Positions 1 to 64,000 of a DNA stretch of 64,000 bases are shown piece by piece. The position numbers and the translations under genes are program-made. Location of the stretch: contig JAJRSK010000021.1 of the NCBI GenBank assembly GCA_024278835.1, positions 5,306 to 69,305 on the forward strand, written 5' to 3'. This DNA comes from Campylobacterales bacterium. Lineage in GTDB: Bacteria > Campylobacterota > Campylobacteria > Campylobacterales > QNZT01. How positions within the stretch are numbered: position 1 is the first letter of the stretch; each line of letters starts with the position of its first letter. The notes beneath the pieces were generated by a model. It had not been told where the DNA came from and searched no databases. It was given only the letters and a program-made list of their open reading frames with translations.

Positions 1-335
1 AAGATATGCCGACGGGTAAGTATGATGTCACGCATGTCCAAGAATTATATGATATGTTATATGACAAAGGGATTGCATCTTCAAGAGCAGCATTAGAAGT
101 TGGCTGTATGGTTGAAGTGACAGATGTTGATGATTTAGATAAGTATATAGAGCAAGCAGAAGCTTCTAATGCTACGGATATCGTGGATGGGTTTAATATC
201 TTGAGAGATGGCAGTTACAATCATTACTGGGCATTTGATAAAGCTCTTAAAAATATGGGTGTCGCTGAAGGTTGTGGTGCTGCTGGTGCCGAGTATGCTA
301 AAACTACGGATGATTATCCAAATAATAATCACTAA
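1..335 (+). CDS. DUF2202-type ferritin-like domain protein, C-terminal fragment (5' end outside window)
   Basis: The ORF is open to the window edge. The pattern ELYDxL...ALxVGxxVEvxDvxDLxxxI...DIxxxFxxLRxGSxNHxxAF fits my memory of the DUF2202 ferritin-like repeat. Confidence 0.55.
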   Translation, partial: DMPTGKYDVTHVQELYDMLYDKGIASSRAALEVGCMVEVTDVDDLDKYIEQAEASNATDIVDGFNILRDGSYNHYWAFDKALKNMGVAEGCGAAGAEYAKTTDDYPNNNH

Positions 336-345
336 TCTTCCCCTA

Positions 346-396
346 GAGAGAATGAGAGTGGATACTCTTGTTCTCTCCTCTCTGATAATTTTTTGC
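346..396 (+). terminator. Stem-loop after the DUF2202 gene
   Basis: 346-359 pairs with 364-377 (14 bp including two G-U pairs, loop GGAT). A T6 run at 390-395 is not adjacent to the stem. Confidence 0.45.
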
Positions 397-474
397 TTAT
401 AACTTTAATAACAAATAAAGATTTCTTAGTGTATACTTCATAAGTAATAATAATTATTATTAAAGGAAATTAAA

Positions 475-1503
475 ATGTATAAGAGTAAAATTATCTCATT
501 AGCACTAGTCTTGGCATGTTCTTCAGCGATGGCTTCAACAGACTTAGTAAAAAAAGCAAAATCAAATGGACTTGTTGCAATCCCTGCGGACAAAGATGCG
601 TTGATGAAACTGATCGATGATCCAAAAGATCCTATCACAGATGCAAAAGTAGAACTTGGGAAAAAGCTATTTTTTGATCCTAGACTTTCTCGTAGTGGAC
701 TTATCTCTTGCAACACTTGTCATAACCTCGCAATGGGTGGAGATGATGGTGTTCCAGCAGCTATCGGGCATAAATGGACAGCAAATCCGCATCACTTAAA
801 TTCACCAACAGTTTATAACTCTGTCTTTTTTACAGCGCAGTTTTGGGATGGAAGAAGTCCTCACTTAGCGGATCAAGCCAAGGGACCTATGGAGGCAGCA
901 CCAGAGATGGCAGCACCAGCAAACTTAGTCAAGGAGAGAATCGTCTCTATTCCAGCATATGTAAAAGAGTTTAAGAGTGCTTATGGTGATGATGTAAATA
1001 TTAGTTTTGAAAAGATAGCAGATACTATCGCTACGTTTGAAAAAACATTGGTCACACCTTCACGATTTGACGACTTTTTAAATGGTGATAAGAAGGCGCT
1101 TAATGATGCAGAGAAAAAGGGACTTAATACTTTTATAGATAAAGGTTGTACAAGTTGTCATACTGGTATCGCACTTGGTGGTACGATGCAACCATTTGAA
1201 GTTACAGGTAAATATAAGTTTGCAAAAGTAGGTGATTTTAAGGGTGATAAAAATGGTATGGTGAAAACACCAACTTTAAGAAATATTACTGAAACAGCAC
1301 CATATTTTCACAATGGTGCTATCTGGACTTTAAGTGAAGCGATAAAAGAGATGGGAAGTATCCAACTAGGTATCAAAATCACTGATACTGAAGCAGCGGA
1401 AATTGAAACTTTCCTAAGAGCGCTAAAGGGAAGAAAACCAGCGATAAGCTACCCTCAACTTCCAGAAGAATCAACTACAACACCAAAACCTACATTTGAC
1501 TAA
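475..1503 (+). CDS. Di-haem cytochrome c peroxidase (CCP/MauG family)
   Basis: Signal peptide. Two CxxCH motifs (CNTCH, CTSCH) with the spacing and flanking blocks typical of bacterial CCP (FFDPRLS, FWDGR, PTLRN). Confidence 0.9.
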   Translation: MYKSKIISLALVLACSSAMASTDLVKKAKSNGLVAIPADKDALMKLIDDPKDPITDAKVELGKKLFFDPRLSRSGLISCNTCHNLAMGGDDGVPAAIGHKWTANPHHLNSPTVYNSVFFTAQFWDGRSPHLADQAKGPMEAAPEMAAPANLVKERIVSIPAYVKEFKSAYGDDVNISFEKIADTIATFEKTLVTPSRFDDFLNGDKKALNDAEKKGLNTFIDKGCTSCHTGIALGGTMQPFEVTGKYKFAKVGDFKGDKNGMVKTPTLRNITETAPYFHNGAIWTLSEAIKEMGSIQLGIKITDTEAAEIETFLRALKGRKPAISYPQLPEESTTTPKPTFD

Positions 1504-1599
1504 ATTGTAAAGGGCAGAAAGATTCTGCTCTTTACTCTCCTTTCTTTTTTGCCCATCTATAAAATTATGTTATAATGTTCCAAACGAAAAAGGTTTGAT

Positions 1600-2076
1600 A
1601 TGAGAGAGTTTATGAAGCTTATCATGATAGTGCTTTTGAGCATGGGTGCCCTCGTGGCGGATGAAGAAATAGTCAAAAAAGTCGTCTACAATCTCAAAAC
1701 AGGTGACATCAAACAACTAGAACGACAACTCATTGGTGGCATCGTCGCACATACAACGTATTATCAAAATAAGTTAGAAGAGTTAGAGGTTCGTGTGATT
1801 ATTCATGGGGATGCCTATAAGTTTTTTATGAAAGATTTAAACAATACAGCATACGCGTATCAGCCAAAACTCGTAGATAAAAAATCAGACTTAGAAAAAC
1901 GCTTGGGTACTTTGGCAAAACAGTATGGTGTAGAGTTTTTAGTCTGTGAATCGGGTGTGAAGAGTCGAAAATTGAATAAAAAAGCTTTTTATCCTTTTGT
2001 CTCTATGGTACATAATGCGGCTATCGGGCTTATCGATGCACAAAATGCTGGTTATGCCTATCTGTCGGTAGAATAG
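1600..2076 (+). CDS. DsrE/DsrF-like family protein (COG1416-like), secreted
   Basis: Signal peptide (alternative start at 1612). The C-terminal block VCESGVKSR...AIGLIDAQNAGYAYLSV resembles the DsrE-like COG1416 family. Confidence 0.55.
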   Translation: MREFMKLIMIVLLSMGALVADEEIVKKVVYNLKTGDIKQLERQLIGGIVAHTTYYQNKLEELEVRVIIHGDAYKFFMKDLNNTAYAYQPKLVDKKSDLEKRLGTLAKQYGVEFLVCESGVKSRKLNKKAFYPFVSMVHNAAIGLIDAQNAGYAYLSVE

Positions 2077-2077
2077 T

Positions 2078-2539
2078 ATGCAAAAATTATTACTGTTTTT
2101 ATGGCTGAGCACGCCACTTTTTGCTTATCAAAAAGGTGATGTATTAGATGAACGCGTGATTAAAAAGATGGGGATAGAAGAGGATAAGATTTATATTATT
2201 GACTTTTTTGCTTCATGGTGTAACTCTTGTAAAAAAGAGATACCACTCATCTCAAATGCCAATGAAAAGATAAATAAAACGAAAATTGAGATTATCGGGG
2301 TGGATGTGGATAAAGATAGTAAAAAAGCCAAAGCCTTTCAAGCCACACTTTTGGCAGAAAAAAGTCTCAATTTTCGGGTGATTGATGATGTTGACAATGC
2401 CATCGTAAAGATATTTAATCCAAAAGCAATGCCGGCTATTTTTTATATCAAGGATAGAAAAGTTCTTAAAGTGCTTTATGGGGCAGTAGATAAAATCGAT
2501 AAAATCATTTTAGAAGATGTAAAAATGCTGGGACTATGA
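2078..2539 (+). CDS. TlpA/redoxin-like periplasmic thiol:disulfide oxidoreductase
   Basis: Signal peptide plus the thioredoxin-fold motif FFASWCNSCKKEIP (WCxxC). Confidence 0.75.
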   Translation: MQKLLLFLWLSTPLFAYQKGDVLDERVIKKMGIEEDKIYIIDFFASWCNSCKKEIPLISNANEKINKTKIEIIGVDVDKDSKKAKAFQATLLAEKSLNFRVIDDVDNAIVKIFNPKAMPAIFYIKDRKVLKVLYGAVDKIDKIILEDVKMLGL

Positions 2540-3360
2540 AGCAGTATATTTATACATTTGCAGCGATGAGTACGGATTGTGAGCTTATCCTTTTTTCCAA
2601 GAGCAAGGAGAGGGCGGATAAGGCAGCAAAACTTGTACTAGAAGAAGCCAAAAGATTGGAAAAGAAGTATAACTACTTTGACGAAAATTCTTACCTCTCT
2701 CAGTTAAACCGTAGAGAAAATAACCTCTTGGATGTAGAGACAAAAAGTTTACTTGAGCGAGCAAAAAAGTACTATACAAAAACAGAGGGTATCTTTGATA
2801 TCACAGTAGCTACTTTCAAGCCACTCTACACCCAAAATCTTTCTGAGAAAGTATTAAAAGAGAAAAAAGAGGCACTACTTCCTTTTGTAGGATGTGAACA
2901 TTTTTCCCTTAAAAAGGGGAAGTTGTTCTTTGCCAATGAGGCTATCATGATAGATTTAGGTGGCTTTGTAAAAGAGTATAGTGTGGATAGGGCGGTGAAG
3001 ATTTTACAAAAAGAGAAGATAGCGTCTGCTTTGATAAACTTTGGGGGTGATATCTATGCACTTGGTAAAAAACCAAATGGTGAAAAGTTTCGTGTGGGTA
3101 TCAAAAACCCCCATAACCCTAGTGAACATGCCACAAGCGTAGAGCTCGAAGATGAGGCCTTAACTACTTCTGCATCGTATGAGCGAAATTATCAAGTTGG
3201 AGATAAAACATATTCGCATATTCTCTCCAAAGGAGAAGCTGACAATCAACCACTTTCTGTAACGGTAATATCAAAAAATTGTGTAGAAAGTGGAGTCTTT
3301 TCAACTGCACTGATGATAAATCCTTATTTAAAAACCTCGCATCAAATTATTATTTTATAA
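2536..3360 (+). CDS. apbE: FAD:protein FMN transferase ApbE
   Basis: ApbE family blocks (FDITV, IDLGGFVKEY, NFGGDIYALG, TTSASYER). 4-nt overlap with the upstream gene. Confidence 0.85.
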   Translation: MKQYIYTFAAMSTDCELILFSKSKERADKAAKLVLEEAKRLEKKYNYFDENSYLSQLNRRENNLLDVETKSLLERAKKYYTKTEGIFDITVATFKPLYTQNLSEKVLKEKKEALLPFVGCEHFSLKKGKLFFANEAIMIDLGGFVKEYSVDRAVKILQKEKIASALINFGGDIYALGKKPNGEKFRVGIKNPHNPSEHATSVELEDEALTTSASYERNYQVGDKTYSHILSKGEADNQPLSVTVISKNCVESGVFSTALMINPYLKTSHQIIIL

Positions 3361-3557
3361 GAAAACCAAATAATGCTATAATGACACCAAGGGAGAACCG
3401 TGGTGGAAAAAGATGATAAAAATAAGCAAGTGTGTGAGAAAAGGGAAATAGATTTATCAAAATTATCTAAGAGAACAAGTGGGCAGTTACCTCTGTGGCT
3501 AGGGTATAATATGGGGCACTGCATACGCCGTTGTCTCAAATATATAAAAGAGAAGAT

Positions 3558-4904
3558 TTAAATATTTTCTGGAATATTATAGTTGACTTTCTCTTCCCCC
3601 ATAATTGTATCAATTTCATGACTCTCTACAATCTCATTATCGATAAGTGCGAGGGCTAATTTTTTGATTTTTCCCCATTGGGTATCCACTAACTCTTTGG
3701 TTCTTTTTTCTGCTTCACCCATCCATACTAAAAATCTTTTTTCAATCTTTTGGCTTAAAAAATAGTTATCAAAAGATGAGATAGCATCAAGGTTGATAAA
3801 TCCCAATTTTTTATCCATGCCGAGATTTGTGATAGCAGTGTACGCTTGTAAAGAAGCTTGTGAGAGGTCATTATAAGCGCCACTATCTATGGCAGCGTCT
3901 CCAGCAATCTTTGTTTTTGCCATTTGTCCTGCAAGTAGAACGCAGATGTCGTTGAAAATCTCTTCTTTGGTGACATTGGACATCTGATCTTCCGCGTTAT
4001 AAGAGACAAATCCTAGCATCTTGCTGCGCGGGGCGATGGTGACTTGTTCTATCTTGATATCCGGAAGTAGAAGATAAGAGAGTACGGCGTGAGAAGCTTC
4101 GTGATAAGCCGTCATCTTTAACTCCTCTTCAAGGTTTTTTATCATTTTGTTTTCTATCTTGTGCCCATATTTGATGATGTTTATCTGCTCTATTAAAATC
4201 GACTCGGTGATGTGTTCTTTCTCTTCTTCGACGACATTGAGTGCTGCCATGCGTCCTAGTCTTTCAAGCTCTAGTGCACTCATTCCCGTGATGTAACGCA
4301 CGATGCGTTCTGTGTTGATGTTTTCATCATGAGGCATGGTCAAAATCTTTTCGATAAAAAATCTACGCGCTTCTTTATCTAACCTAGTTACTTCAAGTAA
4401 AAAGTCTAACTTTCCTGCTGCCGTCAGTACAGGGTCAACGGCATCAAACTCTTCTGCTGTAGCGATGGTGAAGACATGTTCATTCGCAGATTCTATGATT
4501 TTTGCTATATCTGAAAAAGAGACATAAGCGATGGTGCCTTGTACGAGTCCCTTAATATCGATATCTTCTAAAATGACGATACAAGGTGCATTTTTTACGG
4601 CGCTTTGATACACCTCTTTGATATAGGTTAAATCAAAAAGTTTTGAACCTGATATCTCTAGATATTTCATCCCTGCTTCTTTGGCAAAGGCACGAGAGAG
4701 CATGCTTTTGCCTACGTTGGCAGGCCCATAGATGAGTAAACCTTTTGGAGGTGGTGTGTTAAACCGCTCTAACTCTTTGGGGTTTTTAACCACTCTGATG
4801 ATGGATTCAAGACGCTTTATCGCTTTTTTATGTCCGACGATATCTTTGAATGTTATTTTCGGTGTATAGATATGCGGAGAGTCGTCTATTTTTTTCTTTG
4901 TCAT
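3558..4904 (-). CDS. Soluble FtsH-like protein: AAA+ module fused to an M41-type HEXXH peptidase domain, no transmembrane segments
   Basis: P-loop GPANVGKS. The FtsH-like order of blocks is kept. HEASHAV zinc motif and SGAYNDLSQAS block. The N-terminus starts directly at the AAA module. Confidence 0.7.
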   Translation of the reverse strand: MTKKKIDDSPHIYTPKITFKDIVGHKKAIKRLESIIRVVKNPKELERFNTPPPKGLLIYGPANVGKSMLSRAFAKEAGMKYLEISGSKLFDLTYIKEVYQSAVKNAPCIVILEDIDIKGLVQGTIAYVSFSDIAKIIESANEHVFTIATAEEFDAVDPVLTAAGKLDFLLEVTRLDKEARRFFIEKILTMPHDENINTERIVRYITGMSALELERLGRMAALNVVEEEKEHITESILIEQINIIKYGHKIENKMIKNLEEELKMTAYHEASHAVLSYLLLPDIKIEQVTIAPRSKMLGFVSYNAEDQMSNVTKEEIFNDICVLLAGQMAKTKIAGDAAIDSGAYNDLSQASLQAYTAITNLGMDKKLGFINLDAISSFDNYFLSQKIEKRFLVWMGEAEKRTKELVDTQWGKIKKLALALIDNEIVESHEIDTIMGEEKVNYNIPENI

Positions 4905-4965
4905 GATGTACCTTTGCTTAGTGATATTTTATCGTTAAAGTACTAAAATGTGATAAAGGAAAAAG

Positions 4966-6177
4966 ATGAATACCTTAAAGCGTGAAGTTTCACTCTCTAT
5001 GCTTATCTTTTATGGCTTGGGAAATATCTTGGGTGCGGGTATCTATGTGCTTATCGGTGAGATTGCTGGGGTGAGTGGATATTATATGCCGCTCTCTTTT
5101 ATCATTGCATGTGTGGTTGTCTTTTTCACCGCACTCTCTTATGCCGAACTCTCATCGCGTTATCCTGTGAGTGCGGGAGAAGCGGTTTATATCTATGAGG
5201 GGTTTGGAAGTGAAAAACTCTCTATCATGATAGGCTTGATGATAGCCTTTAGTGGGTTATTATCCTCGGCGACTATCATTCATGGCTTTTATGGGTATTT
5301 ACATACCTTTTTAGAGTTACCTTCTTTTATCATCTCCACTCTCTTGATATTCTCTCTTATGCTTATCGCTATATGGGGGATTGGTGAGTCGGTCAAAGTA
5401 GCTTCGATATTAACGATGGTAGAAGTATTTGGTCTTTTGTTGGTTATTTATGTCGCTGCTCCTTATATAAACTTTGATACTCAACATTTGCAAAAACTGA
5501 TTCCTCCTATAGACTTTGCAGTAACCAATAGCATTATTTTAGGTGCATTTTTAGCTTTTTATGCTTTTATAGGTTTCGAAGATATGGTAAATATCGCACA
5601 AGAGGTTAAAAATCCAACAAAAACGATGCCAAGAGCTATCATCATCGTGCTTATCACTTCAACACTACTTTATATCTGCGTTGCGTTAGTTTCTATCTTT
5701 GTACTTACGCCTGATGAACTCTCTTCTACCTCTGCACCACTTGCTATGGTTTATGAAAGTGCCACAGGTAATAAAGCGGTTATGCTTAGTTTTATAGGAA
5801 TGTTTGCAGTGATAAATGGTGCTTTGATACAGATGATTATGGTGTCGCGTATATTTTATGGGATGAGTGTTAAAGGGTGGTTGCCAAAGTTTTTGGGCGT
5901 GGTGCATAGTAAAACAGACACACCGATAAATGCTACGGTAATGGCGGCTATGATGATAGGGATATTGACCGCGGCATTGCCTCTTTTGACATTGGCACAG
6001 TCAACAAGTTTTTTAATCTTCATTGTTTTCATCTTCGTCAATATAGCTTTAGTAAAAATCAAATTAAAACATCCAAAACCAGAAGGTGTTAGAATATATC
6101 CTTTGTTGGTTCCCATCGTGGCGATTTGTCTAAATCTTGTGATGCTTGGGGTACAAGTAGCCTCGATGATAGATTAA
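4966..6177 (+). CDS. APC-superfamily amino acid permease
   Basis: Polytopic membrane protein with the N-terminal GxGNILGAGIYVLIGE motif typical of the APC family. Confidence 0.8.
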   Translation: MNTLKREVSLSMLIFYGLGNILGAGIYVLIGEIAGVSGYYMPLSFIIACVVVFFTALSYAELSSRYPVSAGEAVYIYEGFGSEKLSIMIGLMIAFSGLLSSATIIHGFYGYLHTFLELPSFIISTLLIFSLMLIAIWGIGESVKVASILTMVEVFGLLLVIYVAAPYINFDTQHLQKLIPPIDFAVTNSIILGAFLAFYAFIGFEDMVNIAQEVKNPTKTMPRAIIIVLITSTLLYICVALVSIFVLTPDELSSTSAPLAMVYESATGNKAVMLSFIGMFAVINGALIQMIMVSRIFYGMSVKGWLPKFLGVVHSKTDTPINATVMAAMMIGILTAALPLLTLAQSTSFLIFIVFIFVNIALVKIKLKHPKPEGVRIYPLLVPIVAICLNLVMLGVQVASMID

Positions 6178-7394
6178 AAATCATAACTAGTCTGTAGATA
6201 TACTCTATCTAGATTGCTCTTTTTCCCCTCTTGCGATTCTCTTGTTGCATGGATATATTCGCAGGCGAGCATCAAGTTTTTGATAGGGGTATATTGGATA
6301 TCAAGATGTAGTGAATTAGCAGATTTATCGATGTGTGAAAGGTCAAGGTTGTTGTTACTTTTTACTATCCCATAGGCAAGATTTGAGCGGAGCTTTCTAC
6401 TCCACCATTTTTGGTATGCGATATGTCCTCCATAAGAGAGTTGTGCTTCTAAACTTCCTTCAGTATCGATAGATGCACCAGGGAAAAAACTGGTGGCAAA
6501 GTATCTACCGATGCCTTTTCCTCCTAAAAGACTAAAGCGGATATCATCATTTCCCCATGTTTTTATCTTTTGTGAAAAGTGTATGCCGTATCCAAATGTG
6601 CTATCACTAATCTCCTCATCTATACGAAGTTCTCTGGCTAGTATAGAGAGTGAAAACTCTCCAAGCTTACTATATCGTTGATAATTTAAAATCAAATCTG
6701 GAACTCTATCATCGTTGATTGTGATAGTGTCACCTGTGCTTGTCATGATAACTGATTCTGGTTGTTCTAGGGAGATAGAAAGTGAAGCATGTTTAAGAGC
6801 GAATGTATAGCGGATGACAGGTTGTCTTACAAAAACATCATTGACTGGTGCCCTAAGTGTAGAGGGTTTTGCGTTGCCTGTAAAGGCACTATTTGTTTGA
6901 CCTACAGTCCAGCCCATATAATCAAAATAAGCATAGCGTAGTCGTAGTCCGTAAGAGTTGGAATTTTTTTCGTTGGCGTTGCTTCCCCAAAAGTCAACCT
7001 CTAAAAGTGTCAGCAATGGATGGATATCATCGACTGTTGTACGTGTCTTAACCCAGAATTTACTATTTCTTGCTGAGAGGGTTAACTCTGATGTTTCGCC
7101 TTTAGACTTGCGTGGGATATTGTTTGCGTTGAAAAAATTATCACTATTATTGCTCCCTCCTGCTTTGCCACTTGCTGTAGAGAGGTAGATAGTATCTAGT
7201 TGTATGCGACCACCGAGTATCATAGTTGTATCAGAAGAGCGGAGGTTGATAACACCTTTGTGGATATTTGACTTGTTTTCCAGTATAGCTAGGCGTTTGT
7301 TAAGTGCATCAATGGTTAAGGAAAGGTTTTGCTCTGCATGCAGAAAAGGTACATAAAGCGTAAGAAAAAATAAAAATTTACTTAAATTTTGCAT
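6174..7394 (-). CDS. Porin-like outer-membrane beta-barrel with N-terminal coiled coil (DcaP-like architecture)
   Basis: Signal peptide from the internal Met (MQNLSKFLFF...HA). A short heptad segment is followed by alternating beta-strand pattern. Terminal aromatic ...SYDF. Confidence 0.55.
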   Translation of the reverse strand: MQNLSKFLFFLTLYVPFLHAEQNLSLTIDALNKRLAILENKSNIHKGVINLRSSDTTMILGGRIQLDTIYLSTASGKAGGSNNSDNFFNANNIPRKSKGETSELTLSARNSKFWVKTRTTVDDIHPLLTLLEVDFWGSNANEKNSNSYGLRLRYAYFDYMGWTVGQTNSAFTGNAKPSTLRAPVNDVFVRQPVIRYTFALKHASLSISLEQPESVIMTSTGDTITINDDRVPDLILNYQRYSKLGEFSLSILARELRIDEEISDSTFGYGIHFSQKIKTWGNDDIRFSLLGGKGIGRYFATSFFPGASIDTEGSLEAQLSYGGHIAYQKWWSRKLRSNLAYGIVKSNNNLDLSHIDKSANSLHLDIQYTPIKNLMLACEYIHATRESQEGKKSNLDRVYLQTSYDF

Positions 7395-7848
7395 GGCATT
7401 GGTTGCAGATATCAATCATCTGTTTGAGTGTGGGATTTATCTTTTCTGTTTCGTATTGGGTTGTGATTTTTTTTAATTCTTTAGCACTATCTTCAAGGGC
7501 AGAGGCAAGTGTACGAAACTCTGCTGCATCAGCTTTGTTTAGATTTTTGATATCAGGCATAGTCTTTTGTAGATTTTTTGTTTCAAGAACAATGTCCTCT
7601 AAATACTCTTCCATTTCCTGCGTGTATTGTATACGTTTTTTGTCACGTTCTAACTCACTATAAAAACGTTCAAAAATAAGATTTTCAAACTCTATCATGA
7701 TAGTTGTCAATTCTTGACTTTTAAGTGCATGTTTGGAAGGAGTAATCAGCTGTGGAAGTGTAGTTGTCGTGCTGTCTTGTACTTTTGAATCACAGACTGT
7801 AAAGATGAGAAGAATAAGAAGTGTGAGAAAAAAAGTACGCACCATCAT
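7378..7848 (-). CDS. Class II (four-helix-bundle, c'-like) c-type cytochrome
   Basis: Signal peptide, helical sequence, and a single CNQCH haem motif a few residues from the C-terminus, as in cytochrome c'/c556. Confidence 0.6.
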   Translation of the reverse strand: MMVRTFFLTLLILLIFTVCDSKVQDSTTTTLPQLITPSKHALKSQELTTIMIEFENLIFERFYSELERDKKRIQYTQEMEEYLEDIVLETKNLQKTMPDIKNLNKADAAEFRTLASALEDSAKELKKITTQYETEKINPTLKQMIDICNQCHAKFK

Positions 7849-7900
7849 GCCTTCTGTTTATAGTATTGTATCGCAATAAGTTAATGTTATCGAAGTAATA

Positions 7901-8515
7901 CTATGAAATCAGCGGTACAAATACAAATCCAAGAAACTCTTCACTCTCTATCTTGCTCTGTGAAATTTTCGTAAATTTGAAAATTGAGTTTTGAACAGGT
8001 ATGACGAGTATGCCTCCAATTTTGAGTTGTAAAAAGAGTTCTTCCGGAATCTTCTGTGCACTAGCTGATACCAAAATCTTATCAAATACTTCACTAGGTA
8101 TACCCAGCTTGTCACCAGCCTTTTGGATTTTACAATGTTTTCCAAATTGAAACTTTGCAAGATTATTTTGTCCTATCTCAATGAGTTCATCAACTCTCTC
8201 AAGACCTATTACACTTCCCTTATCTCCTACTATATGACACAGGAGAGAAGTTGTCCATCCCGAACCTGAGCCGATATCAAGGATTTTTTCGCTTCTCTTT
8301 GGATCTAGAAGTTCTAGCATAAAGGCTACGGTTGTTGGTTGGGAGATAGTTTGATTTTTACCGATAGGCAGGGGTGCATCGATATACATGTTTTCTTCAT
8401 ATCCTTGTGGAATAAAATACTTTCTATCAATTGTCTGGAACGCTTCAATGATTTTAGGACTTTTTAATACGCCAGATAACATCATGCTGTCGATGAGATT
8501 TTGGTTTGTTTTCAT
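7901..8515 (-). CDS. pcm: Protein-L-isoaspartate O-methyltransferase
   Basis: QTISQP motif and the SAM-binding ILDIGSGSGW block. Confidence 0.85.
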   Translation of the reverse strand: MKTNQNLIDSMMLSGVLKSPKIIEAFQTIDRKYFIPQGYEENMYIDAPLPIGKNQTISQPTTVAFMLELLDPKRSEKILDIGSGSGWTTSLLCHIVGDKGSVIGLERVDELIEIGQNNLAKFQFGKHCKIQKAGDKLGIPSEVFDKILVSASAQKIPEELFLQLKIGGILVIPVQNSIFKFTKISQSKIESEEFLGFVFVPLIS

Positions 8516-10929
8516 TGTTTTATCGTCTTTTCTAATTTTACGATATTTTGTAATGTTTTTAGTACGCTATCTGGATTTAGGCTGATAGAATCTATGCCGA
8601 GCTTTACTAAAAATTCTGCCACTTCAGGATAGTCAGACGGTGCTTGTCCGCAGATACCACTATGGCGCTTATTTCGTTTTGCTCCCTTAATTGCCATCTC
8701 AATCATTTTTAAAACCCCTGGATCTCTCTCATCATAATCAAATGCAACAATCTGGGAATCCCTATCCACACCAAGGGTTAATTGTGTGAGGTCATTGCTT
8801 CCGATACTGAAACCATCAAATATCTGACTAAAGCCGTCAATCTCTATGACATTGTTGGGTATTTCACACATTACATAAATTTTTAATCCATTTTCACCTT
8901 GCACAAGACCATGTTTTGCCATAGCATCTACGACCCGTTTTCCCTCTTCTACGCGTCTGCAAAATGGAATCATTAATATGACATTGTCAAATCCCATTTC
9001 ATCACGAACGCGTTTCATCGCTGCACACTCTAGAACAAATCCCTCCTTGTATGAGGGATGCGTATAGCGTGAAGCTCCTCTAAATCCTATCATGGGATTG
9101 TCTTCTTTTAACTCAAAAAATTCTCCCCCAAGAAGTGTGCTATATTCGTTTGATTTAAAGTCACTCATACGCACAACACAAGGATTTGGATAAACCGATG
9201 AAGCGATGGTTGCTACACCTTCTGATAATGTTTTTATGAAAAATTCTTCCATATTTTTGTGTGCACTACTGAGATTTAAAAGCGCATCTTTAGTTTTGTT
9301 ATCTACTTTTTCAGGGTGAATGAGCGCCATGGGATGTGCTTTGATGTAAGTATTGATGATAAATTCCATTCTTGCCAATCCTATACCGTCTACGGGAAGA
9401 GAACTGAGTGAAAATGCCATCTCTGGATTGCCAAGATTCATCATGATATCTGTTTTGGTTTTTGGAAGTTTGCTTAGATCGGTTTTACTAACTTCAAAAG
9501 AGAGTTCTCCTTCATAGACATAACCTGTTTCACCCTCTGCACAGCTAACTGTAACCATTTGAGTATCTTTTAATATATCGGTTGCATTTTCAGTTCCGAC
9601 TATCGCAGGTATACCCATCTCTCTGGCTACGATAGCAGCATGACAAGTGCGTCCACCCCTGTTTGTCACAATCGCAGAGGCCAATTGCATGACAGGTTCC
9701 CAATCAGGTGTTGTGTTGTCTGCTACAAGCACTTCACCTTTTTTAAATGTATCAAGTTTGGAACTATCATCAATGATATGTACCCTTCCTTGTGCGATTT
9801 TTGTGCCTACTGCCCGACCTGTTACGCGTTTAACTCCCGACTCTTTCATCTGGTACATTTCTAAGATATTTCCTTTTTTTTGAGACTCAACAGTTTCAGG
9901 ACGTGCTTGTACCATGTAAATTTTTCCATCGATGCCATCTTTTGCCCACTCCATATCCATGGGTTTGGTAAAACCAGCTTTTTGGGAGTAGTGCTCTTCA
10001 ACTTTTATAGCATAATCAGCCAATACCATGACATCTTCATCTGTGATACAAAAATGCTCTTGTTCTTCTTGTGTAGTAGCGATGTTTTTTGTATATTGAT
10101 TTGAAAGATTACTTCTATTTAGCGTATCAGTAAAAATCATTTTAAGGCGTTTTTTACCTAAATGACGTTTGAGTACAGTTCTGTGTCCTTTTTTAAATGT
10201 AGGTTTATGCACATAAAAACTATCTGGAGCGATAGTACCTTGGACGACATTTTCTCCCAAGCCATAAGCAGCATTGATAAAGACAACATCTTTAAAACCA
10301 CTCTCTGTATCTATGCTAAACATCACACCACTAGAGGCGAGGTCTGAACGCACCATTTTCATCACAACCACAGAGATAAGAACTTTCAGATAATCAAATT
10401 TATTGACATGTTTATAATGGATAGAACGATCGGTGAAGTTAGAAGCGATACAGCGTTTGTACGCATCAAGTAATTCATCTTCACTCGATATGTTGAGGTA
10501 AGTCTCATTTTGACCGGCAAATGAAGCTTCTGGAGAATCCTCAGCCGTAGCAGAACTTCTCACCGCCAAAGAGAGTCCCTCTTTATACTCATCTTTTAAC
10601 TTTTGATAACCTTTTAAAATCTCTTTTTTCAAATCTTCAGGCAATATGCACGCATCTATAATCTTGCGACATGCACTACCTCTTTGTTGCAACATGGTTA
10701 CATCGTTAGGATTTAAGTCATCCAACTCTGCGTGAAGTTTTTTCCATGCATCATTAAAATCCAGCACATAGCTATAAGCATCGGCAGTAACAGCAAAACC
10801 ATTTGGGACTAGGACACCTTGATCTGTTAGATTTTGATACATCTCCCCCAAAGAAGCATTTTTACCACCTACTTTAGTGACATCTTCTATGCCTATTTCA
10901 CTGAACCATTTTATATATTGTGTTTTCAT
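8512..10929 (-). CDS. ppsA: Phosphoenolpyruvate synthase
   Basis: Full-length match to the PpsA architecture: ATP-grasp N-domain, phosphohistidine swivel (GGRTCHAAIVAREMGIP), and PEP-utilising C-domain. Confidence 0.95.
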   Translation of the reverse strand: MKTQYIKWFSEIGIEDVTKVGGKNASLGEMYQNLTDQGVLVPNGFAVTADAYSYVLDFNDAWKKLHAELDDLNPNDVTMLQQRGSACRKIIDACILPEDLKKEILKGYQKLKDEYKEGLSLAVRSSATAEDSPEASFAGQNETYLNISSEDELLDAYKRCIASNFTDRSIHYKHVNKFDYLKVLISVVVMKMVRSDLASSGVMFSIDTESGFKDVVFINAAYGLGENVVQGTIAPDSFYVHKPTFKKGHRTVLKRHLGKKRLKMIFTDTLNRSNLSNQYTKNIATTQEEQEHFCITDEDVMVLADYAIKVEEHYSQKAGFTKPMDMEWAKDGIDGKIYMVQARPETVESQKKGNILEMYQMKESGVKRVTGRAVGTKIAQGRVHIIDDSSKLDTFKKGEVLVADNTTPDWEPVMQLASAIVTNRGGRTCHAAIVAREMGIPAIVGTENATDILKDTQMVTVSCAEGETGYVYEGELSFEVSKTDLSKLPKTKTDIMMNLGNPEMAFSLSSLPVDGIGLARMEFIINTYIKAHPMALIHPEKVDNKTKDALLNLSSAHKNMEEFFIKTLSEGVATIASSVYPNPCVVRMSDFKSNEYSTLLGGEFFELKEDNPMIGFRGASRYTHPSYKEGFVLECAAMKRVRDEMGFDNVILMIPFCRRVEEGKRVVDAMAKHGLVQGENGLKIYVMCEIPNNVIEIDGFSQIFDGFSIGSNDLTQLTLGVDRDSQIVAFDYDERDPGVLKMIEMAIKGAKRNKRHSGICGQAPSDYPEVAEFLVKLGIDSISLNPDSVLKTLQNIVKLEKTIKQ

Positions 10930-10958
10930 ATCGGCTCCTTAAACCAAAAATACTTTTA

Positions 10959-12113
10959 TCATGATACTCTCTTTTTTATACTCAAAAGATAAGCTATCAA
11001 AGCAAAACTCACCCCTAACATTGAAAAAGCCAAAGCTTCTTGTGCCCCAAAATACTCCCAAAGCATTCCACAAATCATAGCACCAAGAGCTGCAAAAAGT
11101 GCAACACCTGCATAAAATACCCCATACACAGAGCCTTTGTTATGTGCAAATTGTGCGATGTAAGTACGGTTTGCATTGAGAGAAGTAACGGTAAAAATAC
11201 CTAAAAATGCATAAGCAACCCAGACAGAGAGTTGACTTCCCCACATGAGTAATAACTGTGCTACAAGAGCTGAAATATAAGCCATAGCCATAACCTTAAA
11301 ATAACCGATTTTATCTATAAGCTTGCCGATAGGAAAACTTATCAATGTCTGTGTCAGCGTAGAGACAACAAACAAAAGAGGAATCCAAAATGTTTCAATT
11401 CCAACATGTGAAGCTTGCATAGTAAAAAATGCATCACTAAAGAGGAAAAAGAGAAATACAAAGTAAAACAATAATGTTTTGATAACAGAAATATCTTCTT
11501 TTGTGATGGAAAGTTTCTCTTTGTAGCTTAGTGTTTTTGGCACATCTTTGACAAAAAAAGTAACGATGATAAGTGCGAAAACCCCTGGTAAGAGTGTGGC
11601 TATAAAAATAGTTCGTAAAATATCTTCACTCTCTCCCCAAAACAGCAAAACAGCAAAAAGGATTAAAGTTCCACTTAATTCCCCTGCGATATCCATAGTC
11701 TTGTGAAAACCGAAGGTTTTTCCCTCTGCTTTACTTTTGGCATATTTAGAAATCAGCAAATCTTTAGGAGCTGAACGGATACCTTTTCCCAATCTCTCGA
11801 TACCTCTAAGTGCTGCGACACTTTTCCACCCATAACTTAGTGCGATGAGAGGCTTGCTAAGAGTAGAAAGTGCGTAACCACTAACCATCAAGGGTTTAAC
11901 AATCCCATAGCGATCACTAATATAACCGCTAACAAGCCTCAATGCATATGAAATAAATGTCGCAATCGCCACGATAAAACCCAATTTATCATACCCTTGA
12001 TGTAACACACCAACAACAAAAATAGGCAAAATAGGGTTAATCATAGCAGATGCCATATCTGTAAAAAAACTAACCCAACCTAACATAATGATATTTTTAT
12101 CAATGTTTTTCAT
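10959..12113 (-). CDS. MFS transporter
   Basis: 12-TM-like profile. The ATG at 12113 is preferred over the TTG at 12167 because a -10 element (12133-12138) lies inside the longer ORF. Confidence 0.7.
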   Translation of the reverse strand: MKNIDKNIIMLGWVSFFTDMASAMINPILPIFVVGVLHQGYDKLGFIVAIATFISYALRLVSGYISDRYGIVKPLMVSGYALSTLSKPLIALSYGWKSVAALRGIERLGKGIRSAPKDLLISKYAKSKAEGKTFGFHKTMDIAGELSGTLILFAVLLFWGESEDILRTIFIATLLPGVFALIIVTFFVKDVPKTLSYKEKLSITKEDISVIKTLLFYFVFLFFLFSDAFFTMQASHVGIETFWIPLLFVVSTLTQTLISFPIGKLIDKIGYFKVMAMAYISALVAQLLLMWGSQLSVWVAYAFLGIFTVTSLNANRTYIAQFAHNKGSVYGVFYAGVALFAALGAMICGMLWEYFGAQEALAFSMLGVSFALIAYLLSIKKRVS

Positions 12114-12158
12114 ATCAGTTTCTTTTTTATGTATTATATAAAATATTTGAAAAAATAA

Positions 12159-12174
12159 TGCTACCAAAGTTGCA
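12159..12174. promoter_or_regulatory. Crp/Fnr-type box TGCTACCAAAGTTGCA between divergent MFS-ppsA-pcm and PFOR promoters
   Basis: 16-bp inverted repeat. It lies 21 nt from TATCAT (12196-12201, plus strand) and 20 nt from TATAAT (12138-12133, minus strand). Confidence 0.6.
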
Positions 12175-12219
12175 CGTATTAAAATCCAAGAGTAGTATCA
12201 TGATAGTGGAGGAGTTTTT

Positions 12220-15200
12220 ATGTCTAGAAAAATTATGGATGCCAATGAAGCAGTTGCCAGAATTGCTCATAAAACCAATGAAGTGATTGCTATTTATCCT
12301 ATTACTCCTGCATCAAGTATGGGAGAGTATGCAGATTTCTATTCTGTGCAGGGAAAAGAAAATGTCTTTGGAACTGTTCCAAAGGTGATAGAGATGCAGA
12401 GTGAGGCGGGAGCTGCTGGGGCAATACATGGAGCTCTTCAGAGTGGTTCTTTAACAACAACTTTTACCGCTTCACAGGGGCTTTTGTTGATGCTTCCAGA
12501 TATGTATAAGATTGCAGGGGAGCTAACTTCTACAGTTTTCCATGTAGCAGCTCGTTCTATTGCTGCACAGGCACTTTCGATATTTGGTGACCATACAGAT
12601 GTGATGCAGGTGAGGCAGAGCGGATTTGCTCTTTTAAACTCTTGTGATGCACAAGAGGCACAGGATTTTGCTCTTATCGCACAAGCTACAACGCTAAAAG
12701 CTAGAGTTCCAATTCTTCACTTTTTTGATGGTTTTCGTACCTCTTCGGAGTTAATGGGAGTGGAGACGATAGGTGATGAGATTATTCGTAAGATGATTGA
12801 TATCAAGCTTTTAAATGAACATAAAGCAAGGGCACTTGATCCTGAAAAACCAGTGATAAGAGGAACTTCACAAAATCCTGATTTTTATTTTCAAGGGCGA
12901 GAGAGTGTAAATCGTTATTATGATGCTTTTCCAGCTATCTTGCAAGAGAACATGGATAAGTTTGCAAAATTGACTGGTAGAGAGTATCATCTATTTGAGT
13001 ATGATGGCAGTAAAAATCCTGACAGAGTGATTGTTATCATGGGTAGTGCTTCAAAAACAGCTAAGGAGAGTGTAAAAGAACTCGTAAAAATGCATGAAAA
13101 TGTAGGTGTTGTAACAGTTAGACTTTTTCAACCATTTGATAAGGAGACTTTTTTAAAAATTATTCCACAAAGTGTGCAAAAGATTGCTGTGCTAGATCGT
13201 ACGAAAGAGGTGGGCTCTTCTGGTGAGCCACTTTATTTGGATGTAGTAGAGGCATTTAGCCAGAGTGTGATACATAAAAAAAGAGAAATGCTGCCTGTTA
13301 TCATCGGTGGTCGTTATGGGCTCTCTTCAAAAGAGTTTACGCCTGCGATGGTTAAAGCGGTGTTTGATGAGTTAAAAAATGATGAACCGAAAAATCCTTT
13401 TACGGTTGGTATCATAGATGATGTGACGCATCTTTCACTTTTCTCTGATAAAGATTTTATACTAAAAAATGATAAAACCACACAAGCACTTTTTTATGGT
13501 TTGGGTTCAGATGGTACGGTAGGGGCAAATAAGAATTCCATCAAAATTATTGGAGAAGATAAAGGACTTTTTGTTCAGGGGTATTTTGTGTATGACTCTA
13601 AAAAGGCAGGGTCTATGACGATTTCACATTTGCGGTTTGGTAAAGAGCTGATTGAGTCAACTTATCTTATCGAAAAAGCTGATTTTATCGGAGTTCATCA
13701 ATTTGTCTTTTTAAAAAAATATGACATTTTAAAACATGCTGTAAAAGGAGCAACAGTTCTTATAAATAGTCCTTATGAGATAGACGAAACATGGGATAAA
13801 CTTCCAAGAATTGTTCAAGAACAGATTATAAATAAAAACTTAAAACTTTATGCGATAAATGCTTACGAGGTGGCAAAATCTTGTGGCTTACATAGGCATA
13901 TAAACACTGTCATGCAGACTGCTTTTTTTGCACTAACAGATATCATAGAAACCAAAGAAGCGATACAAAAGATAAAAGAGTCTATACAAAAAAGTTATGG
14001 GCTTAAAGGTGAGATTGTAGCCCGTTTAAATTATTGTGCTGTGGATCATACCCTGACCGAGCTACAAGAGATTAAAGTTCCTCAAAGTGTTAGTTCTGAT
14101 ATAGAGATGATAGAAGCACTTAAACTAAAAGCAGAAGATCAATTTTTAGAAGAAGTTACAGCTAGATTAGTTGCAAAAAAGGGAGATGAAATTCCTGTAA
14201 GTCTGGTTCCAGCTGATGGTACATGGCCACTTGGAACAACGCAATATGAAAAAAGAAATATTTCACTACAAGCACCATTGTGGGATTCGACTATCTGTAT
14301 ACAGTGTAACCGATGTACTGAAGTTTGTCCGCATGCCGTGATAAGATCTAAAGTATTTAATCCAAGTTTGCTTGAAAGTGCACCAGAAGAGTTTCAACAT
14401 ATAAAAGCCAAAGGCAAAAAATTTACTGGCAATGATTTTACGATACAAGTATCAGTAGAAGATTGTACAGGGTGTACGCTCTGTGTGGAAGAGTGCCCTG
14501 CTATTAACAAAGAAAATCCAGATAAAAAAGCGATAAATATGCAGGATATTGAACCAAGAATTAAAGAATCAGTACAAAACTGGGACTTTTTTATGAAGAT
14601 TCCTGAGTATGATAGAAGCAAGCTTGATGTGAGTAAAACCAAAGAGGCGCAACTATTAAGACCTCTTTTTGAATTTTCAGGTGCCTGTGCGGGATGCGGA
14701 GAAACACCGTATTTAAAACTCCTTTCTCAACTTTTTGGAGATAGATTGATGATAGCAAATGCCACGGGATGCTCTTCTATCTATGGTGGAAATTTACCCA
14801 CAACACCATGGGCAACAGATGAAAATGGCAGAGGGCCTGCATGGTCAAACTCTCTGTTTGAAGACAATGCGGAGTTTGGATTGGGATTTCGTACTACCGT
14901 AGATAAACAAAATATATTTGCCAAAGAGCTTCTTTTAAAACTAAAATTCGAAATTGGTGAAGAGTTAGTAGAAAAAACTCTAAATACAGAGCAAAAAAGT
15001 GAAGAAGGTATCAAAACACAAAGAGAAAATGTAGAAAAAATCAAAGAAAAACTTTCAACTATAAAAGGAGATGATGCAAGACTTCTTGAGGGAGTGCTTA
15101 GTTATCTTATCGTTAAATCCATTTGGGCAGTTGGTGGTGATGGTTGGGCATATGATATAGGTTACGGTGGATTAGACCATGTTTTGGCAAGTGGTGCAAA

Positions 15201-15795
15201 TATCAATATTTTGGTTTTAGATACAGGTGTGTACTCCAACACAGGAGGACAAACTTCCAAAGCGACACCACTGGGTGCAGTAGCAAAGTTTTCGGCAGAG
15301 GGTAAGAACAAGGTACAAAAGGATTTGGCACTTCATGCTTTGGATTATGATGATGTTTATGTGGCAAGAGTGGCATTAGGAGCAAATGATAAGCAAACGC
15401 TTAATGCTTTTTTAGAAGCCCAGTCTTATGATGGTCCCTCACTTATTATCGCTTATAGTCATTGTATCGCACATGGATATGATTTAAAATTTGGTATGAA
15501 ACATCAAGATATGGCAGTAAAATCAGGACTTTGGCCACTATTTCGTTACAATCCAGCTTTGAAAGAGGAGGGTAAAAATCCATTTTCTTTAGATTATAAA
15601 GAGCCAAAACTTCCAGTAGAAGAGTATATGTATAGTGAAAATCGTTTCAAAATGGTTGAGAAAATAAATCCTGAGCTTGCAGAAACATTTATAAAAAAAG
15701 CAGATGAATTTGCCAAAAGAGAGTGGACTCGCTATCAAGACTTAGAAAATTCTGGGAATTTGACATTTAAAAAAGATAAGATATGCCGAACTTAA
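12220..15795 (+). CDS. nifJ: Pyruvate:ferredoxin (flavodoxin) oxidoreductase, single-polypeptide NifJ type
   Basis: 1191 aa. Two ferredoxin-type CxxCxxCxxxCP motifs (CIQCNRCTEVCP, CTGCTLCVEECP), the GCGETPY and GGDGWAYDIG TPP-binding blocks. Confidence 0.95.
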   Translation: MSRKIMDANEAVARIAHKTNEVIAIYPITPASSMGEYADFYSVQGKENVFGTVPKVIEMQSEAGAAGAIHGALQSGSLTTTFTASQGLLLMLPDMYKIAGELTSTVFHVAARSIAAQALSIFGDHTDVMQVRQSGFALLNSCDAQEAQDFALIAQATTLKARVPILHFFDGFRTSSELMGVETIGDEIIRKMIDIKLLNEHKARALDPEKPVIRGTSQNPDFYFQGRESVNRYYDAFPAILQENMDKFAKLTGREYHLFEYDGSKNPDRVIVIMGSASKTAKESVKELVKMHENVGVVTVRLFQPFDKETFLKIIPQSVQKIAVLDRTKEVGSSGEPLYLDVVEAFSQSVIHKKREMLPVIIGGRYGLSSKEFTPAMVKAVFDELKNDEPKNPFTVGIIDDVTHLSLFSDKDFILKNDKTTQALFYGLGSDGTVGANKNSIKIIGEDKGLFVQGYFVYDSKKAGSMTISHLRFGKELIESTYLIEKADFIGVHQFVFLKKYDILKHAVKGATVLINSPYEIDETWDKLPRIVQEQIINKNLKLYAINAYEVAKSCGLHRHINTVMQTAFFALTDIIETKEAIQKIKESIQKSYGLKGEIVARLNYCAVDHTLTELQEIKVPQSVSSDIEMIEALKLKAEDQFLEEVTARLVAKKGDEIPVSLVPADGTWPLGTTQYEKRNISLQAPLWDSTICIQCNRCTEVCPHAVIRSKVFNPSLLESAPEEFQHIKAKGKKFTGNDFTIQVSVEDCTGCTLCVEECPAINKENPDKKAINMQDIEPRIKESVQNWDFFMKIPEYDRSKLDVSKTKEAQLLRPLFEFSGACAGCGETPYLKLLSQLFGDRLMIANATGCSSIYGGNLPTTPWATDENGRGPAWSNSLFEDNAEFGLGFRTTVDKQNIFAKELLLKLKFEIGEELVEKTLNTEQKSEEGIKTQRENVEKIKEKLSTIKGDDARLLEGVLSYLIVKSIWAVGGDGWAYDIGYGGLDHVLASGANINILVLDTGVYSNTGGQTSKATPLGAVAKFSAEGKNKVQKDLALHALDYDDVYVARVALGANDKQTLNAFLEAQSYDGPSLIIAYSHCIAHGYDLKFGMKHQDMAVKSGLWPLFRYNPALKEEGKNPFSLDYKEPKLPVEEYMYSENRFKMVEKINPELAETFIKKADEFAKREWTRYQDLENSGNLTFKKDKICRT

Positions 15796-15822
15796 AGATT
15801 TGGTAATAAAAAATAGGAGGAT

Positions 15823-16269
15823 ATGATGAAGTTAGAAAACACGATGGTAATCGTAGCAGATTTAGGTGAGTTAAAGGTATATAGTGTGAAAAAAAGTGAA
15901 GGCTTGCTTGGCAACGAGATGAAAACTTCTTATACCTTGGAAGTGCTCAACAACATAGGATATATAGATGCACATAAAAAAATGGGTGAAGTGATGAGTG
16001 ATAGTGCTGGTAATTTCATGGGCTCTGCAGGAGAAGAGCATAACCGTGAAAATGAAAGAAAAAAGCGTTCACTTAAAGAGATTGCAGATGATATAGACAT
16101 CATTGTGGCAAATGAAAAACCAAAACAATTTTTTTTATCATTTCCAAAAGATATGCTTTCTAAACTAGTGGATGGTTTGAGTCAAAATACAAAGAATGTT
16201 TTACATAAAACCGTTTCAAGTAACTTAGTCAAAACGGATAAGAGTAAAATTTTGGCATACTTTGAGTGA
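15823..16269 (+). CDS. Hypothetical protein (possibly host-attachment / baeRF-like family)
   Basis: Strong RBS (AGGAGG). The family assignment comes only from weak recollection of the N-terminal IVADxGxxKVY pattern. Confidence 0.35.
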   Translation: MMKLENTMVIVADLGELKVYSVKKSEGLLGNEMKTSYTLEVLNNIGYIDAHKKMGEVMSDSAGNFMGSAGEEHNRENERKKRSLKEIADDIDIIVANEKPKQFFLSFPKDMLSKLVDGLSQNTKNVLHKTVSSNLVKTDKSKILAYFE

Positions 16270-16279
16270 TTGACACCTT

Positions 16280-16993
16280 TTAAATGATGTCTCCCTTTAG
16301 GGGGACTTTGGATGAGACGACTTTTTTGTTTTCTATCTTTAGAATTCTATCGCAAAGAGGAAACATCGCTTCATCATGCGTTACCATGATAACAGCAACA
16401 TTTTGATCTATGGCTATCTTTTTGAGCATCTTTACGACATCAACGGAGCGTGCAGAATCAAGTGCTGCTGTTGGTTCATCTGCCAGTATGATTTCAGGCT
16501 TGTTTGCCAAGGCTCTTGCTATGGCAACTCTTTGGTTTTGTCCACCTGAGAGTTGTGAAGGCAGAGCATGGGCTTTAGAGGATATATCAAAATATTCTAA
16601 AAGTGCCATAGCCTCTTTTTCTGACTGTTTTTTAGAGATGCCATTGGTTTGTGGTACTAGCGTGATGTTTTCAAGAACCGTCAAAAAAGGTATCAGATAA
16701 TGGGCTTGAAAGATAAAACCGATTTTTTCCCGTCGTATCTTTCTGGTCTCTTTGGTAAGCCACTTGTTATCATACACTTTTTCATCACCTAGATATATAG
16801 TCCCAGAAGTTGGCTCTTCTACGCATCCTATCATCATAAGAAGTGTGGTTTTTCCTGCGCCACTTGGTGCTATAAGTGCTACAAGTTCACCTTTGTTTAC
16901 ACTAAAAGAGGCACCATCTATCACTTCAACAAGATTGTCGCCAAATCCAAAATTTTTGACTAGATTTTCAACACGTATACTTTGTTCAGTCAT
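16280..16993 (-). CDS. ABC transporter ATP-binding protein (MacB/LolD-type)
   Basis: Walker A GSGKT-like APSGAGKTT, signature LSGGQNQR, Walker B ILADEPT. Confidence 0.9.
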   Translation of the reverse strand: MTEQSIRVENLVKNFGFGDNLVEVIDGASFSVNKGELVALIAPSGAGKTTLLMMIGCVEEPTSGTIYLGDEKVYDNKWLTKETRKIRREKIGFIFQAHYLIPFLTVLENITLVPQTNGISKKQSEKEAMALLEYFDISSKAHALPSQLSGGQNQRVAIARALANKPEIILADEPTAALDSARSVDVVKMLKKIAIDQNVAVIMVTHDEAMFPLCDRILKIENKKVVSSKVPLKGDII

Positions 16994-16994
16994 A

Positions 16995-18140
16995 TCAACC
17001 TCCTATCGCTGCTGCTGGATCAGCACTGATGACTTTTTTCACACCGATAAAAGAGGACAAAATAGAAAAGACCATCACAACTAAAAAAAGCATCCAGGCA
17101 TCAGGAATTTCCAAAACAACTCTTTTTGGAAAGTTATCATAAATCAGATGAGAAAAGATATTGCCAAATATAAAGGCTAAAAACCCAAAAAGGAGGGTCT
17201 CTTGTACAATCATTTTGATAATCATGCTGTTTGGTATACCGATGAGTTTCATGATAGAAATCTCTTTCATTTTCTCTAACGTCATGGTATAAATGATAAG
17301 TGCGATAATAATCGTAGAAACAGCGACCAAGATAGCAGTAAACATCCCTATTTGTTTAGAAGCCTTTTCGATGAGGTTTTTAGTCAGTATCTCTTTTTGG
17401 TCAGCTTTGGTATAAACACTTTTATGTTTATAGTCTCTTATCTCTTGTGCTACGGCGTCAGGAGAATAACCGTGTCGAAGGGAAGCTACAATCGTATTGA
17501 CCATATGAGAATCTCGGTTTATGATGCCTCTTGCTTTGTCACTTCTTATCCTGTTGTTGGAGTAGGAAAATTGTAATTCTTGGGCGTCTTTTAGGCTGAT
17601 ATAAACCAAGGGGTCACCACCTGAAGAGACGGTTCCCTTTGTGATACCTACGACATTAAAGTCGTTTCTACCAAGCGTGATACGTTCACCTATCCCAAAG
17701 CCTGTTTTATCAGTCACTACTATCTCATAATGGCTCTGTTTTAGACCTCTTCCCTCTATGATCCGTTCTGGATTGATAGCATCGAAACTGCCATGAGGAT
17801 CAAATCCGACTGCCACCACACGCACAGGTTTTACAGATGCAGGAAGTTGGATGTTTTGAAATGTTAGTGCTTCAGCTTTATCAATGCCAGAGATGGTACG
17901 AAGTGTATCTTTTAAATCTTCGTGTACTCTTGATGCTTCAGCAAATGGACCAAGTGTGTCTTCTTGCACCACCCATAAATCAACATTTAAATCATTTAAC
18001 AGTAACTCTGCATCAACAATCATACCTCTATAAACACCTATCATGATAAGAACGATACCTAGTAACATCCCCACACCCATGGATGTAACGATAAATTTTC
18101 CCAATCCATGTGCGATATCTTTTTGTGCTAAATTAATCAT
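16995..18140 (-). CDS. ABC transporter permease, FtsX/MacB-like
   Basis: N-terminal TM segment, a large periplasmic domain, and a C-terminal FtsX-type three-TM bundle. Confidence 0.8.
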   Translation of the reverse strand: MINLAQKDIAHGLGKFIVTSMGVGMLLGIVLIMIGVYRGMIVDAELLLNDLNVDLWVVQEDTLGPFAEASRVHEDLKDTLRTISGIDKAEALTFQNIQLPASVKPVRVVAVGFDPHGSFDAINPERIIEGRGLKQSHYEIVVTDKTGFGIGERITLGRNDFNVVGITKGTVSSGGDPLVYISLKDAQELQFSYSNNRIRSDKARGIINRDSHMVNTIVASLRHGYSPDAVAQEIRDYKHKSVYTKADQKEILTKNLIEKASKQIGMFTAILVAVSTIIIALIIYTMTLEKMKEISIMKLIGIPNSMIIKMIVQETLLFGFLAFIFGNIFSHLIYDNFPKRVVLEIPDAWMLFLVVMVFSILSSFIGVKKVISADPAAAIGG

Positions 18141-19279
18141 TAGTGAATGCTCATTCCCTCTTTGAGTGCTTTGTTCTTAGGTTTTTGTATCAAAATCTTT
18201 GCATTTTTATCAAGCCCTGTGATGCCTAACTCTTTTTCGCCCCTAGCGATAATCTTCACACTTTGAAAGTGTGCTTTTGCGTTTTTAGCTATCCATACAC
18301 CTGCTTTTTCACCTTGATAGATAAGCGCATAATTGGGGATTTTTGCGATATTATCAAAATGTTTTGTCGTGATGAATACTTCTGCTTGTTCATTCATAAA
18401 AAATGGAATCGGCAATGTGTCAAAAGCGATATTGACTTCTCTTTCTCCCGTGATGGCATCACTTTGGGCGACGATACGTTTGACTGAGCCTTTAAACTTT
18501 TTATCATTTTGTGAACGTAGTAGGATGGTGGTTGTTTGTCCTACTTTCACGTCACCACTAATTTTTTCATCGATATAAGCTTTAATCCAAACAGTTTTTG
18601 GATTTACTATGCGCAAGATACTTTGTGCAGGTGTTACACTTTGGTCTACCTCCGCATTTTTTGATATGACATAGCCATCGATGGGAGCGTAGATTTTGTA
18701 GCGAGAGAGTTTGATATTAAGTGCTTCAACACCTTTTTTTGCACGCTTAACTTCTATCTTTGCAGAGTTGACATGTGCTTTAGCGGCACTTAGTTGTGCA
18801 CTTATCCCATCAAAATCTGCTTTGACTTTATCGTATTCGGATTGTGAAACAAAAGATTGTTTTTTTAGTTTTGCGTAACGCTTATAGGTGAGATATGCGA
18901 GGTTTTTTTGCGCTTGTAGACTCTTGAGCTCTTTTTGAGATGCTTCTAGTTCTGAGATGGCTTTTTTTACAGAGATTTTTGCACTATCTAAAAGTTCAGG
19001 GATATCAACGCTATCTATGGTGACTAACAAATCTCCTTTTTTAACCCACAAGCCTTCATCACTTAAAATGGATAAAATCTTTCCACCTGTCTGTGCGTTG
19101 ATAGTATAAATATTTTTGGCACCGACATTACCGATACCAAAAACTTCTACATCTAAGGAGCCGACTGTTGGAGAGATAGTTGTATAGGTAGATTTTGGGA
19201 GATAGACTTTGTTATAAAAGATAAATCCACCGATGCCGATAATGGCAAAGATGATGAAATACTTCAGTAGTTTACTAAT
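18140..19279 (-). CDS. Efflux periplasmic adaptor (membrane fusion protein); start codon uncertain
   Basis: HlyD/MFP-type coiled-coil and beta-barrel segments. The canonical-start ORF begins at 19051 (TTG). The same frame stays open upstream and encodes the expected TM anchor KYFIIFAIIGIGGFIFY with no ATG/GTG/TTG. Confidence 0.7.
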   Translation of the reverse strand: MSKLLKYFIIFAIIGIGGFIFYNKVYLPKSTYTTISPTVGSLDVEVFGIGNVGAKNIYTINAQTGGKILSILSDEGLWVKKGDLLVTIDSVDIPELLDSAKISVKKAISELEASQKELKSLQAQKNLAYLTYKRYAKLKKQSFVSQSEYDKVKADFDGISAQLSAAKAHVNSAKIEVKRAKKGVEALNIKLSRYKIYAPIDGYVISKNAEVDQSVTPAQSILRIVNPKTVWIKAYIDEKISGDVKVGQTTTILLRSQNDKKFKGSVKRIVAQSDAITGEREVNIAFDTLPIPFFMNEQAEVFITTKHFDNIAKIPNYALIYQGEKAGVWIAKNAKAHFQSVKIIARGEKELGITGLDKNAKILIQKPKNKALKEGMSIH

Positions 19280-20529
19280 GATATGTTTCCTTTTAAGTAT
19301 TGGATACGATTTATCGCCATGCGTCTTGCATAGTAAGCTTCGAGTACGCCAAGACGTGCATCTAAGAGAAGTGAAATCGCATCTAATACTTCTATATACG
19401 TTGATAGTCCCTCTTTGTATCTAGCTTCAAGAATCTTTTTTGTTTGGATAGCTGCTTTTTCTTGCACTTGTTTTGCTTTTATCGTTACCGCATATCTTTT
19501 GATATCTATAAAAAGTGCCTGTATTTCTTCTTTTAGTGCTAAAATCTTTGATACTTTTTTCTCTTTTGCCATTTGTAGTCCTATCTGGGCTTTTTGGGCT
19601 TCAGCCGTGGTTCTTCCTCCGTTATAAAGAGGAATATTGAGAGTCAATCCAACCAGTTTGGAGTCATAACTATTTAAAGTATCCAAGTGATTATAAGAGG
19701 CAACGGCATCAAGTGAGCCATAGTGAGATGCGCGAGCTGCTTTGTGAAGCAGTCTATTTTTATCTATATTTTGGGTATCTATCTGCATCTGATAATTATT
19801 TTCCAAAATCATTTTTTCTATATTTTTATCAAAATGAGAAGTGTCTTTGATAACGTTATCTTCTAATACAACATCATCTTTTATCTCTTGTGCCATATAC
19901 AGAGATAAAGTTGTTTTTGCTTTTTCATAGCCCGCTTTAGCAGCAGCTAATTTATCTTTTGCCAGATAAAGGGCAGATAAAAATCGACTTGCATCTGCTT
20001 TTGTTTTTAACCCCTGTTTGACGAGTGCCTTTGATTGTGCATAATAAGCTTTTTTAGTTTCAAGATCTTTTTTTCTAACGGCTACCGACTCCTTTTGTAT
20101 GACTAAAAGAGCATAAAGTGACTTGACTTTATATGCCATCAAAGCTTTTGCATCTTGGAGTGAGAGTTGGGATATCTCTTCATCTAGTTTTGACGCTTCA
20201 ATTTTTGACGATGTTTTGGAAAAGTCCCAAATTTTTTGCTTTAGGTTTACGCCTACATTCCAACCATCTTCTTCTATCGTGTGAAAGGAGCCGTTTACTG
20301 GAAGTGCATAGGTTTGCAAGGGGTTGTATTCAGCGTGTAAGTTGATTTGAGGAAGATATTCTGCAGATGCGGCATCATAACTTTTTTTTGATTGTTTGAT
20401 TTTGAGTATAAAAGACTTTATATCTGGATGATTTGTCAGCGTTTTATCGATGCTCTCTTGCAGGGTTAGAGTTTGTGCATAAAGCGCATCTGTCAAAAGT
20501 ATACTTATAAGCAGTAAACGTTTATTCAT
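19264..20529 (-). CDS. TolC-family outer membrane efflux protein
   Basis: Signal peptide and the two-repeat TolC/OEP helical pattern. Confidence 0.85.
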   Translation of the reverse strand: MNKRLLLISILLTDALYAQTLTLQESIDKTLTNHPDIKSFILKIKQSKKSYDAASAEYLPQINLHAEYNPLQTYALPVNGSFHTIEEDGWNVGVNLKQKIWDFSKTSSKIEASKLDEEISQLSLQDAKALMAYKVKSLYALLVIQKESVAVRKKDLETKKAYYAQSKALVKQGLKTKADASRFLSALYLAKDKLAAAKAGYEKAKTTLSLYMAQEIKDDVVLEDNVIKDTSHFDKNIEKMILENNYQMQIDTQNIDKNRLLHKAARASHYGSLDAVASYNHLDTLNSYDSKLVGLTLNIPLYNGGRTTAEAQKAQIGLQMAKEKKVSKILALKEEIQALFIDIKRYAVTIKAKQVQEKAAIQTKKILEARYKEGLSTYIEVLDAISLLLDARLGVLEAYYARRMAINRIQYLKGNISLVNY

Positions 20530-20567
20530 ATTCTCTCCTCATTATATATCATCATTTTACAGATGTT

Positions 20568-20586
20568 ATGTGAATTGAATATGAAT
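20568..20586 (-). promoter_or_regulatory. OmpR/PhoB-style direct repeat ATTCATATTCAATTCACAT upstream of the TolC-MFP-ABC operon
   Basis: TTCATAT-N4-TTCACAT (11-bp period) lies 8 nt upstream of TAAAAT. A nearly identical box with the same spacing is at 59133-59151. Confidence 0.55.
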
Positions 20587-20605
20587 AACCTTCAGACAAC
20601 CCCAC

Positions 20606-22000
20606 TCAAATCCATATCTCTTCACCTTCTTTAACGATATGCACTTTATTTGGTAGTTTAGCTTTGATTGCCTTTTTAAAAATCTTTTGTTTCTCTTTTT
20701 CACCGTGGACGAGGTATATATTGCCTAGTGTTTCAAAATTTTCCATCCACTCTATGAGTTCACTTTGGTCTGCATGTGCTGAGAAACCATTGATGGTGTG
20801 TATTCTTGCCTTGACAAGCACTTTTTCATGATAGAGTTTGACCCATTTTGCACCCTCAACGATTTTCCGTCCTAAAGTTCCATAGGCTTGAAAGCCTACA
20901 AAGATAACACTATTCTTTGGATTCCAGATACGATTCTTGAAATGGTGCAGTATCCTCCCACCCGTACACATGCCAGAGCCTGCAATGATGATACAACTCT
21001 CTTCTTCATTGATTTTTTTGGATTCGTCTGGCTTTAATGTGTAGTGCACATAAGGAAAATCAAATACTGTACCATCTCTCTCTAAGATGTCATTGCAGCA
21101 CTTACTTAATTCATCATGATAGAGATTATAAAGATTGGTAGCGCGAATTGCCATAGGTGAATCTAAATAAATTTTGCACTTAGGAAGTTCCCCCTCATCA
21201 TAGAGCTGTTTTAAAATACAGAGGATTTCTTGTGTCCTTTCAATAGCAAAGGAGGGGATTAAAACGCTACCTTGTGAGAGTAATGTCTCTTGTATGACTT
21301 TTTTAAATTCCTCTTCACTGTCCTTGATGCCTTTGTGGTTTCTATCTCCATAGGTAGACTCTATATAGAGGGTATCTGCTTTTTTAACAAAAGTAGGAGA
21401 AGGCATCACCATGTCATTGTGATTTCCTAAATCACCTGAAAAGACGATACTTTTTTTCTGAGAATCTTCAATAAAGTCTATCTCAATCGTCGCAGAATCC
21501 AAGATATGACCAGCATTACGAAATGTTGCGGTGATGTCTTTTTCTATGGATATAGGTTTATCATAAGTAGGATATTGAACTGGTAAATTATAGAGAGCTT
21601 TTACATCATCGACGCTGTAGAGAGGTGCGGTTACTTTAGCTTCTGCACCACGACGCTGTGCTTTTCTATAATGGGTTTTAAACTCTTCTTGCATAAGATT
21701 GGCACTATCAAGTAGTACAATTTCTGCCAAGTCCATGGTAGAACGAAGCGCGATGATTTTGCCTTGAAATCCTTCTTTAACAAGTTTTGGTATACGTCCA
21801 ACATGATCTAAATGTGCATGTGTGATAAGTAAAATATCAATTTCTTTCGGGTCAAAACCAAAAGGTTGTAAGTTTTTCTCTTCATTTTTGCCCTGAAACA
21901 TTCCACAATCTACCATAATCTTTTTGCCACTTTTTAGTGTCAGCAGATGACAAGAACCTGTCACTACCTCTGCCGCACCAAATGATTGCATCATCGCCAT
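20606..22000 (-). CDS. MBL-fold beta-CASP metallo-hydrolase (RNA-metabolising type)
   Basis: HAHLDHVG motif plus the beta-CASP and C-terminal RNA-specificity regions (GFSAHAD). Confidence 0.8.
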   Translation of the reverse strand: MAMMQSFGAAEVVTGSCHLLTLKSGKKIMVDCGMFQGKNEEKNLQPFGFDPKEIDILLITHAHLDHVGRIPKLVKEGFQGKIIALRSTMDLAEIVLLDSANLMQEEFKTHYRKAQRRGAEAKVTAPLYSVDDVKALYNLPVQYPTYDKPISIEKDITATFRNAGHILDSATIEIDFIEDSQKKSIVFSGDLGNHNDMVMPSPTFVKKADTLYIESTYGDRNHKGIKDSEEEFKKVIQETLLSQGSVLIPSFAIERTQEILCILKQLYDEGELPKCKIYLDSPMAIRATNLYNLYHDELSKCCNDILERDGTVFDFPYVHYTLKPDESKKINEEESCIIIAGSGMCTGGRILHHFKNRIWNPKNSVIFVGFQAYGTLGRKIVEGAKWVKLYHEKVLVKARIHTINGFSAHADQSELIEWMENFETLGNIYLVHGEKEKQKIFKKAIKAKLPNKVHIVKEGEEIWI

Positions 22001-22019
22001 CTGAAATCCTTTTTAGTTT

Positions 22020-22625
22020 TTAATAGGTAAACTTCCCATTTTTAATATCTTCCTTGATTTCATCAAGACTCTCTTGTAAAATCTCCGCTAAAACCTCTGC
22101 TGCTTTTTGATTATCAGGCTCTGGAATATCCCAGTCAGTAATTTTTAAATTTGCTTTAAAAAGAAACTTCAACTCTTTTTGAATCTCTTTTTTCCTACTA
22201 TGTAACTCTTTTTCTACTGCATCCATATTTTTAATATCCTCTTCTTTTTGATTTAACCATGCGATAGCATCATCTAACTCTTCAAAATACTTCATCTCAC
22301 CGCTCATAAACCAGTTAGAAATCTTGATACTGTATGCTTCCCATTTTTTGTTTCCTACAAAAGCCAATTTTGTAAACTCTTTGTTATGCTTAAGACCAAA
22401 CTTAAAATCATCCCAAGCTGCTTTCATATCCCATCCATCAAATTCTCTTGCATCTACCAAGACTTTTATTTTTGGATCTTTCACACCAACTATCGCATTT
22501 TCAACCATGGGAATCATCTTTTCATAATCCTCATGCGTTAAAGTCCCTTTTACGCCGATTTTTAAGAAAAATTCTTCACCTACATGGCTGATACCGATGC
22601 TTACACTATGCTCTTTATTCATCAT
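22020..22625 (-). CDS. STAS/SEC14-like (SpoIIAA-like, DUF3478-type) protein with acidic helical C-terminal extension
   Basis: The N-terminal ~120 aa resemble the SpoIIAA-like DUF3478 family from memory. The remainder is unassigned. Confidence 0.45.
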   Translation of the reverse strand: MMNKEHSVSIGISHVGEEFFLKIGVKGTLTHEDYEKMIPMVENAIVGVKDPKIKVLVDAREFDGWDMKAAWDDFKFGLKHNKEFTKLAFVGNKKWEAYSIKISNWFMSGEMKYFEELDDAIAWLNQKEEDIKNMDAVEKELHSRKKEIQKELKFLFKANLKITDWDIPEPDNQKAAEVLAEILQESLDEIKEDIKNGKFTY

Positions 22626-22677
22626 TTACTCCCATATTTGTTGATAGAAAATTGTATCCTAAAGTGTAAAAAATATT

Positions 22678-22693
22678 TGTTACTTAAGTGGCA
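22678..22693 (-). promoter_or_regulatory. Crp/Fnr-type box (minus read TGCCACTTAAGTAACA) upstream of the STAS/beta-CASP pair
   Basis: 21 nt upstream of TACAAT (22656-22651). An RBS GGGAG precedes the ATG. Confidence 0.6.
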
Positions 22694-22694
22694 T

Positions 22695-23774
22695 TTAAAA
22701 TAGTTTTCCAATTTTATAAAATCCAAACCAGTACAATATCCCTCCCAAGAGCATCACCCCTCCAAAACATGGTAAAAGATCGATAAACTCAGTTCCTCTA
22801 TAAAAGATACTTTCTGCCCCTTCTATATAGTAGCGAAGAGGGGAGAAAAGTGAAAGTGTTTGAAAAACTGGGTGCATGGCATAAACAGGTGTCCAAGCAC
22901 CACTAAGAAATATAAGAGGCATCATGATAACGATAGAGAGTTGGGCAACTTGCATGATATCTTTTGAAATAGCAGCAACAAAAAGACCGATACCAGCACT
23001 GGAAAAAGCATATAAAAATGTCAAAAGTATAAATGCCCAAAATGAACCATTCATAGGCGTATCAAAAGCACTCAACAGCACAAACCCCAATGCTAAAACT
23101 GTGCCAGCGGTTACGATGAGCACCTGAGAAAGACTTTTTGCTAAAATCATAATCTTTGGATTGATTGGCATCAAAAGCATGATGTCCCATGTACCTTCCT
23201 CTTTCTCTTTGACAAAAACGATAGCGGTGAGGATGATAACTAACATTGTGATGATAGAGAGTAATTCTGTTAGTGCCATAAAAGTATGGTTGTTGGCATT
23301 TTCATTGAAAAGTTTGTGTGTTTTAAATGTTATGGGTAACTTTATGGATTGAAAATCCATCACGATGTTTTGTATATATGCCAATGTTGTGAAGCTTTGT
23401 GAAGCGGCAGTAGCATCAAGCAGTAGATTTAGCTGTGTATTTTTTCCTTCTCTGAAATCTTTTTCAAAATTACTATCAAATACCATTCCCACGATAACTT
23501 CTTTGTTAAATATCGCTTGACTAAGTGCTTTTTGCGAAAGGTATTTGTGAGGAGAGGTAAATTCTGGTTTATGCAGATGAGAGAGAATCTTTTGACTGAT
23601 ACCTCCTCCTGTCATATCTACATATCCTATGGTGACATTGCGTGGTTTTATCTCTATTCCTTCACCTGCTATGTAGATATCTAATGTAAAAGAATAAAGC
23701 ACTACAAGCACTAACATAATTGAACGCATAAAACTAACAAGCTCTTTTCCCAGTACGATAAAAAAGGTATGCAT
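22695..23774 (-). CDS. ABC-2 type transporter permease
   Basis: N-terminal TM, periplasmic loop, C-terminal ABC-2 membrane domain. Paralogous to the next gene. Confidence 0.8.
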   Translation of the reverse strand: MHTFFIVLGKELVSFMRSIMLVLVVLYSFTLDIYIAGEGIEIKPRNVTIGYVDMTGGGISQKILSHLHKPEFTSPHKYLSQKALSQAIFNKEVIVGMVFDSNFEKDFREGKNTQLNLLLDATAASQSFTTLAYIQNIVMDFQSIKLPITFKTHKLFNENANNHTFMALTELLSIITMLVIILTAIVFVKEKEEGTWDIMLLMPINPKIMILAKSLSQVLIVTAGTVLALGFVLLSAFDTPMNGSFWAFILLTFLYAFSSAGIGLFVAAISKDIMQVAQLSIVIMMPLIFLSGAWTPVYAMHPVFQTLSLFSPLRYYIEGAESIFYRGTEFIDLLPCFGGVMLLGGILYWFGFYKIGKLF

Positions 23775-24895
23775 TATTTCATCTCCTTTTTCAAAAGAAG
23801 TACACCACTTGTAAAAAATAGGAGTAAAAATCCAACTAAAATAGCCAAATAAAGTATGATTTTAGAAGAGTCTAGCCCCTGACCTATAAGAAAAGTATCG
23901 TAGAGGATATGGTTATAGTACATGACAGGAAACATATGTGCTTCTATGTAGGATTCTCCCTGCATAGAAGAGATAGGCATCAGCATGCCTGAGTAGAGAA
24001 ATCCAGGTAAAATAGTCACAGTAACAGTTAAAACGACAGCGACTATCTGTTTTTTTGTGATGACAGAGATGAGCATACCTATAGATAAGCTTATCATGAT
24101 ATATAATTCACTCGATAACCAATAGAGCATAAAACTCCCACGAAAAGGTACTTCAAACAGATAGAGTGCCCATAAAAGAAGTATAAATATGTTGATTGAA
24201 TGTAGTAAAAAAACAGGAAGTAATTTTGCTAAAAGAAACTCTCCCTTGCTAAGTGGTGAAGCATAAAAGTTAAAAATTGTTCCTTTCTCTTTCTCTCTTA
24301 CAATAAGAAGTGCTGTTAAAATAGCAGGTGCAACTAAAAGTACAAGACCGATAAGTCCAGGGATGATAGCATCCTCATCTCTCATCGCTTGATTAAAAAG
24401 TGTACGAGTATTTAGCACAATCATGCCTTTTTGTTTCATGCCTATAGATGATATGGCTTCATTTGCCGCAGAAAATACCGCCCCTTGTATATAACTCTCT
24501 ATCGTTGTGGCTCGTGTGGGAAATGCTGCGTCTACAAAAACAGCAAGTTCACTTTTTTGTCCATGTAACAAATGCTTCTCAAAAGAGCTAGGGATGATGA
24601 TAATTGCATCGGTTTTTGCTCTTTTTATCTCTCTCAATGCATCATCTTCAGCCATTTGTGTAAGCCTAGCATTGAAGTATTGGCTGTGTTCAAATTTGGA
24701 AATTAACTCTTTTGAGTATTTGCTTTGATCATTGTCTATGATGAGGACTCTAGCATGGGAAACATCCATGCGTATGCCATACCCAAAAAGAAGCACTATC
24801 ATGCTCGGCATAAGATAGACCATCATGATAAGGCGGGTACGAAAAAGTTCGATAAACTCTTTGAGTATATATGCTTTGATACTCAACCATTTCAT
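23774..24895 (-). CDS. ABC-2 type transporter permease
   Basis: Same architecture as 22695-23774. Overlapping stop/start. Confidence 0.8.
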   Translation of the reverse strand: MKWLSIKAYILKEFIELFRTRLIMMVYLMPSMIVLLFGYGIRMDVSHARVLIIDNDQSKYSKELISKFEHSQYFNARLTQMAEDDALREIKRAKTDAIIIIPSSFEKHLLHGQKSELAVFVDAAFPTRATTIESYIQGAVFSAANEAISSIGMKQKGMIVLNTRTLFNQAMRDEDAIIPGLIGLVLLVAPAILTALLIVREKEKGTIFNFYASPLSKGEFLLAKLLPVFLLHSINIFILLLWALYLFEVPFRGSFMLYWLSSELYIMISLSIGMLISVITKKQIVAVVLTVTVTILPGFLYSGMLMPISSMQGESYIEAHMFPVMYYNHILYDTFLIGQGLDSSKIILYLAILVGFLLLFFTSGVLLLKKEMK

Positions 24896-26517
24896 GATTT
24901 ACTCCTGTAAAAGTCAAGAAAAATCTCTTCAAAAGTTTTTGCATTTGCATGTGTTGCATAAAGATTTTTAACTGTGTCATCAGCAATTTTTTTACCATCT
25001 TTGAGTAAGACTACTCTATCACAATACTCCGCTTCACTCATGTAATGTGTGGTGATGAGGATAGAAATTCCCCACTTCTCTTTTAGTTTTCTAAGTATTT
25101 TCCAAAACTGTGCTCTTGCTATGGTATCAACACCAGAAGTTGGTTCATCGAGAAATAGCACCAAGGGTTCATGCAATAGTGCAGCAGCTATGGAAAATCT
25201 TTGATTGACACCCAATGGAAGATTGCTAGGAAAATTATCCATATAAGTTAAAAAACCAAGTTCATTGGCATATAGTTTGATTCGTTTAAGTGCAATATCT
25301 GTTGGAATTTTATGCATACTTGCAAAGTAGAGGAGATTTTCCTTTACAGTCATATCTTTATAGAGTGCAAAATGTTGACTGACATATCCGATTTTTGATT
25401 TTAAATCCTGTCTATCTTTTCCACTTTTTATCGTTTTACCAAGTAGTTGGAGTTCCCCCTCATCTATGGGGTAGAGTCCAAGCAACATCTTGATAAAAGT
25501 GGTTTTACCAGCACCATTAGCACCCAAAAGTCCTAATATTTCACCTTTTTTTAACTCCATATCTATCTTGTCATTAGCAATAAATTTACCAAAATATTTA
25601 CTGATAGCTTTAGCTTCCATCACAATTTTAGGGATTTTTTCCTCTTTTTCTCTTTTGTGAATATCAATATTTTGTAATGTTTTATGTTTTTTTAAAGCAT
25701 TGACAAAAAAGAGCCCTTCAAGTGTTGGCTTGGCTTTTGGGGCATTTAAAGATTGAAGAGAGTAAGTTCTTTTTTCAAATGAAAAACAGTGAATATCTTT
25801 ACACGAATGCTCTTGATAAGTATAAGGACGCACCGAGTCTATGAGTGTCTCTGTCGTGCCTCTTGCGATAATTTCACCTTCATCAAAAAGTAATACTCTG
25901 TCCATCTTTGCGGCTTCTTGCATATAAGCCGTACTCACCAAGATGATAGATCCTTCCTCTTTTCGTATCGTATCAAGTATCTCCCAAAGTTCAAGTCGGC
26001 TAAGTGGGTCAACACCTGTTGTAGGTTCATCAAGTATCAATAGTTTTGGTCGGTGTAAGAGTGTGCATATAAGAGAGAGTTTTTGCATCATACCCCCACT
26101 AAGTTTTCCAGCTTCCCTATCGATAAAGTTGCTTAACCCAGCCATGTGAAGTAATTTTTTTCTATATTGTTGATGTGAATTATCTTGTATAAGACCATGG
26201 ATATCAGCAAAAAATTGTAAATGCTCAGAAACAGTTAAAGTATCATACAATACCAATCCGATTCCCTGTGGCATCAAACCTATTTGGGATTTTATTTTTT
26301 CTGCTTCTTTGGGTGAATGATAGTGATAGTTATGATAAACAATCTCGCCATCAAAATGAAGTACACCAGCGATGGCATGCATCAAAGAACTTTTTCCAGC
26401 CCCATCAGCCCCGATAAATCCTATGATTTCACCAGAAGATGCAGAAAAAGAACTTTTTTTGAGAGCTACTTTTTTGTTATAGCTAAGGGTGACATCTCTT
26501 ATCTCCAAATCAGACAT
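24892..26517 (-). CDS. ABC transporter ATP-binding protein with two fused ATPase domains (YbhF-like)
   Basis: Two Walker A motifs (GADGAGKSS, GANGAGKTT), two signature motifs (LSGGMMQK, LPLGVNQR), two Walker B motifs (LILDEPT, LFLDEPT). Confidence 0.9.
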   Translation of the reverse strand: MSDLEIRDVTLSYNKKVALKKSSFSASSGEIIGFIGADGAGKSSLMHAIAGVLHFDGEIVYHNYHYHSPKEAEKIKSQIGLMPQGIGLVLYDTLTVSEHLQFFADIHGLIQDNSHQQYRKKLLHMAGLSNFIDREAGKLSGGMMQKLSLICTLLHRPKLLILDEPTTGVDPLSRLELWEILDTIRKEEGSIILVSTAYMQEAAKMDRVLLFDEGEIIARGTTETLIDSVRPYTYQEHSCKDIHCFSFEKRTYSLQSLNAPKAKPTLEGLFFVNALKKHKTLQNIDIHKREKEEKIPKIVMEAKAISKYFGKFIANDKIDMELKKGEILGLLGANGAGKTTFIKMLLGLYPIDEGELQLLGKTIKSGKDRQDLKSKIGYVSQHFALYKDMTVKENLLYFASMHKIPTDIALKRIKLYANELGFLTYMDNFPSNLPLGVNQRFSIAAALLHEPLVLFLDEPTSGVDTIARAQFWKILRKLKEKWGISILITTHYMSEAEYCDRVVLLKDGKKIADDTVKNLYATHANAKTFEEIFLDFYRSKS

Positions 26518-26545
26518 AGCTACATTTCTAATCGTCTGTTATAAA

Positions 26546-27703
26546 TCATAACGCTGGTAACGCATCCATAGATTTTGGTAATCCTTTACCATCCATGCTG
26601 ATAACTCCGATTGCAGGAATTCCCAATTTTAGTAAAGGATCTATCTTTAAAGGCTTAAGATGGACAGCATATACACGCTGTATTCGGTCACTTCTGACAC
26701 TAACTTCTTTAGGTGTAAATTCTGCTTTCATTGCGATATTTACCACTTTTGCAGGGATGGGTCGATGCGGACTAGCATCTAAAAATATAACTGCTCTATC
26801 GCCTAACTTAATTTTTCCATTTTGTAAAGTATCGACAAATATTTTAAGATAGAGCGAATGAGGGTCTAAAAGTGTTGCTATGGGCATACCCGCTCCAACC
26901 ACTTCACCGATATTGGCTATTTTATCGACGACATACCCATCTATCGGCGATTTTAACACCATCTCATCAAGCATTGCATCTATACCACTTTTCGATGCTT
27001 CAAGTGCGGTGATGTTTTCTTTGAGTGAGGCAAGCATATATTCCAAAGCTTCTAGATTTTTTTGTGATGCTTTAGCTTCTGACATCGTTGCTTTGGAAAG
27101 TTCTATCATCGAAGTAACTTCTTTTTGTTTCTCTTTGAGTGCTTGGAGTTTGTTGTTTTCTGTATCTAGTTTTAGTTTTGCAAGTTCATAACTATGTAGT
27201 TCTATAGAGTTACTTTTATACAACATGCGACTTCTCTCAAAATCTTTTTTTGCTTGTTTGTATAACTGTTTTTGGATGTTTATATTGTTTAAAAGCCCTT
27301 TAAGTTGTGATTTTGTGGCAGAAAACTGACTTTCTGCTTTTTTAAGAGACAAGGGAATAGTTTTTTTTGATATCTCAAGTTCTAGTTTTTTAGCTTCATA
27401 TATCTTTTGTTGTGCGCGTATCTGTGCCTCTATCTGTGTTTTTTTCGCTTGTTGTTCAGCGCTTTTGAGTTTGGCAATTAGCATCCCTTTTTTGATGAAG
27501 CTACCATCATCTACCATTACAATCTCCAGACGACTTGGATATTTTGTATTAAGATTAATCAAATCTCCATCAATGCGTCCAGTTGCCTCTATCAGGTTTT
27601 GCGGTAATTTTTTAGGATGCAGTTTTGCATAAATCATCACAGAGGCACTCACAAGTAAAAGAGCCACAAGAACCCAAATCCAATATCTCTTTATCTTTTG
27701 CAT
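26546..27703 (-). CDS. HlyD-family secretion/adaptor protein (YbhG-like)
   Basis: TM anchor, long coiled coil, beta-barrel C-terminus. The ATG at 27703 has better RBS spacing (GGAGAG N5) than the GTG at 27709. Confidence 0.8.
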   Translation of the reverse strand: MQKIKRYWIWVLVALLLVSASVMIYAKLHPKKLPQNLIEATGRIDGDLINLNTKYPSRLEIVMVDDGSFIKKGMLIAKLKSAEQQAKKTQIEAQIRAQQKIYEAKKLELEISKKTIPLSLKKAESQFSATKSQLKGLLNNINIQKQLYKQAKKDFERSRMLYKSNSIELHSYELAKLKLDTENNKLQALKEKQKEVTSMIELSKATMSEAKASQKNLEALEYMLASLKENITALEASKSGIDAMLDEMVLKSPIDGYVVDKIANIGEVVGAGMPIATLLDPHSLYLKIFVDTLQNGKIKLGDRAVIFLDASPHRPIPAKVVNIAMKAEFTPKEVSVRSDRIQRVYAVHLKPLKIDPLLKLGIPAIGVISMDGKGLPKSMDALPAL

Positions 27704-27752
27704 TGTCACTCTCCTCTACCCCTGTATTATAACCTTTTTTGTTTTTTGTTTT

Positions 27753-27768
27753 TGCTATATATGTAGCA
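27753..27768 (-). promoter_or_regulatory. Crp/Fnr-type box (minus read TGCTACATATATAGCA) upstream of the HlyD-ABC operon
   Basis: 21 nt upstream of TATAAT (27731-27726). Confidence 0.5.
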
Positions 27769-27807
27769 TCTTTTAAGAGTGCGCTAAAAGATGAATTGTA
27801 ATTGACT

Positions 27808-27823
27808 TGCTACTTTAGTACCA
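27808..27823 (+). promoter_or_regulatory. Crp/Fnr-type box TGCTACTTTAGTACCA upstream of the rhodanese gene
   Basis: 21 nt upstream of TATGAT (27845-27850). Confidence 0.5.
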
Positions 27824-27906
27824 TTTAAAACTATAGTTTTTTAGTATGATTTGATTACCTTTTGATATTTTATCAATCAAAGGAAAAAACTACTAAAGGG
27901 GATGTC

Positions 27907-28290
27907 ATGATAAATGAATTATCAACTATCATAGCAAACGATGCAAAAAAAGAGAATTTAGGACATGTGGATTTACATAAAACAAGAGAGTTGTTGATGG
28001 ATGTGGGTGCTATGTTGCTAGATGTTCGACCAAGTGCAAAAGTAGAGGGCGAAAATGCACAAGAAGCAGGCATAATCAATACTTACTTTACACCTTATGA
28101 GGATTTTCATAGCTATATAGATGTATTACCTTCAGATAAGAGTGCAGTAATCGTTGTAGCTTGTTTAAAAGGTTGGTTTGCAAATCGTATCATGGGTTAT
28201 CTGGAGATGATGGGTTATAAAAATGTTTATGTACTTGATACTACAATCGTAGATCTTATCGAAGTACATCATGCACACGCAGATAAATAA
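27907..28290 (+). CDS. Rhodanese-like domain protein
   Basis: Rhodanese fold blocks (LLDVRP ... VVACLKGWFANR active-site Cys loop). The ATG at 27907 follows an RBS GGGG. The longer ORF from 27862 overlaps the promoter's leader. Confidence 0.65.
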   Translation: MINELSTIIANDAKKENLGHVDLHKTRELLMDVGAMLLDVRPSAKVEGENAQEAGIINTYFTPYEDFHSYIDVLPSDKSAVIVVACLKGWFANRIMGYLEMMGYKNVYVLDTTIVDLIEVHHAHADK

Positions 28291-28303
28291 TAGAAGCATT
28301 GTT

Positions 28304-28330
28304 TAACTCCCCATTAGCTTTGGGGAGTTA
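28304..28330. terminator. 9-bp perfect hairpin between the convergent rhodanese and RND genes
   Basis: TAACTCCCC (28304-28312), 9-nt loop, GGGGAGTTA (28322-28330). No adjacent U-tract on either strand. Confidence 0.4.
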
Positions 28331-28410
28331 CTTATCGTGATAAGTGCTGTTTCTAAGCCTGACCATATAGCATAAGCCATACTGATATCAAACTTTTTAA
28401 ACGCGCAAGG

Positions 28411-31400
28411 TCAGTTATTAATTTTTCCCTCATAAAACTTCCTTAACCATCTATCAAATGGATTTATCATCTTGTAAAATACTGGTACAACCAAAAGTGT
28501 CAAGACCATAGAACTCAAAAGTCCTCCGATGATAGATATCGCCATCGGTGCGTTTGTCTCACTTCCTAGTCCACTACCAAAAGCCAAAGGCAACATGGCA
28601 AATATCATGGCAACGGTTGTCATAAGGATAGGTCGAAGTCTCTTTTCGCCTGCTTCTATCAAGGCTTCATCTGAAGTTTTTCCTTTGTCCATCGCATGGT
28701 TTGCAAAATCCACGAGCAATACAGCATTTTTTCCAACCATACCCATCAAAAGCATAAATCCTATCATGACAAAGAGTGAAAACTGCAATCCACTCAGATA
28801 CAAAGCTATCATGACACCGATGATACTAAGTGGCAATGCTATCATGATGATGATTGGTTGGATGAGTGATTCATACAAAATAGCCAAAATGATAAACATC
28901 AGTATGACTGATAGTCCAAGTGCCGAAGCAAATGCTTTGCCTGTTTTTTCCATCTCTTCAGCAAAGCCAGTAAAACGATAACTTACACCATCAGGCAAAA
29001 GCTTATCAATTCCCTCTCGCGTATAATTGACTGCTCCTCCCAAATCAAGCCCAAATAAATCAGCAAAAACTGTCACTTGTCGCTGTCTATCAAAGTGATT
29101 TATTGTTGCGAGTGAGGTAGCCTTGCTAAACGCTACTAAGCCATCAAGATAAACCAAGTCACCATTGTTAGCTCTCAATTGCACTTTTTTGATATCTTCT
29201 ATAGAGATTCTCTGGGTGTCTGGAAAACGAAGTGTGATGTTGTACTGTTTTCCATTTTCCTCAAAATAGGATATCTCCAAATCACTTGAAAAAGCTGTGG
29301 ATATGGCACTAGCGATTTGTGAAGCAGATATACCAAGTCTGTTGGCATTGGTTCTTTTTATGTTGATGTCTATCTGTGGTTTTCCATCATCTAAGTTTGT
29401 ATCTACATCCATGAACCCTTTTTTAGCTTTGAGGTAATCAGTGAGTTTTTTGGTGGCTACTTTCAAATCCTCAAACGAGTCAGATTTTAAAACGATTTGA
29501 TATGGTACTGAAACGCCTGCACCTTTGATAGTTGGTATTGCAGCAGCGGTGATGAAGAGATTTTTTTTGAATGGTTCTAGCTTTTTTCTAAAGTTTTGAA
29601 TCACCTCTTCTTGGTTTAAGCTTCTCTCTTTTCTATCGTTTAGTTTGACATAAATTTTGGATTTGTGTTTCTCTTTTGCCGTATTGTAACCTACACTGAG
29701 GATGGTATAGAGTACATTTTTATCTTCTCTTACCCTCTTTTCGACTTCTTTTGACTCTTTTATCATCTCTTCTAGTGAGACGCTAGGATTGGCTTTGATA
29801 AATATCTCAAATTCTGCTTTATCCTCTTTTGGGATAAAGTCCATACCGATTTTTGGAAAGAGTGAGAGTGAGCCAAAAAATAGTCCAAATACCAAAATCA
29901 AAGTGATGATTTTAAATCTCAAAACCACTTTTAAGATGACTTCATAAATCTTCTCTAAAGCTTTAAAAATAGGTTCAGTCACAGTATAAAACCAACTCTC
30001 TTTTTTCTTTAAAACCCTGGCACTAAGACTCGGTATAAAACTTAGAGCCACAGTATAAGAGATGATAACAGCAAAACCAACTGTCATAGCAAATGATTCA
30101 AAAAACTTCCCTACGATGCCACTCATGAATGAAACAGGGACAAATACTGCCAAAAGCATGGCTGATATCGCAAGAATTGTAAATGCCATCTCTTTGACAC
30201 CCTCCACCGCAGCGTCAAACTTACCCATACCTTCTTCAAGCTTTTTGTAGATATTTTCTACCACTACGATAGCATCATCGATGATAATACCGATAGATAG
30301 GGTGAGCCCGATAAGCGTCATCTTATTTAAATCAAAGCCCATATAATCCATCAAAGCAAAAGTACCAAATATCGAAGCAGGGATTGAGAGTGCTGAAACA
30401 AGTGTGATAGTCACATTTCGTAAAAAGACAAATATGATAACAATAGCCAAAAAAGCACCATAGATAAGGTCAAATTTTACATGTTCAAGAGAGTTGATGA
30501 TAAAAGGTGAAGTATCATTTATCGCTTTTATATCGTACTTTTCTCCTGCCATTTTTTTAAGTGTTGGAAGTGTATCTTTGACTCTTTGGACGATATCTAT
30601 GGTGTTGGTTCCTGAAATCTTTTGCACTTCAAGCATCACACCCTCTACACCATTTAACGAAGCATAACTTTTAGGGTCACTTAATGTATCTTTTACGGTG
30701 GCTATATCTTTTAGCTTGATATCATCTTTTATCATGATATTTTCAAGCTCTTTAACACTAAGTGCATCGGCTTTTGTTTTTAGGGTAAACTCTTTTGTTT
30801 TGGAGATGAGTTTACCGCCGCCTATTTTGACATTTTCACGAGCGATAATCTGGTTGAGTTCGCTGACTGTGATGCCATATTTGTTGAGTTGGTTTGGATT
30901 TGGAAAGATTTTTATCTCTCTGTCTTTGTATCCTGTTATTTGGATAGCACCTACGCCATTTATCTTTTGGAGGGTTGGTTTTACTTTTTCATCCGCAAAT
31001 TGCATCAAGTTTTTGATGCTGTCATGTTTAGCCGTTAAAAAGATGTTGATAACAGGTGCTCCACCGATATCAAGTTTACTCACAAGTGGTGTTTTTGCAT
31101 CACGAGGAAGAAGAACCGCTGCGACTTTATCCCTGACATCATTGGTTGCTTCATTGATATCTCGCTCAAGGAAAAATTGGATTCTAACAACACTTATACC
31201 CTCAGAACTTGAAGAGATGATTTTATCGATGCCTCCTATCCTAGAGATAGCCTCTTCTATCTTGTCTGTTACTTGCGACTCGATGGTACTTGCTTCTGCC
31301 CCAGGGTAGATAGTTTGGACTGTAACCATCGGAAAGTCCACTTTTGGGAAGAGTGCTGAAGGCATGGATTTGAAACTCATCCAACCAAATATCACTAGCG

Positions 31401-31452
31401 TGATGACATACATCAGCGTGGTGATAGGTCTATTTATGGCTAATTTATACAT
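28411..31452 (-). CDS. RND efflux transporter permease (AcrB/HAE family)
   Basis: 1013 aa. 12-TM, two-large-loop RND architecture with conserved TM4 (IIDDAIVVVENI) and TM10/11 blocks. Confidence 0.9.
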   Translation of the reverse strand: MYKLAINRPITTLMYVITLVIFGWMSFKSMPSALFPKVDFPMVTVQTIYPGAEASTIESQVTDKIEEAISRIGGIDKIISSSSEGISVVRIQFFLERDINEATNDVRDKVAAVLLPRDAKTPLVSKLDIGGAPVINIFLTAKHDSIKNLMQFADEKVKPTLQKINGVGAIQITGYKDREIKIFPNPNQLNKYGITVSELNQIIARENVKIGGGKLISKTKEFTLKTKADALSVKELENIMIKDDIKLKDIATVKDTLSDPKSYASLNGVEGVMLEVQKISGTNTIDIVQRVKDTLPTLKKMAGEKYDIKAINDTSPFIINSLEHVKFDLIYGAFLAIVIIFVFLRNVTITLVSALSIPASIFGTFALMDYMGFDLNKMTLIGLTLSIGIIIDDAIVVVENIYKKLEEGMGKFDAAVEGVKEMAFTILAISAMLLAVFVPVSFMSGIVGKFFESFAMTVGFAVIISYTVALSFIPSLSARVLKKKESWFYTVTEPIFKALEKIYEVILKVVLRFKIITLILVFGLFFGSLSLFPKIGMDFIPKEDKAEFEIFIKANPSVSLEEMIKESKEVEKRVREDKNVLYTILSVGYNTAKEKHKSKIYVKLNDRKERSLNQEEVIQNFRKKLEPFKKNLFITAAAIPTIKGAGVSVPYQIVLKSDSFEDLKVATKKLTDYLKAKKGFMDVDTNLDDGKPQIDINIKRTNANRLGISASQIASAISTAFSSDLEISYFEENGKQYNITLRFPDTQRISIEDIKKVQLRANNGDLVYLDGLVAFSKATSLATINHFDRQRQVTVFADLFGLDLGGAVNYTREGIDKLLPDGVSYRFTGFAEEMEKTGKAFASALGLSVILMFIILAILYESLIQPIIIMIALPLSIIGVMIALYLSGLQFSLFVMIGFMLLMGMVGKNAVLLVDFANHAMDKGKTSDEALIEAGEKRLRPILMTTVAMIFAMLPLAFGSGLGSETNAPMAISIIGGLLSSMVLTLLVVPVFYKMINPFDRWLRKFYEGKINN

Positions 31453-31457
31453 AACTT

Positions 31458-32168
31458 TTACTTCTTATCAATCGTGATAATTGTACCATCACCAAAAAGA
31501 CCAACGATAAAATCTTTGGCTTTTACTTCTGCTTTTATCTTTCGTTTTTTTCTGTCAATTGTTGGGTAGATTTTACTGATAACTCCCGCATAAGTTTTAT
31601 CACTTCCATCTACTTTATAAGAGAATTTATCGCCGACTTTTACATCAGCCCAATACTTTTGGTCAAACTCTAAAAGTAGTTTTCTGTCACTTTGACTTTG
31701 GATTTTAAAAACGGTTCGTATCATCGCACCACTAACCGCATCGCCCACTTCAATAGCTTTATCGTAGATGATGCCATCAAAAGGTGCTTTTAAAATTGTT
31801 TTATCAAGTAGTGCTTGTTTGTATGAGAGTTGTGCTTTTGCATTGGCATATTTAGAAGCAAATTTATCAAACTCTCCTTGGTCTATGATGGATTTTACTT
31901 TTTGTCGTCGCATATAATCTTTTTTGGCATATTTTAGAGCGGTTTTGGTGATATGTAAAGAGGCTTTATAGTCATCATTTTGTAACTTTGCCAAGATGTC
32001 CCCTTTTTTTACAATTGAACCGATATCAACTTTTACACTATCTACGATACCGCTACTAGAAAAAGCCAAGTTTGCACTTTTATCTGCGTGTACGGTAAAT
32101 GTCGCATAAATCTCCTTTGCATGGAGTGTTGCTAGAAGTAGGCTTAATAATATAAATATTTTTCTCAT
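31458..32168 (-). CDS. RND efflux periplasmic adaptor subunit (short form)
   Basis: Signal peptide. Lipoyl-like (VKKGDILAKL) and beta-barrel MFP segments. Confidence 0.75.
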   Translation of the reverse strand: MRKIFILLSLLLATLHAKEIYATFTVHADKSANLAFSSSGIVDSVKVDIGSIVKKGDILAKLQNDDYKASLHITKTALKYAKKDYMRRQKVKSIIDQGEFDKFASKYANAKAQLSYKQALLDKTILKAPFDGIIYDKAIEVGDAVSGAMIRTVFKIQSQSDRKLLLEFDQKYWADVKVGDKFSYKVDGSDKTYAGVISKIYPTIDRKKRKIKAEVKAKDFIVGLFGDGTIITIDKK

Positions 32169-33403
32169 TTGATATAATCCTTGATGTTTTTATTGGCACT
32201 AAAATAATAGTTTGCTTTGGCGATTTCAAAATCATTTTCTGCTTTTTCAAATCGTGCTTGTGAAGCTGTTTTTTGGCTAAGTGCATCTAAGTAGGTTACT
32301 TGATCAACGATACCTGCATCAAATTTTGCTTTGATACTTTTGTAAACACTTAGGCTTGCTTTTTTTGCACTCATGGCACTTTTGATATTTAGTTTGGCAG
32401 TTTTGAGTGATTGTAGTGCCAAGTTGTATCCTATCTTTTCTTGTTTTATCTGAAATGCTATCTGCTCTTGTAGTGCCTTTTTTTGCAGTTTGAGAGCTTG
32501 TTTTTGTTTTTTGATACTGCCATTGTCAAAGAGTCTCATATTTGCCATAAGGGCTATTTTATTTTGTTTATCAATCTCTTCTATACCCATCTTTTTTAAA
32601 CCATTATTTCGACTATAATCGTAGTAACCATAAGTATCTTCTACTCTAATATTTGGATAATAAGCGGCATTAATCGCTTTTGCACTAGCTTGGATAGCAT
32701 GTGCTTTTTCTTGCATGGATTTGATGGCTTCACTTGGTTTAAAAGAGAAGTTTTGAGGTGTTTGGAGAGTTGCTTCTTCAAGTGTATCTATATCCATAGC
32801 ACTTTTAAGAGAGAGGTAATTTTGAATGGTTTTGATATTGAGTTTTAATGACTCTAGGGCATAATTATTTGCTTGAAAAGCAGCTTCTAATTTATCGACA
32901 TAATCTTGTGGTGCCAATCCTGCTGCTTTAAACTTTTTAATCCTTTTTATATCGGCTTTGAGTTGTGTTGATTTTTCATCCAAAGCTTTTAATGAAGCTT
33001 CCATACTTTTGATGTTAAAAAAATCTTTTACGATATCTAAAGTAATAGTTTTTTGAGTATATAAGAGATCATATTTACTAGAGTTATAAGCACTTTTTTT
33101 CTGATTTACTTGGGCACTTTTTCTATATCCATCAAAAATATCTACACCCGCTTTTGCATACACATTGAGTGTATTTCCTGCTTGAAAAGAGATATGTTTA
33201 TCTAGGCTTATATAAGCAGCCCCCACATCAAGGGTGGGATAATAACGACTCTTTTGTGAATCCAACTCTTTTTCTTTAGATTTCAAGTTGTATTGTGATG
33301 CTTTAATCATATTGTTTGTATCAAGGGCATTCTCTATCAAGGCGGTTAAACTTTGTGCATATATACAAGCGGGCAGACTGAATGTTAAGATTATCTTTTT
33401 CAA
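32165..33403 (-). CDS. TolC-family outer membrane factor
   Basis: Signal peptide and duplicated OEP helical repeats. Overlaps both neighbours by 4 nt. Confidence 0.8.
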   Translation of the reverse strand: MKKIILTFSLPACIYAQSLTALIENALDTNNMIKASQYNLKSKEKELDSQKSRYYPTLDVGAAYISLDKHISFQAGNTLNVYAKAGVDIFDGYRKSAQVNQKKSAYNSSKYDLLYTQKTITLDIVKDFFNIKSMEASLKALDEKSTQLKADIKRIKKFKAAGLAPQDYVDKLEAAFQANNYALESLKLNIKTIQNYLSLKSAMDIDTLEEATLQTPQNFSFKPSEAIKSMQEKAHAIQASAKAINAAYYPNIRVEDTYGYYDYSRNNGLKKMGIEEIDKQNKIALMANMRLFDNGSIKKQKQALKLQKKALQEQIAFQIKQEKIGYNLALQSLKTAKLNIKSAMSAKKASLSVYKSIKAKFDAGIVDQVTYLDALSQKTASQARFEKAENDFEIAKANYYFSANKNIKDYIK

Positions 33404-33996
33404 TTTTTCACCTCTATTAGTTCAAATAGTGTATCGATATACAAATCTATCTCTTTTTGTACATCATCAATCGCTTTAGTAGCGACACTAGCGATAAAAA
33501 GCCCCTCAGCAGTCGCAAAAAGACCGTTCGTAAAACCAATGGCACTAGGTATAATTTCCCCTTTGTCGATACCCTCTTGCAATATCTGTTCAAACCATTG
33601 GTGATAACTCTCAAAACAGATAGTTTGAAAATCAATCATCTCTTCGTTTGCATGCACTAGAGAGATAGAGATAAACTCTTTGTAAAGCGTTCGTAACTCT
33701 TCATCTTCTTTGCTATAAAAAAAGTTGAAAAATATTTTGATTTTCTCTTTGGTAGAGTGCACATCGGCAAGTGCTTGTTCTTTTTTTTCGTTGTGTGCTT
33801 TCATCATGATAGTCACTATCTCAAAAACGATATCTTCTTTATTTTTAAAATAATCATACATCGTTCCCTTACCCACACCTGCAGTTTTTGCTAGTTGGGA
33901 GATAGTGATATCATGTATTCTATGTGAAATAAAAAGCTTTTTGCAAGAGAGTGCAATATCTCTTCTTTTCTGAACTTTATCAACTATAATCGCCAT
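33400..33996 (-). CDS. TetR/AcrR-family transcriptional regulator
   Basis: N-terminal HTH ITISQLAKTAGVGKGTMYDYFKNKEDI. First gene of the RND operon. Confidence 0.85.
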   Translation of the reverse strand: MAIIVDKVQKRRDIALSCKKLFISHRIHDITISQLAKTAGVGKGTMYDYFKNKEDIVFEIVTIMMKAHNEKKEQALADVHSTKEKIKIFFNFFYSKEDEELRTLYKEFISISLVHANEEMIDFQTICFESYHQWFEQILQEGIDKGEIIPSAIGFTNGLFATAEGLFIASVATKAIDDVQKEIDLYIDTLFELIEVKN

Positions 33997-34000
33997 TTAT

Positions 34001-34054
34001 AACCTTTATAATGCTTATGACTGACCGTCGGTCATTTATGAAATTATAAAGGTT
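34001..34054 (-). promoter_or_regulatory. Nested palindromes at the TetR/RND promoter (candidate TetR operator)
   Basis: The inner 19-bp near-palindrome ATGACTGAC-C-GTCGGTCAT (34017-34035) is flanked by 12-bp inverted repeats AACCTTTATAAT / ATTATAAAGGTT (34001-34012, 34043-34054). On the minus strand the upstream arm supplies TATAAT. Confidence 0.55.
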
Positions 34055-34071
34055 TTTTTCTTTATTTTTTA

Positions 34072-34479
34072 TTAACAAAGTTCTTTTTTTACAAGTGGCA
34101 GTAACTCTTTTTCTATCAAATCAAGTGTTTTTTCATATTCGATGGTCTCTTTCCCGCTAGGGTCATCAAAACCTATATGGATGGTTTTAACTGCATTTGG
34201 AAACAGAGGGCAACTCTCTTTGGCATGGTCACAAACCGTTACGATGAGGTCAAATGCTGTATCTATAACGCTCTCTATCACCTTGGAATGATATCTCTCT
34301 CTCCAGTACCCTTTTTTCTCTAGTAGTGCTTGTGCATGAGGATTGACTTTTCCACTTGCTTTTACGCCTGAACTTTGTGCATCTACACAATCACCCAACT
34401 TGGCATTTATCAAGGCTTCTGCCATGATAGAACGACAGCTATTTCCAGTACATAGTATCAATACATTTTTCTTCATCAT
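34072..34479 (-). CDS. arsC: Arsenate reductase, thioredoxin-coupled LMW-PTPase type
   Basis: CTGNSCRS (CX5R-S) loop plus the downstream Cys pair VCDHAKESCP. The start at the tandem ATGs 34479/34476 follows an AAGGAG RBS. Confidence 0.85.
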   Translation of the reverse strand: MMKKNVLILCTGNSCRSIMAEALINAKLGDCVDAQSSGVKASGKVNPHAQALLEKKGYWRERYHSKVIESVIDTAFDLIVTVCDHAKESCPLFPNAVKTIHIGFDDPSGKETIEYEKTLDLIEKELLPLVKKELC

Positions 34480-34556
34480 CACTCCTTTTTCTCCTAAAAC
34501 TATGGCATAATTCTTGTTAAAAGGTGCTATACTTTTATCATGTAAAGGGAGAGCAG

Positions 34557-35819
34557 ATGCTACTAGCTTCATTGGTTTTTTTTCTGACTTTGGTTTTTGT
34601 TATTTGGCAACCAAAAGGATTACAAATCGGTACGACAGCGATGGTAGGAGCGATATTGGCATTGGCTGTTGGTGTGGTAGATTTTGATGATGTGCTGCGT
34701 GTTATAGATATCGTATGGGATGCTACACTAGCTTTTATAGGTATCATTATTCTCTCCATGATACTTGATGAGATAGGCTTTTTTGAGTACGCAGCCATCA
34801 AGATGGCAAAGCTTAGTGGTGGCAATGGGCATCTTATGTTTGTCTATATTTTGCTTCTTGGTGCAGTAGTGGCGGCACTTTTTGCAAACGATGGTGCGGC
34901 ACTTATCTTGACTCCGATTTTACTAGCCAAGATGAAGTACTTGAAGATGAAACCATTGGCGATATTTGCTTTTTTGATGGCAGGTGGGTTTATCGGAGAT
35001 AGTGCATCCAATCCTCTTGTTATCTCAAACCTTACCAATATCGTCACAGCTGGCTACTTTGATATAGGATTTGTGACATATGCCAAACATATGTTTTTAC
35101 CAAATATACTGAGCATCATCGCTTCTATCATGATACTGTGGGTCTATTTTCGTAAAGACATTCCATTTGTTGTGGATGTATCAACACTACCTGAAGCATC
35201 CTCTGTTATCAAAAACCAGACGATGTTTACATTGTCTTGGATATTTTTAGCACTTTTGATGATGGGGTATTTCATAGGGGATTATTATCATCTGCCAGTT
35301 TCGATTTTCGCACTAGGTGGAGCATTGGTATTTTTAGCCATCGCAAATCATTATAAAGCAGTGAAACCCATCATGACTATCAAAGCTGCACCGTGGCAAG
35401 TTGTTTGGTTTAGTATCGGACTTTATGTGGTTGTCTATGGGCTTAAAAATGCAGGATTGACCGATATCATCGCTTCATGGATAAGTGCGTTAAATAATCA
35501 AGGAGAAACGATAGCGATCATCGGTACAGGATTTTTATCGGCAATTATCTCTTCGGTGATGAACAACATGCCTACTATCATGATAATGGATATAGCGATA
35601 GATAAAGTAGGGTATGTTGGCAATGAAGCTTTAGTGTATGCCAATATACTAGGCTCAAATCTAGGACCAAAGATGACCCCTATCGGTTCACTAGCCACAC
35701 TTTTGTGGTTGCATGTATTGGCACAAAAAGGGGTTAAGATAACATGGCGTGAGTATATGAAAGTAGGACTTGTTATCACCCCACCTGTTTTGTTGATGGC
35801 GTTGTTGGGGTTGGTGTGA
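34557..35819 (+). CDS. arsB: Arsenical efflux pump membrane protein ArsB
   Basis: The N-terminus is colinear with E. coli ArsB as I remember it (VIWQPKGL..., LFANDGAALILTPI). The ATG at 34557 follows an RBS AGGGAGAG. Confidence 0.85.
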   Translation: MLLASLVFFLTLVFVIWQPKGLQIGTTAMVGAILALAVGVVDFDDVLRVIDIVWDATLAFIGIIILSMILDEIGFFEYAAIKMAKLSGGNGHLMFVYILLLGAVVAALFANDGAALILTPILLAKMKYLKMKPLAIFAFLMAGGFIGDSASNPLVISNLTNIVTAGYFDIGFVTYAKHMFLPNILSIIASIMILWVYFRKDIPFVVDVSTLPEASSVIKNQTMFTLSWIFLALLMMGYFIGDYYHLPVSIFALGGALVFLAIANHYKAVKPIMTIKAAPWQVVWFSIGLYVVVYGLKNAGLTDIIASWISALNNQGETIAIIGTGFLSAIISSVMNNMPTIMIMDIAIDKVGYVGNEALVYANILGSNLGPKMTPIGSLATLLWLHVLAQKGVKITWREYMKVGLVITPPVLLMALLGLV

Positions 35820-35823
35820 GTTT

Positions 35824-36690
35824 ATGATGCCTTACAATATTGTGTTAATCCTTATCATCATTGGTTTAGCACTTGTTGGATTTGGTATCAATTTTTTATT
35901 TAAACACCAAGAGGAAAAAAAACTAAAGATGATTCAATCACTCTCATTTGATGAGACTTATAGAGCATATCTATCAAAGACAGCCCACTATAAAAATCTC
36001 TCAGAAGAAGAGAAGAAAAAGATAGAACAATCTATACTACTTTTTATCCATACCAAAGAGTTTATAGGTGTGAATCTTGAGGCAACCGATGAGATGAAAA
36101 TCATCATCGCTTTTTATGCATGTTTGCTGCTTTTGCATATAAAAACTAGCAATTGTTATGATAATTTAAAGACCATCGTCATTTATTCACATCCCATAGT
36201 GACAAAAGCGATTAAGTCATTTGGAGGTATCTACACTAAAGAGAAGTTTTTTATAGAGGGACAATCTGCAAATAATACCGTTATCATCAGTTGGCATGAA
36301 GCCAAAAAAGAAGCTTACCATTTAAGACACAATAACGTTATCATTCATGAATTTGCCCACGAGATAGACTTTATGGATGGGGAGATAGATGGTATACCAC
36401 CTATAGAAAAATCAAAATACAACGAATGGACGCATGTTTTATTTCAAGAGTTTACTAAGCTAAAAAAGATCGCATTAAAAAATAGATATTGGGGTAAGTA
36501 TAAACTTCTTGGAAGTTATGCCGCGACAAATGAAGCAGAGTTTTTTGCTGTTGTAACAGAGAGGTATTTTGAATCTCCACAAAGTTTAAAAAAGAATTTT
36601 CCAGAACTTTATGATGAGTTGGACGGGTTTTATCATAGTGATTATTACCCCACTAGCCCAACCAGCAAGGCTCCAATTGTCAAAAGATAA
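35824..36690 (+). CDS. Zinc-dependent peptidase, M90 (MtfA-like), membrane-anchored
   Basis: N-terminal TM. HEFAHEID HEXXH motif and the EFFAVVTE block. Confidence 0.65.
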   Translation: MMPYNIVLILIIIGLALVGFGINFLFKHQEEKKLKMIQSLSFDETYRAYLSKTAHYKNLSEEEKKKIEQSILLFIHTKEFIGVNLEATDEMKIIIAFYACLLLLHIKTSNCYDNLKTIVIYSHPIVTKAIKSFGGIYTKEKFFIEGQSANNTVIISWHEAKKEAYHLRHNNVIIHEFAHEIDFMDGEIDGIPPIEKSKYNEWTHVLFQEFTKLKKIALKNRYWGKYKLLGSYAATNEAEFFAVVTERYFESPQSLKKNFPELYDELDGFYHSDYYPTSPTSKAPIVKR

Positions 36691-37873
36691 AAAAGAGCCA
36701 TTAACCATCCTAATTTTTTACCACCAAGGACAAATACAATACCCAACTTTACAAGTGAATTGATGGTAGAAGCGATAATGATACCGTTCATCGCTGCTTC
36801 TTGGCTGATTTTGTTGATAGCGAGTTGAGAGAGTGAGAGGGTGATGGCATCTACATCTGTAAAACCTGATAAAAAGGAGATGATATATATGCCAGAATCC
36901 CCAAATCTTGATTGAAATATCCCGATAGAACCAAAGATAAGACCAAATAAAAGACCCAGTTTTAATGCTTCTGCTAATGCTAAAGGATTTTTATTTACCT
37001 CTATCTGTTCTATTTTATGTGCTTTTTCATTTCTATAAAGATAAAAAACAAAAGCAAACCCGACCATTGATGCTCCCAGATAAGAGATGGCAAGTGCCTT
37101 TGTTAATGCAAGATTGAAAAATGAAGTCTCTAAAAGTACTCTGAGGTACATAATCGTTGAGGCGATAGCGATTCCCCCAGCAAAGTTTTTTGAAAACATT
37201 TTTTCGATTGTATAGAGCTTTGAAAGCGTGATAGAAACAGCTGTAGAAGAGACTAAACCTCCAAAAATACCAGTTAGATAGACACCGCGTTTGTTTCCAA
37301 GTATCTTGATAGCAACATATCCAAGAAATGCAATTCCTGCTATCAACACAACCATCAGCCATGTTTTATAAGGATTAAATACTTCAAATGGATCTACCAT
37401 TTTATCTGGTAAAAGGGGAAGGACGACAAATGTCATCATCAGAAATAGCGTAGCAGTACTCAAGTCTTTGGTTGTGATAAATGTTTCAAACTTGGCGATA
37501 TCACTTTTTATCTCTAATAAAAATAGCGTTACAATAGCAAGAGAGATAACATAGGTATCCAATGAAAAGTAGAGCATAATCCCAAAAATATAAGTAATCA
37601 ACGAAGTTATTTCTGTAGTTGCCCCTTGATGCTTCCCCTTACCTGTTTTAATGACGTAAGAACTAATCACCAAAAACCCAAAAACGCCAAAGGAAACAAA
37701 TAGGAAATGAGGTACAAATGATTGCATCCAACTACTAAGATACCCCAAAAGTGCAATTAGTGCAAAAGTTCTTGTACCTGCAAAGCTTGCCTCCCCTTTT
37801 TTCTGATTATGCATCTCCCGCTGGAGTCCTATCATCATCCCGATTAAGAGTGCGATGCCGATTTGTTTTATGA

Positions 37874-37901
<28 letters not shown>
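36645..37901 (-). CDS. MgtC/SapB-family membrane protein with DUF4010-type extension
   Basis: N-terminal MgtC-like TM block (GLQRE...AGTRTFALIA) followed by many further TM segments. The start overlaps the 3' end of the ATPase gene. Confidence 0.65.
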
Positions 37902-41782
<3,881 letters not shown>

Positions 41783-41830
41783 GCTAACTCCTTTGAATAA
41801 AGATTATAGCAAATAGCGACAAAAGGCTTA

Positions 41831-41846
41831 TGCTACTTAGGTGGCA
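41831..41846 (-). promoter_or_regulatory. Crp/Fnr-type box (minus read TGCCACCTAAGTAGCA) upstream of the antiporter::ATPase gene
   Basis: 22 nt upstream of the extended -10 TGCTATAAT (41811-41803). An AAGGAG RBS precedes the ATG at 41782. Confidence 0.65.
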
Positions 41847-41867
41847 TCTATGTGTTTTAAAAGGACT

Positions 41868-42530
41868 CTATGATTGTTTGTCTATAAGTTTTTGTACATT
41901 TTTTATCAAAATATTTTTATGGGCTAATTCCATAATCCCTTCACTTTCTAGATGATGTAGGTGGCGTTCAACAACATGTCGCACAGTACCTATAAGCTTA
42001 GCGATTTCACTATGGGAGAGACCATGTAGGAGGTTGTATTTTTGTGGGTTTTTAGAATCCAAGTTTTGTAAAAGTAGTTTAACCAATCTCTCTGCTGTCG
42101 TATGAAGAGAAATATCTGTTGCTAACTCTTCGATATGGCGCATCTGTGAGGCAAGATAAGGAAAAAATTTCTTATTGAAAGTTTCACTATTTTTAATCCA
42201 CGTTCGTACTTTTTCTATGGGAATTTTTAACAGTTGGATATCTTCCAAAGCTTCGTATATGACGTCATGGGGTTTGGCATCTAATAGGGTAATGGTATCA
42301 ATCATATCCCCAGATTTTAAGATGAAAATCGTCTGCTCTTTTGCATTGTTGAGATTAAGTTGATAGCTTTTTACTCTTCCGCTAATGACGATATAAAAAT
42401 AGTGCAACAATTCATTTCCACAAAAGAGTGGTTCTTTTTTCTTAAAAGTAACGAGCTTTGCACATTGATTTATCTCTTGTTTTAGTGGTTCATCTAAACC
42501 CTGAAAGAGATAAAGATTATAAGTATTCAT
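41868..42530 (-). CDS. Crp/Fnr-family transcriptional regulator
   Basis: cNMP-binding-like beta-roll followed by the C-terminal HTH SHSEIAKLIGTVRHVVERHL. No FNR-type N-terminal Cys cluster. Confidence 0.85.
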   Translation of the reverse strand: MNTYNLYLFQGLDEPLKQEINQCAKLVTFKKKEPLFCGNELLHYFYIVISGRVKSYQLNLNNAKEQTIFILKSGDMIDTITLLDAKPHDVIYEALEDIQLLKIPIEKVRTWIKNSETFNKKFFPYLASQMRHIEELATDISLHTTAERLVKLLLQNLDSKNPQKYNLLHGLSHSEIAKLIGTVRHVVERHLHHLESEGIMELAHKNILIKNVQKLIDKQS

Positions 42531-42637
42531 ATGCCAAAGCCTTTTTGGATAAGAGATGTATAATGTTACCCTATTAAATCTTCTAATTTGATATCTATTA
42601 CAATTACTTTGGCAAAAAAAGCTTTGGTTTAAAAAAC

Positions 42638-43483
42638 TTAGTGAACACTTACATAAATCAATACATCGCTTGAAAGACTTTTCAAAAGTGAAAACGAGAC
42701 AGAATCTGACAATATAGAATGTTCTACACTAGAACACAAAACAGTCAAATCAAAATTACCACTCTCAATATATCCTACTAAATCATCTTCAACACAAAGA
42801 GATTGTTCTATGAAGTCACCTCTTAGTCCACTCTCTTTTTTTAATGCCTCAAAGGCTAATTTTTGATTTTTTATCAATTCTTGATTGATTTGGGCATCTA
42901 TGATAGGTGCAGAAGTTGGCACACCTAAATAATCCACATCCATCAGCGATAAATCAACGATATAACGATAATCATGCAAAAGAAATAAATCATTTTTTTC
43001 AAATAATCTTTCAGCAAAGTCGATACAAGCTTCCGTAGTTTCTCCTAAATCAACTGGCAGCACCACATTTTCATAGGACTTAAAATCATTTTTAATAATC
43101 AAGACAGGCAGATGGCTCTTTTTTGCCAATTTTTCTGTGATGCTATCATGATAAGCTGTGACAATCAATATATCTTTTGTTTCTCTTGTTTGTGTTAACA
43201 CCCTATCAACCGTATCATCAATAAACACCAAAATAGCACTTTGCCTTGAACTATCAAGTGCAGTTAGCCGTTTTTGTATCTCTTTCTTGATTTTTTCTTT
43301 GTCCAATACCTCATCTTTTATACTATCCTCTGAACGAAAATAATCAGGCACATCAAATAGCGGCTCCTCATGTACATAGAGTATCTCTAAAACCGCTTTC
43401 TCTTTTGATGCTAACTCGAGGGCTCTTTCAAGCACAGTATCAGCCCCATTAAAATCATTTAAAACAGCAATTATTTTTTGCAT
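42638..43483 (-). CDS. Tandem-domain universal stress protein
   Basis: Two UspA-like halves. Clear paralog of 51659-52474 (shared LEVLYVHEEP(L/M)FDVP(D/E)YF, AILVFI(D/N)DTVDRVL). Confidence 0.7.
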   Translation of the reverse strand: MQKIIAVLNDFNGADTVLERALELASKEKAVLEILYVHEEPLFDVPDYFRSEDSIKDEVLDKEKIKKEIQKRLTALDSSRQSAILVFIDDTVDRVLTQTRETKDILIVTAYHDSITEKLAKKSHLPVLIIKNDFKSYENVVLPVDLGETTEACIDFAERLFEKNDLFLLHDYRYIVDLSLMDVDYLGVPTSAPIIDAQINQELIKNQKLAFEALKKESGLRGDFIEQSLCVEDDLVGYIESGNFDLTVLCSSVEHSILSDSVSFSLLKSLSSDVLIYVSVH

Positions 43484-44400
43484 TACACACTCCTTTTACT
43501 TTTAAGATAGTGAAACATGGATATCTCACCAAAAAATGGACCAAAAAGATTGAGCACCGGCACAAAGTTAAAAAGTGCTGTGATAAAACTGATGACCCAT
43601 GTTGCCAAGCTATGTTCTTTTAACTTTTCTCTATCTACATCTTCAAACAACATAGAAGCTGCGTCATATCTAAAGGTATCTTTTACCAACCAGACCCACA
43701 AGGCAATGAGCACCAAAAAGTTAACAACAGGAATGAAAATCAATGGAAAGATTAGCAATGAAACAAGAAGGTAAATGAAACTATCCCGTATCGTGTAGCC
43801 CATAGATTTAAAGGTGTGTACTTTCACAACTTGGTCATCTGGAAAATGTCTCTTTTCCACCCCTTCAAGAATAGGTTTACTAAATATACTCACGATAAAT
43901 ACCATGCTTACAACGATAGCACTATAAACGAGATAAAAACCGATAAAATAACCTATCCCTTTTTCTATGGTCTCAAAGGGAAGCCATGTTAAGAGTTTTA
44001 AAAATTCATGATAGATATAATCACTCTTAAAAAACCACACTACAGACCAAACAATAGCACTACCAAGTGCCACAAATACAGAAAAAGAGGTATACTTTTC
44101 TTTAGAAACAGTTCGCAAGATGAGATTCCCGAAAAATGCAAAGACTAAGGCAAAGGTCAACAAAACCAGTTGAAACCATAAAAATGCCGAAAGCATCCAT
44201 GCCCCATTTGACCGTACCATTGAAAAAGGCACAAGTTCCAGTATATAAGCACCAAATGAGACAATCTCACCCCAAAAAAGATAGGCGATAAAAGCCCACA
44301 ATCCACTTATGATAAGACCGCCGACTAGCGCATACTTCATCACATCCCAGCGAAGTATCTCTTTAAATCCAAAAATAACCGCATGCATAACATCTCTCAT
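43483..44400 (-). CDS. EI24/CysZ-like integral membrane protein
   Basis: Multi-TM protein with the C-terminal pattern (IPVVNFLV...W, NFVPVLNLFGPFFG) reminiscent of the CysZ/EI24 family. Confidence 0.5.
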   Translation of the reverse strand: MRDVMHAVIFGFKEILRWDVMKYALVGGLIISGLWAFIAYLFWGEIVSFGAYILELVPFSMVRSNGAWMLSAFLWFQLVLLTFALVFAFFGNLILRTVSKEKYTSFSVFVALGSAIVWSVVWFFKSDYIYHEFLKLLTWLPFETIEKGIGYFIGFYLVYSAIVVSMVFIVSIFSKPILEGVEKRHFPDDQVVKVHTFKSMGYTIRDSFIYLLVSLLIFPLIFIPVVNFLVLIALWVWLVKDTFRYDAASMLFEDVDREKLKEHSLATWVISFITALFNFVPVLNLFGPFFGEISMFHYLKSKRSV

Positions 44401-44454
44401 AATATCTCCCTTTAATCATATACAAAAATTATATCAAAGAGAGAGGATATCATT

Positions 44455-44470
44455 TGCTACTTAGGTGGCA
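44455..44470 (-). promoter_or_regulatory. Crp/Fnr-type box (minus read TGCCACCTAAGTAGCA) upstream of EI24-Usp
   Basis: 21 nt upstream of TATAAT (44433-44428). Identical in sequence to the box at 41831-41846. Confidence 0.65.
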
Positions 44471-44483
44471 TTTTTGTTAAGCT

Positions 44484-44678
44484 TTATAAAAAACCAAGTT
44501 CTTTTAAAATAGGTCGAATAGACATAGATATTTCAGCAAGCTTTTCAGGAATGATACGCATAGCATCATCTTCATGTCTCCACTCTTCTAGTCGCTGATA
44601 CATCAAGTTTTTCTCATCTTCAGAGATGGTTGATGACTTTTTTACAGCGTCTTTGATTTTTTCAATTTTTTTTTGCAT
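44484..44678 (-). CDS. Small helical hypothetical protein (64 aa)
   Basis: ORF directly downstream of the APC permease in the same orientation. No family recognised. Confidence 0.4.
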   Translation of the reverse strand: MQKKIEKIKDAVKKSSTISEDEKNLMYQRLEEWRHEDDAMRIIPEKLAEISMSIRPILKELGFL

Positions 44679-44688
44679 TATTTTTCCT

Positions 44689-46005
44689 TTAATTTTTAAT
44701 ATCTTTCGCAGTAGGCAATAGCCACTGTCTCGAAATAATTCTTTTTGTGATGAGCCTCAGTACTATTTCTAGTATAAATGCTAATACAAATCCTCCAGCG
44801 ATAAAATACCCCACATGTGGAATATGTTTAGAAGTATACATCAGCGCCAAAATAATAGCAATGACTATCGTCAATATAGCAAGTACGACGAACACTTTTG
44901 ATGCACCAGTTTTTTCAATCTTAAAAAGATGTCCTATATGGACAAGTGCGTGGATAAAAAGTATAGATATTGAACCGATGGCGGCGATTTCATCTAACTT
45001 AAAAAAGAGTACAAATAGGATGATAAAGAGTGTACTGATGATTAACCCCTCACTACTGTGCCAGACATTTCTCTCGTAGGCTGCAGGCAATTCACCGTTT
45101 TTTGCCATCTGATAAGTAACATTGGTGACTGCGTAAAGATTTGCATTGATAGAGGAAGCAGTTGAGATGAGTGCTGCTAGCGCCATGATGGTAAATCCCA
45201 CCTGACCAAACGCAGGTTTTGCTGCCTGGGCTAGTGCATAATCTTGTGCTTTGATGATTTCATCCAATGAAAGATTTCCAAAAACGGCAAAAGTCACAGC
45301 CACATAAAGCACCATTACGAAGCCAATGGAGATAAACATGGCTTTTAACATAGTCTCTGATGGATTAGCCATATCTTCTGCGGTGTTTGTGATAACACGA
45401 AACCCCTCATATGCAAAAAAAGTTAGTGCAATAGAAGAAAAAACATTCATCACAGGTGGGGCATCTTTGAGTGCTAAAAGTTCTGGTTTTATATAAAAGA
45501 AGACAGTTACCGTAAAGATGATGATGATTGAAAGTTTGATAATCACTATGATATTTTCACTTCTTGCAATGGATGAACTTCCTGATAGATTAATAAGCAC
45601 AAAAAAAAGAAGTATCAAAACACTATAGGTATTTGCCCAAAACAGAGAGTACGACCCCATCATCATAGAGGCGTACGTACCAAATGTTTTAGCCACCATC
45701 GCAATAGCCACCATCGCAGAAAGATAAAATAAAACTGACATAGAACCAGAAAAAATACCTTCCCCATAACCTTGTACTAAATACTCTACAATTCCACCAC
45801 GGCTAGGATAGGTTGAAGCTAATTTGGCAAGAGAATAGCCACTAAGAAGTGCGATAATACCTCCTAACAAAAAAGATATCCATACTAAATTACCAGCAAT
45901 CGCCCCAGCTTCTCCAAGCAGTACAAAGATGCCTGCCCCAACCATAGAACCAATACCTAAAAAGACAGCACTCCAGAGCCCAAAAGCTTTTTGATTTTTT
46001 TGCAT
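44689..46005 (-). CDS. APC-superfamily amino acid permease
   Basis: GIGSMVGAGIFVLLGEA motif and 12-TM profile. The ATG at 46005 lies 1 nt after the HdeD-like stop. Confidence 0.8.
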   Translation of the reverse strand: MQKNQKAFGLWSAVFLGIGSMVGAGIFVLLGEAGAIAGNLVWISFLLGGIIALLSGYSLAKLASTYPSRGGIVEYLVQGYGEGIFSGSMSVLFYLSAMVAIAMVAKTFGTYASMMMGSYSLFWANTYSVLILLFFVLINLSGSSSIARSENIIVIIKLSIIIIFTVTVFFYIKPELLALKDAPPVMNVFSSIALTFFAYEGFRVITNTAEDMANPSETMLKAMFISIGFVMVLYVAVTFAVFGNLSLDEIIKAQDYALAQAAKPAFGQVGFTIMALAALISTASSINANLYAVTNVTYQMAKNGELPAAYERNVWHSSEGLIISTLFIILFVLFFKLDEIAAIGSISILFIHALVHIGHLFKIEKTGASKVFVVLAILTIVIAIILALMYTSKHIPHVGYFIAGGFVLAFILEIVLRLITKRIISRQWLLPTAKDIKN

Positions 46006-46006
46006 A

Positions 46007-46551
46007 TTATTTAGCCATTTTTGACCACATTGAGCCACCTATCAAGAGTGCTATCCCGTCAAAAAAGAGGCTTATGCCCACAAAAAGTCCGACAAGGTAC
46101 ATAGAACTAAATGGCCAATTTATCAAAAAGAGAACACCAAGACCAAAGGAGAGAAGGGCATTAATCACCCACATAATCCATCCTCTATCTGGATACATTG
46201 TCGAAGCCAGTCCAAATCCTGCAAAAGCATCCATAAAGAAATAGATAGCCAACAAGAGTCCTATCGTACCCACACCACTTAGAGGATAAAACAACATGAA
46301 AGTGCCACCCCAACTAGAATAAAACTTTTAAGCCACCCTAACCAGTCACTTTTATCTGTGATATAGGTAAAATACCCAGCCATCACACCTGCAAAAATCA
46401 TAAGATAGGTGACAAAAACTTCCGTCGCCAATGTCATATAGATAGGATAAATAATCCCTATCAACCCTAGTATGATAAATATTACACCCGAAATTTTGGC
46501 ATATTTTCCGAACTTTTCAAAAATCTCTTCACCCTTTGGATAACTCCACAT
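46007..46551 (-). pseudogene. HdeD/DUF308-like membrane protein split by a frameshift
   Basis: Two overlapping ORFs (46279-46551 and 46007-46297) together reconstitute one DUF308-repeat protein. The frames switch within 46279-46297. Confidence 0.6.
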
Positions 46552-46606
46552 AGTAAATCTCCTAAATTTTATTTGTGAAATTGTAACAAAGAGTGAAAAT
46601 ATATTT

Positions 46607-46622
46607 TGCAACTTAAGTGGCA
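46607..46622 (-). promoter_or_regulatory. Crp/Fnr-type box (minus read TGCCACTTAAGTTGCA) upstream of HdeD-like/APC
   Basis: 21 nt upstream of TACAAT (46585-46580). An RBS TAGGAG precedes the ATG at 46551. Confidence 0.6.
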
Positions 46623-46702
46623 TAATGATTGAACCCTCTGAAAAACTTCTCATCCGAACAACCTCTGCAATGGAAGGGTCAAAATTTTGTAGGAATTTTA
46701 AG

Positions 46703-48004
46703 TTAAATACTTAAACGATTCATCCTTGCATAACCCCAAGCACCGAGTCCAAGAATAGTGTAGAGTATCATGATAAAAAGTAACTGTTCACGATCGCTTT
46801 GATACTCATAATACAAAATCAAAACGGTTCCCACCAAGAGTCCTAGCATGGAGAATATAGTAATCCATGTTGAAGAGTTAGTTCTTTTTCTGATTTTGAA
46901 ATTAGCAACAGCCATTAAAAATGAGACGAGTAAAAAGGTGATACTTCCAAATTCCAGAATCAACTGTAATCCGCCCATGGCTATCAACAAAGAAGCGATA
47001 GCCGCCATGGCAGTGATGGCTGTTTTGGGAATGCCACCTTTTCTTTGAGATAAGATTGGTGGTAGGTAACCATCATCTGCGATAGCCGCCATCTGTCTTG
47101 AAGCACCAAATAGCGTACCGTTTATCGCACTACTAGTAGCAAGAATCGCACCAAATATGACAAGATTTCTACCTAAATCTCCCATGATGTCTTCTGCACC
47201 AGCGGCTAAGGCATACTCTTTATTTTTGATTAAGTCCTCTGCTGGGATGGCTAAAACCGCACTTAAAGCAATGATAAAATAAATCATAGCCACTAAAACA
47301 ATCGCTGAATATATAGCTCTAGGGATATTGATATCAGGATTTTCCATCTCATTAACTGCGTTGATGACAAGTTGAAAACCTTCATAGGCAACAAAGGTGA
47401 CGGAAGAGACAATCAGGATACTCATTAGTGGCGTAGCGTGAAAATCTTTTTGCATGATAGTCGAAAAAGTCGTGAAATCTGTTTTGGCATAGTAGATAAG
47501 TGCCATAGAAATGATAAATAAAATGACTAGCTTAGCGTATACCATGATATCTTCGATTTTTCCCATGCCCTTAACACTCCAAAGGTTGATAAAGGCAAAA
47601 AGCCAGATGATAATGATGGCGATGACTTTTCGAAGCACTTCACTATCTGCAAATGCAAATCCACTAATGCCATAAGAAGAGAATGTATAGGCATAGAGAG
47701 AAAGGGTGCTGATATAACCAAAGATGGTAAACCAGCCGATGAATGAAGCAGCCATATGTGAGGAGGGATAGGTGCGTTTATAAAAGGCATAAGTCGCCCC
47801 TTCATCCTTGTAGTAGACGCCTAGCTTTACATAGGAATAAGCAGCAAACCAAGCAACAACTCCACCCAAAGCAATGGCAAATGGTGCAAGTCCTCCCACC
47901 ATAGAGACTGATATCCCCAATACTGTAAATATCCCGCCACCTACCATACCGCCAATAGCAATAGCGATGAGTTCTTTTAATCCGAGGTTTTTTTTATTTT
48001 GCAT
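46703..48004 (-). CDS. APC-superfamily amino acid permease
   Basis: GGMVGGGIFTVLG motif and 12-TM profile. Confidence 0.8.
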   Translation of the reverse strand: MQNKKNLGLKELIAIAIGGMVGGGIFTVLGISVSMVGGLAPFAIALGGVVAWFAAYSYVKLGVYYKDEGATYAFYKRTYPSSHMAASFIGWFTIFGYISTLSLYAYTFSSYGISGFAFADSEVLRKVIAIIIIWLFAFINLWSVKGMGKIEDIMVYAKLVILFIISMALIYYAKTDFTTFSTIMQKDFHATPLMSILIVSSVTFVAYEGFQLVINAVNEMENPDINIPRAIYSAIVLVAMIYFIIALSAVLAIPAEDLIKNKEYALAAGAEDIMGDLGRNLVIFGAILATSSAINGTLFGASRQMAAIADDGYLPPILSQRKGGIPKTAITAMAAIASLLIAMGGLQLILEFGSITFLLVSFLMAVANFKIRKRTNSSTWITIFSMLGLLVGTVLILYYEYQSDREQLLFIMILYTILGLGAWGYARMNRLSI

Positions 48005-48039
48005 AAGTTCCCTTTAGGATATTTTATCTAATAATCATT

Positions 48040-49281
48040 TTAGGTCTGTTTTATATTTTTAAGTTGCAAACTAAGATATAAACTCAAAAGCAAAAGTCCA
48101 ATGGTCAGTAGATAGATAAAAGTATAGCTTTGTACAAGGGTTAGTATGAGACCTCCCAAGATAGGAAAAAAGAGTCCTAAGGAAGTAATATTGACTTGTA
48201 ATGCTGCATATACTGGACGTTTTTCTTCTGGTGCTATCTCTATGACTAAGTTCATATCACTTATCTTAAATCCGTCAAATGCTATACCAAAAAGTAAAAA
48301 GATAAGAGCATAGGTATAAACATTATGGGCAAAAAGTGCGATGACAAAAGCCGAAATCATAAAAAGTAGACTTAGTGTTAGCATCAATTCATAGTTGTGA
48401 ATTCTTCTCCATAACAAAGTACTGCCTATGATGCTTCCTATCATTTGAATGGTGATAAATCCACCAAGCATCCATCCTGTAAGTGTAAAGGATTCATTGG
48501 CGTTTAGGATGACAAAAGGCATGGCTAAAAAGTAGCTATATCCTAATAATATGACGATGATTTGTTGTTTAAGTCGCTTGTCACTTTTTAGTAGTTTTAT
48601 GGAATTTTTGACAAATAGCGTAAAGCTTTTTTCTTTTTTAGAGACATTAGTTTTGATAGGCTCCTCAATAGTCACAAATGTTGCAAATCCTATCGCCATA
48701 AGTAAACTACTGATGATAAAAAGATAAGCATAATTATCGGGTGCTTCAAAAATACTCAGTACATATCCTGCGATGCCTCCACTGATGATAGATGCGATAG
48801 ACCCAGCGATTTGTCTGTTTGCCATGGTTCTTCCACGATATTTTTTAGTAAAAAGTTTTGCTTGAAGTTCTTTAAAATAGATAGCACCAAATCCCGCGGT
48901 AAAGGAGAAGAAAAAGAGTCCCAAACCTATAAAAAAAAGCGTTAAAGTTTTGTTTTCATCTCCCAAATATAAAATACTCACACCAATGAGTAACCAACTA
49001 AGAAATCGAAAGAAAAATACCTTTTTAAAATAAGGAATAACCCGTTGATATCCTTGTGCGTAAAAAGCAGCATAGAGTTGTACCACAACAGCCCCACCGC
49101 GGAGTAAGGAAGCAAATATACCAACGATGATGACACTATCACTAAAGTGATGCACCATCAGAGGTAGTATGGTTGAAGGCTCTGCTACCGTGATGGCAAG
49201 AGAGAGAAAAAATGCGTGAATAACATTCTTTGTGTTATTTTTTGGATTGTCTACTTTATACATTATAGTGTTTTTATCCAA
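48040..49281 (-). CDS. MFS transporter
   Basis: 12-TM profile with a central loop. The start overlaps the end of the cytochrome gene. Confidence 0.7.
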   Translation of the reverse strand: MDKNTIMYKVDNPKNNTKNVIHAFFLSLAITVAEPSTILPLMVHHFSDSVIIVGIFASLLRGGAVVVQLYAAFYAQGYQRVIPYFKKVFFFRFLSWLLIGVSILYLGDENKTLTLFFIGLGLFFFSFTAGFGAIYFKELQAKLFTKKYRGRTMANRQIAGSIASIISGGIAGYVLSIFEAPDNYAYLFIISSLLMAIGFATFVTIEEPIKTNVSKKEKSFTLFVKNSIKLLKSDKRLKQQIIVILLGYSYFLAMPFVILNANESFTLTGWMLGGFITIQMIGSIIGSTLLWRRIHNYELMLTLSLLFMISAFVIALFAHNVYTYALIFLLFGIAFDGFKISDMNLVIEIAPEEKRPVYAALQVNITSLGLFFPILGGLILTLVQSYTFIYLLTIGLLLLSLYLSLQLKNIKQT

Positions 49282-49955
49282 GCAATTAGTGTTTCAATAT
49301 CTGCATCATTTATTTTTTTAAAAGGTGGCATCATTGCTTTTTCAAACTCTTTCCAAGTCCCTTTACTACCTTCTTTAATTACCTTTTTTATCTCATTATC
49401 TTCTTTTTGTGCGATAGCTCTAAAGGATGGACCTGTTTTTGGTTTAACCTTATCATGACAGTTAAAACAACCATTGGCAGTTGCTAGCTGTTCTCCCTTT
49501 GGCAAGGCATCAAATTTTGCTTTTTTTTGCATCTGTTTTAAGAATTTATTTTGATCATAATAGTCATATACATAGGTAGCAATGGCGGCTAACTCAGCTT
49601 CTGTCACCTTTCCCTTTTGAGATGGCATCAAGCCATAGCTTTTGAGACTCTCTTCATCACAAAAAGATTTTTCTTTGGATGGATGGAGTACAAAGTCTTG
49701 AAAAAAGGCGATAAATTTTGGTTTTTTATCACTAGGTGTTTTGACCTTCATAAAATCTTTGACATGAAAGGCCACTGCCATCATCGGTGGCGCTTTTTCG
49801 TCTTCATAAGTTTTTGGTGGCATGGCAAGGTTGTGGCAAGAGGCACACTTTTTTTGCACTAAGTTTGCACCGTTATATTTTACCTTCGGTTGTGATGAAC
49901 AGGCACTTAGCCCTAAGAGCACTATGCATGATACGATGGGTGTTAAATATTTCAT
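49263..49955 (-). CDS. Di-haem c-type cytochrome lipoprotein
   Basis: Lipobox LGLSAC and two CxxCH motifs (CASCH, CFNCH). Confidence 0.75.
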   Translation of the reverse strand: MKYLTPIVSCIVLLGLSACSSQPKVKYNGANLVQKKCASCHNLAMPPKTYEDEKAPPMMAVAFHVKDFMKVKTPSDKKPKFIAFFQDFVLHPSKEKSFCDEESLKSYGLMPSQKGKVTEAELAAIATYVYDYYDQNKFLKQMQKKAKFDALPKGEQLATANGCFNCHDKVKPKTGPSFRAIAQKEDNEIKKVIKEGSKGTWKEFEKAMMPPFKKINDADIETLIAWIKTL

Positions 49956-49966
49956 TTAGATACTCC

Positions 49967-50311
49967 TTAAAATAGGTTTTTGACCTTATCCATTAATCCT
50001 GCTTTTTTTTCTTTGGCTTCTTCCTCTTCTTTGTAACAACCCTCTGGAAGACTATTTTCTGGTGTGCCATCTACATTTATCACTTCTAATTCAGGGTGAA
50101 TTAACACTCTTAACTCTTTTTGTACTACCATTTTGGTAGTCATCAAGCTCATAGAACAACCACCACAAGCACCTGTCAATGTGATGTATACTTTACTATC
50201 TTTTACACCTAGTAAATTGATTCCTCCACCATGTGATTTTACATATTCGCTGGTTTTGGGTAAGTTGTGTTTAACGGCTCCGTAAATCTCTTCATCTGAA
50301 AATGGCATCAT
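49967..50311 (-). CDS. NifU-like (C-terminal Nfu-type) Fe-S cluster scaffold domain protein
   Basis: HGGGINLLGV...LTGACGGCSMS block typical of the Nfu/NifU C-terminal domain. Confidence 0.75.
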   Translation of the reverse strand: MMPFSDEEIYGAVKHNLPKTSEYVKSHGGGINLLGVKDSKVYITLTGACGGCSMSLMTTKMVVQKELRVLIHPELEVINVDGTPENSLPEGCYKEEEEAKEKKAGLMDKVKNLF

Positions 50312-50817
50312 ATTTTTTTCCTTTTATTTTGTATAAATCTGTTGTCAGACTTTTTTTTGCTGACTTCTTCTAAGCTGGCTTTCATCCAACCTGATTTGAC
50401 TTCTCCATCTACTTTGTCAAAGTTTTCGATGTAGGGTTTGATATCTAAAAGAGGGGTACCATCGAGTATATCTACCCCTTTGATCGTAACGATATTTTCT
50501 TCTACTTTGACAAGTTCTACAACTGAAAGACCGATGCTGTTTGGATGCATCGGTGTTCTTGTCGAAAAGACACCTCTTGGCGTGTTCGTCATATCATTGA
50601 AAGGTATGACACTAAGTTTTGGCTCTTTTACCTCATGAAAATGGTAGATAAGGTAAACATGAGAAAAACCATCTAAGTCTTTCAACCCTTCTTGAAACTC
50701 TTCTGCAAATTCAATCGTGGCATATGTTTCTTGTGCCCCTTTTGGCTGTACAGGCATGTTGACTAACTCACAAAAGGGAGAGCAAATAGTTGCAATGGGT
50801 GTTAATGTAATATGCAC
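50308..50817 (-). CDS. trmO: TsaA/TrmO-family SAM-dependent methyltransferase
   Basis: RTPMHPNSIGLSVVELV...GVDILDGTPLLDIKPY block. Confidence 0.75.
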   Translation of the reverse strand: MHITLTPIATICSPFCELVNMPVQPKGAQETYATIEFAEEFQEGLKDLDGFSHVYLIYHFHEVKEPKLSVIPFNDMTNTPRGVFSTRTPMHPNSIGLSVVELVKVEENIVTIKGVDILDGTPLLDIKPYIENFDKVDGEVKSGWMKASLEEVSKKKSDNRFIQNKRKKI

Positions 50818-50821
50818 TTTT

Positions 50822-51196
50822 TTACCTATTATGATGTTCTCTTTGATGATTTTTAACTATGTCACTAGCATTGGTGTCATCGACGATGGTTAATGTTTCT
50901 GCTTCATATTTTTCTATCAAAGTATCTAATTGGATTCTCTCATCACCGGCATAAAAAATGGTGATTCTTCCATCTTCTGTTATCATCTGATAAGGTGGCG
51001 CACTGATGTTTTGGATGATAAGAGAGTTCACACCATGTTGTAACAACCAGGCTACGACATTTGAACCACCCTCTGCTTCATTTTTTTCAATGCTTACTTT
51101 GCCATTTTCTACAAAAGCAAACCACTTGGCTTTGCCAAAAAGTGGTGCTACTGCTGGATTTTCTTTGTTTGTTTTTACTGGTATTGCTATTTTCAT
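50822..51196 (-). CDS. NifB/NifX-family (dinitrogenase Fe-Mo cofactor-binding fold) protein
   Basis: MKIAIPV...FGKAKWFAFV... pattern of the NifX/NifB-associated family. Confidence 0.65.
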   Translation of the reverse strand: MKIAIPVKTNKENPAVAPLFGKAKWFAFVENGKVSIEKNEAEGGSNVVAWLLQHGVNSLIIQNISAPPYQMITEDGRITIFYAGDERIQLDTLIEKYEAETLTIVDDTNASDIVKNHQREHHNR

Positions 51197-51210
51197 TTTT
51201 TCTCCCTATT

Positions 51211-51498
51211 TTATTGTAGTTTTGTTATCGAAATCGCCTTGTTATGAAGCAAAGCATCCGAAATCTTTTTGTGTGCACTCTCAATCAATCTTGAAAAAGT
51301 GGTTCGTGATATCCCCATACGATCTGCACACTCTTGTTGATACAATCCTTCAAAGTCACTCAGTCTTATCGCTTCCATCTCATCCACGCCCAAAATCATT
51401 TTCTCCAATGAAGTTCTGCGTACCCCACATGGTTTAAAGCAGACCTTGGAATGATCTTTTTCGATGTTCCGAGTGAGTTTTTTTCTTCCTGATTGCAT
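51211..51498 (-). CDS. DUF134 (UPF0251) predicted DNA-binding protein
   Basis: FKPCGV ... EAIRLSDFEGLYQQECADRMGISRTTFSRLIESAHKKISDAL. The ATG at 51498 lies 7 nt after AAGGAG. Confidence 0.75.
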   Translation of the reverse strand: MQSGRKKLTRNIEKDHSKVCFKPCGVRRTSLEKMILGVDEMEAIRLSDFEGLYQQECADRMGISRTTFSRLIESAHKKISDALLHNKAISITKLQ

Positions 51499-51518
51499 CA
51501 ACTTACTCCTTGAGTTAT

Positions 51519-51572
51519 GAACATATGTTCAAATATAGACCATATTATAACGAACATATGTTCACAAGTCAA
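51519..51572 (-). promoter_or_regulatory. Near-consensus promoter with two GAACATATGTTC operators upstream of the DUF134 operon
   Basis: Minus strand: TTGACT (51572-51567), 17-nt spacer, TATAAT (51549-51544). Perfect 12-bp palindromes lie in the spacer (51552-51563) and just downstream of the expected TSS (51519-51530). Confidence 0.65.
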
Positions 51573-51658
51573 GTTTTATTATAATTATAATAATCATAGG
51601 TAAAGTAAAGATATATTACATGAGTTACTATTTGTTATAATGTTACAAAGGAGTTATC

Positions 51659-52474
51659 ATGATAGGTGCGATTCGTAAAGTTCTTGTTGTTTTAAATAGT
51701 TTTGAGAAGATAGATACCATATTAGCAAAAGCCTTGCTGCTCTCATCAGAGCAAAATGCTGGATTGGAAGTGCTTTATGTACACGAAGAACCTATGTTTG
51801 ATGTGCCTGAGTATTTTTTATCTGAACAAAGTTCTAGTATAGATAAGGCAAAAGTTAAAAAAGAGATACAAGAGAAACTTTTGGCACTGGGGAGTGAACG
51901 TAAACATGCGATATTGGTCTTTATCAATGATACCGTTGATAGGGTGTTAGAGCAGCTAGAAGAGCACAATCACACCCTGATAGTCACTTGCTATCATGAT
52001 AAGATAACAGAGAGGATGCTTAAGCGTAGTGATGCCTCTATGTTGGTGATAAAAGAGGATAAAGAGGGCTATGCAAACATCATCATGCCTGTTAATTTAA
52101 GTGAAGATTCCCGCTCTTGTATCGACTTGGCAAAGCGCTTTTTCCCAGATAGTAAGTTGAGGCTTTTGTATGATAACCCCTATCTTTTGTTAAAAGAAGA
52201 TAAAGAGAAACAAAAAGCATTGTTTGAAGCCCTACAAAAAGAGACGCAGCTTGAGGGAAATTATATACAAGAGAAGATTAGCACGGAGCTTGATTTTATC
52301 GGAGAATTATATGCTATCGAAAAACATTTGGCTGCGTTTATCAATGCAGGTAGTTTTGATTTGACTGTTTTGTATACGCATCAGCGCGATTATCTCTTTT
52401 CCAATTCTCTCTCCTTTGCTTTGCTAGGGATGATTGAGAGTGATCTCCTTCTTTTGAGAAGTTTTAATGATTGA
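51659..52474 (+). CDS. Tandem-domain universal stress protein (paralog of 42638-43483)
   Basis: Colinear similarity with the other Usp. An extended -10 TGTTATAAT lies upstream. Confidence 0.7.
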   Translation: MIGAIRKVLVVLNSFEKIDTILAKALLLSSEQNAGLEVLYVHEEPMFDVPEYFLSEQSSSIDKAKVKKEIQEKLLALGSERKHAILVFINDTVDRVLEQLEEHNHTLIVTCYHDKITERMLKRSDASMLVIKEDKEGYANIIMPVNLSEDSRSCIDLAKRFFPDSKLRLLYDNPYLLLKEDKEKQKALFEALQKETQLEGNYIQEKISTELDFIGELYAIEKHLAAFINAGSFDLTVLYTHQRDYLFSNSLSFALLGMIESDLLLLRSFND

Positions 52475-52483
52475 AGATACGGA

Positions 52484-53068
52484 CTAGGTAAGCTGACTCT
52501 TATTTTTGAGTGCCTGTATCTTCTCTTGAAAATCGCTTTCATCTCCATAGACGAGAAAGTCTTTATAGTAGCGGTGTTTATAAGCAATCTTTTTGGCATG
52601 TTTGATAGGACAAAAGTAGAGTTCAGTTTTAGCTGAAATCTCGGCAGCATAGTGCATCAAACCATTAAAGTAAGAGCAGTAGAGGCAGTTAAGTTTCTCG
52701 ATAGGGTTGAGGTAAGCAAGATAGTGGCGGTCAAAGACGATATACTCACTACGCTTGATAAAGTCAAATTTATAAATACGAAATATCACTTGTTGATAAG
52801 TAAAAAGCATCACATCAAAGATAAGGGCTGGAAGTATCATCAGATAGATGAGTGGAGAAGAAAGTAGATGCAAAAAAGGGATATCTTTTAAGTATGCGAT
52901 GACTTTTTTCATCTTTTCTCTTTGTATAGCCAAAATATCTTGCTCAAAATTGACACGACCATTTTTTATTTCATAGGCCATGTGACCCTCTTGCGTTGCT
53001 ATTTCCTCTTTTAGTTTCTCTTCTAAAATTTCTATCTCTTCTAAAATTCTTTTGATTTTTTCGCTCAT
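52484..53068 (-). CDS. Conserved hypothetical membrane protein with Cys/His motif
   Basis: N-terminal coiled coil, two TM segments, C-terminal CLYCSYFNG...YFCPIKHAKK. The start is taken at MSEKIK. Confidence 0.4.
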   Translation of the reverse strand: MSEKIKRILEEIEILEEKLKEEIATQEGHMAYEIKNGRVNFEQDILAIQREKMKKVIAYLKDIPFLHLLSSPLIYLMILPALIFDVMLFTYQQVIFRIYKFDFIKRSEYIVFDRHYLAYLNPIEKLNCLYCSYFNGLMHYAAEISAKTELYFCPIKHAKKIAYKHRYYKDFLVYGDESDFQEKIQALKNKSQLT

Positions 53069-53241
53069 GTAAAATCCCTTCATTAGGTGTAACACTTTTA
53101 CTTAGTATAGTATCATTTAGGTATGCATTTCATGATAAGTTTCCACCATTACCTTCCGATTATAGTATAATATCTATAAATGGACTACACGTCGTGTACA
53201 TGTAGATAATATAGAATTAACGCTCCAAGAAAGGATGATAG

Positions 53242-54012
53242 ATGAAATTTTTACTCATTTTTTTACTCATGACAAACTTCTTTTTTTTACGGGCGGAGGT
53301 AAGCCCTATGACTGAGAAAACAAGTGAGGTGGAAGCCTTTGATGATAGTTTTGACGAAGAGTTTGATGCACCAAAAGTGGCAGAAAAAGGTTTTGACCCA
53401 CTCTCAGGCTACAATAGTATGATGACTGGCTTTAATGATTCATTTTATACACATTTGCTCATACCCACAGCCAAGGGATATAAGCACATACTTCCTAAAG
53501 AAGGGAGAAAAGCAGTCTCTTACTTTTTTGATAACTTACTTTTTCCTGTGCGTTTTGTCAACAATGTTTTACAGTTAAAATTTCAAAATGCTGCTGAGGA
53601 GTTTCTCCGTTTTGGGATAAACAGCACAGTAGGATTGTTGGGTTTGTTTGATGTAGCAAAGTCCAAGTTCGACTTGCGGGCGCACCAAGAAGATTTTGGT
53701 CAAACATTGGGGCATTATGGTGTGGGAAGTGGCTTTCATCTGGTCTTGCCATTTTTAGGACCTTCGAACCTGCGTGATACGATTGGGCTATTTGCCGATA
53801 TTACAATAGACCCACTCTATAAGTATGAGGGACGGTTTTATAATATGACAGAAAAAAACTATGAGTCATTGGCTCTAAAGTCGTATGACATACTCAATGA
53901 AAGGTCGCTTCACATAGGTGAATATGCGAGTTTAAAAAAGGATGCCTTGGTGTTATATCCCTTTTTACGTGACTTATATGAGCAAAGAAGAGCAAAGTTG
54001 ATAAAGGAATAG
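53242..54012 (+). CDS. mlaA: MlaA/VacJ-family outer-membrane lipoprotein
   Basis: DPLSGYNSMMTGFND...PVRFVNNVLQ...GLFDVA blocks. Confidence 0.8.
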   Translation: MKFLLIFLLMTNFFFLRAEVSPMTEKTSEVEAFDDSFDEEFDAPKVAEKGFDPLSGYNSMMTGFNDSFYTHLLIPTAKGYKHILPKEGRKAVSYFFDNLLFPVRFVNNVLQLKFQNAAEEFLRFGINSTVGLLGLFDVAKSKFDLRAHQEDFGQTLGHYGVGSGFHLVLPFLGPSNLRDTIGLFADITIDPLYKYEGRFYNMTEKNYESLALKSYDILNERSLHIGEYASLKKDALVLYPFLRDLYEQRRAKLIKE

Positions 54013-54014
54013 AG

Positions 54015-54591
54015 ATGAGAATAGTTTATATCATGTTGTTAGCCTTGATGATGCATATGCCCTTGATGGCACTTGAAGAGTCGGCGATACAACCAACGAT
54101 GAAAGAGACGATAGATACGATTACCAAGCTGCTAAAAGATAAGAGTATAGATAAAAGTAGCAGAGCATAGAGAGATTATCATGATAATAGACCCATTATT
54201 TGATTTTAATTTGATGGGCAAACTTAGTCTAGGTAAACGAACGTATAAGTCCATCTCCCCAAGTCAAAGAGAAGAGTTTAACAAGCTTTTTAACCAAAAG
54301 ATAAAAGCTTCTTACATCAAAAAGATTGATTTATATAGTGATGAAGAAGTGCTTGTCAAGGCAGTAAAAAAGGTAAAATCACGTATTCATCTTGTGACTT
54401 ATATCATCAGCGGTGGAGATGAAAATGAAGTTTTGTATAAGTTTTATCACTCTAAAAAGCGTGGATGGGTGATTTATGATGTGGATGTCTTGGGTGTGAG
54501 CATCATCCAGACATATCGTCAGCAATTTGCTGAAATCCTACAAGAAGATGATTTTGATACACTTTTGAAAAAATTACAGAGTAAAGAGTAG
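54015..54591 (+). pseudogene. mlaC: MlaC/Ttg2D-family phospholipid-binding protein, interrupted by a frameshift
   Basis: The signal peptide and first helix are encoded by 54015-54170 (stop TAG). The rest (IIDPLFDFNLMGKLSLGK...) is in the +1 frame, which is open from 54151. Confidence 0.65.
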
Positions 54592-54594
54592 GGT

Positions 54595-56958
54595 ATGCTG
54601 TATCGCTTATATGATAAGGTGATATTACAGTATCCACGGTGGACACTTTTTATCGTCCTTATCATGATAGGCTTGGTAGGGCTTTATGCCCCAAAGTTGC
54701 AGATAGATGCGTCAGCGAAAACGCTTATTTTAGAACATGATAAAGATTTGCAATATGCTAGGGAAATTCAGGCACGTTATCATACGCCGGATTTTCTAGT
54801 GATAACGTATACGCCTAAAACTACTTTACTCTCAAAGCAGAGTTTAGAGACTATAAAAGCATTAAGTCAAAAACTTGAAGCTTTGGAGATGGTTACCTCT
54901 GTTACTTCTATCTTGAATGTTCCTCTCTTGCAAAGTCCTTCTAAGCCAGTTAAAGAACTATTGGAAAATATCCCCACGATAGAAGGGGGAGCGGTCGATA
55001 AAACATTGGCTAAAAAAGAATTTTTAAAGAGTCCTATTTATCAAAAAAACTTGGTAAGTGAAGATTTTAAGACCACGGCGATACTGGTTAATCTCAAAGA
55101 AGATAGCACGCTTAGTCATGATATGCAGAGGGAAAAAGAGCACCAAAATATCAAAGATATCAGAGCTATCATGATAGAGCATAGCCAAGAGGGAGAACTC
55201 TTTTTGGGTGGTGTTAGTATGATTGCAGATGATATGATTAGCTATGTAAGAAGTGATCTTTTTGTGTATGGTATGACGGTTATATTTCTGATGATTATGG
55301 TGTTGTGGATTGTGTTTAGGCAGATGCGTTATGTTGTTTTACCTATCTTTATAGCTGCGTTATCGGTCTTGACTACGTGTGGGTTGCTAGGAATGTTTGG
55401 CTGGCAAGTGACGGTGATATCTTCAAATTTTGTCTCCCTGCAAATCATCATCACGATGTCTATTATCATCCATTTAATAGTACGTTATCGTGAGTTGTTA
55501 TATACCTATCCTCACGCTTCACATCATAACATCATTTTGGATACAGTGCTCTCGATGGCGAAGCCTAGCTTTTTCGCGGTGATTACGACTATCGCTGGGT
55601 TTAGTTCTCTGATAGTGAGTGATATCTTACCAGTTATCAACCTTGGGTGGATGATGAGTGCGGGGATATCCCTGTCACTTTTGATAGCATTTTTAGTCTT
55701 TCCTACAGTCATGATTTTACTGCCTAAAAGAGCACCTATGACGCTATTTGAGCATAAGTTTTCTTTGATTAGAGTCTATGCGTATATCGCGCTACATTAT
55801 ACCAAGACGATATATGTTGTGAGTTTTTTGATAGTGATTTTTTCTGTTACAGGTGGCATGAGACTACTAGTTGAAAATAGTTTTATCGATTATTTTAAAA
55901 CCTCTACGCCTATCTATCAGGGGATGAAAATCATCGACCAGAAGTTGGGTGGTACAACACCACTAGATGTGATATATGATCTTGATACGAGTGAAGTTGT
56001 TACAGAAGAGCTCTTGGATGAAGATGAAGAGTTTGACAGCTTTGAGGAGGAGTTTGCCCAGAGTGAAAATGAAGCGAAGTATTGGTTCACACCGGTAAAG
56101 ATGCAAAAGATACAAGCCATTCATGACTATTTAAAAAGCCTTCCAGAAGTGGGCAATGTCCAATCTCTTGCAACGATATTAGAAGTGGGGCGCGTGCTAA
56201 ATAAAGGCAAAGAGTTAGACAATTTTGAGTTAGCACTTCTTTATAATGAACTTCCAGGAGAGTTCAAGAAAAGTCTTTTTAGCCCTTATGTTAGTATCGA
56301 GGAAAATCAAGTGCGTTTTGCGATGCGGATTGTGGATTCACAAGAGGGCTTGCGTAGAAATGAACTTATTTTAAAAATCAAGCGAGATTTAGCAGCGATG
56401 CCAAACATAAAAGGGGAGAAGATACATCTCTCCAACTTGATGATTTTATATAACAATATGCTCAGAAGTCTTTTTGATTCGCAGATAAAGACACTGGGTA
56501 TCATGATAGCAGCCTTGACGCTGATGTTCTTTTTCTTATTTAAATCTTTTAAGCTTGCTTTTATCGCGATGGTGGCAAATATCATCCCAATTTCTACCGT
56601 TTTTGGTTTGATGGGCTGGGTGGGTATCCCCCTTGATATGATGACGATTACTATCGCGGCGATTAGTATCGGCATAGGGGTGGATGATACGATACATTAT
56701 ATCCATCGTTATAGTGTGGAGATAGCAAAAGATGGTGATTATACCGCGGCGTTACAGCGTTCACATGAGAGTATCGGATATGCGATGTATTATACGACCT
56801 TTGCTATCATGATAGGCTTTTCTGTGCTGGTGCTTTCAAACTTTTTACCAACGATTTATTTTGGATTGTTGACGGTATTTGCTGTCTTTATGGCACTAAC
56901 GGCTGATTTACTGCTGTTGCCACGATTGATACTGGTTTTGAAACCTTTTAAGGTTTAG
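54595..56958 (+). CDS. MMPL/RND-superfamily transporter (HpnN-like two-repeat architecture)
   Basis: 787 aa. Two repeats of one TM, a periplasmic domain and five TMs. GVDDTIHY-type block in the second repeat. Confidence 0.75.
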   Translation: MLYRLYDKVILQYPRWTLFIVLIMIGLVGLYAPKLQIDASAKTLILEHDKDLQYAREIQARYHTPDFLVITYTPKTTLLSKQSLETIKALSQKLEALEMVTSVTSILNVPLLQSPSKPVKELLENIPTIEGGAVDKTLAKKEFLKSPIYQKNLVSEDFKTTAILVNLKEDSTLSHDMQREKEHQNIKDIRAIMIEHSQEGELFLGGVSMIADDMISYVRSDLFVYGMTVIFLMIMVLWIVFRQMRYVVLPIFIAALSVLTTCGLLGMFGWQVTVISSNFVSLQIIITMSIIIHLIVRYRELLYTYPHASHHNIILDTVLSMAKPSFFAVITTIAGFSSLIVSDILPVINLGWMMSAGISLSLLIAFLVFPTVMILLPKRAPMTLFEHKFSLIRVYAYIALHYTKTIYVVSFLIVIFSVTGGMRLLVENSFIDYFKTSTPIYQGMKIIDQKLGGTTPLDVIYDLDTSEVVTEELLDEDEEFDSFEEEFAQSENEAKYWFTPVKMQKIQAIHDYLKSLPEVGNVQSLATILEVGRVLNKGKELDNFELALLYNELPGEFKKSLFSPYVSIEENQVRFAMRIVDSQEGLRRNELILKIKRDLAAMPNIKGEKIHLSNLMILYNNMLRSLFDSQIKTLGIMIAALTLMFFFLFKSFKLAFIAMVANIIPISTVFGLMGWVGIPLDMMTITIAAISIGIGVDDTIHYIHRYSVEIAKDGDYTAALQRSHESIGYAMYYTTFAIMIGFSVLVLSNFLPTIYFGLLTVFAVFMALTADLLLLPRLILVLKPFKV

Positions 56959-57292
56959 GGATATATAACTTTTTTTTGAGACTATAGGTGTTGACGAGTT
57001 GGTCAATATATTTTTTGAGTGCTTCATCTGATAGGGATGGCTTTTTTTGAATCCCAAATTTATTGATAAAGGGTTCTGGCATGATGCTTGTTTCTATGCT
57101 GGGATTTTTGAGATATTTTAGCATAGCAGCCTTGATGGCTCTGTGTGAACTATACTTGACAAGGTAGCGTTTGTAAAGTTCTTGCATTGGGATACCTTCT
57201 GCCTTGTGGCAAGTGATACATTTTGTTTGAAAATCTGTTGATGCCCCTATCTTGATGAGGGCTAAGAGTAATAAAAGATTTATTTTTCCCAT
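56948..57292 (-). CDS. Small secreted mono-haem c-type cytochrome-like protein
   Basis: Signal peptide and a single CITCH motif. The start overlaps the end of the kinase gene. Confidence 0.5.
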   Translation of the reverse strand: MGKINLLLLLALIKIGASTDFQTKCITCHKAEGIPMQELYKRYLVKYSSHRAIKAAMLKYLKNPSIETSIMPEPFINKFGIQKKPSLSDEALKKYIDQLVNTYSLKKKLYIPKP

Positions 57293-58440
57293 TGGACACT
57301 CACCTTTGTACCTAGTTTTATTTTGGATTGGATGTCTATCTTAAAGTTGTAATATGTGGTGATTTGGTGGACGATATCCATACCGATGCCAAAGCCACCT
57401 TCACTATCATTTGATCTTTCAAAGCGTTTAAATATCTTTTCCAATGCCTCTTTGTGCATGCCGATACCACTATCTTCTATGCTGAGGCTTTGTTGTGTTA
57501 AGGTGATAGTGAGTAAGCCTTTTTGTCTATTGTATTTGATGGCGTTGGAGAGAAGATTATCGATGAGGCGTATGGCGTCATTTTCATCTATCATGATAGA
57601 GATATTTTCATCTATCTTGCTGACTAAATGTATCTTCTTGGTCTCAATCATGGTAGAAAAATAAGCTATTCTTTCCCTTAAAAGTTGAGAGATATTGTAC
57701 TGTTTAACTTCTCTATGGTATTCATGGTTGAGTGTGAGATAGGTCATATCATCATAAAGACGACTGAGTGTTTTAGAGGCAATTTCGATACGTTTTCTCT
57801 CCTCTTTCCCTTCACATTCATAGAGTGTATCTAGTAACTCGATGTTTGTCAAAATCGTACTGATAGGTGTGTTAAGTTCATGGGTGGTATCTTGTATAAA
57901 ACGGTTCATCTTTTCAAAGCTTTGGCGCATAGGGGCAGTAAAAAGTCTTCCTAAAAAATATCCTAGTATCAAAAACATAAATAGAGCCACAAGTAAAAAG
58001 AGTATGGTATGTTGAAAAAGCTTTTGTATGGGGGCACGGTTGATAGGGCTTTTGAGCACGATATAGGCAGCACCAAGATAGTAGGGAATGACTGGTTTTA
58101 CATGGTAGAGTGTTTTATCTTTGATGTGATAAGGTTTCGTAAAGTCTATATTTTCAGCTTGAAAATCACCAAAGATATACGCCTTGTCGATATCAAAGAG
58201 CGCAGAGTGGTAATGTTTGTTGATAGGGTAGGCAAGTGTAGGATGTGTACTTTGGTGCAAGGTGCGTATTTGATTGCTAAGGTCTTCTGCGTATGTTTTG
58301 AGTACATCTCTTTGTTCATCTAATAGACGATGTTTTTCGTAGGTGAAAAAAAGTGTGCTTGCTAGTGTGAAAAGTGCCATCGTTGTAATCATATAAATCA
58401 CCAAAAAGCGAAAAAGACTCTTTTTCTCACTTCTTAACAT
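57280..58440 (-). CDS. Sensor histidine kinase
   Basis: Two TMs flanking a periplasmic domain. H-box TTHELNTPIST and N/G boxes (LLSNAIKY, DSGIGM, GFGIGM). Confidence 0.9.
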   Translation of the reverse strand: MLRSEKKSLFRFLVIYMITTMALFTLASTLFFTYEKHRLLDEQRDVLKTYAEDLSNQIRTLHQSTHPTLAYPINKHYHSALFDIDKAYIFGDFQAENIDFTKPYHIKDKTLYHVKPVIPYYLGAAYIVLKSPINRAPIQKLFQHTILFLLVALFMFLILGYFLGRLFTAPMRQSFEKMNRFIQDTTHELNTPISTILTNIELLDTLYECEGKEERKRIEIASKTLSRLYDDMTYLTLNHEYHREVKQYNISQLLRERIAYFSTMIETKKIHLVSKIDENISIMIDENDAIRLIDNLLSNAIKYNRQKGLLTITLTQQSLSIEDSGIGMHKEALEKIFKRFERSNDSEGGFGIGMDIVHQITTYYNFKIDIQSKIKLGTKVSVQWEK

Positions 58441-59095
58441 AGAGGTATCCTACATTCTTAATCGTTTCGATGCTCGCTTTTCCTATGTGGGAGCGTAAGA
58501 CTTTTATGTAGGTGCGAAGACTGCCTTCATTGGGTTCTTCGCCATAGTCCCAAAGTGCCTCAAAAATTTCTCCCTTATGTAGCGTTCGGTTGGGGTTGGC
58601 TAAAAAAAGTTTGAGCAGTTGTACCTCTTTGTTTTTGAGTTTGATAGCTTCATCATTTTTGTAAAGGGTGAGATTTGGCGCGTCAAATGAAAAGTGTTCA
58701 TCGATAGCTATCTTTTGGGCGTGGGTGCCAAACTGGCGTTTTAAAAGAGATTCGATGCGTACTTTTAGCTCCTTGAGGGAAAAAGGTTTTCGGATATAGT
58801 CATCACAACCTACGTCAAATCCACGTGTTACATCTGTCACAGCATGTAAAGAAGTGATAAAGATAGCAGGGGTGTCGTTGCCTGATTCTCTGACATCACT
58901 AAGAAAGTCAAAACCATTTTTGTGGGGTACTTTGATATCTAGCAACATCAAATCAAAATGAGACTCATAGAGTGCATCTTCGGCTTCAAGTGCGTCAAAT
59001 GCCTGTCGTACCTCATAGCCTAGATGCGTCAAAAACTGCTTAATTGTATCGGAGAGGGTGATATCATCTTCTAAAAGTAGAATTTTACTTTGCAT
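58427..59095 (-). CDS. OmpR/PhoB-family response regulator
   Basis: Receiver domain (LLLEDD...DLMLLDIKVP) and a winged-helix C-terminus (RTYIKVLRSHIG...GYLY). Confidence 0.9.
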   Translation of the reverse strand: MQSKILLLEDDITLSDTIKQFLTHLGYEVRQAFDALEAEDALYESHFDLMLLDIKVPHKNGFDFLSDVRESGNDTPAIFITSLHAVTDVTRGFDVGCDDYIRKPFSLKELKVRIESLLKRQFGTHAQKIAIDEHFSFDAPNLTLYKNDEAIKLKNKEVQLLKLFLANPNRTLHKGEIFEALWDYGEEPNEGSLRTYIKVLRSHIGKASIETIKNVGYLYVKK

Positions 59096-59132
59096 CGTTC
59101 GCCCTTGTCATTTGCGTCAGTATAACGCTAGT

Positions 59133-59151
59133 ATGTGAACTAGATATGAAT
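59133..59151 (-). promoter_or_regulatory. OmpR/PhoB-style direct repeat ATTCATATCTAGTTCACAT upstream of the response regulator operon
   Basis: TTCATAT-N4-TTCACAT lies 8 nt upstream of TATACT. Same box and spacing as 20568-20586. Confidence 0.55.
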
Positions 59152-59159
59152 TTTGTTAG

Positions 59160-59477
59160 TCACTCTTTGATATAAGAACAGCAATAGTCCGTAAGCTCTG
59201 CTACTTTTACTTGAAAGCTTGTGTTGGCAGGTACTTCAAAACTCTCGCCTCCCTTGATACCTTTCCATACATCACTATCTGGAAGTTTTACGATGAGATC
59301 ACCACTGAGTATCTCCATGATCTCTTTATCTGCCGTGGCAAACTCATAAGCACCAGGCAACATCACACCTAGGCTTTTTACTTCTCCGTTGGCAAATGTG
59401 ATAGTACGGCTTGTAACTTTTCCATCAAAGTAAGCGTTGACAGCTTTTTTTATCGTAACATTTTCAAAGTTTTCCAA
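59160..59477 (-). CDS. ppnP: Pyrimidine/purine nucleoside phosphorylase PpnP (DUF1255)
   Basis: Colinear with E. coli YaiE/PpnP as remembered (YFDGKV.S...GVM.PG.Y.F.T...E.M...SG.L.V.LP). Confidence 0.8.
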
Positions 59478-59478
59478 T

Positions 59479-59961
59479 TTAATCCTTTAAATTTCTATAG
59501 ATATTTCTCACTAATAATACCAAAAGTGCAAAGGCAAAAAGCTTAAAGTCTAACTCACTAGCAAAATGGGCATTTTCAAACACTTTACTTTCTGTGATAG
59601 CTTCTCCCTTTTCTTGCATCTCTAGGATTTGTGGGATATAGTACTGAGAGTAGAGCAGACCACTTAAAACGACAAGCACGGCAGAGAGTAAACCAACCGT
59701 ATCTCGTTCAAAGCTTTTAAAACGGTATCCTTCGTAAAAGATAACAGCTAAAATGGTGATATTGACAAGGTAGGAAAGTTTCACAAAGTTAATTGTCATG
59801 ATAAGTCCCTCTTGAAAACGTGTTAAAAGTTCAGCGCCTAAGGCTACTTCGCTATGAAAAACAGTTGGTGCAACAACGATTCCTGCATAAAGGGCAGCAC
59901 CAAGCATGATGCCGAGTAGTATAATGTACGAAACAGTGATGTATTTAGGGATTGTAAGCAT
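59479..59961 (-). CDS. DUF4149-like (TMEM205-like) membrane protein
   Basis: Four-TM protein. The ATG at 59961 is chosen because a -10 (60000-59995) lies inside the longer ORF. Confidence 0.4.
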
Positions 59962-60008
59962 GGTAATTTTGCCTTTTTTGTATAAATTTGTCAAATTATA
60001 CTTCAATT

Positions 60009-60025
60009 AAGATAAATTTTATCTT
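60009..60025. promoter_or_regulatory. Perfect 8-1-8 palindrome AAGATAAA-T-TTTATCTT (Fur-family-like box) shared by divergent tpx and DUF4149 promoters
   Basis: 8 nt from TATACT (60034-60039, plus strand) and 8 nt from TATAAT (60000-59995, minus strand). Confidence 0.55.
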
Positions 60026-60076
60026 ATTTAGTTTATACTACCACTTCAAATATAAAATATTATAAGGAAAACAAAT

Positions 60077-60595
60077 ATGGCAACAGTAACATTTAAGAAT
60101 GACACAGTATGTAATTTAGCAGGAACAGAGATCAATGTAGGTGACGTAGCACCAGTAGTAACAGTAGTAAACTGTAACCCAATGCTTCAAGATGAGCAAG
60201 TAGGTGGATCAGATAAAGTGCAGATGGTAGTAGTAGTACCTTCACTAGATACACCAGTATGTGACGCAGAGACAAGAAGATTTAACACAGAAGCTGCATC
60301 TATCGATGGTGTAGAAGTACTGACCGTATCTATGGATCTTCCTTTTGCAGCAGCAAAATTTTGTTCCACTGCAGGAATTGATAACTTAAAGGTATGTTCA
60401 GATTTTAGAAACAAAGATTTTTCAAATGCTTACGGTATGCTTTTAGCAGATGGTCCTCTTGCTGGTGTGACAGCTAGATGTATCTTTGTTATTGGTAAAG
60501 ATGGAAAAGTAGCATATAAGCAACTCGTTCCTGAAATCACACAAGAGCCAGACTATGCAGAAGCTATCGCTGCTGCTAAAACTGCCGCTGCGTAA
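60077..60595 (+). CDS. tpx: Thiol peroxidase Tpx
   Basis: VPSLDTPVCDAETRRFN peroxidatic-Cys block and the resolving Cys region (KFCS). Confidence 0.9.
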   Translation: MATVTFKNDTVCNLAGTEINVGDVAPVVTVVNCNPMLQDEQVGGSDKVQMVVVVPSLDTPVCDAETRRFNTEAASIDGVEVLTVSMDLPFAAAKFCSTAGIDNLKVCSDFRNKDFSNAYGMLLADGPLAGVTARCIFVIGKDGKVAYKQLVPEITQEPDYAEAIAAAKTAAA

Positions 60596-60614
60596 GTTTT
60601 TATTTCATACAAAC

Positions 60615-60641
60615 GCCTAAAGGAATAAAAATCCTTTAGGC
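60615..60641 (+). terminator. Hairpin after tpx
   Basis: GCCTAAAGGA, 7-nt loop, TCCTTTAGGC (10 bp perfect). A T-run follows only after 12 nt. Confidence 0.5.
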
Positions 60642-60709
60642 ATCTACTACACTTTTTTCAATTCAAAATAAAACCCCAAAAATATAAATTTTCTAGCTAT
60701 TTCTAAATT

Positions 60710-60726
60710 AAGACAAAATTTATCTT
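60710..60726 (+). promoter_or_regulatory. Second Fur-family-like box AAGACAAA-A-TTTATCTT with extended -10
   Basis: One mismatch to the 60009 box. It lies 7 nt upstream of TGCTATAAT (60732-60739). Confidence 0.5.
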
Positions 60727-60939
60727 AATTTGCTATAATTGTAACTGTATTCAAAATAATTGCTATTTTAATACTGCTATATACGAGGGGATGTGGTGTA
60801 ACACTTTTGTTGCGCCACATTATTTGCTTTTCTTATATAACCTTAATCTATCCTAAATTTTATAATCTATATTTAATTTTCCTTTCAATTATGACTCGAT
60901 ATAATTCCCAATAATAATTTTTATAAGGGATTAAATAAT

Positions 60940-62394
60940 ATGAAAAAACACATAGCCGCTTCACTACTCACAGTACTTGCACTAACGACTGCGCAAGCAA
61001 ATTCACTTGCCTCAGAGACGGAAAAAGTAGACAGTATGACTCTTGAAGAGAGAGTGCAAAATCTGGAAGCTAAATTAAAAAAGTCAGATAACAAATATAA
61101 AAAATTGAGTAAAAAACTCAATAAGGTCAAAGCACACGATGCATTTGATAATGTGAAGTTTACAGTTGATTTTAGAAATAGTATCGACACTATCAATTAT
61201 AAATATCATGATTATGGTACTTTATCTGGTACAGAAGCTTCAAATGACGCGTTACTTTCAAGCAGATTATATCTTAATATGAAATCTAAACCAATGGATA
61301 AATTGACATTTTATGGTCAAATTGCAATGTATGGTACTTGGGGTGGAAGTGATTTATCGCATGATGTCTCTTTAAAAGATTGGTCTGAGTCTTCTAAAAC
61401 AACAGATTCAACTTTTAGAATTAGACAAGCTTTTATCAATTGGGCTGATACTATAGGTGAAGATGGTATCCCTTATTCATTGTCAATTGGTAGACGTCAA
61501 TCAACAGATGGTTTTTTATCTAACTTTAGAGAAAATTACAACAAATCTGGATCTCCATTGGCGCATGTTACAAATATGGAAGTTAATGGTGTGATGGCGC
61601 AGCTTCAACTTGAAAAGTATCTTTTGCCTGGTATGTTTGTGAAGGTTGTATATGGTAGAGCACATACCGGTGGTATTGATACACTAAATGATGTGGGTGG
61701 GTATGCACCGTATGCACAAGATGAAGGAGACTTAGCTGAAAATGTAGATTTCTTTGTAGTATTAGGAAGTCTATATAATGATGGTCAATATAACCTTATG
61801 TATGAAAACGCAACGATTTTAGATACTAAGGGTGCCAGAACAGGTACTGTACCTACAGGTGCTGCACTACCTGAAGGTGGGAAAAATAAATCTTTAGACG
61901 CAGGAACAGCCAACTTATCAGCGCTCTCACTACAAGTGGATGGCATTGGTGATGAAATCAATGATTTCCTTGACAATACAACAACATTTATATCTTTAGC
62001 GATGACAAATTATGATCCAAATAGTGGATATCAACTTTTAGGTTCAAGTGATAGTGAAAGTGGTTATTCTTATTGGTTAGGTGCGGTTATCCCTGATATG
62101 ATTACTGATGATGGTAAGTTTGGATTTGAGTTCAATCATGGTTCTAAGTATTGGACACCAATAACTTGGGCAGAAGATACTGCTATCGGTTCAAAAGTAG
62201 CCGTACGCGGTAGTGCATATGAAGCATACTGGAACTTTAATCTTTTTGGTGTGAAGAACTTAGCATCACAAATCAGATATACACATCTTCAACATGATTA
62301 TACGCCAAGTATCAGATGTGCAGGTTGGGTAACGCCTAAAGCTGTTGATATCGAAGCAGATGATGTAAGATTTTTTGTTCGATATAGTTACTAA
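60940..62394 (+). CDS. DUF3373-like outer-membrane protein with N-terminal coiled coil
   Basis: Signal peptide, the heptad segment LEERVQNLEAKLKK, a beta-rich body, and a terminal aromatic ...RYSY. Family name from memory. Confidence 0.5.
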   Translation: MKKHIAASLLTVLALTTAQANSLASETEKVDSMTLEERVQNLEAKLKKSDNKYKKLSKKLNKVKAHDAFDNVKFTVDFRNSIDTINYKYHDYGTLSGTEASNDALLSSRLYLNMKSKPMDKLTFYGQIAMYGTWGGSDLSHDVSLKDWSESSKTTDSTFRIRQAFINWADTIGEDGIPYSLSIGRRQSTDGFLSNFRENYNKSGSPLAHVTNMEVNGVMAQLQLEKYLLPGMFVKVVYGRAHTGGIDTLNDVGGYAPYAQDEGDLAENVDFFVVLGSLYNDGQYNLMYENATILDTKGARTGTVPTGAALPEGGKNKSLDAGTANLSALSLQVDGIGDEINDFLDNTTTFISLAMTNYDPNSGYQLLGSSDSESGYSYWLGAVIPDMITDDGKFGFEFNHGSKYWTPITWAEDTAIGSKVAVRGSAYEAYWNFNLFGVKNLASQIRYTHLQHDYTPSIRCAGWVTPKAVDIEADDVRFFVRYSY

Positions 62395-62403
62395 TATTCA
62401 AAG

Positions 62404-62435
62404 AAGGCTTTGTCTGTAAAGATAAAGTCTTTTTT
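62404..62435 (+). terminator. Rho-independent terminator after the first DUF3373 gene
   Basis: 12-bp stem (two G-U pairs) 62404-62415 / 62420-62431, loop GTAA, with an immediately following T-run. Confidence 0.7.
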
Positions 62436-62528
62436 CCCTTCTCGCGCTAGAATAAACTTTTTTGACACTTTTTAATCTCGATTGTTATATAATCCCGGAT
62501 ACAATTCAAGAATTTTAAAGGAAGATGA

Positions 62529-64000
62529 ATGAAGAAATATATAGCAATATTATTGGTGGCAGCATTTGTAGTGACAAATGTCTCAGCAGCTGATTTAAAA
62601 AGTGTGCCTATGGCAAAAACTTACCCTCTTAATACAGAGGCAAAAGTAGTTAGTGCTCCGACAACTGTTGCACCAGCGATAGAAAGTATTGACTATGGCG
62701 TAAAGATTGAAAAATTAGAAAAAAGTCTCAAAAAACTAAAAAAGCAACTCTCAACAGTTAAAGCACATGATTCTAAAGATAATATCAAGTGGAGTGTTGA
62801 CTTTAGAACATCATTAGACAGTATAGAGTATAAAACTGCTAAAGGTCTTACGCATAAAAATGATTCTCTTTTTTCAAATAGACTTTGGTTAAATATGGCT
62901 TATGCACCTAGTGATAGTATGATTTTCAAAGGACAACTCTCTTATAACAAAGCTTATGGTGCTTCACCAAAAGGTGGATTTGGATTGGATCAAAGAGGAA
63001 ATACGCACTCTTTTGATGCTTTTGACTGGGTTACTAACGAAAGCTTAACCAATGATACAATCAAATTAAAAGAGGCGTACTGGTTATATATGAGTGAGTC
63101 CCTTTTCGGTTCTAGCATAGACTGGACTGCTTCATTTGGTAGACGTCCTTCAACAAATGGTTTTTTAGTAAGTCTTCGTGATAATGACAAACCTGCTTCA
63201 CCTATGGGTCATGTGATTAATATGGAGTTTGATGGTGCAAGTTTTAAGTTTGGTCTTGAAAAAGTAACTGGTGTGTCTGGAATGTATTGGAAACTTTGTT
63301 TAGGTCGTGGTCTATCAAATGCTAGAGCAAGATTTAATATGGATACAGGATTGGCTTCTTCAGGTGACTATTCAGAAGATAAAACAACGCTTGGTAATGT
63401 CGATCTTGCAGGATTTATTTTTGTACCATATGATAATGGTCAGTACAAAGTGATGAGTACATACTACAGAGGTTTTGGTGTTCCAGGATTTGTCATGGCT
63501 GATGCAAATATGTTTACAAATCCTGATGCAAACACGGGTATGGTAACATCAGATATGAAACTCAATCAAAATGTAAGTTTGAGAAACTTAGGTGACATGG
63601 ATGGTGCGGCTATCTCAATCTTGGTAGATGGTATCGGTGAAGACCTTGGAGATTTTGCTGACGGTGTAAAACTATTTGCTTCATTTGGTTGGTCAAAATC
63701 AATGCCTGATAATAGCATCGCAAGTATGAGTACAGCACTTTCTGGTGGCGTTGCACAAGCTGGTGGAGTTTCAAATATGATGGCTGGGATGAATCAGCAA
63801 GTACAAGCAGGGGTGGGACAAATCTTATCTGCTCCGGGTAATACGCTCACACCAGATGAAGCCATTGCTATGGTGATGCAAGGTATAGAACAAAGTATGG
63901 CTGGTACAGAAGGCATGATGGGTTCAAATGATGATGAAACAGGTACATCATACTGGCTTGGTGCACAATGGCCGTGTCTCTTAGTAGATGATGCTAGAGT
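62529..64000 (+). CDS. Second DUF3373-like outer-membrane paralog (3' end outside window; absent from the ORF track)
   Basis: I translated 62529 onward by hand: MKKYIAILLVAAFVVTNVSA... stays open to 64000. It shares VKAHD..DN.K..VDFR.S.D.I.YK, SFGRR.ST.GFL and SYWLGA with 60940-62394. TTGACA (62462-62467) and TATAAT (62488-62493) lie upstream. Confidence 0.75.
   Translation, partial: MKKYIAILLVAAFVVTNVSAADLKSVPMAKTYPLNTEAKVVSAPTTVAPAIESIDYGVKIEKLEKSLKKLKKQLSTVKAHDSKDNIKWSVDFRTSLDSIEYKTAKGLTHKNDSLFSNRLWLNMAYAPSDSMIFKGQLSYNKAYGASPKGGFGLDQRGNTHSFDAFDWVTNESLTNDTIKLKEAYWLYMSESLFGSSIDWTASFGRRPSTNGFLVSLRDNDKPASPMGHVINMEFDGASFKFGLEKVTGVSGMYWKLCLGRGLSNARARFNMDTGLASSGDYSEDKTTLGNVDLAGFIFVPYDNGQYKVMSTYYRGFGVPGFVMADANMFTNPDANTGMVTSDMKLNQNVSLRNLGDMDGAAISILVDGIGEDLGDFADGVKLFASFGWSKSMPDNSIASMSTALSGGVAQAGGVSNMMAGMNQQVQAGVGQILSAPGNTLTPDEAIAMVMQGIEQSMAGTEGMMGSNDDETGTSYWLGAQWPCLLVDDAR

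Follow-up and report, generated by a model that had tools for sequence, protein, structure and literature searches.

The question raised by this locus is whether a single palindromic box, situated between a pyruvate:ferredoxin oxidoreductase gene and a divergent operon that includes a PEP synthase gene, serves the promoters of both, and which regulator would act through it. The genes concerned, located in the window (the whole 64-kb stretch of DNA that was analysed), were the following:

12220..15795, plus strand: nifJ-type single-polypeptide pyruvate:ferredoxin/flavodoxin oxidoreductase (PFOR), 1191 aa (Pfam)
15823-16269: Host_attach/baeRF-family gene, next after PFOR (Pfam)
10959..12113, minus strand: MFS transporter, 384 aa, leading the minus-strand operon (Pfam and homologue lengths)
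8512..10929, minus strand: PEP synthase (ppsA), 29 nt past the MFS gene (Pfam)
7901..8515, minus strand: protein-L-isoaspartate O-methyltransferase (pcm), overlapping the ppsA stop by 4 nt (Pfam)
7378-7848, minus strand: cytochrome c'-like gene, downstream of pcm
6174-7415, minus strand: porin-like gene, downstream of pcm

The lengths of the MFS homologues (379-393 aa) favoured the 384-aa reading over a 402-aa ORF starting with TTG. The MFS, ppsA and pcm genes had been described in the first-pass annotation as following each other almost without gaps, which is the case given the 29-nt gap and the subsequent 4-nt overlap. The MFS start codon (ATG) lies at 12113, and the spacer of 106 bp between the MFS and PFOR genes holds one box, with these elements:

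12159..12174, no strand assigned: 16-bp palindromic box TGCTACCAAAGTTGCA, predicted operator common to two divergent promoters
12196..12201, plus strand: TATCAT, −10 hexamer of the PFOR promoter, 21 nt past the box
12133..12138, minus strand: TATAAT, −10 hexamer of the MFS-ppsA-pcm promoter, 20 nt past the box

The half-sites of TGCTACCAAAGTTGCA are TGCTAC and TGCAAC, symmetrical at 5 of 6 positions, and the extended consensus of a family of 75 such sites (see below) is aTGCWAC-twwa-GTWGCAt. All the coordinates earlier assigned to the box and to the two hexamers were found to be correct. The layout expected for single-site control of divergent promoters is present, with one box and a −10 hexamer at 21 nt on the plus strand and at 20 nt on the minus strand. 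Neither a canonical −35/−10 promoter in the correct orientation nor a −35 element was found in the PFOR/MFS spacer, and no terminator was called in it. In the class II arrangement predicted for the family, the −10 hexamer stands 21-22 nt past the box and the +1 is predicted at a conserved purine 7 nt past the −10, which places the box centre at −41.5/−42.5. For the PFOR promoter, the predicted +1 is G12208, giving a centre at −41.5 and a leader of 12 nt with the Shine-Dalgarno sequence GGAGG at its start (GGAGGAG at 12208-12214, ahead of the ATG at 12220). For the MFS-ppsA-pcm promoter, the predicted +1 is the A at 12126, with the box centre at approximately −40.5. The proposal that a dimer would be centred near −41.5 for both promoters is in line with the predicted start for PFOR and has to be amended for the minus side, where the spacing of 20 nt falls outside the 21-22 nt mode. 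The same off-mode spacing is also present in one relative (L166); being common to that relative only, it indicates that activation on the minus side could be weaker or absent.

The box at 12159 is not a chance palindrome, since its frequency in the window is far above chance. When up to 3 mismatches were allowed, its exact sequence gave 6 matches in the window vs. 0.83 expected, and TGCNAC-N4-GTNGCA with up to 1 mismatch gave 10 vs. 1.2 expected. The combination of the box (up to 1 mismatch) and TAnnAT at 20-22 nt yielded 10 oriented sites, compared with a mean of 0.05 in 40 shuffles. In addition, a weight-matrix scan of the window detected 6 sites, all of them intergenic, while the shuffles gave 0-1. 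The pattern TGCWAC-N4-GTWGCA recurred between genes at six further places in the window, in every case with a −10 hexamer 21-22 nt further on:

41831..41846, minus strand: box copy, TATAAT at 22 nt; 22 nt downstream of the stop codon of the regulator gene considered below, and upstream of a Na/H-exchanger-P-type ATPase fusion gene (37874-41782) and an MgtC/DUF4010 gene
44455..44470, minus strand: box copy, TATAAT at 21 nt; upstream of a CysZ/EI24-like gene and a USP gene
46607..46622, minus strand: box copy, TACAAT at 21 nt; upstream of a DUF308 (HdeD-like) gene (46279-46551)
22678..22693, minus strand: box copy with 1 mismatch, TACAAT at 21 nt; upstream of SpoIIAA-like and MBL/beta-CASP RNase genes
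27753..27768, minus strand: weaker box copy TGCTATATATGTAGCA, TATAAT at 21 nt; upstream of an HlyD-ABC-ABC2-ABC2 efflux operon
27808..27823, plus strand: box copy with 1 mismatch, TATGAT at 21 nt; upstream of a rhodanese-like gene

All the copies in the window are intergenic, with TAnnAT at 20-22 nt pointing to a gene, and the former observation that stress and transport genes carry the same box was confirmed, as a multi-copy regulon box is seen in the window. The pairing of the box with SpoIIAA-like/MBL/beta-CASP RNase genes was also found in locus L003, and the HlyD orthologue in L001 likewise has a box. The copy at 44455..44470 is possibly also ahead of the regulator gene itself, which would give autoregulation. 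Genes for Hsp20 and YfdX were absent from the window, although they are the commonest box-linked genes in the relatives.

It is extremely unlikely that the box is something other than a protein operator, that is, a sigma-54-like −24/−12 element, an RNA hairpin or a bidirectional terminator. By eye, it resembles TGGCAC-N5-TTGCA at 14 of 16 positions; a sigma-54 promoter was rejected on account of the GC present in every copy in place of the near-invariant GG, the symmetric consensus and the sigma-70 −10 hexamer at 21-22 nt. The box can be drawn as a 6-bp stem closed by a 4-nt loop, with runs of A and T on either side, and many copies lie just past a stop codon, but other copies are located between divergent genes, where a terminator is not needed. 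Folding was weak (−2.1 to −4.3 kcal/mol, z-scores −0.4 to −1.4), by which a hairpin or terminator was discarded. A structured RNA was likewise discarded, positions 4 and 13 of the box showing no covariation (A/A in 20 of 76 sites), and no Rfam family matched anywhere in the window.

The candidate for the protein that reads the box is encoded next to one of its copies:

41868..42530, minus strand: CRP/FNR-family protein, 220 aa, candidate cognate regulator (cNMP_binding and HTH_Crp_2)

Its membership of the CRP/FNR superfamily is indicated by the Pfam domains cNMP_binding (2.4e-13) and HTH_Crp_2 (2.4e-10), and its full-length profile matches the solved chains of CRP, GlxR, NtcA, FNR and CooA. 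The recognition helix GTVRHVVERHL is invariant among 20 orthologues, while identity in the remaining protein falls to 57-85%. This helix reads R-H..E-R vs. R-E..G-R in CRP, which fits a site in which the 16-bp frame of CRP with its TG...CA ends is kept and the inner positions are changed.

With respect to the subfamily, FNR proteins are marked by an N-terminal cysteine cluster plus a central Cys, a [4Fe-4S] cluster and the site TTGAT-N4-ATCAA. CRP proteins are marked by cAMP-contacting Glu and Arg residues in the phosphate-binding cassette, an Arg-Glu...Arg helix and the site TGTGA-N6-TCACA. No invariant or nearly invariant Cys was found among the 20 orthologues of the regulator; therefore, it would have neither an FNR-type Fe-S cluster nor FNR-style O2 sensing. 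The FNR subfamily was discarded by this lack of a conserved Cys, by an NCBIfam Fnr score of 36 bits vs. a cut-off of 228 bits and by the different motif. The CRP subfamily was discarded since the cAMP-contacting Glu/Arg correspond to Thr79/His88 in the regulator (alignment to Mycobacterium tuberculosis CRP), the CRP equivalog scored 43 bits vs. a cut-off of 266 bits and the site is TGCWA-N6-TWGCA. The NtcA subfamily was discarded on its equivalog score (42 bits vs. a cut-off of 245 bits) and motif. Every NCBIfam score was below its cut-off, and no curated family could be assigned to the regulator. The signal to which it responds is probably neither cAMP nor O2 perceived through an Fe-S cluster, as far as these residues indicate.

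The association between box and regulator was examined in 80 loci (979 kb), the neighbourhoods of regulator orthologues in Sulfurovum and Sulfurimonas. Exact boxes numbered 75, distributed in 63 of the 80 loci, while 59 scrambled palindromes of equal composition had a median count of 0 and never more than 6 in the same 979 kb; in 676 kb of unrelated PFOR loci there was only 1 exact box. In 54 of the 73 loci that could be evaluated, the first 170 nt downstream of the regulator gene contained a box (52 exact and 2 with one mismatch), compared with 2.4% of random 180-nt windows; box and regulator gene are in this way physically linked in about 54 genomes. It must be noted that the approximately 54 boxes adjoining the regulator gene are orthologous and therefore reflect the conservation of one site rather than independent sites.

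It is very unlikely that the box is read by another DNA-binding protein, its proximity to the CRP/FNR-family gene being a matter of conserved gene order only. Being orthologous, the regulator-adjacent boxes could in that case have been inherited together with downstream hsp20 and yfdX genes. However, the adjacent box stays while the gene downstream of it changes (the ATPase in the window, YfdX or Hsp20 elsewhere), the recognition helix is invariant, and a 16-bp inverted repeat with TG...CA ends is the exact frame of a CRP/FNR site. Moreover, the window encodes just two other regulators, a TetR and an OmpR-type response regulator; TetR proteins normally regulate the operon to which they belong, and the sites of OmpR-type regulators are direct repeats.

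The position of the −10 hexamer relative to the box was sharply defined in the same loci. TAnnAT occurred 21 times at offset 21 and 54 times at offset 22, compared with 0-5 times at any other offset between 0 and 49, and the information content was limited to the box, the −10 hexamer and an A located 7 nt past the −10. This phase bears on whether the regulator, once bound, would act as a repressor, filling −49 to −34 and blocking RNA polymerase until a stress signal arrives, which we regard as unlikely. The box does overlap the region that the polymerase must touch, and the −10 hexamers are near-consensus (mostly TATAAT) and might be strong unaided. Promoters of the Campylobacterota generally have no −35 element and function without it, so that in principle no activator is needed (PMC3847290); being phylum-wide, the absence of a −35 element is by itself no argument for activator dependence here. 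On the other hand, the distance from box to −10 is constant within 1 bp in more than 75 promoters, a constancy that marks stereospecific contact with polymerase. The position of repressor operators usually varies, often covering the −10 or the +1. The geometry also matches class II activation by CRP, FNR and NtcA (PMC3898017).

Taking the above into account, it is likely that one regulator dimer at 12159-12174 would activate both the PFOR and the MFS-ppsA-pcm promoters. The palindrome would be the operator of the regulator encoded at 41868-42530, within a regulon of at least seven sites in the window, and would occupy the −35 region of two back-to-back sigma-70 promoters devoid of a −35 element, with its centre near −41.5 of the PFOR promoter (plus strand) and near −40.5 of the MFS-ppsA-pcm promoter (minus strand). 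A single bound dimer would establish class II contacts, one subunit with each RNA polymerase, turning both promoters on. The enzymes of acetyl-CoA, pyruvate and PEP would in this way obey the same signal as the box-bearing stress, ion-transport and efflux genes. From the sequence we infer that the regulator binds the box and activates rather than represses, as well as the positions of the transcript starts and the kind of signal.

Among relatives with at least 86% identity, the box was found at PFOR in 3 of 4 and at ppsA in 2 of 2. On the PFOR side, an exact box precedes TATAAT by 21 nt in L083, a box with 1 mismatch precedes TATCAT by 22 nt in L081, and in L084 a box with 1 mismatch, at 21 nt, stands upstream of a LOG-like gene plus PFOR. 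All three are two-sided, with spacings of 21/21, 22/21 and 21/21 nt, respectively, and their divergent partner genes differ. On the ppsA side, the box has 1 mismatch and a 20-nt spacing in L166, and is exact with a 21-nt spacing in L168; in both it forms part of an orthologous promoter directly upstream of ppsA, made up of the box, 20 or 21 nt, TATAAT and acaaaaaagaaa. No box was found at PFOR in L082 (86% identity), nor in PFOR relatives from other taxa with at most 67% identity, nor in the ppsA relatives at 78-79% identity (L167 and L169-L171). MFS homologues had no box upstream: L161 and L164 contain a box-less USP-MFS operon, and the 78 nt available for L163 held no box. The MFS gene of S. 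lithotrophicum is inside an HlyD-MFS-ABC operon. Judging by these upstream regions, the conserved target on the minus side is ppsA and not the MFS gene. The box-less L082, ppsA relatives at 78-79% and MFS relatives indicate that membership of the regulon is lineage-specific.

These relatives also bear on the possibility that only one of the promoters needs the box, the other −10 hexamer being an independent constitutive promoter or unused. The off-mode spacing on the minus side, the PFOR leader of merely 12 nt and the box-less MFS homologues would agree with this. It is nevertheless quite unlikely, because each side separately bears the box in relatives, the 20-nt spacing is retained in L166, L081, L083 and L084 are two-sided as well, with −10 hexamers at 21-22 nt, and the background of TAnnAT at any given offset is below 1%. 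Returning to the single dimer acting on both promoters, the presence of the box at both PFOR and ppsA in relatives makes the predicted co-regulation of acetyl-CoA/pyruvate/PEP enzymes, in silico, a real and lineage-conserved feature. The earlier suggestion of co-regulation is sustained for PFOR and PpsA, whereas the MFS gene is not box-linked in the relatives.

The arrangement has precedents in other bacteria. In Escherichia coli, CRP acts between the divergent promoters of araBAD-araC, gltA-sdhCDAB and xylAB-xylFGHR, and El-Robh and Busby (2002) reportedly made the model study of a single CRP site in that position. The use of one CRP site by divergent promoters is established in this organism (PMC3105977), and class II activation with one site for two promoters is a standard, textbook mechanism. 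As with cAMP-CRP of E. coli, the site here is a single 16-bp inverted repeat with TG...CA ends and a short spacer, and the predicted protein is a homodimer of the same superfamily. Unlike CRP, the half-site is TGCWA instead of TGTGA, a His takes the place of CRP Glu181, and the box is predicted to lie at class II distance from both starts (−41.5 and −40.5), leaving just 57 bp between the two −10 hexamers. Class II promoters of cyanobacterial NtcA have GTA-N8-TAC at −41.5, a TAN3T −10 box and no −35 (PMC3898017). The present promoters resemble them in the succession of palindromic CRP-family site, about 22 nt and −10 hexamer with no −35 (PMC3898017). NtcA is among the nearest solved relatives of the regulator by sequence (E about 1e-15), but it differs in motif, phylum and regulon, which comprises nitrogen assimilation rather than stress, ion and carbon-entry genes.

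With regard to gene content, the lxa genes encode USPs, alpha-crystallin/Hsp20, a sulfate-transporter-family protein, ABC transport proteins, a cation P-type ATPase, a metal-dependent RNase and CRP-family regulators (PMC3721108). The window and its relatives are strikingly similar, with USP, Hsp20, CysZ-like, HlyD-ABC, P-type ATPases, beta-CASP RNase and the regulator. However, the lxa motif is the FNR/Anr box TGA-N6-TCA, in contrast to TGCWAC-N4-GTWGCA and a regulator without conserved cysteine here. Effector-independent or non-cNMP stress regulators of the CRP family include SdrP of Thermus thermophilus, DdrI of Deinococcus radiodurans and Cmr of M. tuberculosis. They control stress or stationary-phase genes, chaperones among them, without classical cAMP control, and differ from the present regulator in their CRP-like TGTGA-type sites and phyla.

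To judge by its content (Hsp20, YfdX, USP, P-type ATPases, beta-CASP RNase, efflux), the regulon resembles one for general stress or persistence. A redox or anaerobiosis-like signal had been suggested at first; general stress, persistence or pH/ion homeostasis fits this content at least as well. The Campylobacterota are not known to have RpoS. A review from 2019 reports that no orthologue of FNR, ArcA or NarP is known in this phylum (PMC6682613). In the literature on Sulfurimonas and Sulfurovum, we found no description of the regulator subfamily, the DNA motif or a stress-type regulon. As a tentative proposal, with less than even chances in our view, the regulator might be the master activator of an RpoS-like stress/persistence regulon of vent and sediment Campylobacterota (Sulfurovum, Sulfurimonas), with an undescribed specificity (TGCWAC-N4-GTWGCA, R-H..E-R helix) and a signal that is neither a cyclic nucleotide nor Fe-S, possibly pH or energy state via invariant His, Asp and Met, PFOR and PpsA having been recruited in this lineage. 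Such a regulon would comprise Hsp20, YfdX, USPs, PCMT, P-type ATPases, beta-CASP RNase and efflux genes, and acetyl-CoA/PEP carbon flux would be rewired under stress.

Little is understood of gene regulation in Sulfurovum and Sulfurimonas, which are dominant in sulfidic vents and sediments. In one lineage, pyruvate synthase/PFOR and PEP synthase, two entry enzymes of carbon assimilation, are predicted to have been put under a stress-type regulator, and in the present genome under a single common operator. What results is a regulator, its proposed operator and a regulon that lend themselves readily to testing, since the motif is sharp, the promoter geometry is fixed and some of the hosts are in culture, among them Sulfurimonas indica (L059), Sulfurovum lithotrophicum and Sulfurovum sp. 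NBC37-1.

Reading of positions 11950-12400 confirmed all the coordinates that the first-pass annotation had assigned to a palindromic box, two -10 hexamers and two ATG codons when it proposed that a single box serves the divergent promoters of pyruvate:ferredoxin oxidoreductase (PFOR) and of MFS-ppsA-pcm:

12159-12174: box TGCTACCAAAGTTGCA, half-sites TGCTAC and TGCAAC (sequence reading)
12196-12201, plus strand: PFOR-side -10 hexamer TATCAT, 21 nt past the box
12138-12133, minus strand: MFS-side -10 hexamer TATAAT, 20 nt past the box
12220, plus strand: PFOR start ATG, with GGAGGAG ahead of it at 12208-12214
12113, minus strand: MFS start ATG (sequence reading)

According to Pfam, the plus-strand gene encodes a nifJ-type PFOR of 1191 aa and the minus-strand genes an MFS transporter, a PEP synthase (ppsA) and a protein-L-isoaspartate methyltransferase (pcm, PCMT), with a gap of 29 nt between the first two of these and an overlap of 4 nt between the last two. 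A longer MFS ORF starting at a TTG and reaching into the box is unlikely, because the lengths of MFS homologues range from 379 to 393 aa. A Host_attach/baeRF (release-factor-like) family gene (15823-16269, plus strand), for which NCBIfam has no family, lies 27 nt 3' of PFOR and is probably co-transcribed with it.

With up to three mismatches, the exact box sequence was matched 6 times in the window against 0.83 expected, and TGCNAC-N4-GTNGCA, with at most one mismatch, 10 times against 1.2; a weight-matrix scan gave 6 sites versus 0-1 in shuffles. Seven good copies were identified, all of them intergenic and all followed, when read toward the neighbouring gene, by 20-22 nt and TAnnAT. The composite of a box (≤1 mismatch) and TAnnAT at 20-22 nt was found 10 times in the window versus 0.05 times on average over 40 shuffles. 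A chance palindrome is not the origin of the box at 12159.

Genes linked to the good box copies of the window (copies named by start position)
12159: PFOR with the baeRF/Host_attach gene; MFS-ppsA-pcm
22678: SpoIIAA-like, beta-CASP RNase
27753: HlyD-ABC-ABC2-ABC2 efflux operon
27808: rhodanese
41831: Na/H-exchanger-P-type ATPase fusion, MgtC-like
44455: CysZ-like, USP, possibly the regulator itself
46607: DUF308/HdeD-like

The proposal that stress and transport genes carry this box as well was borne out, the seven copies including those at USP, ATPase and efflux genes. The divergent spacer 27709-27862 contains two boxes 39 nt apart, predicted to serve the HlyD-ABC operon (27753) and the rhodanese gene (27808), in contrast with the single common box at 12159; therefore, both designs are in use in this genome.

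The candidate binder of the box is a 220-aa CRP/FNR-family protein with cNMP_binding and HTH_Crp_2 domains (Pfam), encoded at 41868-42530 on the minus strand, with 22 nt separating its stop codon from box 41831. Its homologues bear names from Sulfurovum and relatives, so that the window is assigned to a Sulfurovum-like member of the Campylobacterota. Species-representative genomes were scanned with the alignment of its orthologues, yielding 80 loci (979 kb in total) from Sulfurovum, Sulfurimonas and unclassified Campylobacterales, and linkage was counted within ±10 kb. Cultured carriers of regulator and box include Sulfurimonas indica NW8N, Sulfurovum lithotrophicum and Sulfurovum sp. NBC37-1. 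Exact TGCNAC-N4-GTNGCA boxes numbered 75 and were present in 63 of the 80 loci, while in the same 979 kb none of 59 scrambled versions with equal base composition occurred more than 6 times, the median being 0. As a control, 676 kb of PFOR loci from many taxa contained one exact box, upstream of PFOR in a close relative. As in the window, a box was located no more than 170 nt downstream of the regulator gene in most evaluable loci, with 52 exact boxes and 2 one-mismatch boxes among the 73; 2.4% of random 180-nt windows had one. These boxes are orthologous, forming a deep phylogenetic footprint and not 54 independent events. The information profile of the regulator-adjacent spacers supports this, with conservation confined to the box (plus one A and one T at its flanks), the -10 hexamer and, 7 nt past the hexamer, an A. 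Binding of the box by another protein is an alternative reading. Read toward the downstream promoter, the four central nucleotides of the box in these 80 loci were TAAA 27 times versus TTTA 5 times, and positions 4 and 13 were often A/A, a bias that may reflect common ancestry of orthologous spacers or functional asymmetry.

The recognition helix GTVRHVVERHL did not vary across 20 orthologues sharing 57-85% identity, and no conserved cysteine was found among them. Given this lack of a conserved cysteine, the regulator would be unable to sense O2 in the manner of FNR. Binding of cAMP is also unlikely, because in an alignment to M. tuberculosis CRP the contacting Glu and Arg are replaced by Thr79 and His88. 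All curated family cut-offs were missed, the best score being 48 bits versus 211. The recognition helix reads R-H..E-R in the regulator and R-E..G-R in CRP, and the box retains TG/CA at the outer positions of the CRP frame but differs at the inner ones. Since Glu181 of CRP has an established role in specificity at the inner positions, the change in the helix fits that in the box. Residues 184-194, in the recognition helix and the next helix, are histidine-rich (RHVVERHLHHLE), with little or no variation at H185 and H190; that DNA affinity depends on pH is conceivable, although purely speculative. The regulator gene, without a box of its own, lies 3' of the CysZ-like and USP genes behind box 44455 after a gap of 108 nt, which suggests positive autoregulation through read-through. 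At another regulator locus (L003), a box directly upstream of the regulator gene is common to a divergent SpoIIAA-like gene.

The kind of system is textbook, and this member (CRP/FNR subfamily, operator consensus and stress-type regulon), in a case built entirely on sequence analysis, is apparently undescribed; nothing was found in the literature on this regulator or box motif in Sulfurimonas or Sulfurovum. According to a 2019 review, orthologues of FNR, ArcA and NarP are not known in its phylum, Campylobacterota (PMC6682613).

Over all oriented box sides, TAnnAT peaked at offsets 21 and 22 (21 and 54 occurrences, respectively), against 0-5 at each other offset from 0 to 49. Campylobacter sigma-70 promoters carry gnTAnaAT 4-8 nt before the start, without a -35 element (PMC3847290). 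With +1 set at the conserved A 7 nt after the -10 hexamer, the predicted box centre is at -41.5 for spacing 21 and -42.5 for spacing 22, the class II position of CRP, FNR and NtcA (for NtcA, PMC3898017). Most likely, a homodimer of the regulator on the 16-bp box would activate through class II contacts; alternatively, it could act from the box as a repressor. A dimer centred near -41.5 had been proposed for both promoters at 12159; from the predicted starts, this fits on the PFOR side (-41.5, +1 at G12208, a predicted 12-nt leader with the Shine-Dalgarno sequence at its start) and not on the MFS side (-40.5, +1 at the A at 12126). The two promoters lie back to back, their -10 hexamers 57 bp apart, and under activation there would be one subunit for each. 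In E. coli, control of divergent promoters from a lone CRP site is documented for at least 11 pairs and also for a model system (PMC3105977, citing El-Robh and Busby 2002). A consensus scan of the 12159 spacer revealed no correctly oriented -35/-10 promoter. Readings of the box as a sigma-54 element or as a hairpin were rejected on sequence grounds.

Only four close relatives of PFOR were found (86-90% identity, in metagenomes), and in three of them it lay behind a box; in the fourth (L082) no box was found ahead of PFOR.

Predicted box promoters of close PFOR relatives
L081: box with 1 mismatch, 22 nt, TATCAT, PFOR
L083: exact box, 21 nt, TATAAT, PFOR with a leader of ~110 nt
L084: box with 1 mismatch, 21 nt, LOG-like gene and then PFOR

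All three sites are two-sided, with a second -10 hexamer 21 nt away on the opposite strand, leading to a proton-pump-like P-type ATPase (L081) or an MBL/beta-CASP gene (L083 and L084); with such differing partners, the two-sided design therefore recurs. Box dependence of one promoter side alone is an alternative, and MFS homologues in relatives had no linked box. The orthologous promoter was found directly upstream of ppsA in both closest ppsA relatives, L166 (89%; TGCAACTTTTGTAACA, 20 nt, TATAAT, atacaaaaaagaaa) and L168 (86%; exact box, 21 nt, TATAAT), and the box was absent from ppsA relatives at 78-79% identity. Because the box promoter of either gene is kept in close relatives, PFOR and ppsA are both real, lineage-specific regulon members. 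In this genome a single operator would now be common to their promoters, with the MFS gene between promoter and ppsA.

After ppsA come pta and ackA in L169 and L170 (ppsA 78% identity), and a PPK2 polyphosphate kinase and an FtsH-like protease in L166, which hints at a link of ppsA in this group with acetate and energy-reserve metabolism. A ~90-nt element (ctgccatgcaatggcaag...gtaggtatattgggctttg) is present as a tandem pair upstream of ppsA in a further relative (L167, ~5600-5850), adjoining divergent YfdX and amino-acid permease genes.

The commonest box-linked genes in relatives encode Hsp20 (~48 loci) and a secreted YfdX protein (~24), together with USP, SpoIIAA-like, HlyD and, once, DnaK. 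Together with the window genes, this content resembles low-oxygen/persistence regulons such as the Burkholderia lxa locus, which comprises USPs, alpha-crystallin, a sulfate-transporter-family protein, ABC transport genes, a cation ATPase, a metal-dependent RNase and CRP-family regulators (PMC3721108). Acid and ion homeostasis is represented by HdeD-like, YfdX, proton and cation ATPases and the Na/H exchanger, and protein repair by PCMT, Hsp20 and DnaK. The redox- or anaerobiosis-like signal suggested in the first-pass annotation may apply but gained no specific support. The gene behind box 41831 (37874-41782, minus strand) encodes an unusual fusion of 1302 aa, with a complete Na+/H+ exchanger domain (aa 19-387) and a full P-type cation ATPase, matched in L009 over its first 431 residues only (76% identity); the MgtC/DUF4010 gene (36645-37901, minus strand) overlaps and follows it.

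The window is rich in efflux systems (16280-20529, 28411-33996 and 34072-35819): a MacB-type ABC system that includes an OEP gene, an RND AcrB-type pump accompanied by HlyD-like, OEP and TetR regulator genes, and the arsenic genes ArsB and a low-molecular-weight phosphatase; no box was found at any of the three. In Sulfurovum lithotrophicum (CP011308; L165, 5001-6155), the MFS homologue lies inside an HlyD-MFS-ABC-ABC2-ABC2 operon. This arrangement ties the MFS protein in function to the HlyD-ABC efflux operon, the window copy of which is under a box of its own (27753).

Follow-up and report, generated by a model that had tools for sequence, protein, structure and literature searches.

What role might a 16-bp inverted repeat play that recurs seven times in a 64-kb window (the whole 64,000-nucleotide stretch of Campylobacterales DNA analysed here), each time ahead of genes? 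We consider it likely that the gene at 41868-42530, whose product belongs to the Crp/Fnr superfamily, encodes the protein that uses this repeat, TGCnAC-N4-GTnGCA, as its operator; the protein would act as a class-II activator of a proteostasis and general-stress regulon.

A palindromic box and its spacing from the -10 element

All seven palindromes named in an earlier, sequence-only reading of this DNA are present where it had placed them, but the arm spelling given there (TGCTAC/GTRGCA) has to be loosened, as positions 4 and 13 are degenerate and the consensus becomes TGCnAC-N4-GTnGCA. A search for TGCTAC-N4-GTAGCA with up to two mismatches returned nine matches versus 1.79 expected, a count reached in 0 of 100 shuffles; seven are the sites already listed, and the other two (9625 and 49183) fall inside coding sequence, with no -10 at the spacing seen elsewhere. 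With a symmetrised, and hence partly circular, position weight matrix, the seven sites range from 17.7 to 24.3 and nothing else in the 64 kb exceeds 14.7, a clear gap that sets the boxes apart as a discrete class. Coding sequence takes up about 93% of the window; nevertheless, correction of over-extended ORF starts leaves every one of the seven boxes in intergenic DNA. The box geometry (16 bp, dyad symmetric, with TG...CA ends) is Crp/Fnr-like as judged from its sequence, and the half-site TGCnAC is neither TTGAT nor TGTGA, in keeping with its earlier description as atypical.

Downstream of every box there is a TATCAT, TACAAT, TATAAT or TATGAT hexamer at a gap of exactly 21 nt (22 nt at 41831). 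Such hexamers have a frequency of 0.015 per intergenic position in the window, so that a single site would show one at gap 21/22 by chance with a probability of 0.059, and all seven sites with a probability of 2.5e-9. In boxes from relatives collected without a -10 constraint, 10 gaps measure 21 nt and 4 measure 22 nt, a sharp peak over a background of about one per bin, so the claim of a fixed class-II spacing holds at 7/7 window boxes and beyond them. At the divergent promoters L010, L064/L107 and L099, a single box has a -10 hexamer on either side, each 21 nt away. No -35-like hexamer was found in the seven window promoters (best match 2 of 6); since Campylobacterota promoters generally have no -35 element, this absence alone is no proof of activator dependence. 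A subset of box promoters also displays an HspR-type HAIR-like operator with a fixed start about 9 nt past the -10; 11 of 15 HAIR cores adjoin boxes, with 0.85 cores expected in 1 Mb. This fixed placement supports the hexamer being a real -10. Accommodating this architecture, a dimer of the 41868-42530 product would bind the box, whose centre lies about 41.5 bp before the predicted transcription start, stand in for the missing -35 element and activate transcription by the housekeeping RNA polymerase in the class-II manner of CRP and FNR.

Two readings that dispense with a Crp-type operator can be weighed against these features. The box could be the -24/-12 element of a sigma-54 promoter, as TGCCAC-TTAAG-TTGCA is one base away from TGGCAC-N5-TTGCA and the resemblance is seen at sites 12159 and 46607; however, the essential -24 GG is found in 0/20 independent boxes (position 3 is C in 19/20), the box is dyad symmetric and, as judged from -10 placement, works in both orientations, a sigma-70-type -10 is conserved at an unvarying distance of 21-22 nt, the start codons follow 60-230 nt after the box, and no linked enhancer-binding protein gene is present in 120 box fragments, leaving this reading with hardly any credibility. 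The palindrome could alternatively be structural, forming a hairpin or weakly terminating the gene before it, or be a dispersed repeat; its 6-bp stem and 4-nt loop often come after a stop codon, such as that of the regulator or of grpE. Against this, non-pairing combinations are common (C/A in 15/115 boxes and T/G in 21/115 among the promoters listed, with a modest preference for pairing), which implies that the arms are not hairpin-constrained; moreover, the AT-rich stem has no T-run that recurs consistently, conservation of the flanks is limited to the spaced -10, a search of Rfam gave no family match, and the box also occurs between divergent genes, where there is nothing to terminate. We regard such a structural role as very improbable.

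Genes downstream of the box in the window and in relatives

Under the operator reading, the window regulon would comprise seven gene sets, whose earlier identifications are upheld by Pfam. Box 1 (TGCTACCAAAGTTGCA, 12159-12174, plus strand; TATCAT 12196-12201, gap 21) is predicted to drive an operon at 12220-16269 coding for PFOR (12220-15795) and a Host_attach/baeRF-like protein (15823-16269); the sole PFOR match in the sampled loci, in L113, is incomplete. On its opposite strand, a TATAAT (12133-12138) faces the MFS-PpsA-Pcm genes (7901-12113, minus strand), a possible divergent target that we hold to be uncertain, as its promoter is indicated solely by this hexamer at gap 20, rather than 21-22, followed by a short leader. 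The remaining boxes, barring box 4, are read on the minus strand, as are their targets. Box 2 (TGCCACTTAAGTAACA, 22678-22693; TACAAT 22651-22656, gap 21) precedes a pair (20606-22625) of SpoIIAA-like/STAS (22020-22625) and beta-CASP RNase (20606-22000) genes, with the box and SpoIIAA-like gene kept together in L002, L113 and L120. Box 3 (TGCTACATATATAGCA, 27753-27768; TATAAT 27726-27731, gap 21) heads an exporter operon (22695-27703) of HlyD, an ABC ATPase and two ABC-2 permeases, its pairing with HlyD being kept in L001 and L120. Box 4 (TGCTACTTTAGTACCA, 27808-27823, plus strand; TATGAT 27845-27850, gap 21) precedes a rhodanese-domain protein (27862-28290, plus strand), a pair also kept in L081, L088 and L099.

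Box 5 (TGCCACCTAAGTAGCA, 41831-41846; TGcTATAAT 41803-41811, gap 22), 22 nt past the stop codon of the regulator gene, faces a unit (36645-41782) of a Na+/H+ exchanger::P-type ATPase fusion (37874-41782) and MgtC/DUF4010 (36645-37901). Box 6 (again TGCCACCTAAGTAGCA, 44455-44470; TATAAT 44428-44433, gap 21) precedes genes (42638-44400) for an EI24/CysZ-like membrane protein (43483-44400) and a tandem Usp (42638-43483); the box is paired with EI24 in L029, L110 and L132 and with Usp in L002. Box 7 (TGCCACTTAAGTTGCA, 46607-46622; TACAAT 46580-46585, gap 21) heads an operon (44483-46551) that starts with a DUF308/HdeD-like gene, apparently split in two (46279-46551 and 46007-46297), and continues with an APC permease (44689-46038) and a conserved 64-aa ORF (44483-44677); the box-DUF308 pair is found in L099 with an intact homologue of 185 aa. 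Of the target list put forward earlier, five or six of the seven box-gene pairs are conserved in other genomes, but no conserved box-antiporter::P-ATPase pair was found in the sampled loci.

The same box with the same spacing recurs in Sulfurovum (including NBC37-1), Sulfurimonas and other Campylobacterales. At least 115 non-identical box promoters are found among the metagenome matches listed, which come mostly from one sample series and from a scan that favours near-consensus boxes; nearly all are low-GC, with an RBS and an ORF 20-190 nt downstream. These ORFs code for at least 41 Hsp20, 34 DnaK, 13 YfdX and 4 ClpB proteins, counts that include related populations, together with HtpX and orthologues of the window targets EI24, rhodanese, SpoIIAA-like and DUF308. 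The box marks more than a hundred promoters of chaperone and stress genes in related vent bacteria, and the core of the predicted regulon in Sulfurovum, Sulfurimonas and their relatives is hsp20, dnaK, clpB, htpX and yfdX, which the earlier reading had missed; dnaK would be driven from an internal grpE/dnaK promoter. The outcome would be a positive heat-shock and general-stress regulon on top of the classical repressor systems HspR/HAIR and HrcA/CIRCE; for this phylum, only repressors of heat-shock genes are known.

The candidate regulator and its linkage to the box

The gene at 41868-42530 (minus strand) codes for a 220-aa protein with Pfam cNMP_binding and HTH_Crp_2 domains, both above cutoff; no other Crp-family gene occurs in the window, as was noted earlier. 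It falls below every named NCBIfam subfamily cutoff (36-43 bits vs 228-266), and its predicted fold matches CRP structures (Foldseek E ~1e-16, identity ≤26%). The recognition helix, G181-T-V-R184-H185-V-V-E188-R189, is conserved among orthologues as R-H/K-V-V-E/N-R, with both DNA-contacting arginines kept and the canonical Glu missing; such a non-canonical helix fits a non-canonical half-site. Position 185 is H, K or N among orthologues with no visible accompanying change in the box, and the specificity determinant is therefore not pinned down. The FNR cysteines and the cAMP-contact residues (E72, R82, S83) are absent from its sequence, and it is best read as a previously uncharacterised Crp/Fnr subfamily. 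The gene is separated from the preceding tandem Usp of the box 6 operon by 107 bp that contain no box, and part of its transcription may be shared with EI24-Usp. As most regulator genes have no box or HAIR site upstream, the signal probably acts on the protein, and would be neither cAMP nor an FNR-type Fe-S cluster.

The beta4-beta5 loop K-E-Q-T is conserved, and its Glu aligns with CRP E58 and FNR E87 in the AR3 region, whose role in class-II activation is well established. This bears on whether the same protein could instead be a repressor bound at -49 to -34 and inactivated by stress, keeping RNA polymerase off promoters that depend on contacts upstream, in the manner of HspR, HrcA and CtsR: the heat-shock control known in Campylobacter, Helicobacter and their phylum is by repressors (PMC7464140), the box overlaps the usual -35/UP region, and Crp/Fnr proteins are capable of repression. 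However, conservation of the AR3-loop residues speaks against it, as do several box promoters at which a separate repressor site, the HAIR-like operator over the transcription start or the -10, is already present. Placement at -41.5 that is exact to one base pair in over 100 promoters likewise marks class-II activation; the operators of repressors tend to be positioned more loosely. We deem repression unlikely, albeit the most serious of the alternatives, and activation is the mode we would predict.

Comparative data support the link between regulator and box that had been proposed earlier. The box lies directly beside the regulator orthologue in 8/14 genome loci; at three distant regulator loci (L011-L013), none was found within the DNA examined. 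The order of regulator stop codon and then box is kept in L003, L005-L008, L134 and at least 13 metagenome loci. Among 120 independently found box-bearing metagenome fragments (mean 6.4 kb), 29-30 encode a regulator homologue, the end of which is often no more than 120 nt from the box. The cultured Sulfurovum sp. NBC37-1 has the regulator followed by the box, 22 nt, TATAAT and then two hsp20 genes. Another dimeric transcription factor might nevertheless bind the box, with the Crp-like gene being a mere syntenic neighbour of hsp20 and stress genes: the linkage is genetic only, the downstream gene varies among lineages, and the regulator is missing from 75% of the box fragments, though a dispersed regulon predicts that. 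Yet unbiased clustering of all ORFs in the 120 fragments finds the regulator to be the only transcription-factor family enriched near boxes, and the other factors of the window, an OmpR-type response regulator and a TetR at the head of its own RND operon, do not recur with them. Moreover, the regulator keeps adjoining a box while the neighbouring target changes from hsp20 (Sulfurovum, Sulfurimonas) to the P-ATPase (window) or SpoIIAA-like gene (L002), and the box geometry and atypical recognition helix fit Crp/Fnr. We consider a different binding factor improbable.

Comparison with known regulatory systems

The proposed system resembles the E. coli FNR and CRP class-II promoters in its predicted dimeric Crp/Fnr-fold regulator, a dyad-symmetric site that would replace the -35 at about -41.5 (from -10 spacing) and the conserved acidic residue of the AR3 loop. 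It differs in its half-site (TGCnAC vs TTGAT or TGTGA), its recognition helix (R-H/K-V-V-E/N-R vs V-E-T-I-S-R or R-E-T-V-G-R), its lack of the FNR cysteines and cAMP-contact residues, and a predicted regulon of chaperones and stress genes rather than respiration or catabolism. NssR of C. jejuni and NssA/B/C of Wolinella, from the same phylum and superfamily, are also activators of stress-related genes; the NssR site is TTAAC-N4-GTTAA. The Nss proteins use FNR/Dnr-type TTGA-N6-TCAA sites (PMC11539149). These sites and their nitrosative-stress and denitrification targets, as opposed to chaperones, set them apart.

DdrI (Deinococcus) and SdrP (Thermus) are Crp-family regulators of broad stress regulons that are effector-independent, a parallel to the missing cAMP-contact residues here; however, DdrI belongs to another phylum and uses a CRP-type TGTGA-N6-TCACA site, and we know of no fixed class-II chaperone regulon described for it. 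The ddrI mutant is heat-sensitive, and DNA binding occurs without cAMP (PMC11253593). The ACiD-box regulator RcfB of Lactococcus lactis is a Firmicute protein with another cis element and a small regulon. To our knowledge, no dnaK, clpB or hsp20 control has been described for it. As a Crp/Fnr activator that acid-inducible promoters, reportedly including that of groESL, require (PMC6027394, citing Madsen et al. 2005), it offers an earlier example of a chaperone operon under positive control by a Crp-type protein. HspR/HAIR and HrcA/CIRCE of Campylobacter and Helicobacter govern the same gene classes (dnaK, clpB and other chaperones) in the same phylum (PMC7464140), and HAIR- and CIRCE-like operators also occur in the loci studied. 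Unlike the proposed activator, these are repressors, and the box, at an activator position, matches neither of their operators (CTTGAGT-N7-ACTCAAG and TTAGCACTC-N9-GAGTGCTAA). A functional analogue would be sigma-32 (RpoH), with its positive control of dnaK, clpB, ibp/hsp20 and htpX; as a sigma factor, it recognises a -35 and -10 of its own, whereas here a transcription factor is proposed to act with a housekeeping-type -10.

The palindromic box and its promoter spacing

We found the 16-bp palindrome TGCnAC-N4-GTnGCA (the box) at all seven window positions picked out by a sequence-only reading (starting at 12159, 22678, 27753, 27808, 41831, 44455 and 46607). With up to two mismatches, TGCTAC-N4-GTAGCA matches the window 9 times against 1.79 expected, a count reached by none of 100 shuffles, and the strict form TGCYAC-N4-GTRGCA occurs twice against 0.02 expected. 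A symmetrised position weight matrix, derived from the same seven sites that it scores, places them at 17.7-24.3, with the runner-up position in the 64 kb at 14.7. The window is ~93% coding, and once over-extended ORF starts are corrected all seven boxes are intergenic, in front of operons as had been proposed. The extra pattern or matrix matches (9625, 49183, 53367, 38003 and others) fall within coding DNA, without a -10 element at the proper spacing, and are therefore taken as chance occurrences. In its length, its TG...CA ends and its 6-N4-6 arrangement, the box resembles Crp/Fnr sites at the sequence level.

A -10-like hexamer (TATCAT, TACAAT, TATAAT or TATGAT) follows after exactly 21 nt in six boxes and after 22 nt at 41831, again as first described, and is itself followed by a ribosome-binding site (RBS) and a start codon. 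Hexamers as good as these have a frequency of 0.015 per intergenic position in the window, and the chance of one at a gap of 21 or 22 nt, in either orientation, is 0.059 per site and 2.5e-9 for the seven. No -35-like hexamer is found in the seven window promoters, the best match being 2/6. With the hexamer at -12 to -7, the box would span -49 to -34 and be centered on -41.5; this class-II placement, for which the start site is extrapolated from the -10, applies to all seven window promoters and to independent boxes. Since the pattern used on metagenomes (see below) had imposed a 21-nt gap, the spacing was re-tested on boxes defined without a -10 requirement, leaving out pattern-selected sites: here 10 gaps of 21 nt and 4 of 22 nt stand out from a background of ~1 per bin. 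Divergent promoters served by a single box, with a -10 at 21 nt on each side, are seen in the related loci L010, L064 and L107 (Hsp20 and YfdX in the latter two) and L099 (rhodanese and DUF308).

Other identities for the element were considered. A sigma-54 promoter (TGGCAC-N5-TTGCA, with its GG at -24 and GC at -12) is rejected on the grounds that the GG at -24 is present in 0 of 20 boxes and that the element is dyad-symmetric and bidirectional and comes with a spaced -10. A hairpin or terminator is rejected as well, given a non-pairing C/A at the variable positions 4/13 in 15 of the 115 boxes listed and a symmetry preference that is only modest, and a comparison of the box with Rfam gave no family match. 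The box matches neither the HspR operator HAIR (CTTGAGT-N7-ACTCAAG) nor the HrcA operator CIRCE (TTAGCACTC-N9-GAGTGCTAA).

Some promoters display additional elements. Opposite-strand -10-like hexamers stand at a gap of 22-23 from the boxes at 41831 and 22678 (window 41803-41867 and 22694-22740, + strand); these would be directed antisense, into the regulator and ABC-2 genes at their 3′ ends, and could be antisense promoters or AT-rich chance matches. In about one quarter of the metagenome box promoters listed (e.g., L048, L051, L119, L041 and L127), the -10 is flanked by the arms of a short inverted repeat whose sequence varies (e.g., CAGCG-TATAATtt-CGCTG and GTTGA-TACAATt-TCAAC); arm length averages 1.90 against 1.28-1.47 in controls.

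A Crp/Fnr-superfamily regulator linked to the box

The 220-aa product of 41868-42530 (- strand) is the sole Crp-family protein of the window (phmmer), as the earlier reading had it; the window's other transcription factors are a TetR at the head of an RND efflux operon of its own and an OmpR-type response regulator accompanied by its kinase. It belongs to the Crp/Fnr superfamily, with a cNMP-binding-like beta-roll (PF00027, 50.3 bits against a cutoff of 27.5; beta-strands at residues 25-104 in the model) and an HTH_Crp_2 domain (PF13545, 40.6 bits against 27). The predicted structure (mean pLDDT 78.7) comprises the beta-roll, a long C-helix (116-142) and a wHTH with the HTH at 173-196, and its Foldseek neighbors are all CRP, GlxR, Clr, NtcA, CooA or FNR (E ~1e-16, identity at most 26%). 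NCBIfam models of the named subfamilies (FtrB, CRP, YeiL, NtcA and Fnr) give 36-48 bits, below their cutoffs of 180-266 (e.g., 36 against 228 for Fnr and 43 against 266 for CRP).

The recognition helix reads G-T-V-R184-H185-V-V-E188-R189, and the 45 box-linked homologs fall into two subclades with R-H-V-(V/I)-E-R (45-82% identity) and R-K-V-V-N-R (35-45%); both arginines are kept in each subclade and the canonical glutamate in neither. The corresponding helices of the E. coli proteins used as alignment partners are R-E-T-V-G-R in CRP and V-E-T-I-S-R in FNR. An FNR assignment is contradicted both by the site, TGCnAC-N4-GTnGCA rather than TTGAT-N4-ATCAA, and by the helix, R-H-V-V-E-R rather than E--SR. 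FNR holds its [4Fe-4S] center on three N-terminal Cys and one central Cys, and the regulator alignment has no FNR-type cysteine cluster, no N-terminal extension and no conserved Cys of any kind. The cAMP-dependent CRP uses the contacts E72, R82, S83, T127 and S128 and the site TGTGA-N6-TCACA; the regulator departs from this pattern, with T79, H88 and D89 aligned to E72, R82 and S83. The beta4-beta5 loop K-E-Q-T is kept in both subclades, and its Glu corresponds in the alignment to CRP E58 and FNR E87, residues of activating region 3 (AR3), through which sigma region 4 is contacted at class-II promoters. The RedB subgroup of Crp/Fnr, with its non-palindromic AT-rich 12-mer motif, is unrelated.

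Sulfurovum, Sulfurimonas and other Campylobacterales have many orthologs (35-85% identity), annotated only as 'Crp/Fnr family', and the closest hit (82%) comes from a MAG labelled Sulfurospirillum. Across 14 genome loci, 8 (L002, L003, L005-L009 and L134) have a near-consensus box within ~150 nt of the regulator gene, in most cases just past the stop codon, which is also its place in the window, and in L010 the box is 1 kb away. A homolog of the regulator is found on 29-30 of the at least 120 metagenome box fragments listed (765 kb in total, mean 6.4 kb), against ~0.3% of fragments expected for a single-copy gene in a ~2 Mb genome, and at least 13 such homologs end within ~120 nt of a box. An assumption-free clustering of the 721 ORFs of these listed fragments put Hsp20, GrpE, the Crp-like regulator (30 loci), a GGDEF family, DnaK and YfdX at the top for recurrence, and among these the Crp-like protein is the sole DNA-binding family. 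Its adjacency to the box is kept while the gene behind the box varies (hsp20, P-ATPase or SpoIIAA-like). One MAG contig (L001) carries two paralogs, P0010 and P0012, which share 74% and 72% identity with the protein of the window, and the family is thus duplicated in some lineages.

General autoregulation is rejected, the box being directly upstream of the regulator in L002 only; in the window, the gene is reachable only by read-through from the EI24-Usp operon. A cascade from HspR to the regulator is likewise not general, as a HAIR-like site precedes the regulator in a single lineage (L010, L064 and L107) among 43 loci. Because most regulator genes have neither box nor HAIR upstream, control probably acts on the protein itself; possible signals are temperature, unfolded proteins or the titration of chaperones, a metal or some other ligand. 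Genes for GGDEF diguanylate cyclases occur in 25 of the at least 120 box loci listed, in scattered positions and orientations; this recurrence probably reflects a large paralogous family and synteny, and c-di-GMP as the effector is speculative. These genes encode membrane proteins (4HB_MCP + GGDEF), often stand beside dnaK or yfdX, and are present in L021, L026, L041, L048, L061, L085, L095, L106, L118, L119, L123, L127 and others.

Genes behind the box

In the cultured Sulfurovum sp. NBC37-1, the regulator gene (386478-387146 of AP009179.1), TGCAACCAAAGTAGCA, 22 nt, TATAAT and two hsp20 genes follow in that order, with the box ~28 nt past the stop codon. The box also stands ahead of three hsp20 genes, an SPL-like gene and nnrS in Sulfurimonas, and ahead of HlyD, SpoIIAA-like, tandem Usp and YfdX genes in further loci. 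A scan of metagenome contigs with TGCYACYTWRGTRGCA-N21-TANAAT, a pattern that favors strong boxes, returned at least 120 fragments, of which nearly all those listed have 26-48% GC and the majority come from one sample series, a concentration that is unlike what chance matches would yield. Of the matches (at least 122, representing at least 115 non-identical promoters), at least 107 are followed by an ORF that starts 13-190 nt past the hexamer, nearly always with an RBS. Among the matches listed, clustering and Pfam assign the downstream genes to Hsp20 (at least 41 promoters), DnaK (at least 34), YfdX (at least 13), ClpB (at least 4), EI24/CysZ, rhodanese, SpoIIAA-like and DUF1931 (at least 2 each), HtpX, DUF308 and DUF505 (at least 1 each) and other singletons (at least 4), the counts being of non-independent events since related populations were sampled repeatedly.

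At dnaK, the boxes separate the gene from the stop codon of grpE and hence mark an internal promoter. In one lineage group, this box-dependent promoter is followed by a leader of 155-190 nt (L026:8039-8217, L048:10802-10973 on the - strand, L051:1762-1953, and in L079, L085, L115, L127, L066 and L125), with two conserved hairpins in which 9 of 18 predicted pairs are changed on both sides in a compensatory manner. It has no match in Rfam, and may be an undescribed structured 5′ UTR, possibly a thermometer or a regulatory leader.

In the window, Pfam confirms the gene calls made from sequence. Among the proposed targets, SpoIIAA-like, rhodanese, EI24, HlyD, DUF308 and Usp genes recur behind boxes elsewhere, and the weak member is MFS-ppsA-pcm (gap of 20). 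Ahead of homologs of the window targets, the box is conserved for SpoIIAA-like (3/3), rhodanese (3/3), HlyD (2/3) and EI24 (3/4, the fourth locus being cut by a contig end), and also for DUF308 and Usp. For PFOR and the antiporter::P-ATPase, the box alone is what predicts membership. The latter, a 1302-aa ORF (37874-41782, - strand), is an unusual transporter in which a Na+/H+ exchanger domain (residues 19-387) is fused to a complete P-type cation ATPase, with an MgtC/DUF4010 gene directly after it. The DUF308/HdeD-like gene (46007-46551, - strand) is broken up into a pair of overlapping ORFs (46279-46551 and 46007-46297), its homolog in L099 being one 185-aa protein; a frameshift, decay to a pseudogene or an error in sequencing could account for this. 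Between the APC permease gene and the sixth box lies a 64-aa ORF (44483-44677, - strand), likely a real small protein judging from a 69% identical counterpart in the same place in L110 (9698-9850). A second tandem-Usp gene (51659-52474, + strand) lies behind a 221-bp intergenic region without a box, which places some Usp genes here outside the predicted regulon.

Predicted mode of control and comparison with known systems

The most economical reading is that a dimeric Crp-type activator at -41.5 would supply the contacts otherwise given by a -35 element. Activation is favored over repression by the one-base-pair positional precision across lineages, by the single boxes 21 nt from a -10 on both sides at divergent promoters, by the conserved AR3-like loop and by a separate repressor-type operator in a subset of box promoters. 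In 1 Mb there are 15 copies of the core of that operator, TTKAGT-N7-ACTMAA, where 0.85 would be expected, and 11 of the 15 adjoin a box, 8 beginning 52-53 nt past the box start (~9 nt past the -10) and 3 overlapping the -10. In its form at box promoters, CTTTAGT-N7-ACTAAAG, it is a variant of the HspR operator (L134:10750-10768, L003:10834, L005:2358, L059:10292, L107:1121, L010:11600, L064:14015, L076:8518, L018:793, L044:3251 and L057:6238). This arrangement suggests that some box promoters are under dual control, by HspR and by the Crp-like activator. L100 and L080 have CIRCE-like elements ahead of hrcA-grpE, and L025 has a HAIR-like element ahead of grpE; classical repressors thus coexist with the box, which would add a positive layer.

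We regard as evenly balanced the broader proposal that a Crp/Fnr-family protein, rather than a sigma factor or a repressor, is the master positive regulator of heat shock and proteostasis in chemolithoautotrophic Campylobacterota. It would act from -41.5 alongside start-site HspR operators and sense stress by means of an effector domain with neither cAMP nor an Fe-S cluster as its ligand. Its regulon would comprise dnaK, clpB, hsp20, htpX and yfdX with a variable general-stress set. Heat-shock transcription in bacteria is usually described as governed by an alternative sigma factor (RpoH) or by dedicated repressors (HrcA, HspR and CtsR). If the proposal is true, a class-II activator site at dnaK, clpB, hsp20 and htpX would constitute a third heat-shock logic, and a defined cis element would become available with which to predict the stress regulons of vent and sediment bacteria (Sulfurovum and Sulfurimonas) that are abundant but hard to work with. 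The cultured NBC37-1 strain makes the hypothesis directly testable.

In the open-access full-text literature we found no prior description of the motif or regulon, though other literature may hold one. Heat-shock control in Campylobacter and Helicobacter is ascribed to the repressors HspR and HrcA, and repressors alone are known for heat-shock transcription in Campylobacterota (PMC7464140). The Crp/Fnr proteins NssR and NssA/B/C of this phylum have FNR/Dnr-type sites and function in nitrogen-oxide responses (PMC11539149). Stress or chaperone genes under Crp-type control have partial precedents, with motifs and phyla different from those of the box regulon, in DdrI and SdrP, which are able to work without cAMP (PMC11253593), and in RcfB with its ACiD-box, which is reported to include groESL (PMC6027394). 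The box promoters share their class-II architecture with CRP and FNR, and differ from the named subfamilies in site, helix, sensor residues and HMM scores. Recurrence, spacing and linkage to the regulator support the candidate Crp/Fnr-type regulon put forward in the sequence-only reading. The system is best described as a new subfamily of Crp/Fnr proteins that would have an operator of its own and an unexpected predicted regulon of proteostasis and general-stress genes, conserved in several genera, which would widen the Crp/Fnr recognition code by pairing an R-H/K-x-x-E/N-R helix with a TGCnAC half-site.

Follow-up and report, generated by a model that had tools for sequence, protein, structure and literature searches.

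A DccR-like two-component system and a distant tripartite efflux operon carry the same tandem-repeat promoter box in a Sulfurovum-related bacterium

DccRS, PhoB and the two-component system of the window

In Campylobacter jejuni, DccRS (Cj1223c-Cj1222c), a two-component system, reportedly governs a regulon, and the site recognized by its response regulator DccR is said to be WTTCAC-N6-TTCACW, lying over the −35 region. Binding and activation in this system reportedly depend on phosphorylation, with induction in the late stationary phase. The E. coli pho box has a comparable layout, in which two 7-bp direct repeats, placed 4 bp apart with an 11-bp period, lie in place of a −35 element, a short and fixed distance away from the −10 element, and are bound head-to-tail by a dimer of PhoB, a winged-helix protein of the OmpR family. 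The DccRS regulon has dccR among its members (PMC7118207) and has been linked to the MacAB-like MacABC pump encoded by Cj0606-0608 (PMC11365321), and a review states that DccR enhances the transcription of its targets (PMC9449129). The wiring of a regulator to ABC-type efflux, as predicted below, is therefore of a known kind, already described for C. jejuni DccRS.

The window, meaning the whole 64-kb stretch of DNA analyzed here, encodes a three-gene regulator operon on its minus strand. As the first-pass annotation had assigned them, its first two products are an OmpR-family response regulator of 222 amino acids, found here to be DccR-like (58427-59095; Pfam Response_reg and Trans_reg_C), and a sensor histidine kinase of 386 amino acids (57280-58440; Pfam HisKA and HATPase_c), whose genes overlap by 14 nt. 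The kinase sequence predicts a domain of about 110 amino acids on the outside between two hydrophobic segments. The third gene (56948-57292), overlapping the kinase gene by 13 nt, encodes a secreted CxxCH protein of 114 amino acids, for which Pfam and NCBIfam returned no match. This protein is conserved: its gene follows that of the kinase in 28 loci, and 28 of 28 retain CxxCH. No second regulator gene was found within the 64-kb window.

Next, we compared this system with DccRS. The window regulator showed 49% identity to DccR over 220 amino acids (211 bits), and only 24% identity to CprR. In a one-way comparison of DccR with 57 Campylobacterota regulators, which left out C. jejuni RacR, PhosR, CosR and others, all 28 regulators of the window type ranked first (46–53% identity, 179–220 bits, or 172 bits in the case of the lone Nautiliaceae regulator, of L032). 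Three other regulator types, encoded beside efflux operons or beside the window-type system, reached at most 164 bits, and Arcobacteraceae regulators scored 165–202 bits, overlapping the range of the window type. One relative at 63% identity is labelled "DccR" in one database source. The likeness thus covers the full-length OmpR-type regulator and the catalytic half of the kinase, as the 38% identity between the window kinase and DccS was confined to 238 C-terminal residues, whereas the sensor domains do not align. The operons also differ, in that the CxxCH protein gene comes third in the window, whereas groEL follows dccS in C. jejuni; we located dccRS beside groESL in locus L135, a gene order that is also published (PMC5447181). 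Furthermore, the relatives of the window organism were sampled at hydrothermal vents and elsewhere in the environment, whereas C. jejuni is a gut commensal.

Two promoters with the same tandem repeat

The second operon concerned, also on the minus strand, encodes a TolC-family outer-membrane efflux protein of 421 amino acids (19264-20529; Pfam OEP, 8.6e-55; TIGR01844, 2e-38), a periplasmic adaptor of the HlyD/RND_mfp type of 379 amino acids (18140-19279; TIGR01730, 123.5 bits, over the cut-off), a permease of 381 amino acids with MacB_PCD and FtsX domains (16995-18140; both Pfam), and an ABC ATPase of 237 amino acids (16280-16993; Pfam ABC_tran). Pfam and NCBIfam searches agreed with the gene content given by the first-pass annotation. 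The adaptor was read from ATT at 19279, which aligned to the ATG of ten relatives in a junction comparison; a G-to-T change abolishes the ATG in the window strain, and we counted this against the regulon explanation set out below.

The pump resembles MacAB-TolC in its HlyD-type adaptor, TolC-family channel, permease with a MacB periplasmic core domain and an FtsX domain, and ABC ATPase. However, MacB unites an N-terminal ATPase and a four-helix permease that has a periplasmic core domain in one polypeptide, whereas the window permease is a polypeptide separate from the ATPase, encoded by its own gene. The order of OEP, adaptor, permease and ATPase also differs from that of MacA (Cj0606), MacB (Cj0607) and MacC (Cj0608) in C. 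jejuni. DevBCA likewise combines a channel, an HlyD-type adaptor, a permease and an ABC ATPase, and the top NCBIfam matches of the ATPase were DevA, LolD and MacB-type models, each under its cut-off. Assignment to the DevBCA-type exporters was not supported, as the DevA (207 bits vs a cut-off of 295.8), DevB (34 vs 129) and DevC (a weak 56.9 vs 290.35) models all fell short of their curated cut-offs.

Direct reading of the minus strand placed box 1 upstream of the efflux operon at 20586-20568 as ATTCATATTCAATTCACAT, which is ATTCATAT-TCA-ATTCACAT and repeats in tandem with a period of 11 bp. An 8-nt spacer, AACATCTG, leads to the −10 hexamer TAAAAT (20559-20554), which begins 10 nt past the TTCAC core and predicts a transcription start near 20547; GAGGAG (20540-20535) and the ATG at 20529 follow. 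Box 2, upstream of the regulator operon on the minus strand at 59151-59133, starts 8 nt past the ppnP stop codon and reads ATTCATATCTAGTTCACAT, which is ATTCATAT-CTA-GTTCACAT. It is followed by the 8-nt spacer ACTAGCGT and, 10 nt past the TTCAC core, by the −10 hexamer TATACT (59124-59119), from whose position a start near 59112 is predicted, and then by AAGGG (59106-59102) and the ATG at 59095. The coordinates and sequences given beforehand for the boxes, the −10 hexamers and the ATG starts, and the spacer length of 8 nt, were all correct. The earlier description of direct repeats with an 11-bp period replacing a −35 element also held, given the fixed 10 nt to the −10 element and a sigma-70 scan that found no −35-like hexamer pairing with TAAAAT.

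The two promoters, 38 kb apart, share only the two 8-mers (ATTCATAT-N3-ATTCACAT and ATTCATAT-N3-GTTCACAT) and the −10 element, and both boxes stand in equal register relative to the −10 element and the ATG. Their flanks are unrelated, indicating that no segment was duplicated. The pattern TTCAYAT-N4-TTCAYAT occurred exactly twice in 64 kb, compared to 0.02 expected matches, and at least two matches occurred in 0 of 100 shuffles. As this pattern was defined post hoc, a weight matrix built from 36 sites, all in other genomes, provides the stronger test. Box 1 scored 26.7 bits and box 2 24.9 bits, whereas the per-window maximum in 200 Markov-shuffled windows averaged 6.6 and peaked at 19.6. The third-best window site reached 10.2 bits; pattern search and matrix therefore bear out, for the 64-kb window, the earlier remark that no other copy was found.

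Both window sites, ATTCAT-N6-TTCACA, are one C-to-T change away from the reported DccR consensus WTTCAC-N6-TTCACW. The first-pass annotation had called the layout pho-box-like, and this stood with respect to the tandem 7-bp repeats, the 11-bp period, the replaced −35 element and the fixed −10 distance. However, the half-site is TTCAYAT rather than CTGTCAT, and the sites precede an efflux pump and a regulator operon, with no phosphate-uptake genes after either. Equivalence of the regulator to PhoB was rejected with TIGR02154 (113.9 bits vs a cut-off of 296.2). The DccR box is the closer precedent.

Conservation of the box in related Campylobacterota

We then analyzed related loci of Campylobacterota. 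TTCAY-N6-TTCAY gave 50 matches in 857 kb, about 38 of which are followed by TANNNT at a distance of exactly 10 nt and precede gene starts. The layout was counted at 36 sites in related Campylobacterota, and the consensus from these other genomes is RTTCAYAT-N3-RTTCATAT. In close relatives, the box and the −10 element form an invariant footprint, whereas the spacer and the leader have diverged. In an alignment of the regulator promoters of five close relatives with differing spacers, AAAATTCATATCTA and the TTCAC of box 2, as well as TATACT, were invariant. Similarly, box 1 is the same or nearly the same in L128, L082 and L081, and the position of the −10 hexamer at the efflux promoter is kept in relatives.

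The box or a close variant was found at about 26 of the 28 orthologous regulator operons, with or without another two-component system adjoining. It lies directly before the regulator ortholog in L005, L009, L010, L014, L016-L019, L022 and L130-L134, and before a small gene that precedes the regulator gene within its operon in L001, L002, L004, L011, L013, L015, L021, L039 and L053. The closest efflux-operon orthologs are also preceded by it (L081-L084, L113-L115, L118, L124, L128 and L129), and in seven Sulfurovum loci (L004, L011, L014, L019, L022, L039 and L042) a box-bearing OEP-adaptor-RND operon directly follows the regulator operon. These sites, in their fixed geometry, are conserved and associated exclusively with the DccR-type regulator. 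C. jejuni differs here from the window, since the dccR upstream region in L135 contained no TTCAY repeat. A box before the regulator gene is therefore not shared by the whole family, and we weighed this against the regulon explanation set out below.

Regulators of other types are accompanied by different half-sites. YTAAC occurs at Sulfurimonas-type systems and at the L003/L034 type, and the regulator of L084 has TTAGY half-sites, TTAGCAT-N4-TTAGTAT, in its own promoter. The Sulfurimonas-type systems adjoin a four-gene efflux operon orthologous to that of the window (OEP identity 55–65%), and their promoters have the same geometry of a tandem repeat, 10 nt and TANNNT. However, their half-site is YTAACAT, compared to TTCAYAT in the window, and their regulator is of another type (39–43% identical) and is encoded beside the efflux operon.

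A predicted DccR-type regulon and its alternatives

We propose that the DccR-type regulator most likely activates its own three-gene operon and the efflux operon 38 kb away through the two boxes. The kinase (57280-58440) would phosphorylate the regulator (58427-59095), which would then bind RTTCAYAT-N3-RTTCAYAT as a head-to-tail dimer. The repeat takes the place of a −35 element, with 10 nt between it and the −10 hexamer, and from there the regulator would bring in RNA polymerase in the manner of a class II activator. Box 2 would thereby drive the operon for the regulator, the kinase and the CxxCH protein, giving positive autoregulation, and box 1 would drive the OEP-adaptor-permease-ATPase operon. 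The first-pass annotation had suggested autoregulation and exporter control by this regulator; each of its parts that was accessible to sequence analysis was borne out (matrix scores, conserved boxes at orthologs, adjacency in Sulfurovum, kinship to DccR), so the sequence data lend it support. We infer binding, and activation rather than repression. For the counterpart in C. jejuni, an ABC-type tripartite efflux operon (PMC11365321) and the regulator gene (PMC7118207) are described as parts of one regulon.

Alternatively, another OmpR-family regulator encoded outside the window might bind both boxes, the local regulator being one of its targets. The efflux operon of L084 and L118, with its TTCAY-box promoter, has immediately upstream of it another two-component system, made up of a regulator 32–35% identical to that of the window and a kinase, which we counted against the regulon explanation, and only 64 kb of the genome is visible. 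However, promoters belonging to that type carry TTAGCAT-N4-TTAGTAT (L084) or TTAAC repeats (L003, L034), about 26 of the 28 loci that hold the DccR-like operon have the TTCAY box, whatever the neighbours, and the window itself holds no second regulator gene; an outside regulator therefore appears unlikely. We consider it quite improbable that the local regulator acts at both boxes as a repressor that occludes the −35 region of otherwise constitutive promoters. Campylobacterota promoters function without a −35 element, and a protein bound to the site, which extends into the region contacted by the polymerase, could therefore block transcription. However, the arrangement, in which a fixed 10 nt separate the end of the tandem repeat from the −10 element, is that of class II activation of the PhoB type, and DccR is described as enhancing target transcription (PMC9449129).

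The two sites could also be alike by chance, both promoters being rich in A+T, or represent a promoter element of some sigma factor that went unrecognised; this explanation was already disfavoured and is very unlikely. For a looser pattern, WTTCAY-N6-TTCAYW, 0.67 matches are expected per window, and at least two were found in 14 of 100 shuffles, in keeping with chance. However, both boxes outscored all 200 null maxima with an independently built matrix, they share their register to the −10 element and the ATG, and the site is kept at orthologous promoters in many genomes. Moreover, a tandem repeat spaced by one helical turn suits binding by a winged-helix dimer rather than by a sigma factor.

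Activation of both operons by the DccR-type regulator opens no new kind of mechanism. For an uncultured bacterium related to Sulfurovum, it provides a regulon assignment that is well supported, and the DccR-type box, so far tied to one pathogen, is now seen in a broad range of free-living Campylobacterota. With the matrix and the fixed 10-nt geometry, DccR-type regulons can be predicted directly for any genome in the phylum, and the cross-lineage comparison offers a clean natural example of the re-wiring of an efflux operon between related two-component systems. As a more tentative proposal, which we hold to be possible rather than probable as a whole, the DccR-type system may be of old origin and govern efflux and the envelope throughout the phylum Campylobacterota. 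In it, the CxxCH haem-type protein may serve as a co-sensor, for example of redox state or a metal, and the targets would shift between lineages: in Sulfurovum they would comprise an RND pump as well as ferritin-like lipoproteins and small cytochromes, and in the window the ABC pump. Jointly with these, one efflux operon would have passed between OmpR-family systems when a single base in each half-site changed, turning TTAACAT into TTCACAT, while its promoter geometry was kept.

Two promoters sharing a tandem repeat

We re-read the minus strand upstream of the efflux operon and of the regulator operon. Box 1, the tandem repeat 5′ of the efflux operon, reads ATTCATATTCAATTCACAT (20586-20568, minus strand) and is followed by an 8-nt gap, TAAAAT (20559-20554), the ribosome-binding site GAGGAG, and the ATG at 20529. 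Box 2, its counterpart 5′ of the regulator operon, reads ATTCATATCTAGTTCACAT (59151-59133, minus strand) and is followed by an 8-nt gap, TATACT (59124-59119), AAGGG, and the ATG at 59095. Both sequences and positions agreed exactly with those of the first-pass annotation. The two promoters shared only the 8-mers ATTCATAT and TTCACATA, plus the T/A positions of the −10 element. The remainder of the two promoter regions was dissimilar, indicating that the boxes belong to neither a duplicated segment nor a mobile repeat. TTCAYAT-N4-TTCAYAT occurred twice in the window, where 0.02 occurrences were expected, and a search across the window with one to two mismatches gave nothing further convincing, in line with the earlier remark that there is no third copy. 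The intergenic gaps are very short; Box 1 starts ~20 nt and Box 2 starts 8 nt past the preceding stop codon, which belongs to a beta-CASP ribonuclease gene in the first case and to ppnP in the second. A σ70-like promoter, ATAACA-17-TATAAT (20569-20541), obtained from a promoter scan, was discarded because its TATAAT abuts the ribosome-binding site and it is not conserved in relatives.

Related loci were collected with the regulator as the query of a genome scan (80 loci, ~37 Campylobacterota, mostly metagenomic Sulfurovum assemblies) and with the outer-membrane protein as the query of a metagenome scan (47 loci); closer relatives were added by look-up. The four-gene efflux operon was kept in ~40 related loci. 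The repeat TTCAY-N6-TTCAY (TTCAY box) occurred 50 times in 857 kb of related loci, and for ~38 of these repeats a TANNNT started exactly 10 nt past the second core, with a gene start 15-130 nt beyond. The consensus of 36 distinct sites was RTTCAYAT-N3-RTTCATAT, 8 nt, and a TATAAT-like element. A weight matrix made from 36 sites of related loci, none of them from the window, gave 26.7 bits for Box 1 and 24.9 bits for Box 2, while the best score per Markov-shuffled window (n = 200) averaged 6.6 and reached a maximum of 19.6. The third-best site in the window, at 60706 on the plus strand, scored 10.2 bits and was discarded, as it falls inside this null range. Comparison of close relatives showed an invariant box and −10 element, with a divergent leader and intervening spacer. 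The fifth position of the half-site alternates between C and T from one half-site to the other, consistent with a degenerate position.

The efflux and regulator operons

The efflux operon consists of four minus-strand genes, abutting or overlapping. The first encodes a TolC-family outer-membrane efflux protein (OEP, 19264-20529); next come an HlyD-type adaptor (18140-19279) and a permease (16995-18140) that combines a MacB periplasmic core domain with an FtsX domain, and a separate gene (16280-16993) supplies the ABC ATPase. The window has CATATCATTAGT at the OEP/adaptor junction (19264-19282, minus strand); ten relatives have ATGA there, in which the ATG that starts the adaptor gene shares bases with the TGA that ends the OEP gene. 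A single G-to-T change at 19277 converts the adaptor start to ATT and removes the OEP stop, and the OEP is thereby four codons longer (421 vs 417 aa). No ATG, GTG, or TTG start was found for the adaptor gene before 19051 on the minus strand, and the change either weakens the start codon or stems from a sequencing error.

Immediately upstream of the efflux operon, the minus strand (22695-33403) encodes two more putative export systems. One comprises an HlyD-like adaptor (26546-27709), a double ABC ATPase (24892-26517), and two ORFs (22695-24895); the other comprises an RND-type pump (28411-31452), an adaptor-like gene (31458-32168), and a 412-aa ORF (32165-33403). The matrix scan of the window found no TTCAY box for either system.

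Three overlapping minus-strand genes make up the regulator operon: 58427-59095 for a response regulator of the OmpR family, 57280-58440 for a kinase with HisKA/HATPase domains, and 56948-57292 for a secreted 114-aa protein that has a CxxCH motif and a signal-peptide-like N-terminus. A search across the 64 kb found no other response regulator gene. The three-gene order was kept in ~25 related loci. The third gene follows the regulator and kinase genes in 28 loci; CxxCH was present in 28 of 28 of its products, and the IYxRYLxKYS and SIMP motifs were likewise conserved. Pfam and NCBIfam searches with the 114-aa protein gave no match; possibly it is a haem protein of small size acting with the sensor. 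In Sulfurovum loci a small cytochrome gene precedes the regulator gene, and a homolog of its product (39% identity) is encoded in the window at 49557-49898 (minus strand), away from the regulator gene, where the matrix scan found no box.

Comparison with the DccRS system

The C. jejuni dccRS locus (L135 among the loci fetched for comparison) was located via a GroEL sequence used purely as bait, all matches of which were real C. jejuni GroEL records; dccS and dccR were read beside groESL, and the DccR and CprR proteins were taken for comparison. DccR and the window regulator were 49% identical over 220 residues, and a 63% relative is labelled "DccR" in one database source. The best matches of DccR among all collected regulators were orthologs of the window regulator (179-220 bits). 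Arcobacteraceae regulators (165-202 bits) overlapped the lower end of this range; three further regulator types were clearly below. The window regulator was unrelated to C. jejuni CprR (24% identity). The window kinase and DccS were alignable over their catalytic halves only (38%), and in C. jejuni, groEL occupies the place of the CxxCH gene after the kinase gene. No TTCAY tandem repeat was found upstream of C. jejuni dccR (L135 13530-13676); the sole repeat there was TTGAT-N7-TTGAT, overlapping an extended −10 element (TGATACAAT). Thus, this promoter differs in that detail from the window regulator promoter. Wosten et al. 2010 reportedly described five DccR-dependent promoters with WTTCAC-N6-TTCACW over the −35, one of them ahead of an operon for a putative macrolide efflux pump. 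In C. jejuni, DccRS (Cj1223c-Cj1222c) increases the transcription of a small number of periplasmic and membrane protein genes (PMC9449129), dccR belongs to its own regulon (PMC7118207), and the Cj0606-0608 MacABC system has been linked to DccRS (PMC11365321).

In seven Sulfurovum loci (L004, L011, L014, L019, L022, L039, and L042), the regulator operon lies directly 5′ of an OEP-adaptor-RND operon that carries the TTCAY box or a variant, and in other Sulfurovum loci the genes next in line carry the box and encode ferritin-like (DUF2202-like) lipoproteins. Parts of this neighborhood were recorded in L001, L004, L005, L007, L013, L015, L021, and L039, and many of the pump operons and DUF2202-like genes are boxed. 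Downstream, these Sulfurovum loci have genes for a TonB-like protein and a TonB-dependent receptor. A second two-component system just 5′ of the DccR-like one in Sulfurovum loci was considered as CprRS and discarded, since its identity to C. jejuni CprR was only 26-30%.

Probable assignment of the regulator and predicted mechanism

Window-regulator orthologs have the TTCAY box upstream, either immediately 5′ of their own gene or before a small upstream gene of the same operon that codes for an EF-hand protein or a small c-type cytochrome. The association held in nearly all of 28 loci with upstream sequence, with or without a second adjacent two-component system. At a few orthologous regulator promoters, TTGAT-N6-TTGAT replaces TTCAY with unchanged geometry (L020, L023, L024, L025 near 9950; L026 8797), and the recognition helix of the regulators at these loci is not obviously altered.

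The main rival explanation is that the TTCAY box is read not by the DccR-like system but by the two-component system adjoining the efflux operon in L084 and L118. However, other regulator types have their own repeats (YTAACAT, TTAGCAT) in equivalent geometry, which weakens this explanation. Clustering of 57 regulators set the window type apart from four others, and the non-window types carry different repeats of equal geometry. One such class, YTAACRT-N4-YTAACA, 10 nt, TANNNT (37 sites), has the geometry of the TTCAY box and differs by one base per half-site. In the form YTAACAT-N4-YTAACA it lies 5′ of Sulfurimonas-like efflux-operon orthologs with their own adjacent two-component system (L085-L127), of the regulator gene in L003, and of the adaptor operon in L034; the class also precedes TonB-dependent receptor genes in Sulfurovum; example positions are L091 4939, L121 4893, L003 4751, L034 5968, L004 19500, and L014 18513. 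The L084 regulator itself is preceded by TTAGCAT-N4-TTAGTAT. In L128, a 94% relative, the regulator beside the efflux operon was discarded as a candidate binder because it belongs to another type (31% identical), is located after a PepSY-domain gene, and is missing from the window.

The boxes are tandem repeats with one-helical-turn spacing that end at a fixed 10 nt 5′ of the −10 element, and a σ70 scan found no −35-like hexamer in this promoter geometry; the layout equals that of PhoB-type class II activation. In the best-supported mechanism, the phosphorylated regulator would bind head to tail at both promoters and would activate the regulator operon as well as the efflux operon. The first-pass annotation had proposed that this regulator controls its own operon and a MacAB-TolC-like exporter ~38 kb away, and the in silico evidence argues for both parts. 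As to the signal, the CxxCH protein and the metal- or redox-flavored Sulfurovum targets offer only hints. The predicted two-promoter system belongs to an already known kind, the DccR-type regulon, rather than to a new one. The added value of the comparison is modest and lies in a phylum-wide matrix, varying target sets, and regulator exchange at one efflux operon.

Follow-up and report, generated by a model that had tools for sequence, protein, structure and literature searches.

The question raised by this locus is which protein acts on two palindromes that lie in and just behind the promoter of a DUF134 gene, and with what effect on the genes that follow. The promoter is found on the minus strand of a 64,000-nucleotide stretch of DNA, referred to below as the window, and its features are listed together with those of the genes in Table 1.

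Promoter, operators and genes

The −35 hexamer is followed by tgt and then by O1, which occupies the 17-nt spacer; the inner 12-bp perfect palindrome of O1 (GAACATATGTTC, 51563–51552) is followed by gt, and the identical inner 12-mer of O2 (51530–51519) by ataactc. The centres of the two palindromes are 33 bp apart. The layout of promoter, palindromes and ribosome-binding site given in the first-pass annotation, including the spacer length and the centre distance, is correct to the base. Both of the 12-bp palindromes reported there are present, but the repeat is longer than was described, since O2 is a perfect palindrome of 14 bp, with which O1 agrees at 13 of 14 positions (51564–51551 compared with 51531–51518). 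The 13-mer TGAACATATGTTC, expected 0.02 times per window, occurs in the 64 kb at O1 and O2 only, and the looser matches at 23930 and 35085, each of which differs at two positions, both lie within long ORFs. Such a near-consensus promoter is as rare in the window as had been claimed, being one of just three promoter-like sites on both strands with at least 11 of 12 matches. With a palindrome that overlaps the core promoter of the candidate regulator's own gene and is conserved together with DUF134, the site has the organization of an autoregulated repressor–operator promoter.

Table 1. Promoter elements, putative operators and genes of the DUF134 locus (positions in the window).
Feature	Position	Strand	Remarks
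−35 hexamer TTGACT	51567..51572	−	5/6 consensus matches
Operator O1, TGAACATATGTTCG	51551..51564	.	about −27 to −14 relative to the inferred transcription start
−10 hexamer TATAAT	51544..51549	−	6/6 consensus; 13 nt to the next palindrome
Operator O2, TGAACATATGTTCA	51518..51531	.	perfect 14-bp palindrome; about +7 to +20 relative to the inferred start (~51537)
RBS AAGGAG	51506..51511	−	7 nt to ATG at 51498
DUF134/UPF0251, 95 aa	51211..51498	−	candidate autorepressor; PF02001 profile match
NifX-like (Nitro_FeMo-Co), 124 aa	50822..51196	−	33.6 bits (cut-off 26.3)
TrmO/TsaA-like, 169 aa	50308..50817	−	TrmO_N; TIGR00104, 127.3 bits (cut-off 93.25)
NifU C-terminal domain (Nfu-type), 114 aa	49967..50311	−	4-nt overlap with the TrmO-like gene
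Di-haem cytochrome c lipoprotein, 230 aa	49263..49955	−	two CXXCH (CASCH, CFNCH); LSAC lipobox
MFS transporter	48040..49263	−	start codon overlaps the cytochrome c stop
APC amino-acid permease	46703..48004	−	35-nt gap after MFS

Profile scores and motifs bear out the identities first proposed for all the genes in Table 1. The DUF134 protein belongs to PF02001/COG1342 (76.9 bits against a cut-off of 27, residues 1–92 of 96), with homologues in Sulfurovum and Sulfurimonas that are 70–99% identical, and the TIGR00104 score places the TrmO-like protein in the TrmO equivalog, with a predicted tRNA m6t6A methyltransferase activity. The genes are tightly coupled, as first described, with 14, 4 and 11 nt between successive neighbours and an overlap of the TrmO-like gene with the NifU-like gene. 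The stop codon of the cytochrome c gene and the start codon of the MFS gene have one base in common (TAATG at 49263), and because of this overlap the two are probably co-transcribed. The place of the APC gene in the transcription unit is uncertain: no convincing terminator was found ahead of it, and no such permease was found in the clusters of relatives, so that it appears in the window only.

A fixed operon of five to seven genes, as suggested earlier, is not upheld by the comparison with relatives. The closest of them (L201, DUF134 99% identical) has only the DUF134, NifX-like, NifU and cytochrome c genes, with no TrmO-like, MFS or APC gene among them. The NifU-like gene is kept in L201, L005 and L017, and the cytochrome c gene in these three as well as in L021 and L023, and an MFS gene of the same type is present in relatives' clusters at different positions. 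The TrmO-like gene, which recurs in relatives' clusters, is best described as an accessory member of the operon; the regulon around it varies and the closest relative does without it, and on these grounds we argue against a housekeeping role. That the encoded proteins serve Fe–S or metal handling reaching into the periplasm is a conjecture.

Operator conservation and the DNA-binding domain of DUF134

Footprinting of 80 DUF134 loci from more than 10 phyla reveals a CATATG-core palindrome at a fixed place in the spacer of near-consensus sigma-70 promoters. A strict 12-mer pattern has 46 matches in the 7.6 kb located just upstream of 76 DUF134 genes, compared with 24 in the remaining 841 kb, a 212-fold enrichment. 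Of these 24, all except one (in L080, with no promoter context) likewise lie in promoters of the TTGACW/operator/TATAAT type, and the operons behind these 23 contain DUF134 or neighbouring NifX-like, MinD-ferredoxin, SLAC1+DUF302, DsbD_2, MFS or DUF5320 genes. Promoters with at least 10 of 12 consensus positions and a 17-bp spacer are found in about 45 loci, and about 45 DUF134 promoters have the TTGAC[AT] form of the −35 hexamer.

The register of the operator is the same in nearly all Campylobacterota DUF134 promoters, with its centre at −8 relative to the first base of the −10 hexamer, and is −5 in the Smithella clade. In eight aligned Sulfurovum-type promoters (alignment A3) the invariant block consists only of the −35 hexamer (TTGAC[AT]), O1 and the −10 hexamer. 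O2 is kept in five of these close relatives and lost in three, so a two-site cooperative arrangement is not universal; in other lineages a second operator is located 22–23 or 33–34 bp from O1.

The sequence of the operator varies with that of the DUF134 recognition helix. Helices with F-[S/T/A]-R are associated with 146 A:T and 6 G:C half-sites at position ±3.5, whereas helices with F-G-R are associated with none and 40, respectively; correspondingly, F-[S/T]-R pairs with ACATATGT and F-G-R with GCATATGC. Proline at the other variable position of the helix is seen in both operator classes. The covariation mostly divides two big clades, and so represents few independent events.

The DUF134 protein has a basic arm at its N-terminus, where the FKPxG motif is found (an invariant FKPCG), followed by a helix-turn-helix of the sigma-70-region-4/DeoR type (residues ~38–84) with the recognition helix ISRTTFSR. 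In the AF2 model, residues 31–90 have pLDDT of ~85–97, and the 30 N-terminal residues, which include His16, Cys20 and Cys24, are of low confidence. These three residues and Cys57 are clade-specific, and the set of cysteines is not conserved outside the clade comprising Campylobacterota and Chromatiaceae. A Foldseek search matches the model to sigma region 4 domains and to the DNA-binding domain of DeoR, with rmsd below 1 Å.

DeoR of Bacillus subtilis, a member of the SorC family (7bhy, 8r7y), provides the closest parallel. Residues 40–78 of DUF134 are ~40% identical to it, over 39–40 residues of the helix-turn-helix (ISRPTVSR in DeoR). DeoR is a repressor whose operator overlaps the promoter; it binds 5′-TTGAACAAAATTCAA-3′ as a dimer on a palindrome with TTGAACA half-sites, in which Arg34 and Arg39 make base-specific contacts (PMC11229326). 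Once the numbering is corrected for the expression tag of the deposited chain, these two arginines align with Arg65 and Arg70, invariant in DUF134. In turn, DeoR has a C-terminal sugar-phosphate effector domain through which it tetramerises, whereas DUF134, with ~95 residues, has the distinct FKPxG arm and no SorC domain, its presumed effector module being a separate or fused NifX-like domain. The half-sites of DUF134 are also separated by one base pair more (TTGAA-CATATG-TTCA compared with TTGAA-CAAAA-TTCAA).

Mode of regulation and alternative regulators

The layout of the promoter, the fixed register of the operator across phyla, the covariation of helix and operator, and the homologous domain bound to a GAACA half-site all support DUF134 as the protein that acts on these palindromes. 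On the strength of these sequence comparisons, the promoter is probably autoregulated, with DUF134 (UPF0251) repressing it through O1 and O2; the recurrence of the layout before DUF134 operons in more than 10 phyla makes a self-repressing switch very probable. A DUF134 dimer would bind the 14-bp palindrome via its helix-turn-helix. O1 fills the spacer of a TTGACT-17-TATAAT promoter that is strong in itself, and O2 follows just past the inferred start, three helical turns away and on the same face of the DNA. Occupancy of O1, aided cooperatively by O2, would keep RNA polymerase off the promoter, until some signal releases DUF134 from its operators. The genes so repressed would be those for DUF134 and the NifX-like, TrmO-like, NifU-like and cytochrome c proteins, here also the MFS and perhaps the APC gene. 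From the positions of the operators and the optimal 17-bp spacer we infer that binding represses rather than activates; cooperation between O1 and O2 is presumed. The autorepressor role on a strong sigma-70 promoter with two palindromes on the same face, first put forward from the window, is therefore one to which comparative and structural-homology evidence now lends support.

The reading that survives next best, although it is unlikely, is that DUF134 binds these sites as an activator or dual regulator, either by remodelling the spacer as MerR does or by recruiting polymerase as a mimic of sigma region 4. An operator within the spacer is also found with MerR-family activators, the helix-turn-helix of DUF134 is modelled with the sigma-70 region 4 fold, and OrpR, which controls related orange-protein genes, is an activator (PMC8359166). 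Nevertheless, the spacer here and in about 45 relatives has the optimal 17 bp, with near-consensus hexamers, compared with 19–20 bp in MerR promoters, and the regulator is not MerR-like. A second site past the start can only hinder transcription, and within the DUF134 loci it is precisely the promoters with the operator that are strongest, a pattern in keeping with a repressor that holds a strong promoter in check.

It is considerably less probable that a regulator encoded elsewhere, such as a metal sensor of the SmtB/ArsR type, binds the palindromes and that DUF134 is only a passenger. A 12-2-12 SmtB/ArsR site, AATACCTGAACA-GA-TGTTCAAGTATT, has the same 6-2-6 core (PMC8790569), namely TGAACA-NN-TGTTCA. 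Both systems place one or two inverted repeats near the −10 hexamer and the transcription start and would work by derepression, and the operon includes transporters and proteins of the metal-cofactor type. However, SmtB/ArsR proteins are winged-helix regulators of another family, and neither the window nor the 81 loci yielded an ORF resembling them, a soft negative since the queries were unvalidated. At the operators described here, the outer arms that belong to a 12-2-12 site show only weak symmetry and are not conserved. DUF134 is the sole DNA-binding gene common to every locus examined, and both the helix–operator covariation and the DeoR parallel implicate DUF134 itself.

The palindrome is not private to DUF134, since besides resembling SmtB/ArsR operators it is identical to the SOS box of Gram-positive LexA. 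This raises the very slight chance that the sites are LexA (Cheo-type) boxes and the operon is inducible by DNA damage. The sequence matches the Gram-positive consensus CGAACATATGTTCG, and CGAACATATGTTC is a documented LexA box in Staphylococcus aureus (PMC11442139). LexA is also autoregulated, from dual boxes overlapping promoters. An unbiased scan of metagenomes linked just 4 of the first 120 double copies to DUF134; double copies adjoined lexA in 7 loci, DinB-like polymerase genes in 7 and YneA/LysM-like genes in 6. On the other side, a LexA orthologue is reported to be missing in Epsilonproteobacteria (PMC2390758), and neither the window nor the 81 DUF134 loci gave a LexA-like ORF with the same query that did detect the metagenome LexA. 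LexA has a different fold and belongs to another family, and the DUF134 system shows no sign of cleavage driven by RecA. None of the genes downstream in the window operon, which encode DUF134, NifX-like, TrmO-like, NifU, cytochrome c and transporter proteins, is an SOS or DNA-repair gene. The motif, moreover, accompanies DUF134 even in phyla whose operators differ and changes together with the DUF134 helix, and the identity of the two operators looks like convergence.

The idea that the palindromes are chance or structural features, such as a 5′-UTR hairpin (a short one could arise in the transcript from O2) or a restriction-type site (CATATG), is effectively refuted by the conservation data, the conservation across phyla being positional. 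O1 is untranscribed spacer DNA, the 13-mer with its low expectation is seen at two sites 33 bp apart, and the region matches no Rfam family.

The probable NifX-like partner and the proposed regulon

If DUF134 is the repressor, the NifX-like protein is the candidate for the part that perceives the signal. A gene of this type immediately follows DUF134 in 38 of the 81 loci, and 65 of them have one no more than 6 kb away; nine of ten long representatives of the family are fusions of an N-terminal DUF134 with a C-terminal Nitro_FeMo-Co domain; the fused genes in L004 and L055 have the operator within their own promoter spacer. The NifX-like protein of the window has no cysteine and lacks the histidine of the usual HFG motif. 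Since the fusions recur, it is more likely to be a partner or sensor of the regulator than one enzyme of a cofactor pathway. The least secure inference is that this module does the sensing and responds to a cue of redox, metal or cluster type, as may be suggested by the recurrent fusions, the clade-specific His and Cys residues, and the analogy with OrpR, which puts the related orange-protein (ORP) genes under redox control.

The ORP clusters of Desulfovibrio vulgaris share with the DUF134 regulons stand-alone NifX-like (COG1433) proteins, MinD-type ATPases with ferredoxin inserts and Mrp-type Fe–S carriers, families typical of anaerobes. Of these families, just the NifX-like one is represented in the window, the MinD-ferredoxin genes being confined to the clusters of relatives. 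OrpR, in turn, is an enhancer-binding protein that activates sigma-54 promoters and has a PAS [4Fe-4S] sensor, whereas the DUF134 promoter has the sigma-70 consensus, no enhancer-binding protein is adjacent to it in the window, and the regulator is a small helix-turn-helix protein and putative repressor.

We can tentatively propose, at somewhat less than even confidence, that DUF134 and the stand-alone NifX-like protein form a split one-component sensor–repressor, fused in many lineages, that controls an ORP-like regulon. In this scheme a metal-cluster or redox-related ligand, bound by the NifX-like module, would control how far DUF134 occupies its CATATG-core operators, and the regulon would include NifX paralogues, MinD-ferredoxin ATPases, NifU, cytochromes c and bd, and thiol-redox and transport genes.

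The literature searched contains nothing on the regulation of or by DUF134, and the operator layout offers the first testable function for this uncharacterised family. Should the split-sensor proposal be true, it would span more than 2,000 protein clusters in anaerobes and microaerophiles, giving DUF134 its first function and the widespread COG1433 domain a regulatory role.

Promoter, predicted operators and genes of the probable window operon

The promoter in front of the DUF134 gene, together with its two palindromes, reads on the minus strand exactly as the first-pass annotation had written it. The symmetry is longer than described there: O2, the downstream operator, is a perfect 14-bp palindrome, TGAACATATGTTCA, with which O1, the operator in the promoter spacer, is identical in 13 of 14 positions. 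The 13-mer, with 0.02 occurrences expected per shuffled window, is found at O1 and O2 only; looser matches to the palindrome at 23930, 35085 and 51788 all lie within ORFs and were dismissed. Just three promoter-like sites in the entire window reach 11 of 12 consensus positions, the DUF134 promoter being one of them. An RNA element was ruled out, since no Rfam family matches the promoter/palindrome region and O1 is untranscribed.

Features of the DUF134 operon, its surroundings and related loci (window coordinates unless a locus is named)
Feature	Coordinates	Strand	Remark
-35 hexamer TTGACT	51572-51567	minus	followed by tgt
Upstream palindrome GAACATATGTTC (within O1)	51563-51552	minus	followed by gt
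-10 hexamer TATAAT	51549-51544	minus	followed by 13 nt
Downstream palindrome GAACATATGTTC (within O2)	51530-51519	minus	followed by ataactc
AAGGAG	51511-51506	minus	followed by 7 nt, ATG at 51498
DUF134, first gene	51211-51498	minus	Pfam/NCBIfam; 95 aa
Nitro_FeMo-Co (NifX-like)	50822-51196	minus	Pfam/NCBIfam
TrmO_N gene		minus	Pfam; TIGR00104 cut-off also exceeded
NifU C-terminal domain gene		minus	Pfam/NCBIfam
Cytochrome c		minus	two CXXCH motifs and LSAC lipobox
MFS transporter		minus	Pfam/NCBIfam
APC permease		minus	Pfam/NCBIfam
Two membrane-protein ORFs and second APC-type permease	44689-46653	minus	3' of APC permease
ORFs overlapping DUF134 and NifX-like genes	51006-51437, 51061-51219	plus	treated as spurious
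Weak promoter-like site	51561-51588	plus	TTCACA-16-AATTAT, 9/12
Usp-like protein	51659-52474	plus	divergent, 157 bp from DUF134 start
203-aa ORF	52484-53095	minus	no Pfam match at E ≤ 0.01
Closest relative's locus	L201:4895-6636		GCA_054040595.1, contig JBPKYR010000045.1
Sulfurovum MAG cluster	L017:634-12174		~11.5 kb, same strand
Small Gly/Arg/Asn-rich genes	L005:7688-7948; L028:727-1044; L069:9202-9585
Small Gly/Arg/Asn-rich genes	L073; L077		~5 kb downstream of DUF134
22-bp-period arrays	L081; L089; L117 (e.g. 1395-1472); L133; L157; L193 and others		metagenome contigs

All of the earlier gene calls are upheld by Pfam and NCBIfam. The genes are tightly packed, and one base is common to the cytochrome c stop and the MFS start (TAATG). 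This overlap supports the proposed inclusion of the MFS transporter in the same unit; the APC permease, also proposed as a member, is found in the operon in this window only among the loci compared. The ORFs on the 3' side of that permease all share its strand: two small, overlapping ones encode membrane proteins of 124 and 96 aa, and one encodes another APC-type permease of 449 aa. With no clear terminator in between, the transcription unit has no defined 3' end.

On the opposite side, the -35 hexamer of the weak plus-strand promoter-like site overlaps O1, and O1 might thus also affect the divergent Usp-like gene. This neighbor is kept in the closest relative's locus (L201), where DUF134 is 99% identical, and is absent from the 80 other DUF134 loci. 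The 203-aa ORF lies just past it.

Predicted operators and operons of other DUF134 loci

One genome per species was scanned with a DUF134 alignment, yielding 80 loci. The palindrome or a close variant precedes DUF134 in Sulfurovum, Sulfurimonas, Sulfurospirillum, Nautiliaceae, Chromatiaceae and Methylomirabilis. A second form, with G:C rather than A:T at half-site position ±3.5 and reading TTGACA-n-TTATG[AG]GCATATGC[CT]TATAAT, precedes it in Smithella and other Desulfobacterota, Syntrophorhabdus, Spirochaetota and WOR-3. An Aminicenantes locus (L045) carries a half A-type site (TGGTCATATGTTCA), and a Fibrobacteres locus has a TGGCATATGCCA palindrome without a recognizable promoter of the DUF134 type.

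In the 7.6 kb immediately upstream of DUF134 genes a strict 12-mer pattern has 46 copies, and the other 841 kb contain 24, which amounts to a 212-fold enrichment. All but one of these 24 copies lie within a TTGACW/operator/TATAAT-type promoter context, the exception, in L080, being apparently inside a coding region. Some head longer operons that begin with a gene other than DUF134, and in three loci such operons include cytochrome bd oxidase genes. The remaining copies head neighboring operons encoding NifX-like paralogues, MinD-type ATPases with ferredoxin inserts, SLAC1/TehA-like proteins with DUF302, DsbD_2, MFS or DUF5320 proteins.

In about 45 loci, the promoter matches at least 10 of 12 consensus positions and has a 17-bp spacer. 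The distance from the operator center to the first base of the -10 hexamer is fixed, the center lying 8 bp before it in Campylobacterota and 5 bp before it in the Smithella clade. The second site, where present, is usually 22–23 or 33–34 bp from the first, corresponding to two or three helical turns. In eight Sulfurovum-type promoters the -35/O1/-10 block alone is invariant, O2 being kept in five and lost in three, which argues that O1 is the primary site and O2 an auxiliary one. In two Nautiliaceae loci, L049 and L061, the upstream operator lies at about -51 relative to the DUF134 start; it does not fill the spacer and is shifted so as to overlap the -35 hexamer (cTTGACATATGTTCA). Bases are there shared by the hexamer and an operator half-site, which is of note as the HTH of DUF134 resembles sigma region 4.

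Homologues 70–99% identical to the window DUF134 are present in Campylobacterota, Sulfurovum and Sulfurimonas among them, which marks the window as DNA of a Sulfurovum-like organism. No record was returned when the window protein was looked up exactly, and L201 was reached through the 99%-identical relative. This locus has the same promoter, O1 and O2, and its operon consists of DUF134, NifX-like, NifU and cytochrome c genes only, followed by convergent ZnuA-type genes. Since L201 lacks the TrmO-like, MFS and APC genes of the window, these appear to have been gained or lost recently. The gene content of other Sulfurovum loci is extended by TrmO-like, MFS, flavin-reductase-like, metallo-beta-lactamase or cytochrome bd genes. 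The cluster of the Sulfurovum MAG (L017) stands behind a single GCACATATGTGC site and comprises, in order, Gly-rich/NifX-like, two MinD-ferredoxin, two NifX-like, small membrane protein, CydA, CydB, MFS, DUF134, NifX-like, TrmO-like, MFS, NifU, cytochrome c and flavin reductase genes. This cluster suggests that the window operon is the distal half of a larger regulon found elsewhere.

Small Gly/Arg/Asn-rich proteins are often encoded directly behind the DUF134 operator, sometimes between it and DUF134; some match DUF5320 and some no Pfam family.

The recognition helix and possible readers of the palindrome

The operator core covaries with the recognition helix, ACATATGT being paired with I/V-S-R-x-T-F-[S/T]-R and GCATATGC with I/V-S-R-x-T-F-G-R. 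Helices with F-[S/T/A]-R are associated with 146 A:T and 6 G:C half-sites, and those with F-G-R with 0 and 40, respectively; the helix classes largely follow two clades, so that these counts reflect few independent changes and a Fisher P is not to be read literally. Four further DUF134 loci, recovered independently from metagenomes, also obey the rule. Since Pro at the other variable helix position is seen in both classes, residue 69 (S/T versus G) is the predicted specificity residue. If this rule is true, S69G would shift the preference of DUF134 to TGAGCATATGCTCA, and a G-to-S change in a Smithella-type protein would do the reverse.

The AF2 model of DUF134 is confident over residues 33–91, which Foldseek places onto sigma-70 region 4 domains and the DNA-binding domain of B. 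subtilis DeoR with an rmsd below 1 Å. The N-terminal 30 residues have low confidence, making the model uninformative on the putative metal site formed by H16, C20, C24 and C57. In the Campylobacterota and Chromatiaceae clade the first three of these are invariant and C57 nearly so; in other DUF134 clades the Cys sets of both termini differ.

DeoR was also the top match in a profile search of PDB sequences (~40% identity over DUF134 residues 40–78), its helix reading ISRPTVSR and that of DUF134 ISRTTFSR. In the DeoR structures, a dimer of the DNA-binding domain is bound to 5'-TTGAACAAAATTCAA-3', with R34 and R39 making base-specific contacts in TTGAACA (PMC11229326). Once the expression tag of the deposited chain is taken into account, these arginines align with R65 and R70, both invariant in DUF134. 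The GAACA half-site is common to the window O2 (tTTGAACATATGTTCAta) and the DeoR operator, and, in line with the A-type rule, the residue of DeoR at the discriminator position is Ser.

Other proteins could be considered as readers of these sites. The 12-2-12 sites of SmtB/ArsR metal sensors have the same TGAACA-NN-TGTTCA core (PMC8790569); no such protein was found in the 81 loci and the window, a soft negative in view of the query sequences used. LexA, whose box in Gram-positive bacteria has the same sequence as the palindrome (PMC11442139), is a further candidate. A reverse test on metagenomes took the first 120 matches to GAACATATGTTC-N9-23-GAACATATGTTC, expected to be DUF134 loci. Only four were DUF134-linked, so the motif alone is not diagnostic of DUF134 regulons across bacteria. 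Matches adjoined lexA (7), DinB-like (7) and YneA/LysM-like (6) genes, the recognizable neighbors outside DUF134 loci being Firmicutes-type SOS genes. LexA is nevertheless reported missing in Epsilonproteobacteria (PMC2390758), and the LexA query, valid on metagenome loci, found no match in the window or the 81 DUF134 loci. With no SOS gene among the regulated genes and a motif that covaries with DUF134, LexA is unlikely to be the reader in this lineage. MerR-like activation by DUF134 does not fit a spacer of the optimal 17 bp with one site downstream of the start.

Many of the other double copies belong to unexplained arrays that repeat every 22 bp. On contigs from rumen and gut metagenomes, three to four exact GAACATATGTTC copies follow one another at this strict period, separated by variable 10-bp spacers. 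These arrays have neither a DUF134 nor a LexA gene next to them and could be iterons, multi-box operators or other elements.

The arrangement in the window is that of a textbook repressor–operator mechanism. Three independent computational lines, namely footprinting, helix–operator covariation and the solved DeoR homologue, strongly support DUF134 as the candidate autorepressor, the role first suggested for it.

The probable NifX-like partner and the predicted DUF134 regulon

The NifX-like gene is the one near-constant companion of DUF134, lying directly downstream of it in 38 of 81 loci, directly upstream in 8, and within 6 kb in any position in 65. Targeted HMM searches replaced greedy ORF clustering, which had lumped DUF134, NifX-like and MinD-like proteins via fusions. 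The DUF134 family is widespread, with 2,132 clusters at 50% identity (E ≤ 1e-10), and among the 150 best matches ten representatives of 220–260 aa were scanned for fusions. Nine are fusions of an N-terminal DUF134 with a C-terminal Nitro_FeMo-Co domain, in agreement with the usual gene order, and in L004 and L055 the promoter of the fused gene itself has the operator in its spacer. That the fusion recurs suggests a split one-component regulator whose effector is bound by the NifX-like protein, which would fill the role of the sugar-phosphate domain of DeoR. A place within the regulator suits the NifX-like gene better than that of a pathway enzyme.

The predicted DUF134 regulon shares gene families with the orange-protein set of Desulfovibrio, where the sigma-54 activator OrpR induces the orange-protein genes at low redox potential via an Fe-S cluster (PMC8359166). 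Together with the clade-specific His and Cys residues, this overlap makes a redox or cluster-related cue a reasonable guess for the signal, though no more than a guess.

DUF134 (PF02001) is among the oldest domains of unknown function. In the literature searched, no function was found for it, nor for DUF5320 or COG1433, and its operator, specificity residue, regulon and candidate sensor domain appear to be new. That one 12-mer is the LexA box in Firmicutes and the predicted DUF134 operator in Campylobacterota calls for caution in motif-based annotation. With its operator defined, its specificity residue predicted, and a local regulon and a candidate sensor partner assigned to it, DUF134 is now a testable candidate regulator. 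Given the regulon overlap, the orange-protein genes, which are specific to anaerobes and poorly understood, may have DUF134 as their common regulator outside Desulfovibrio.
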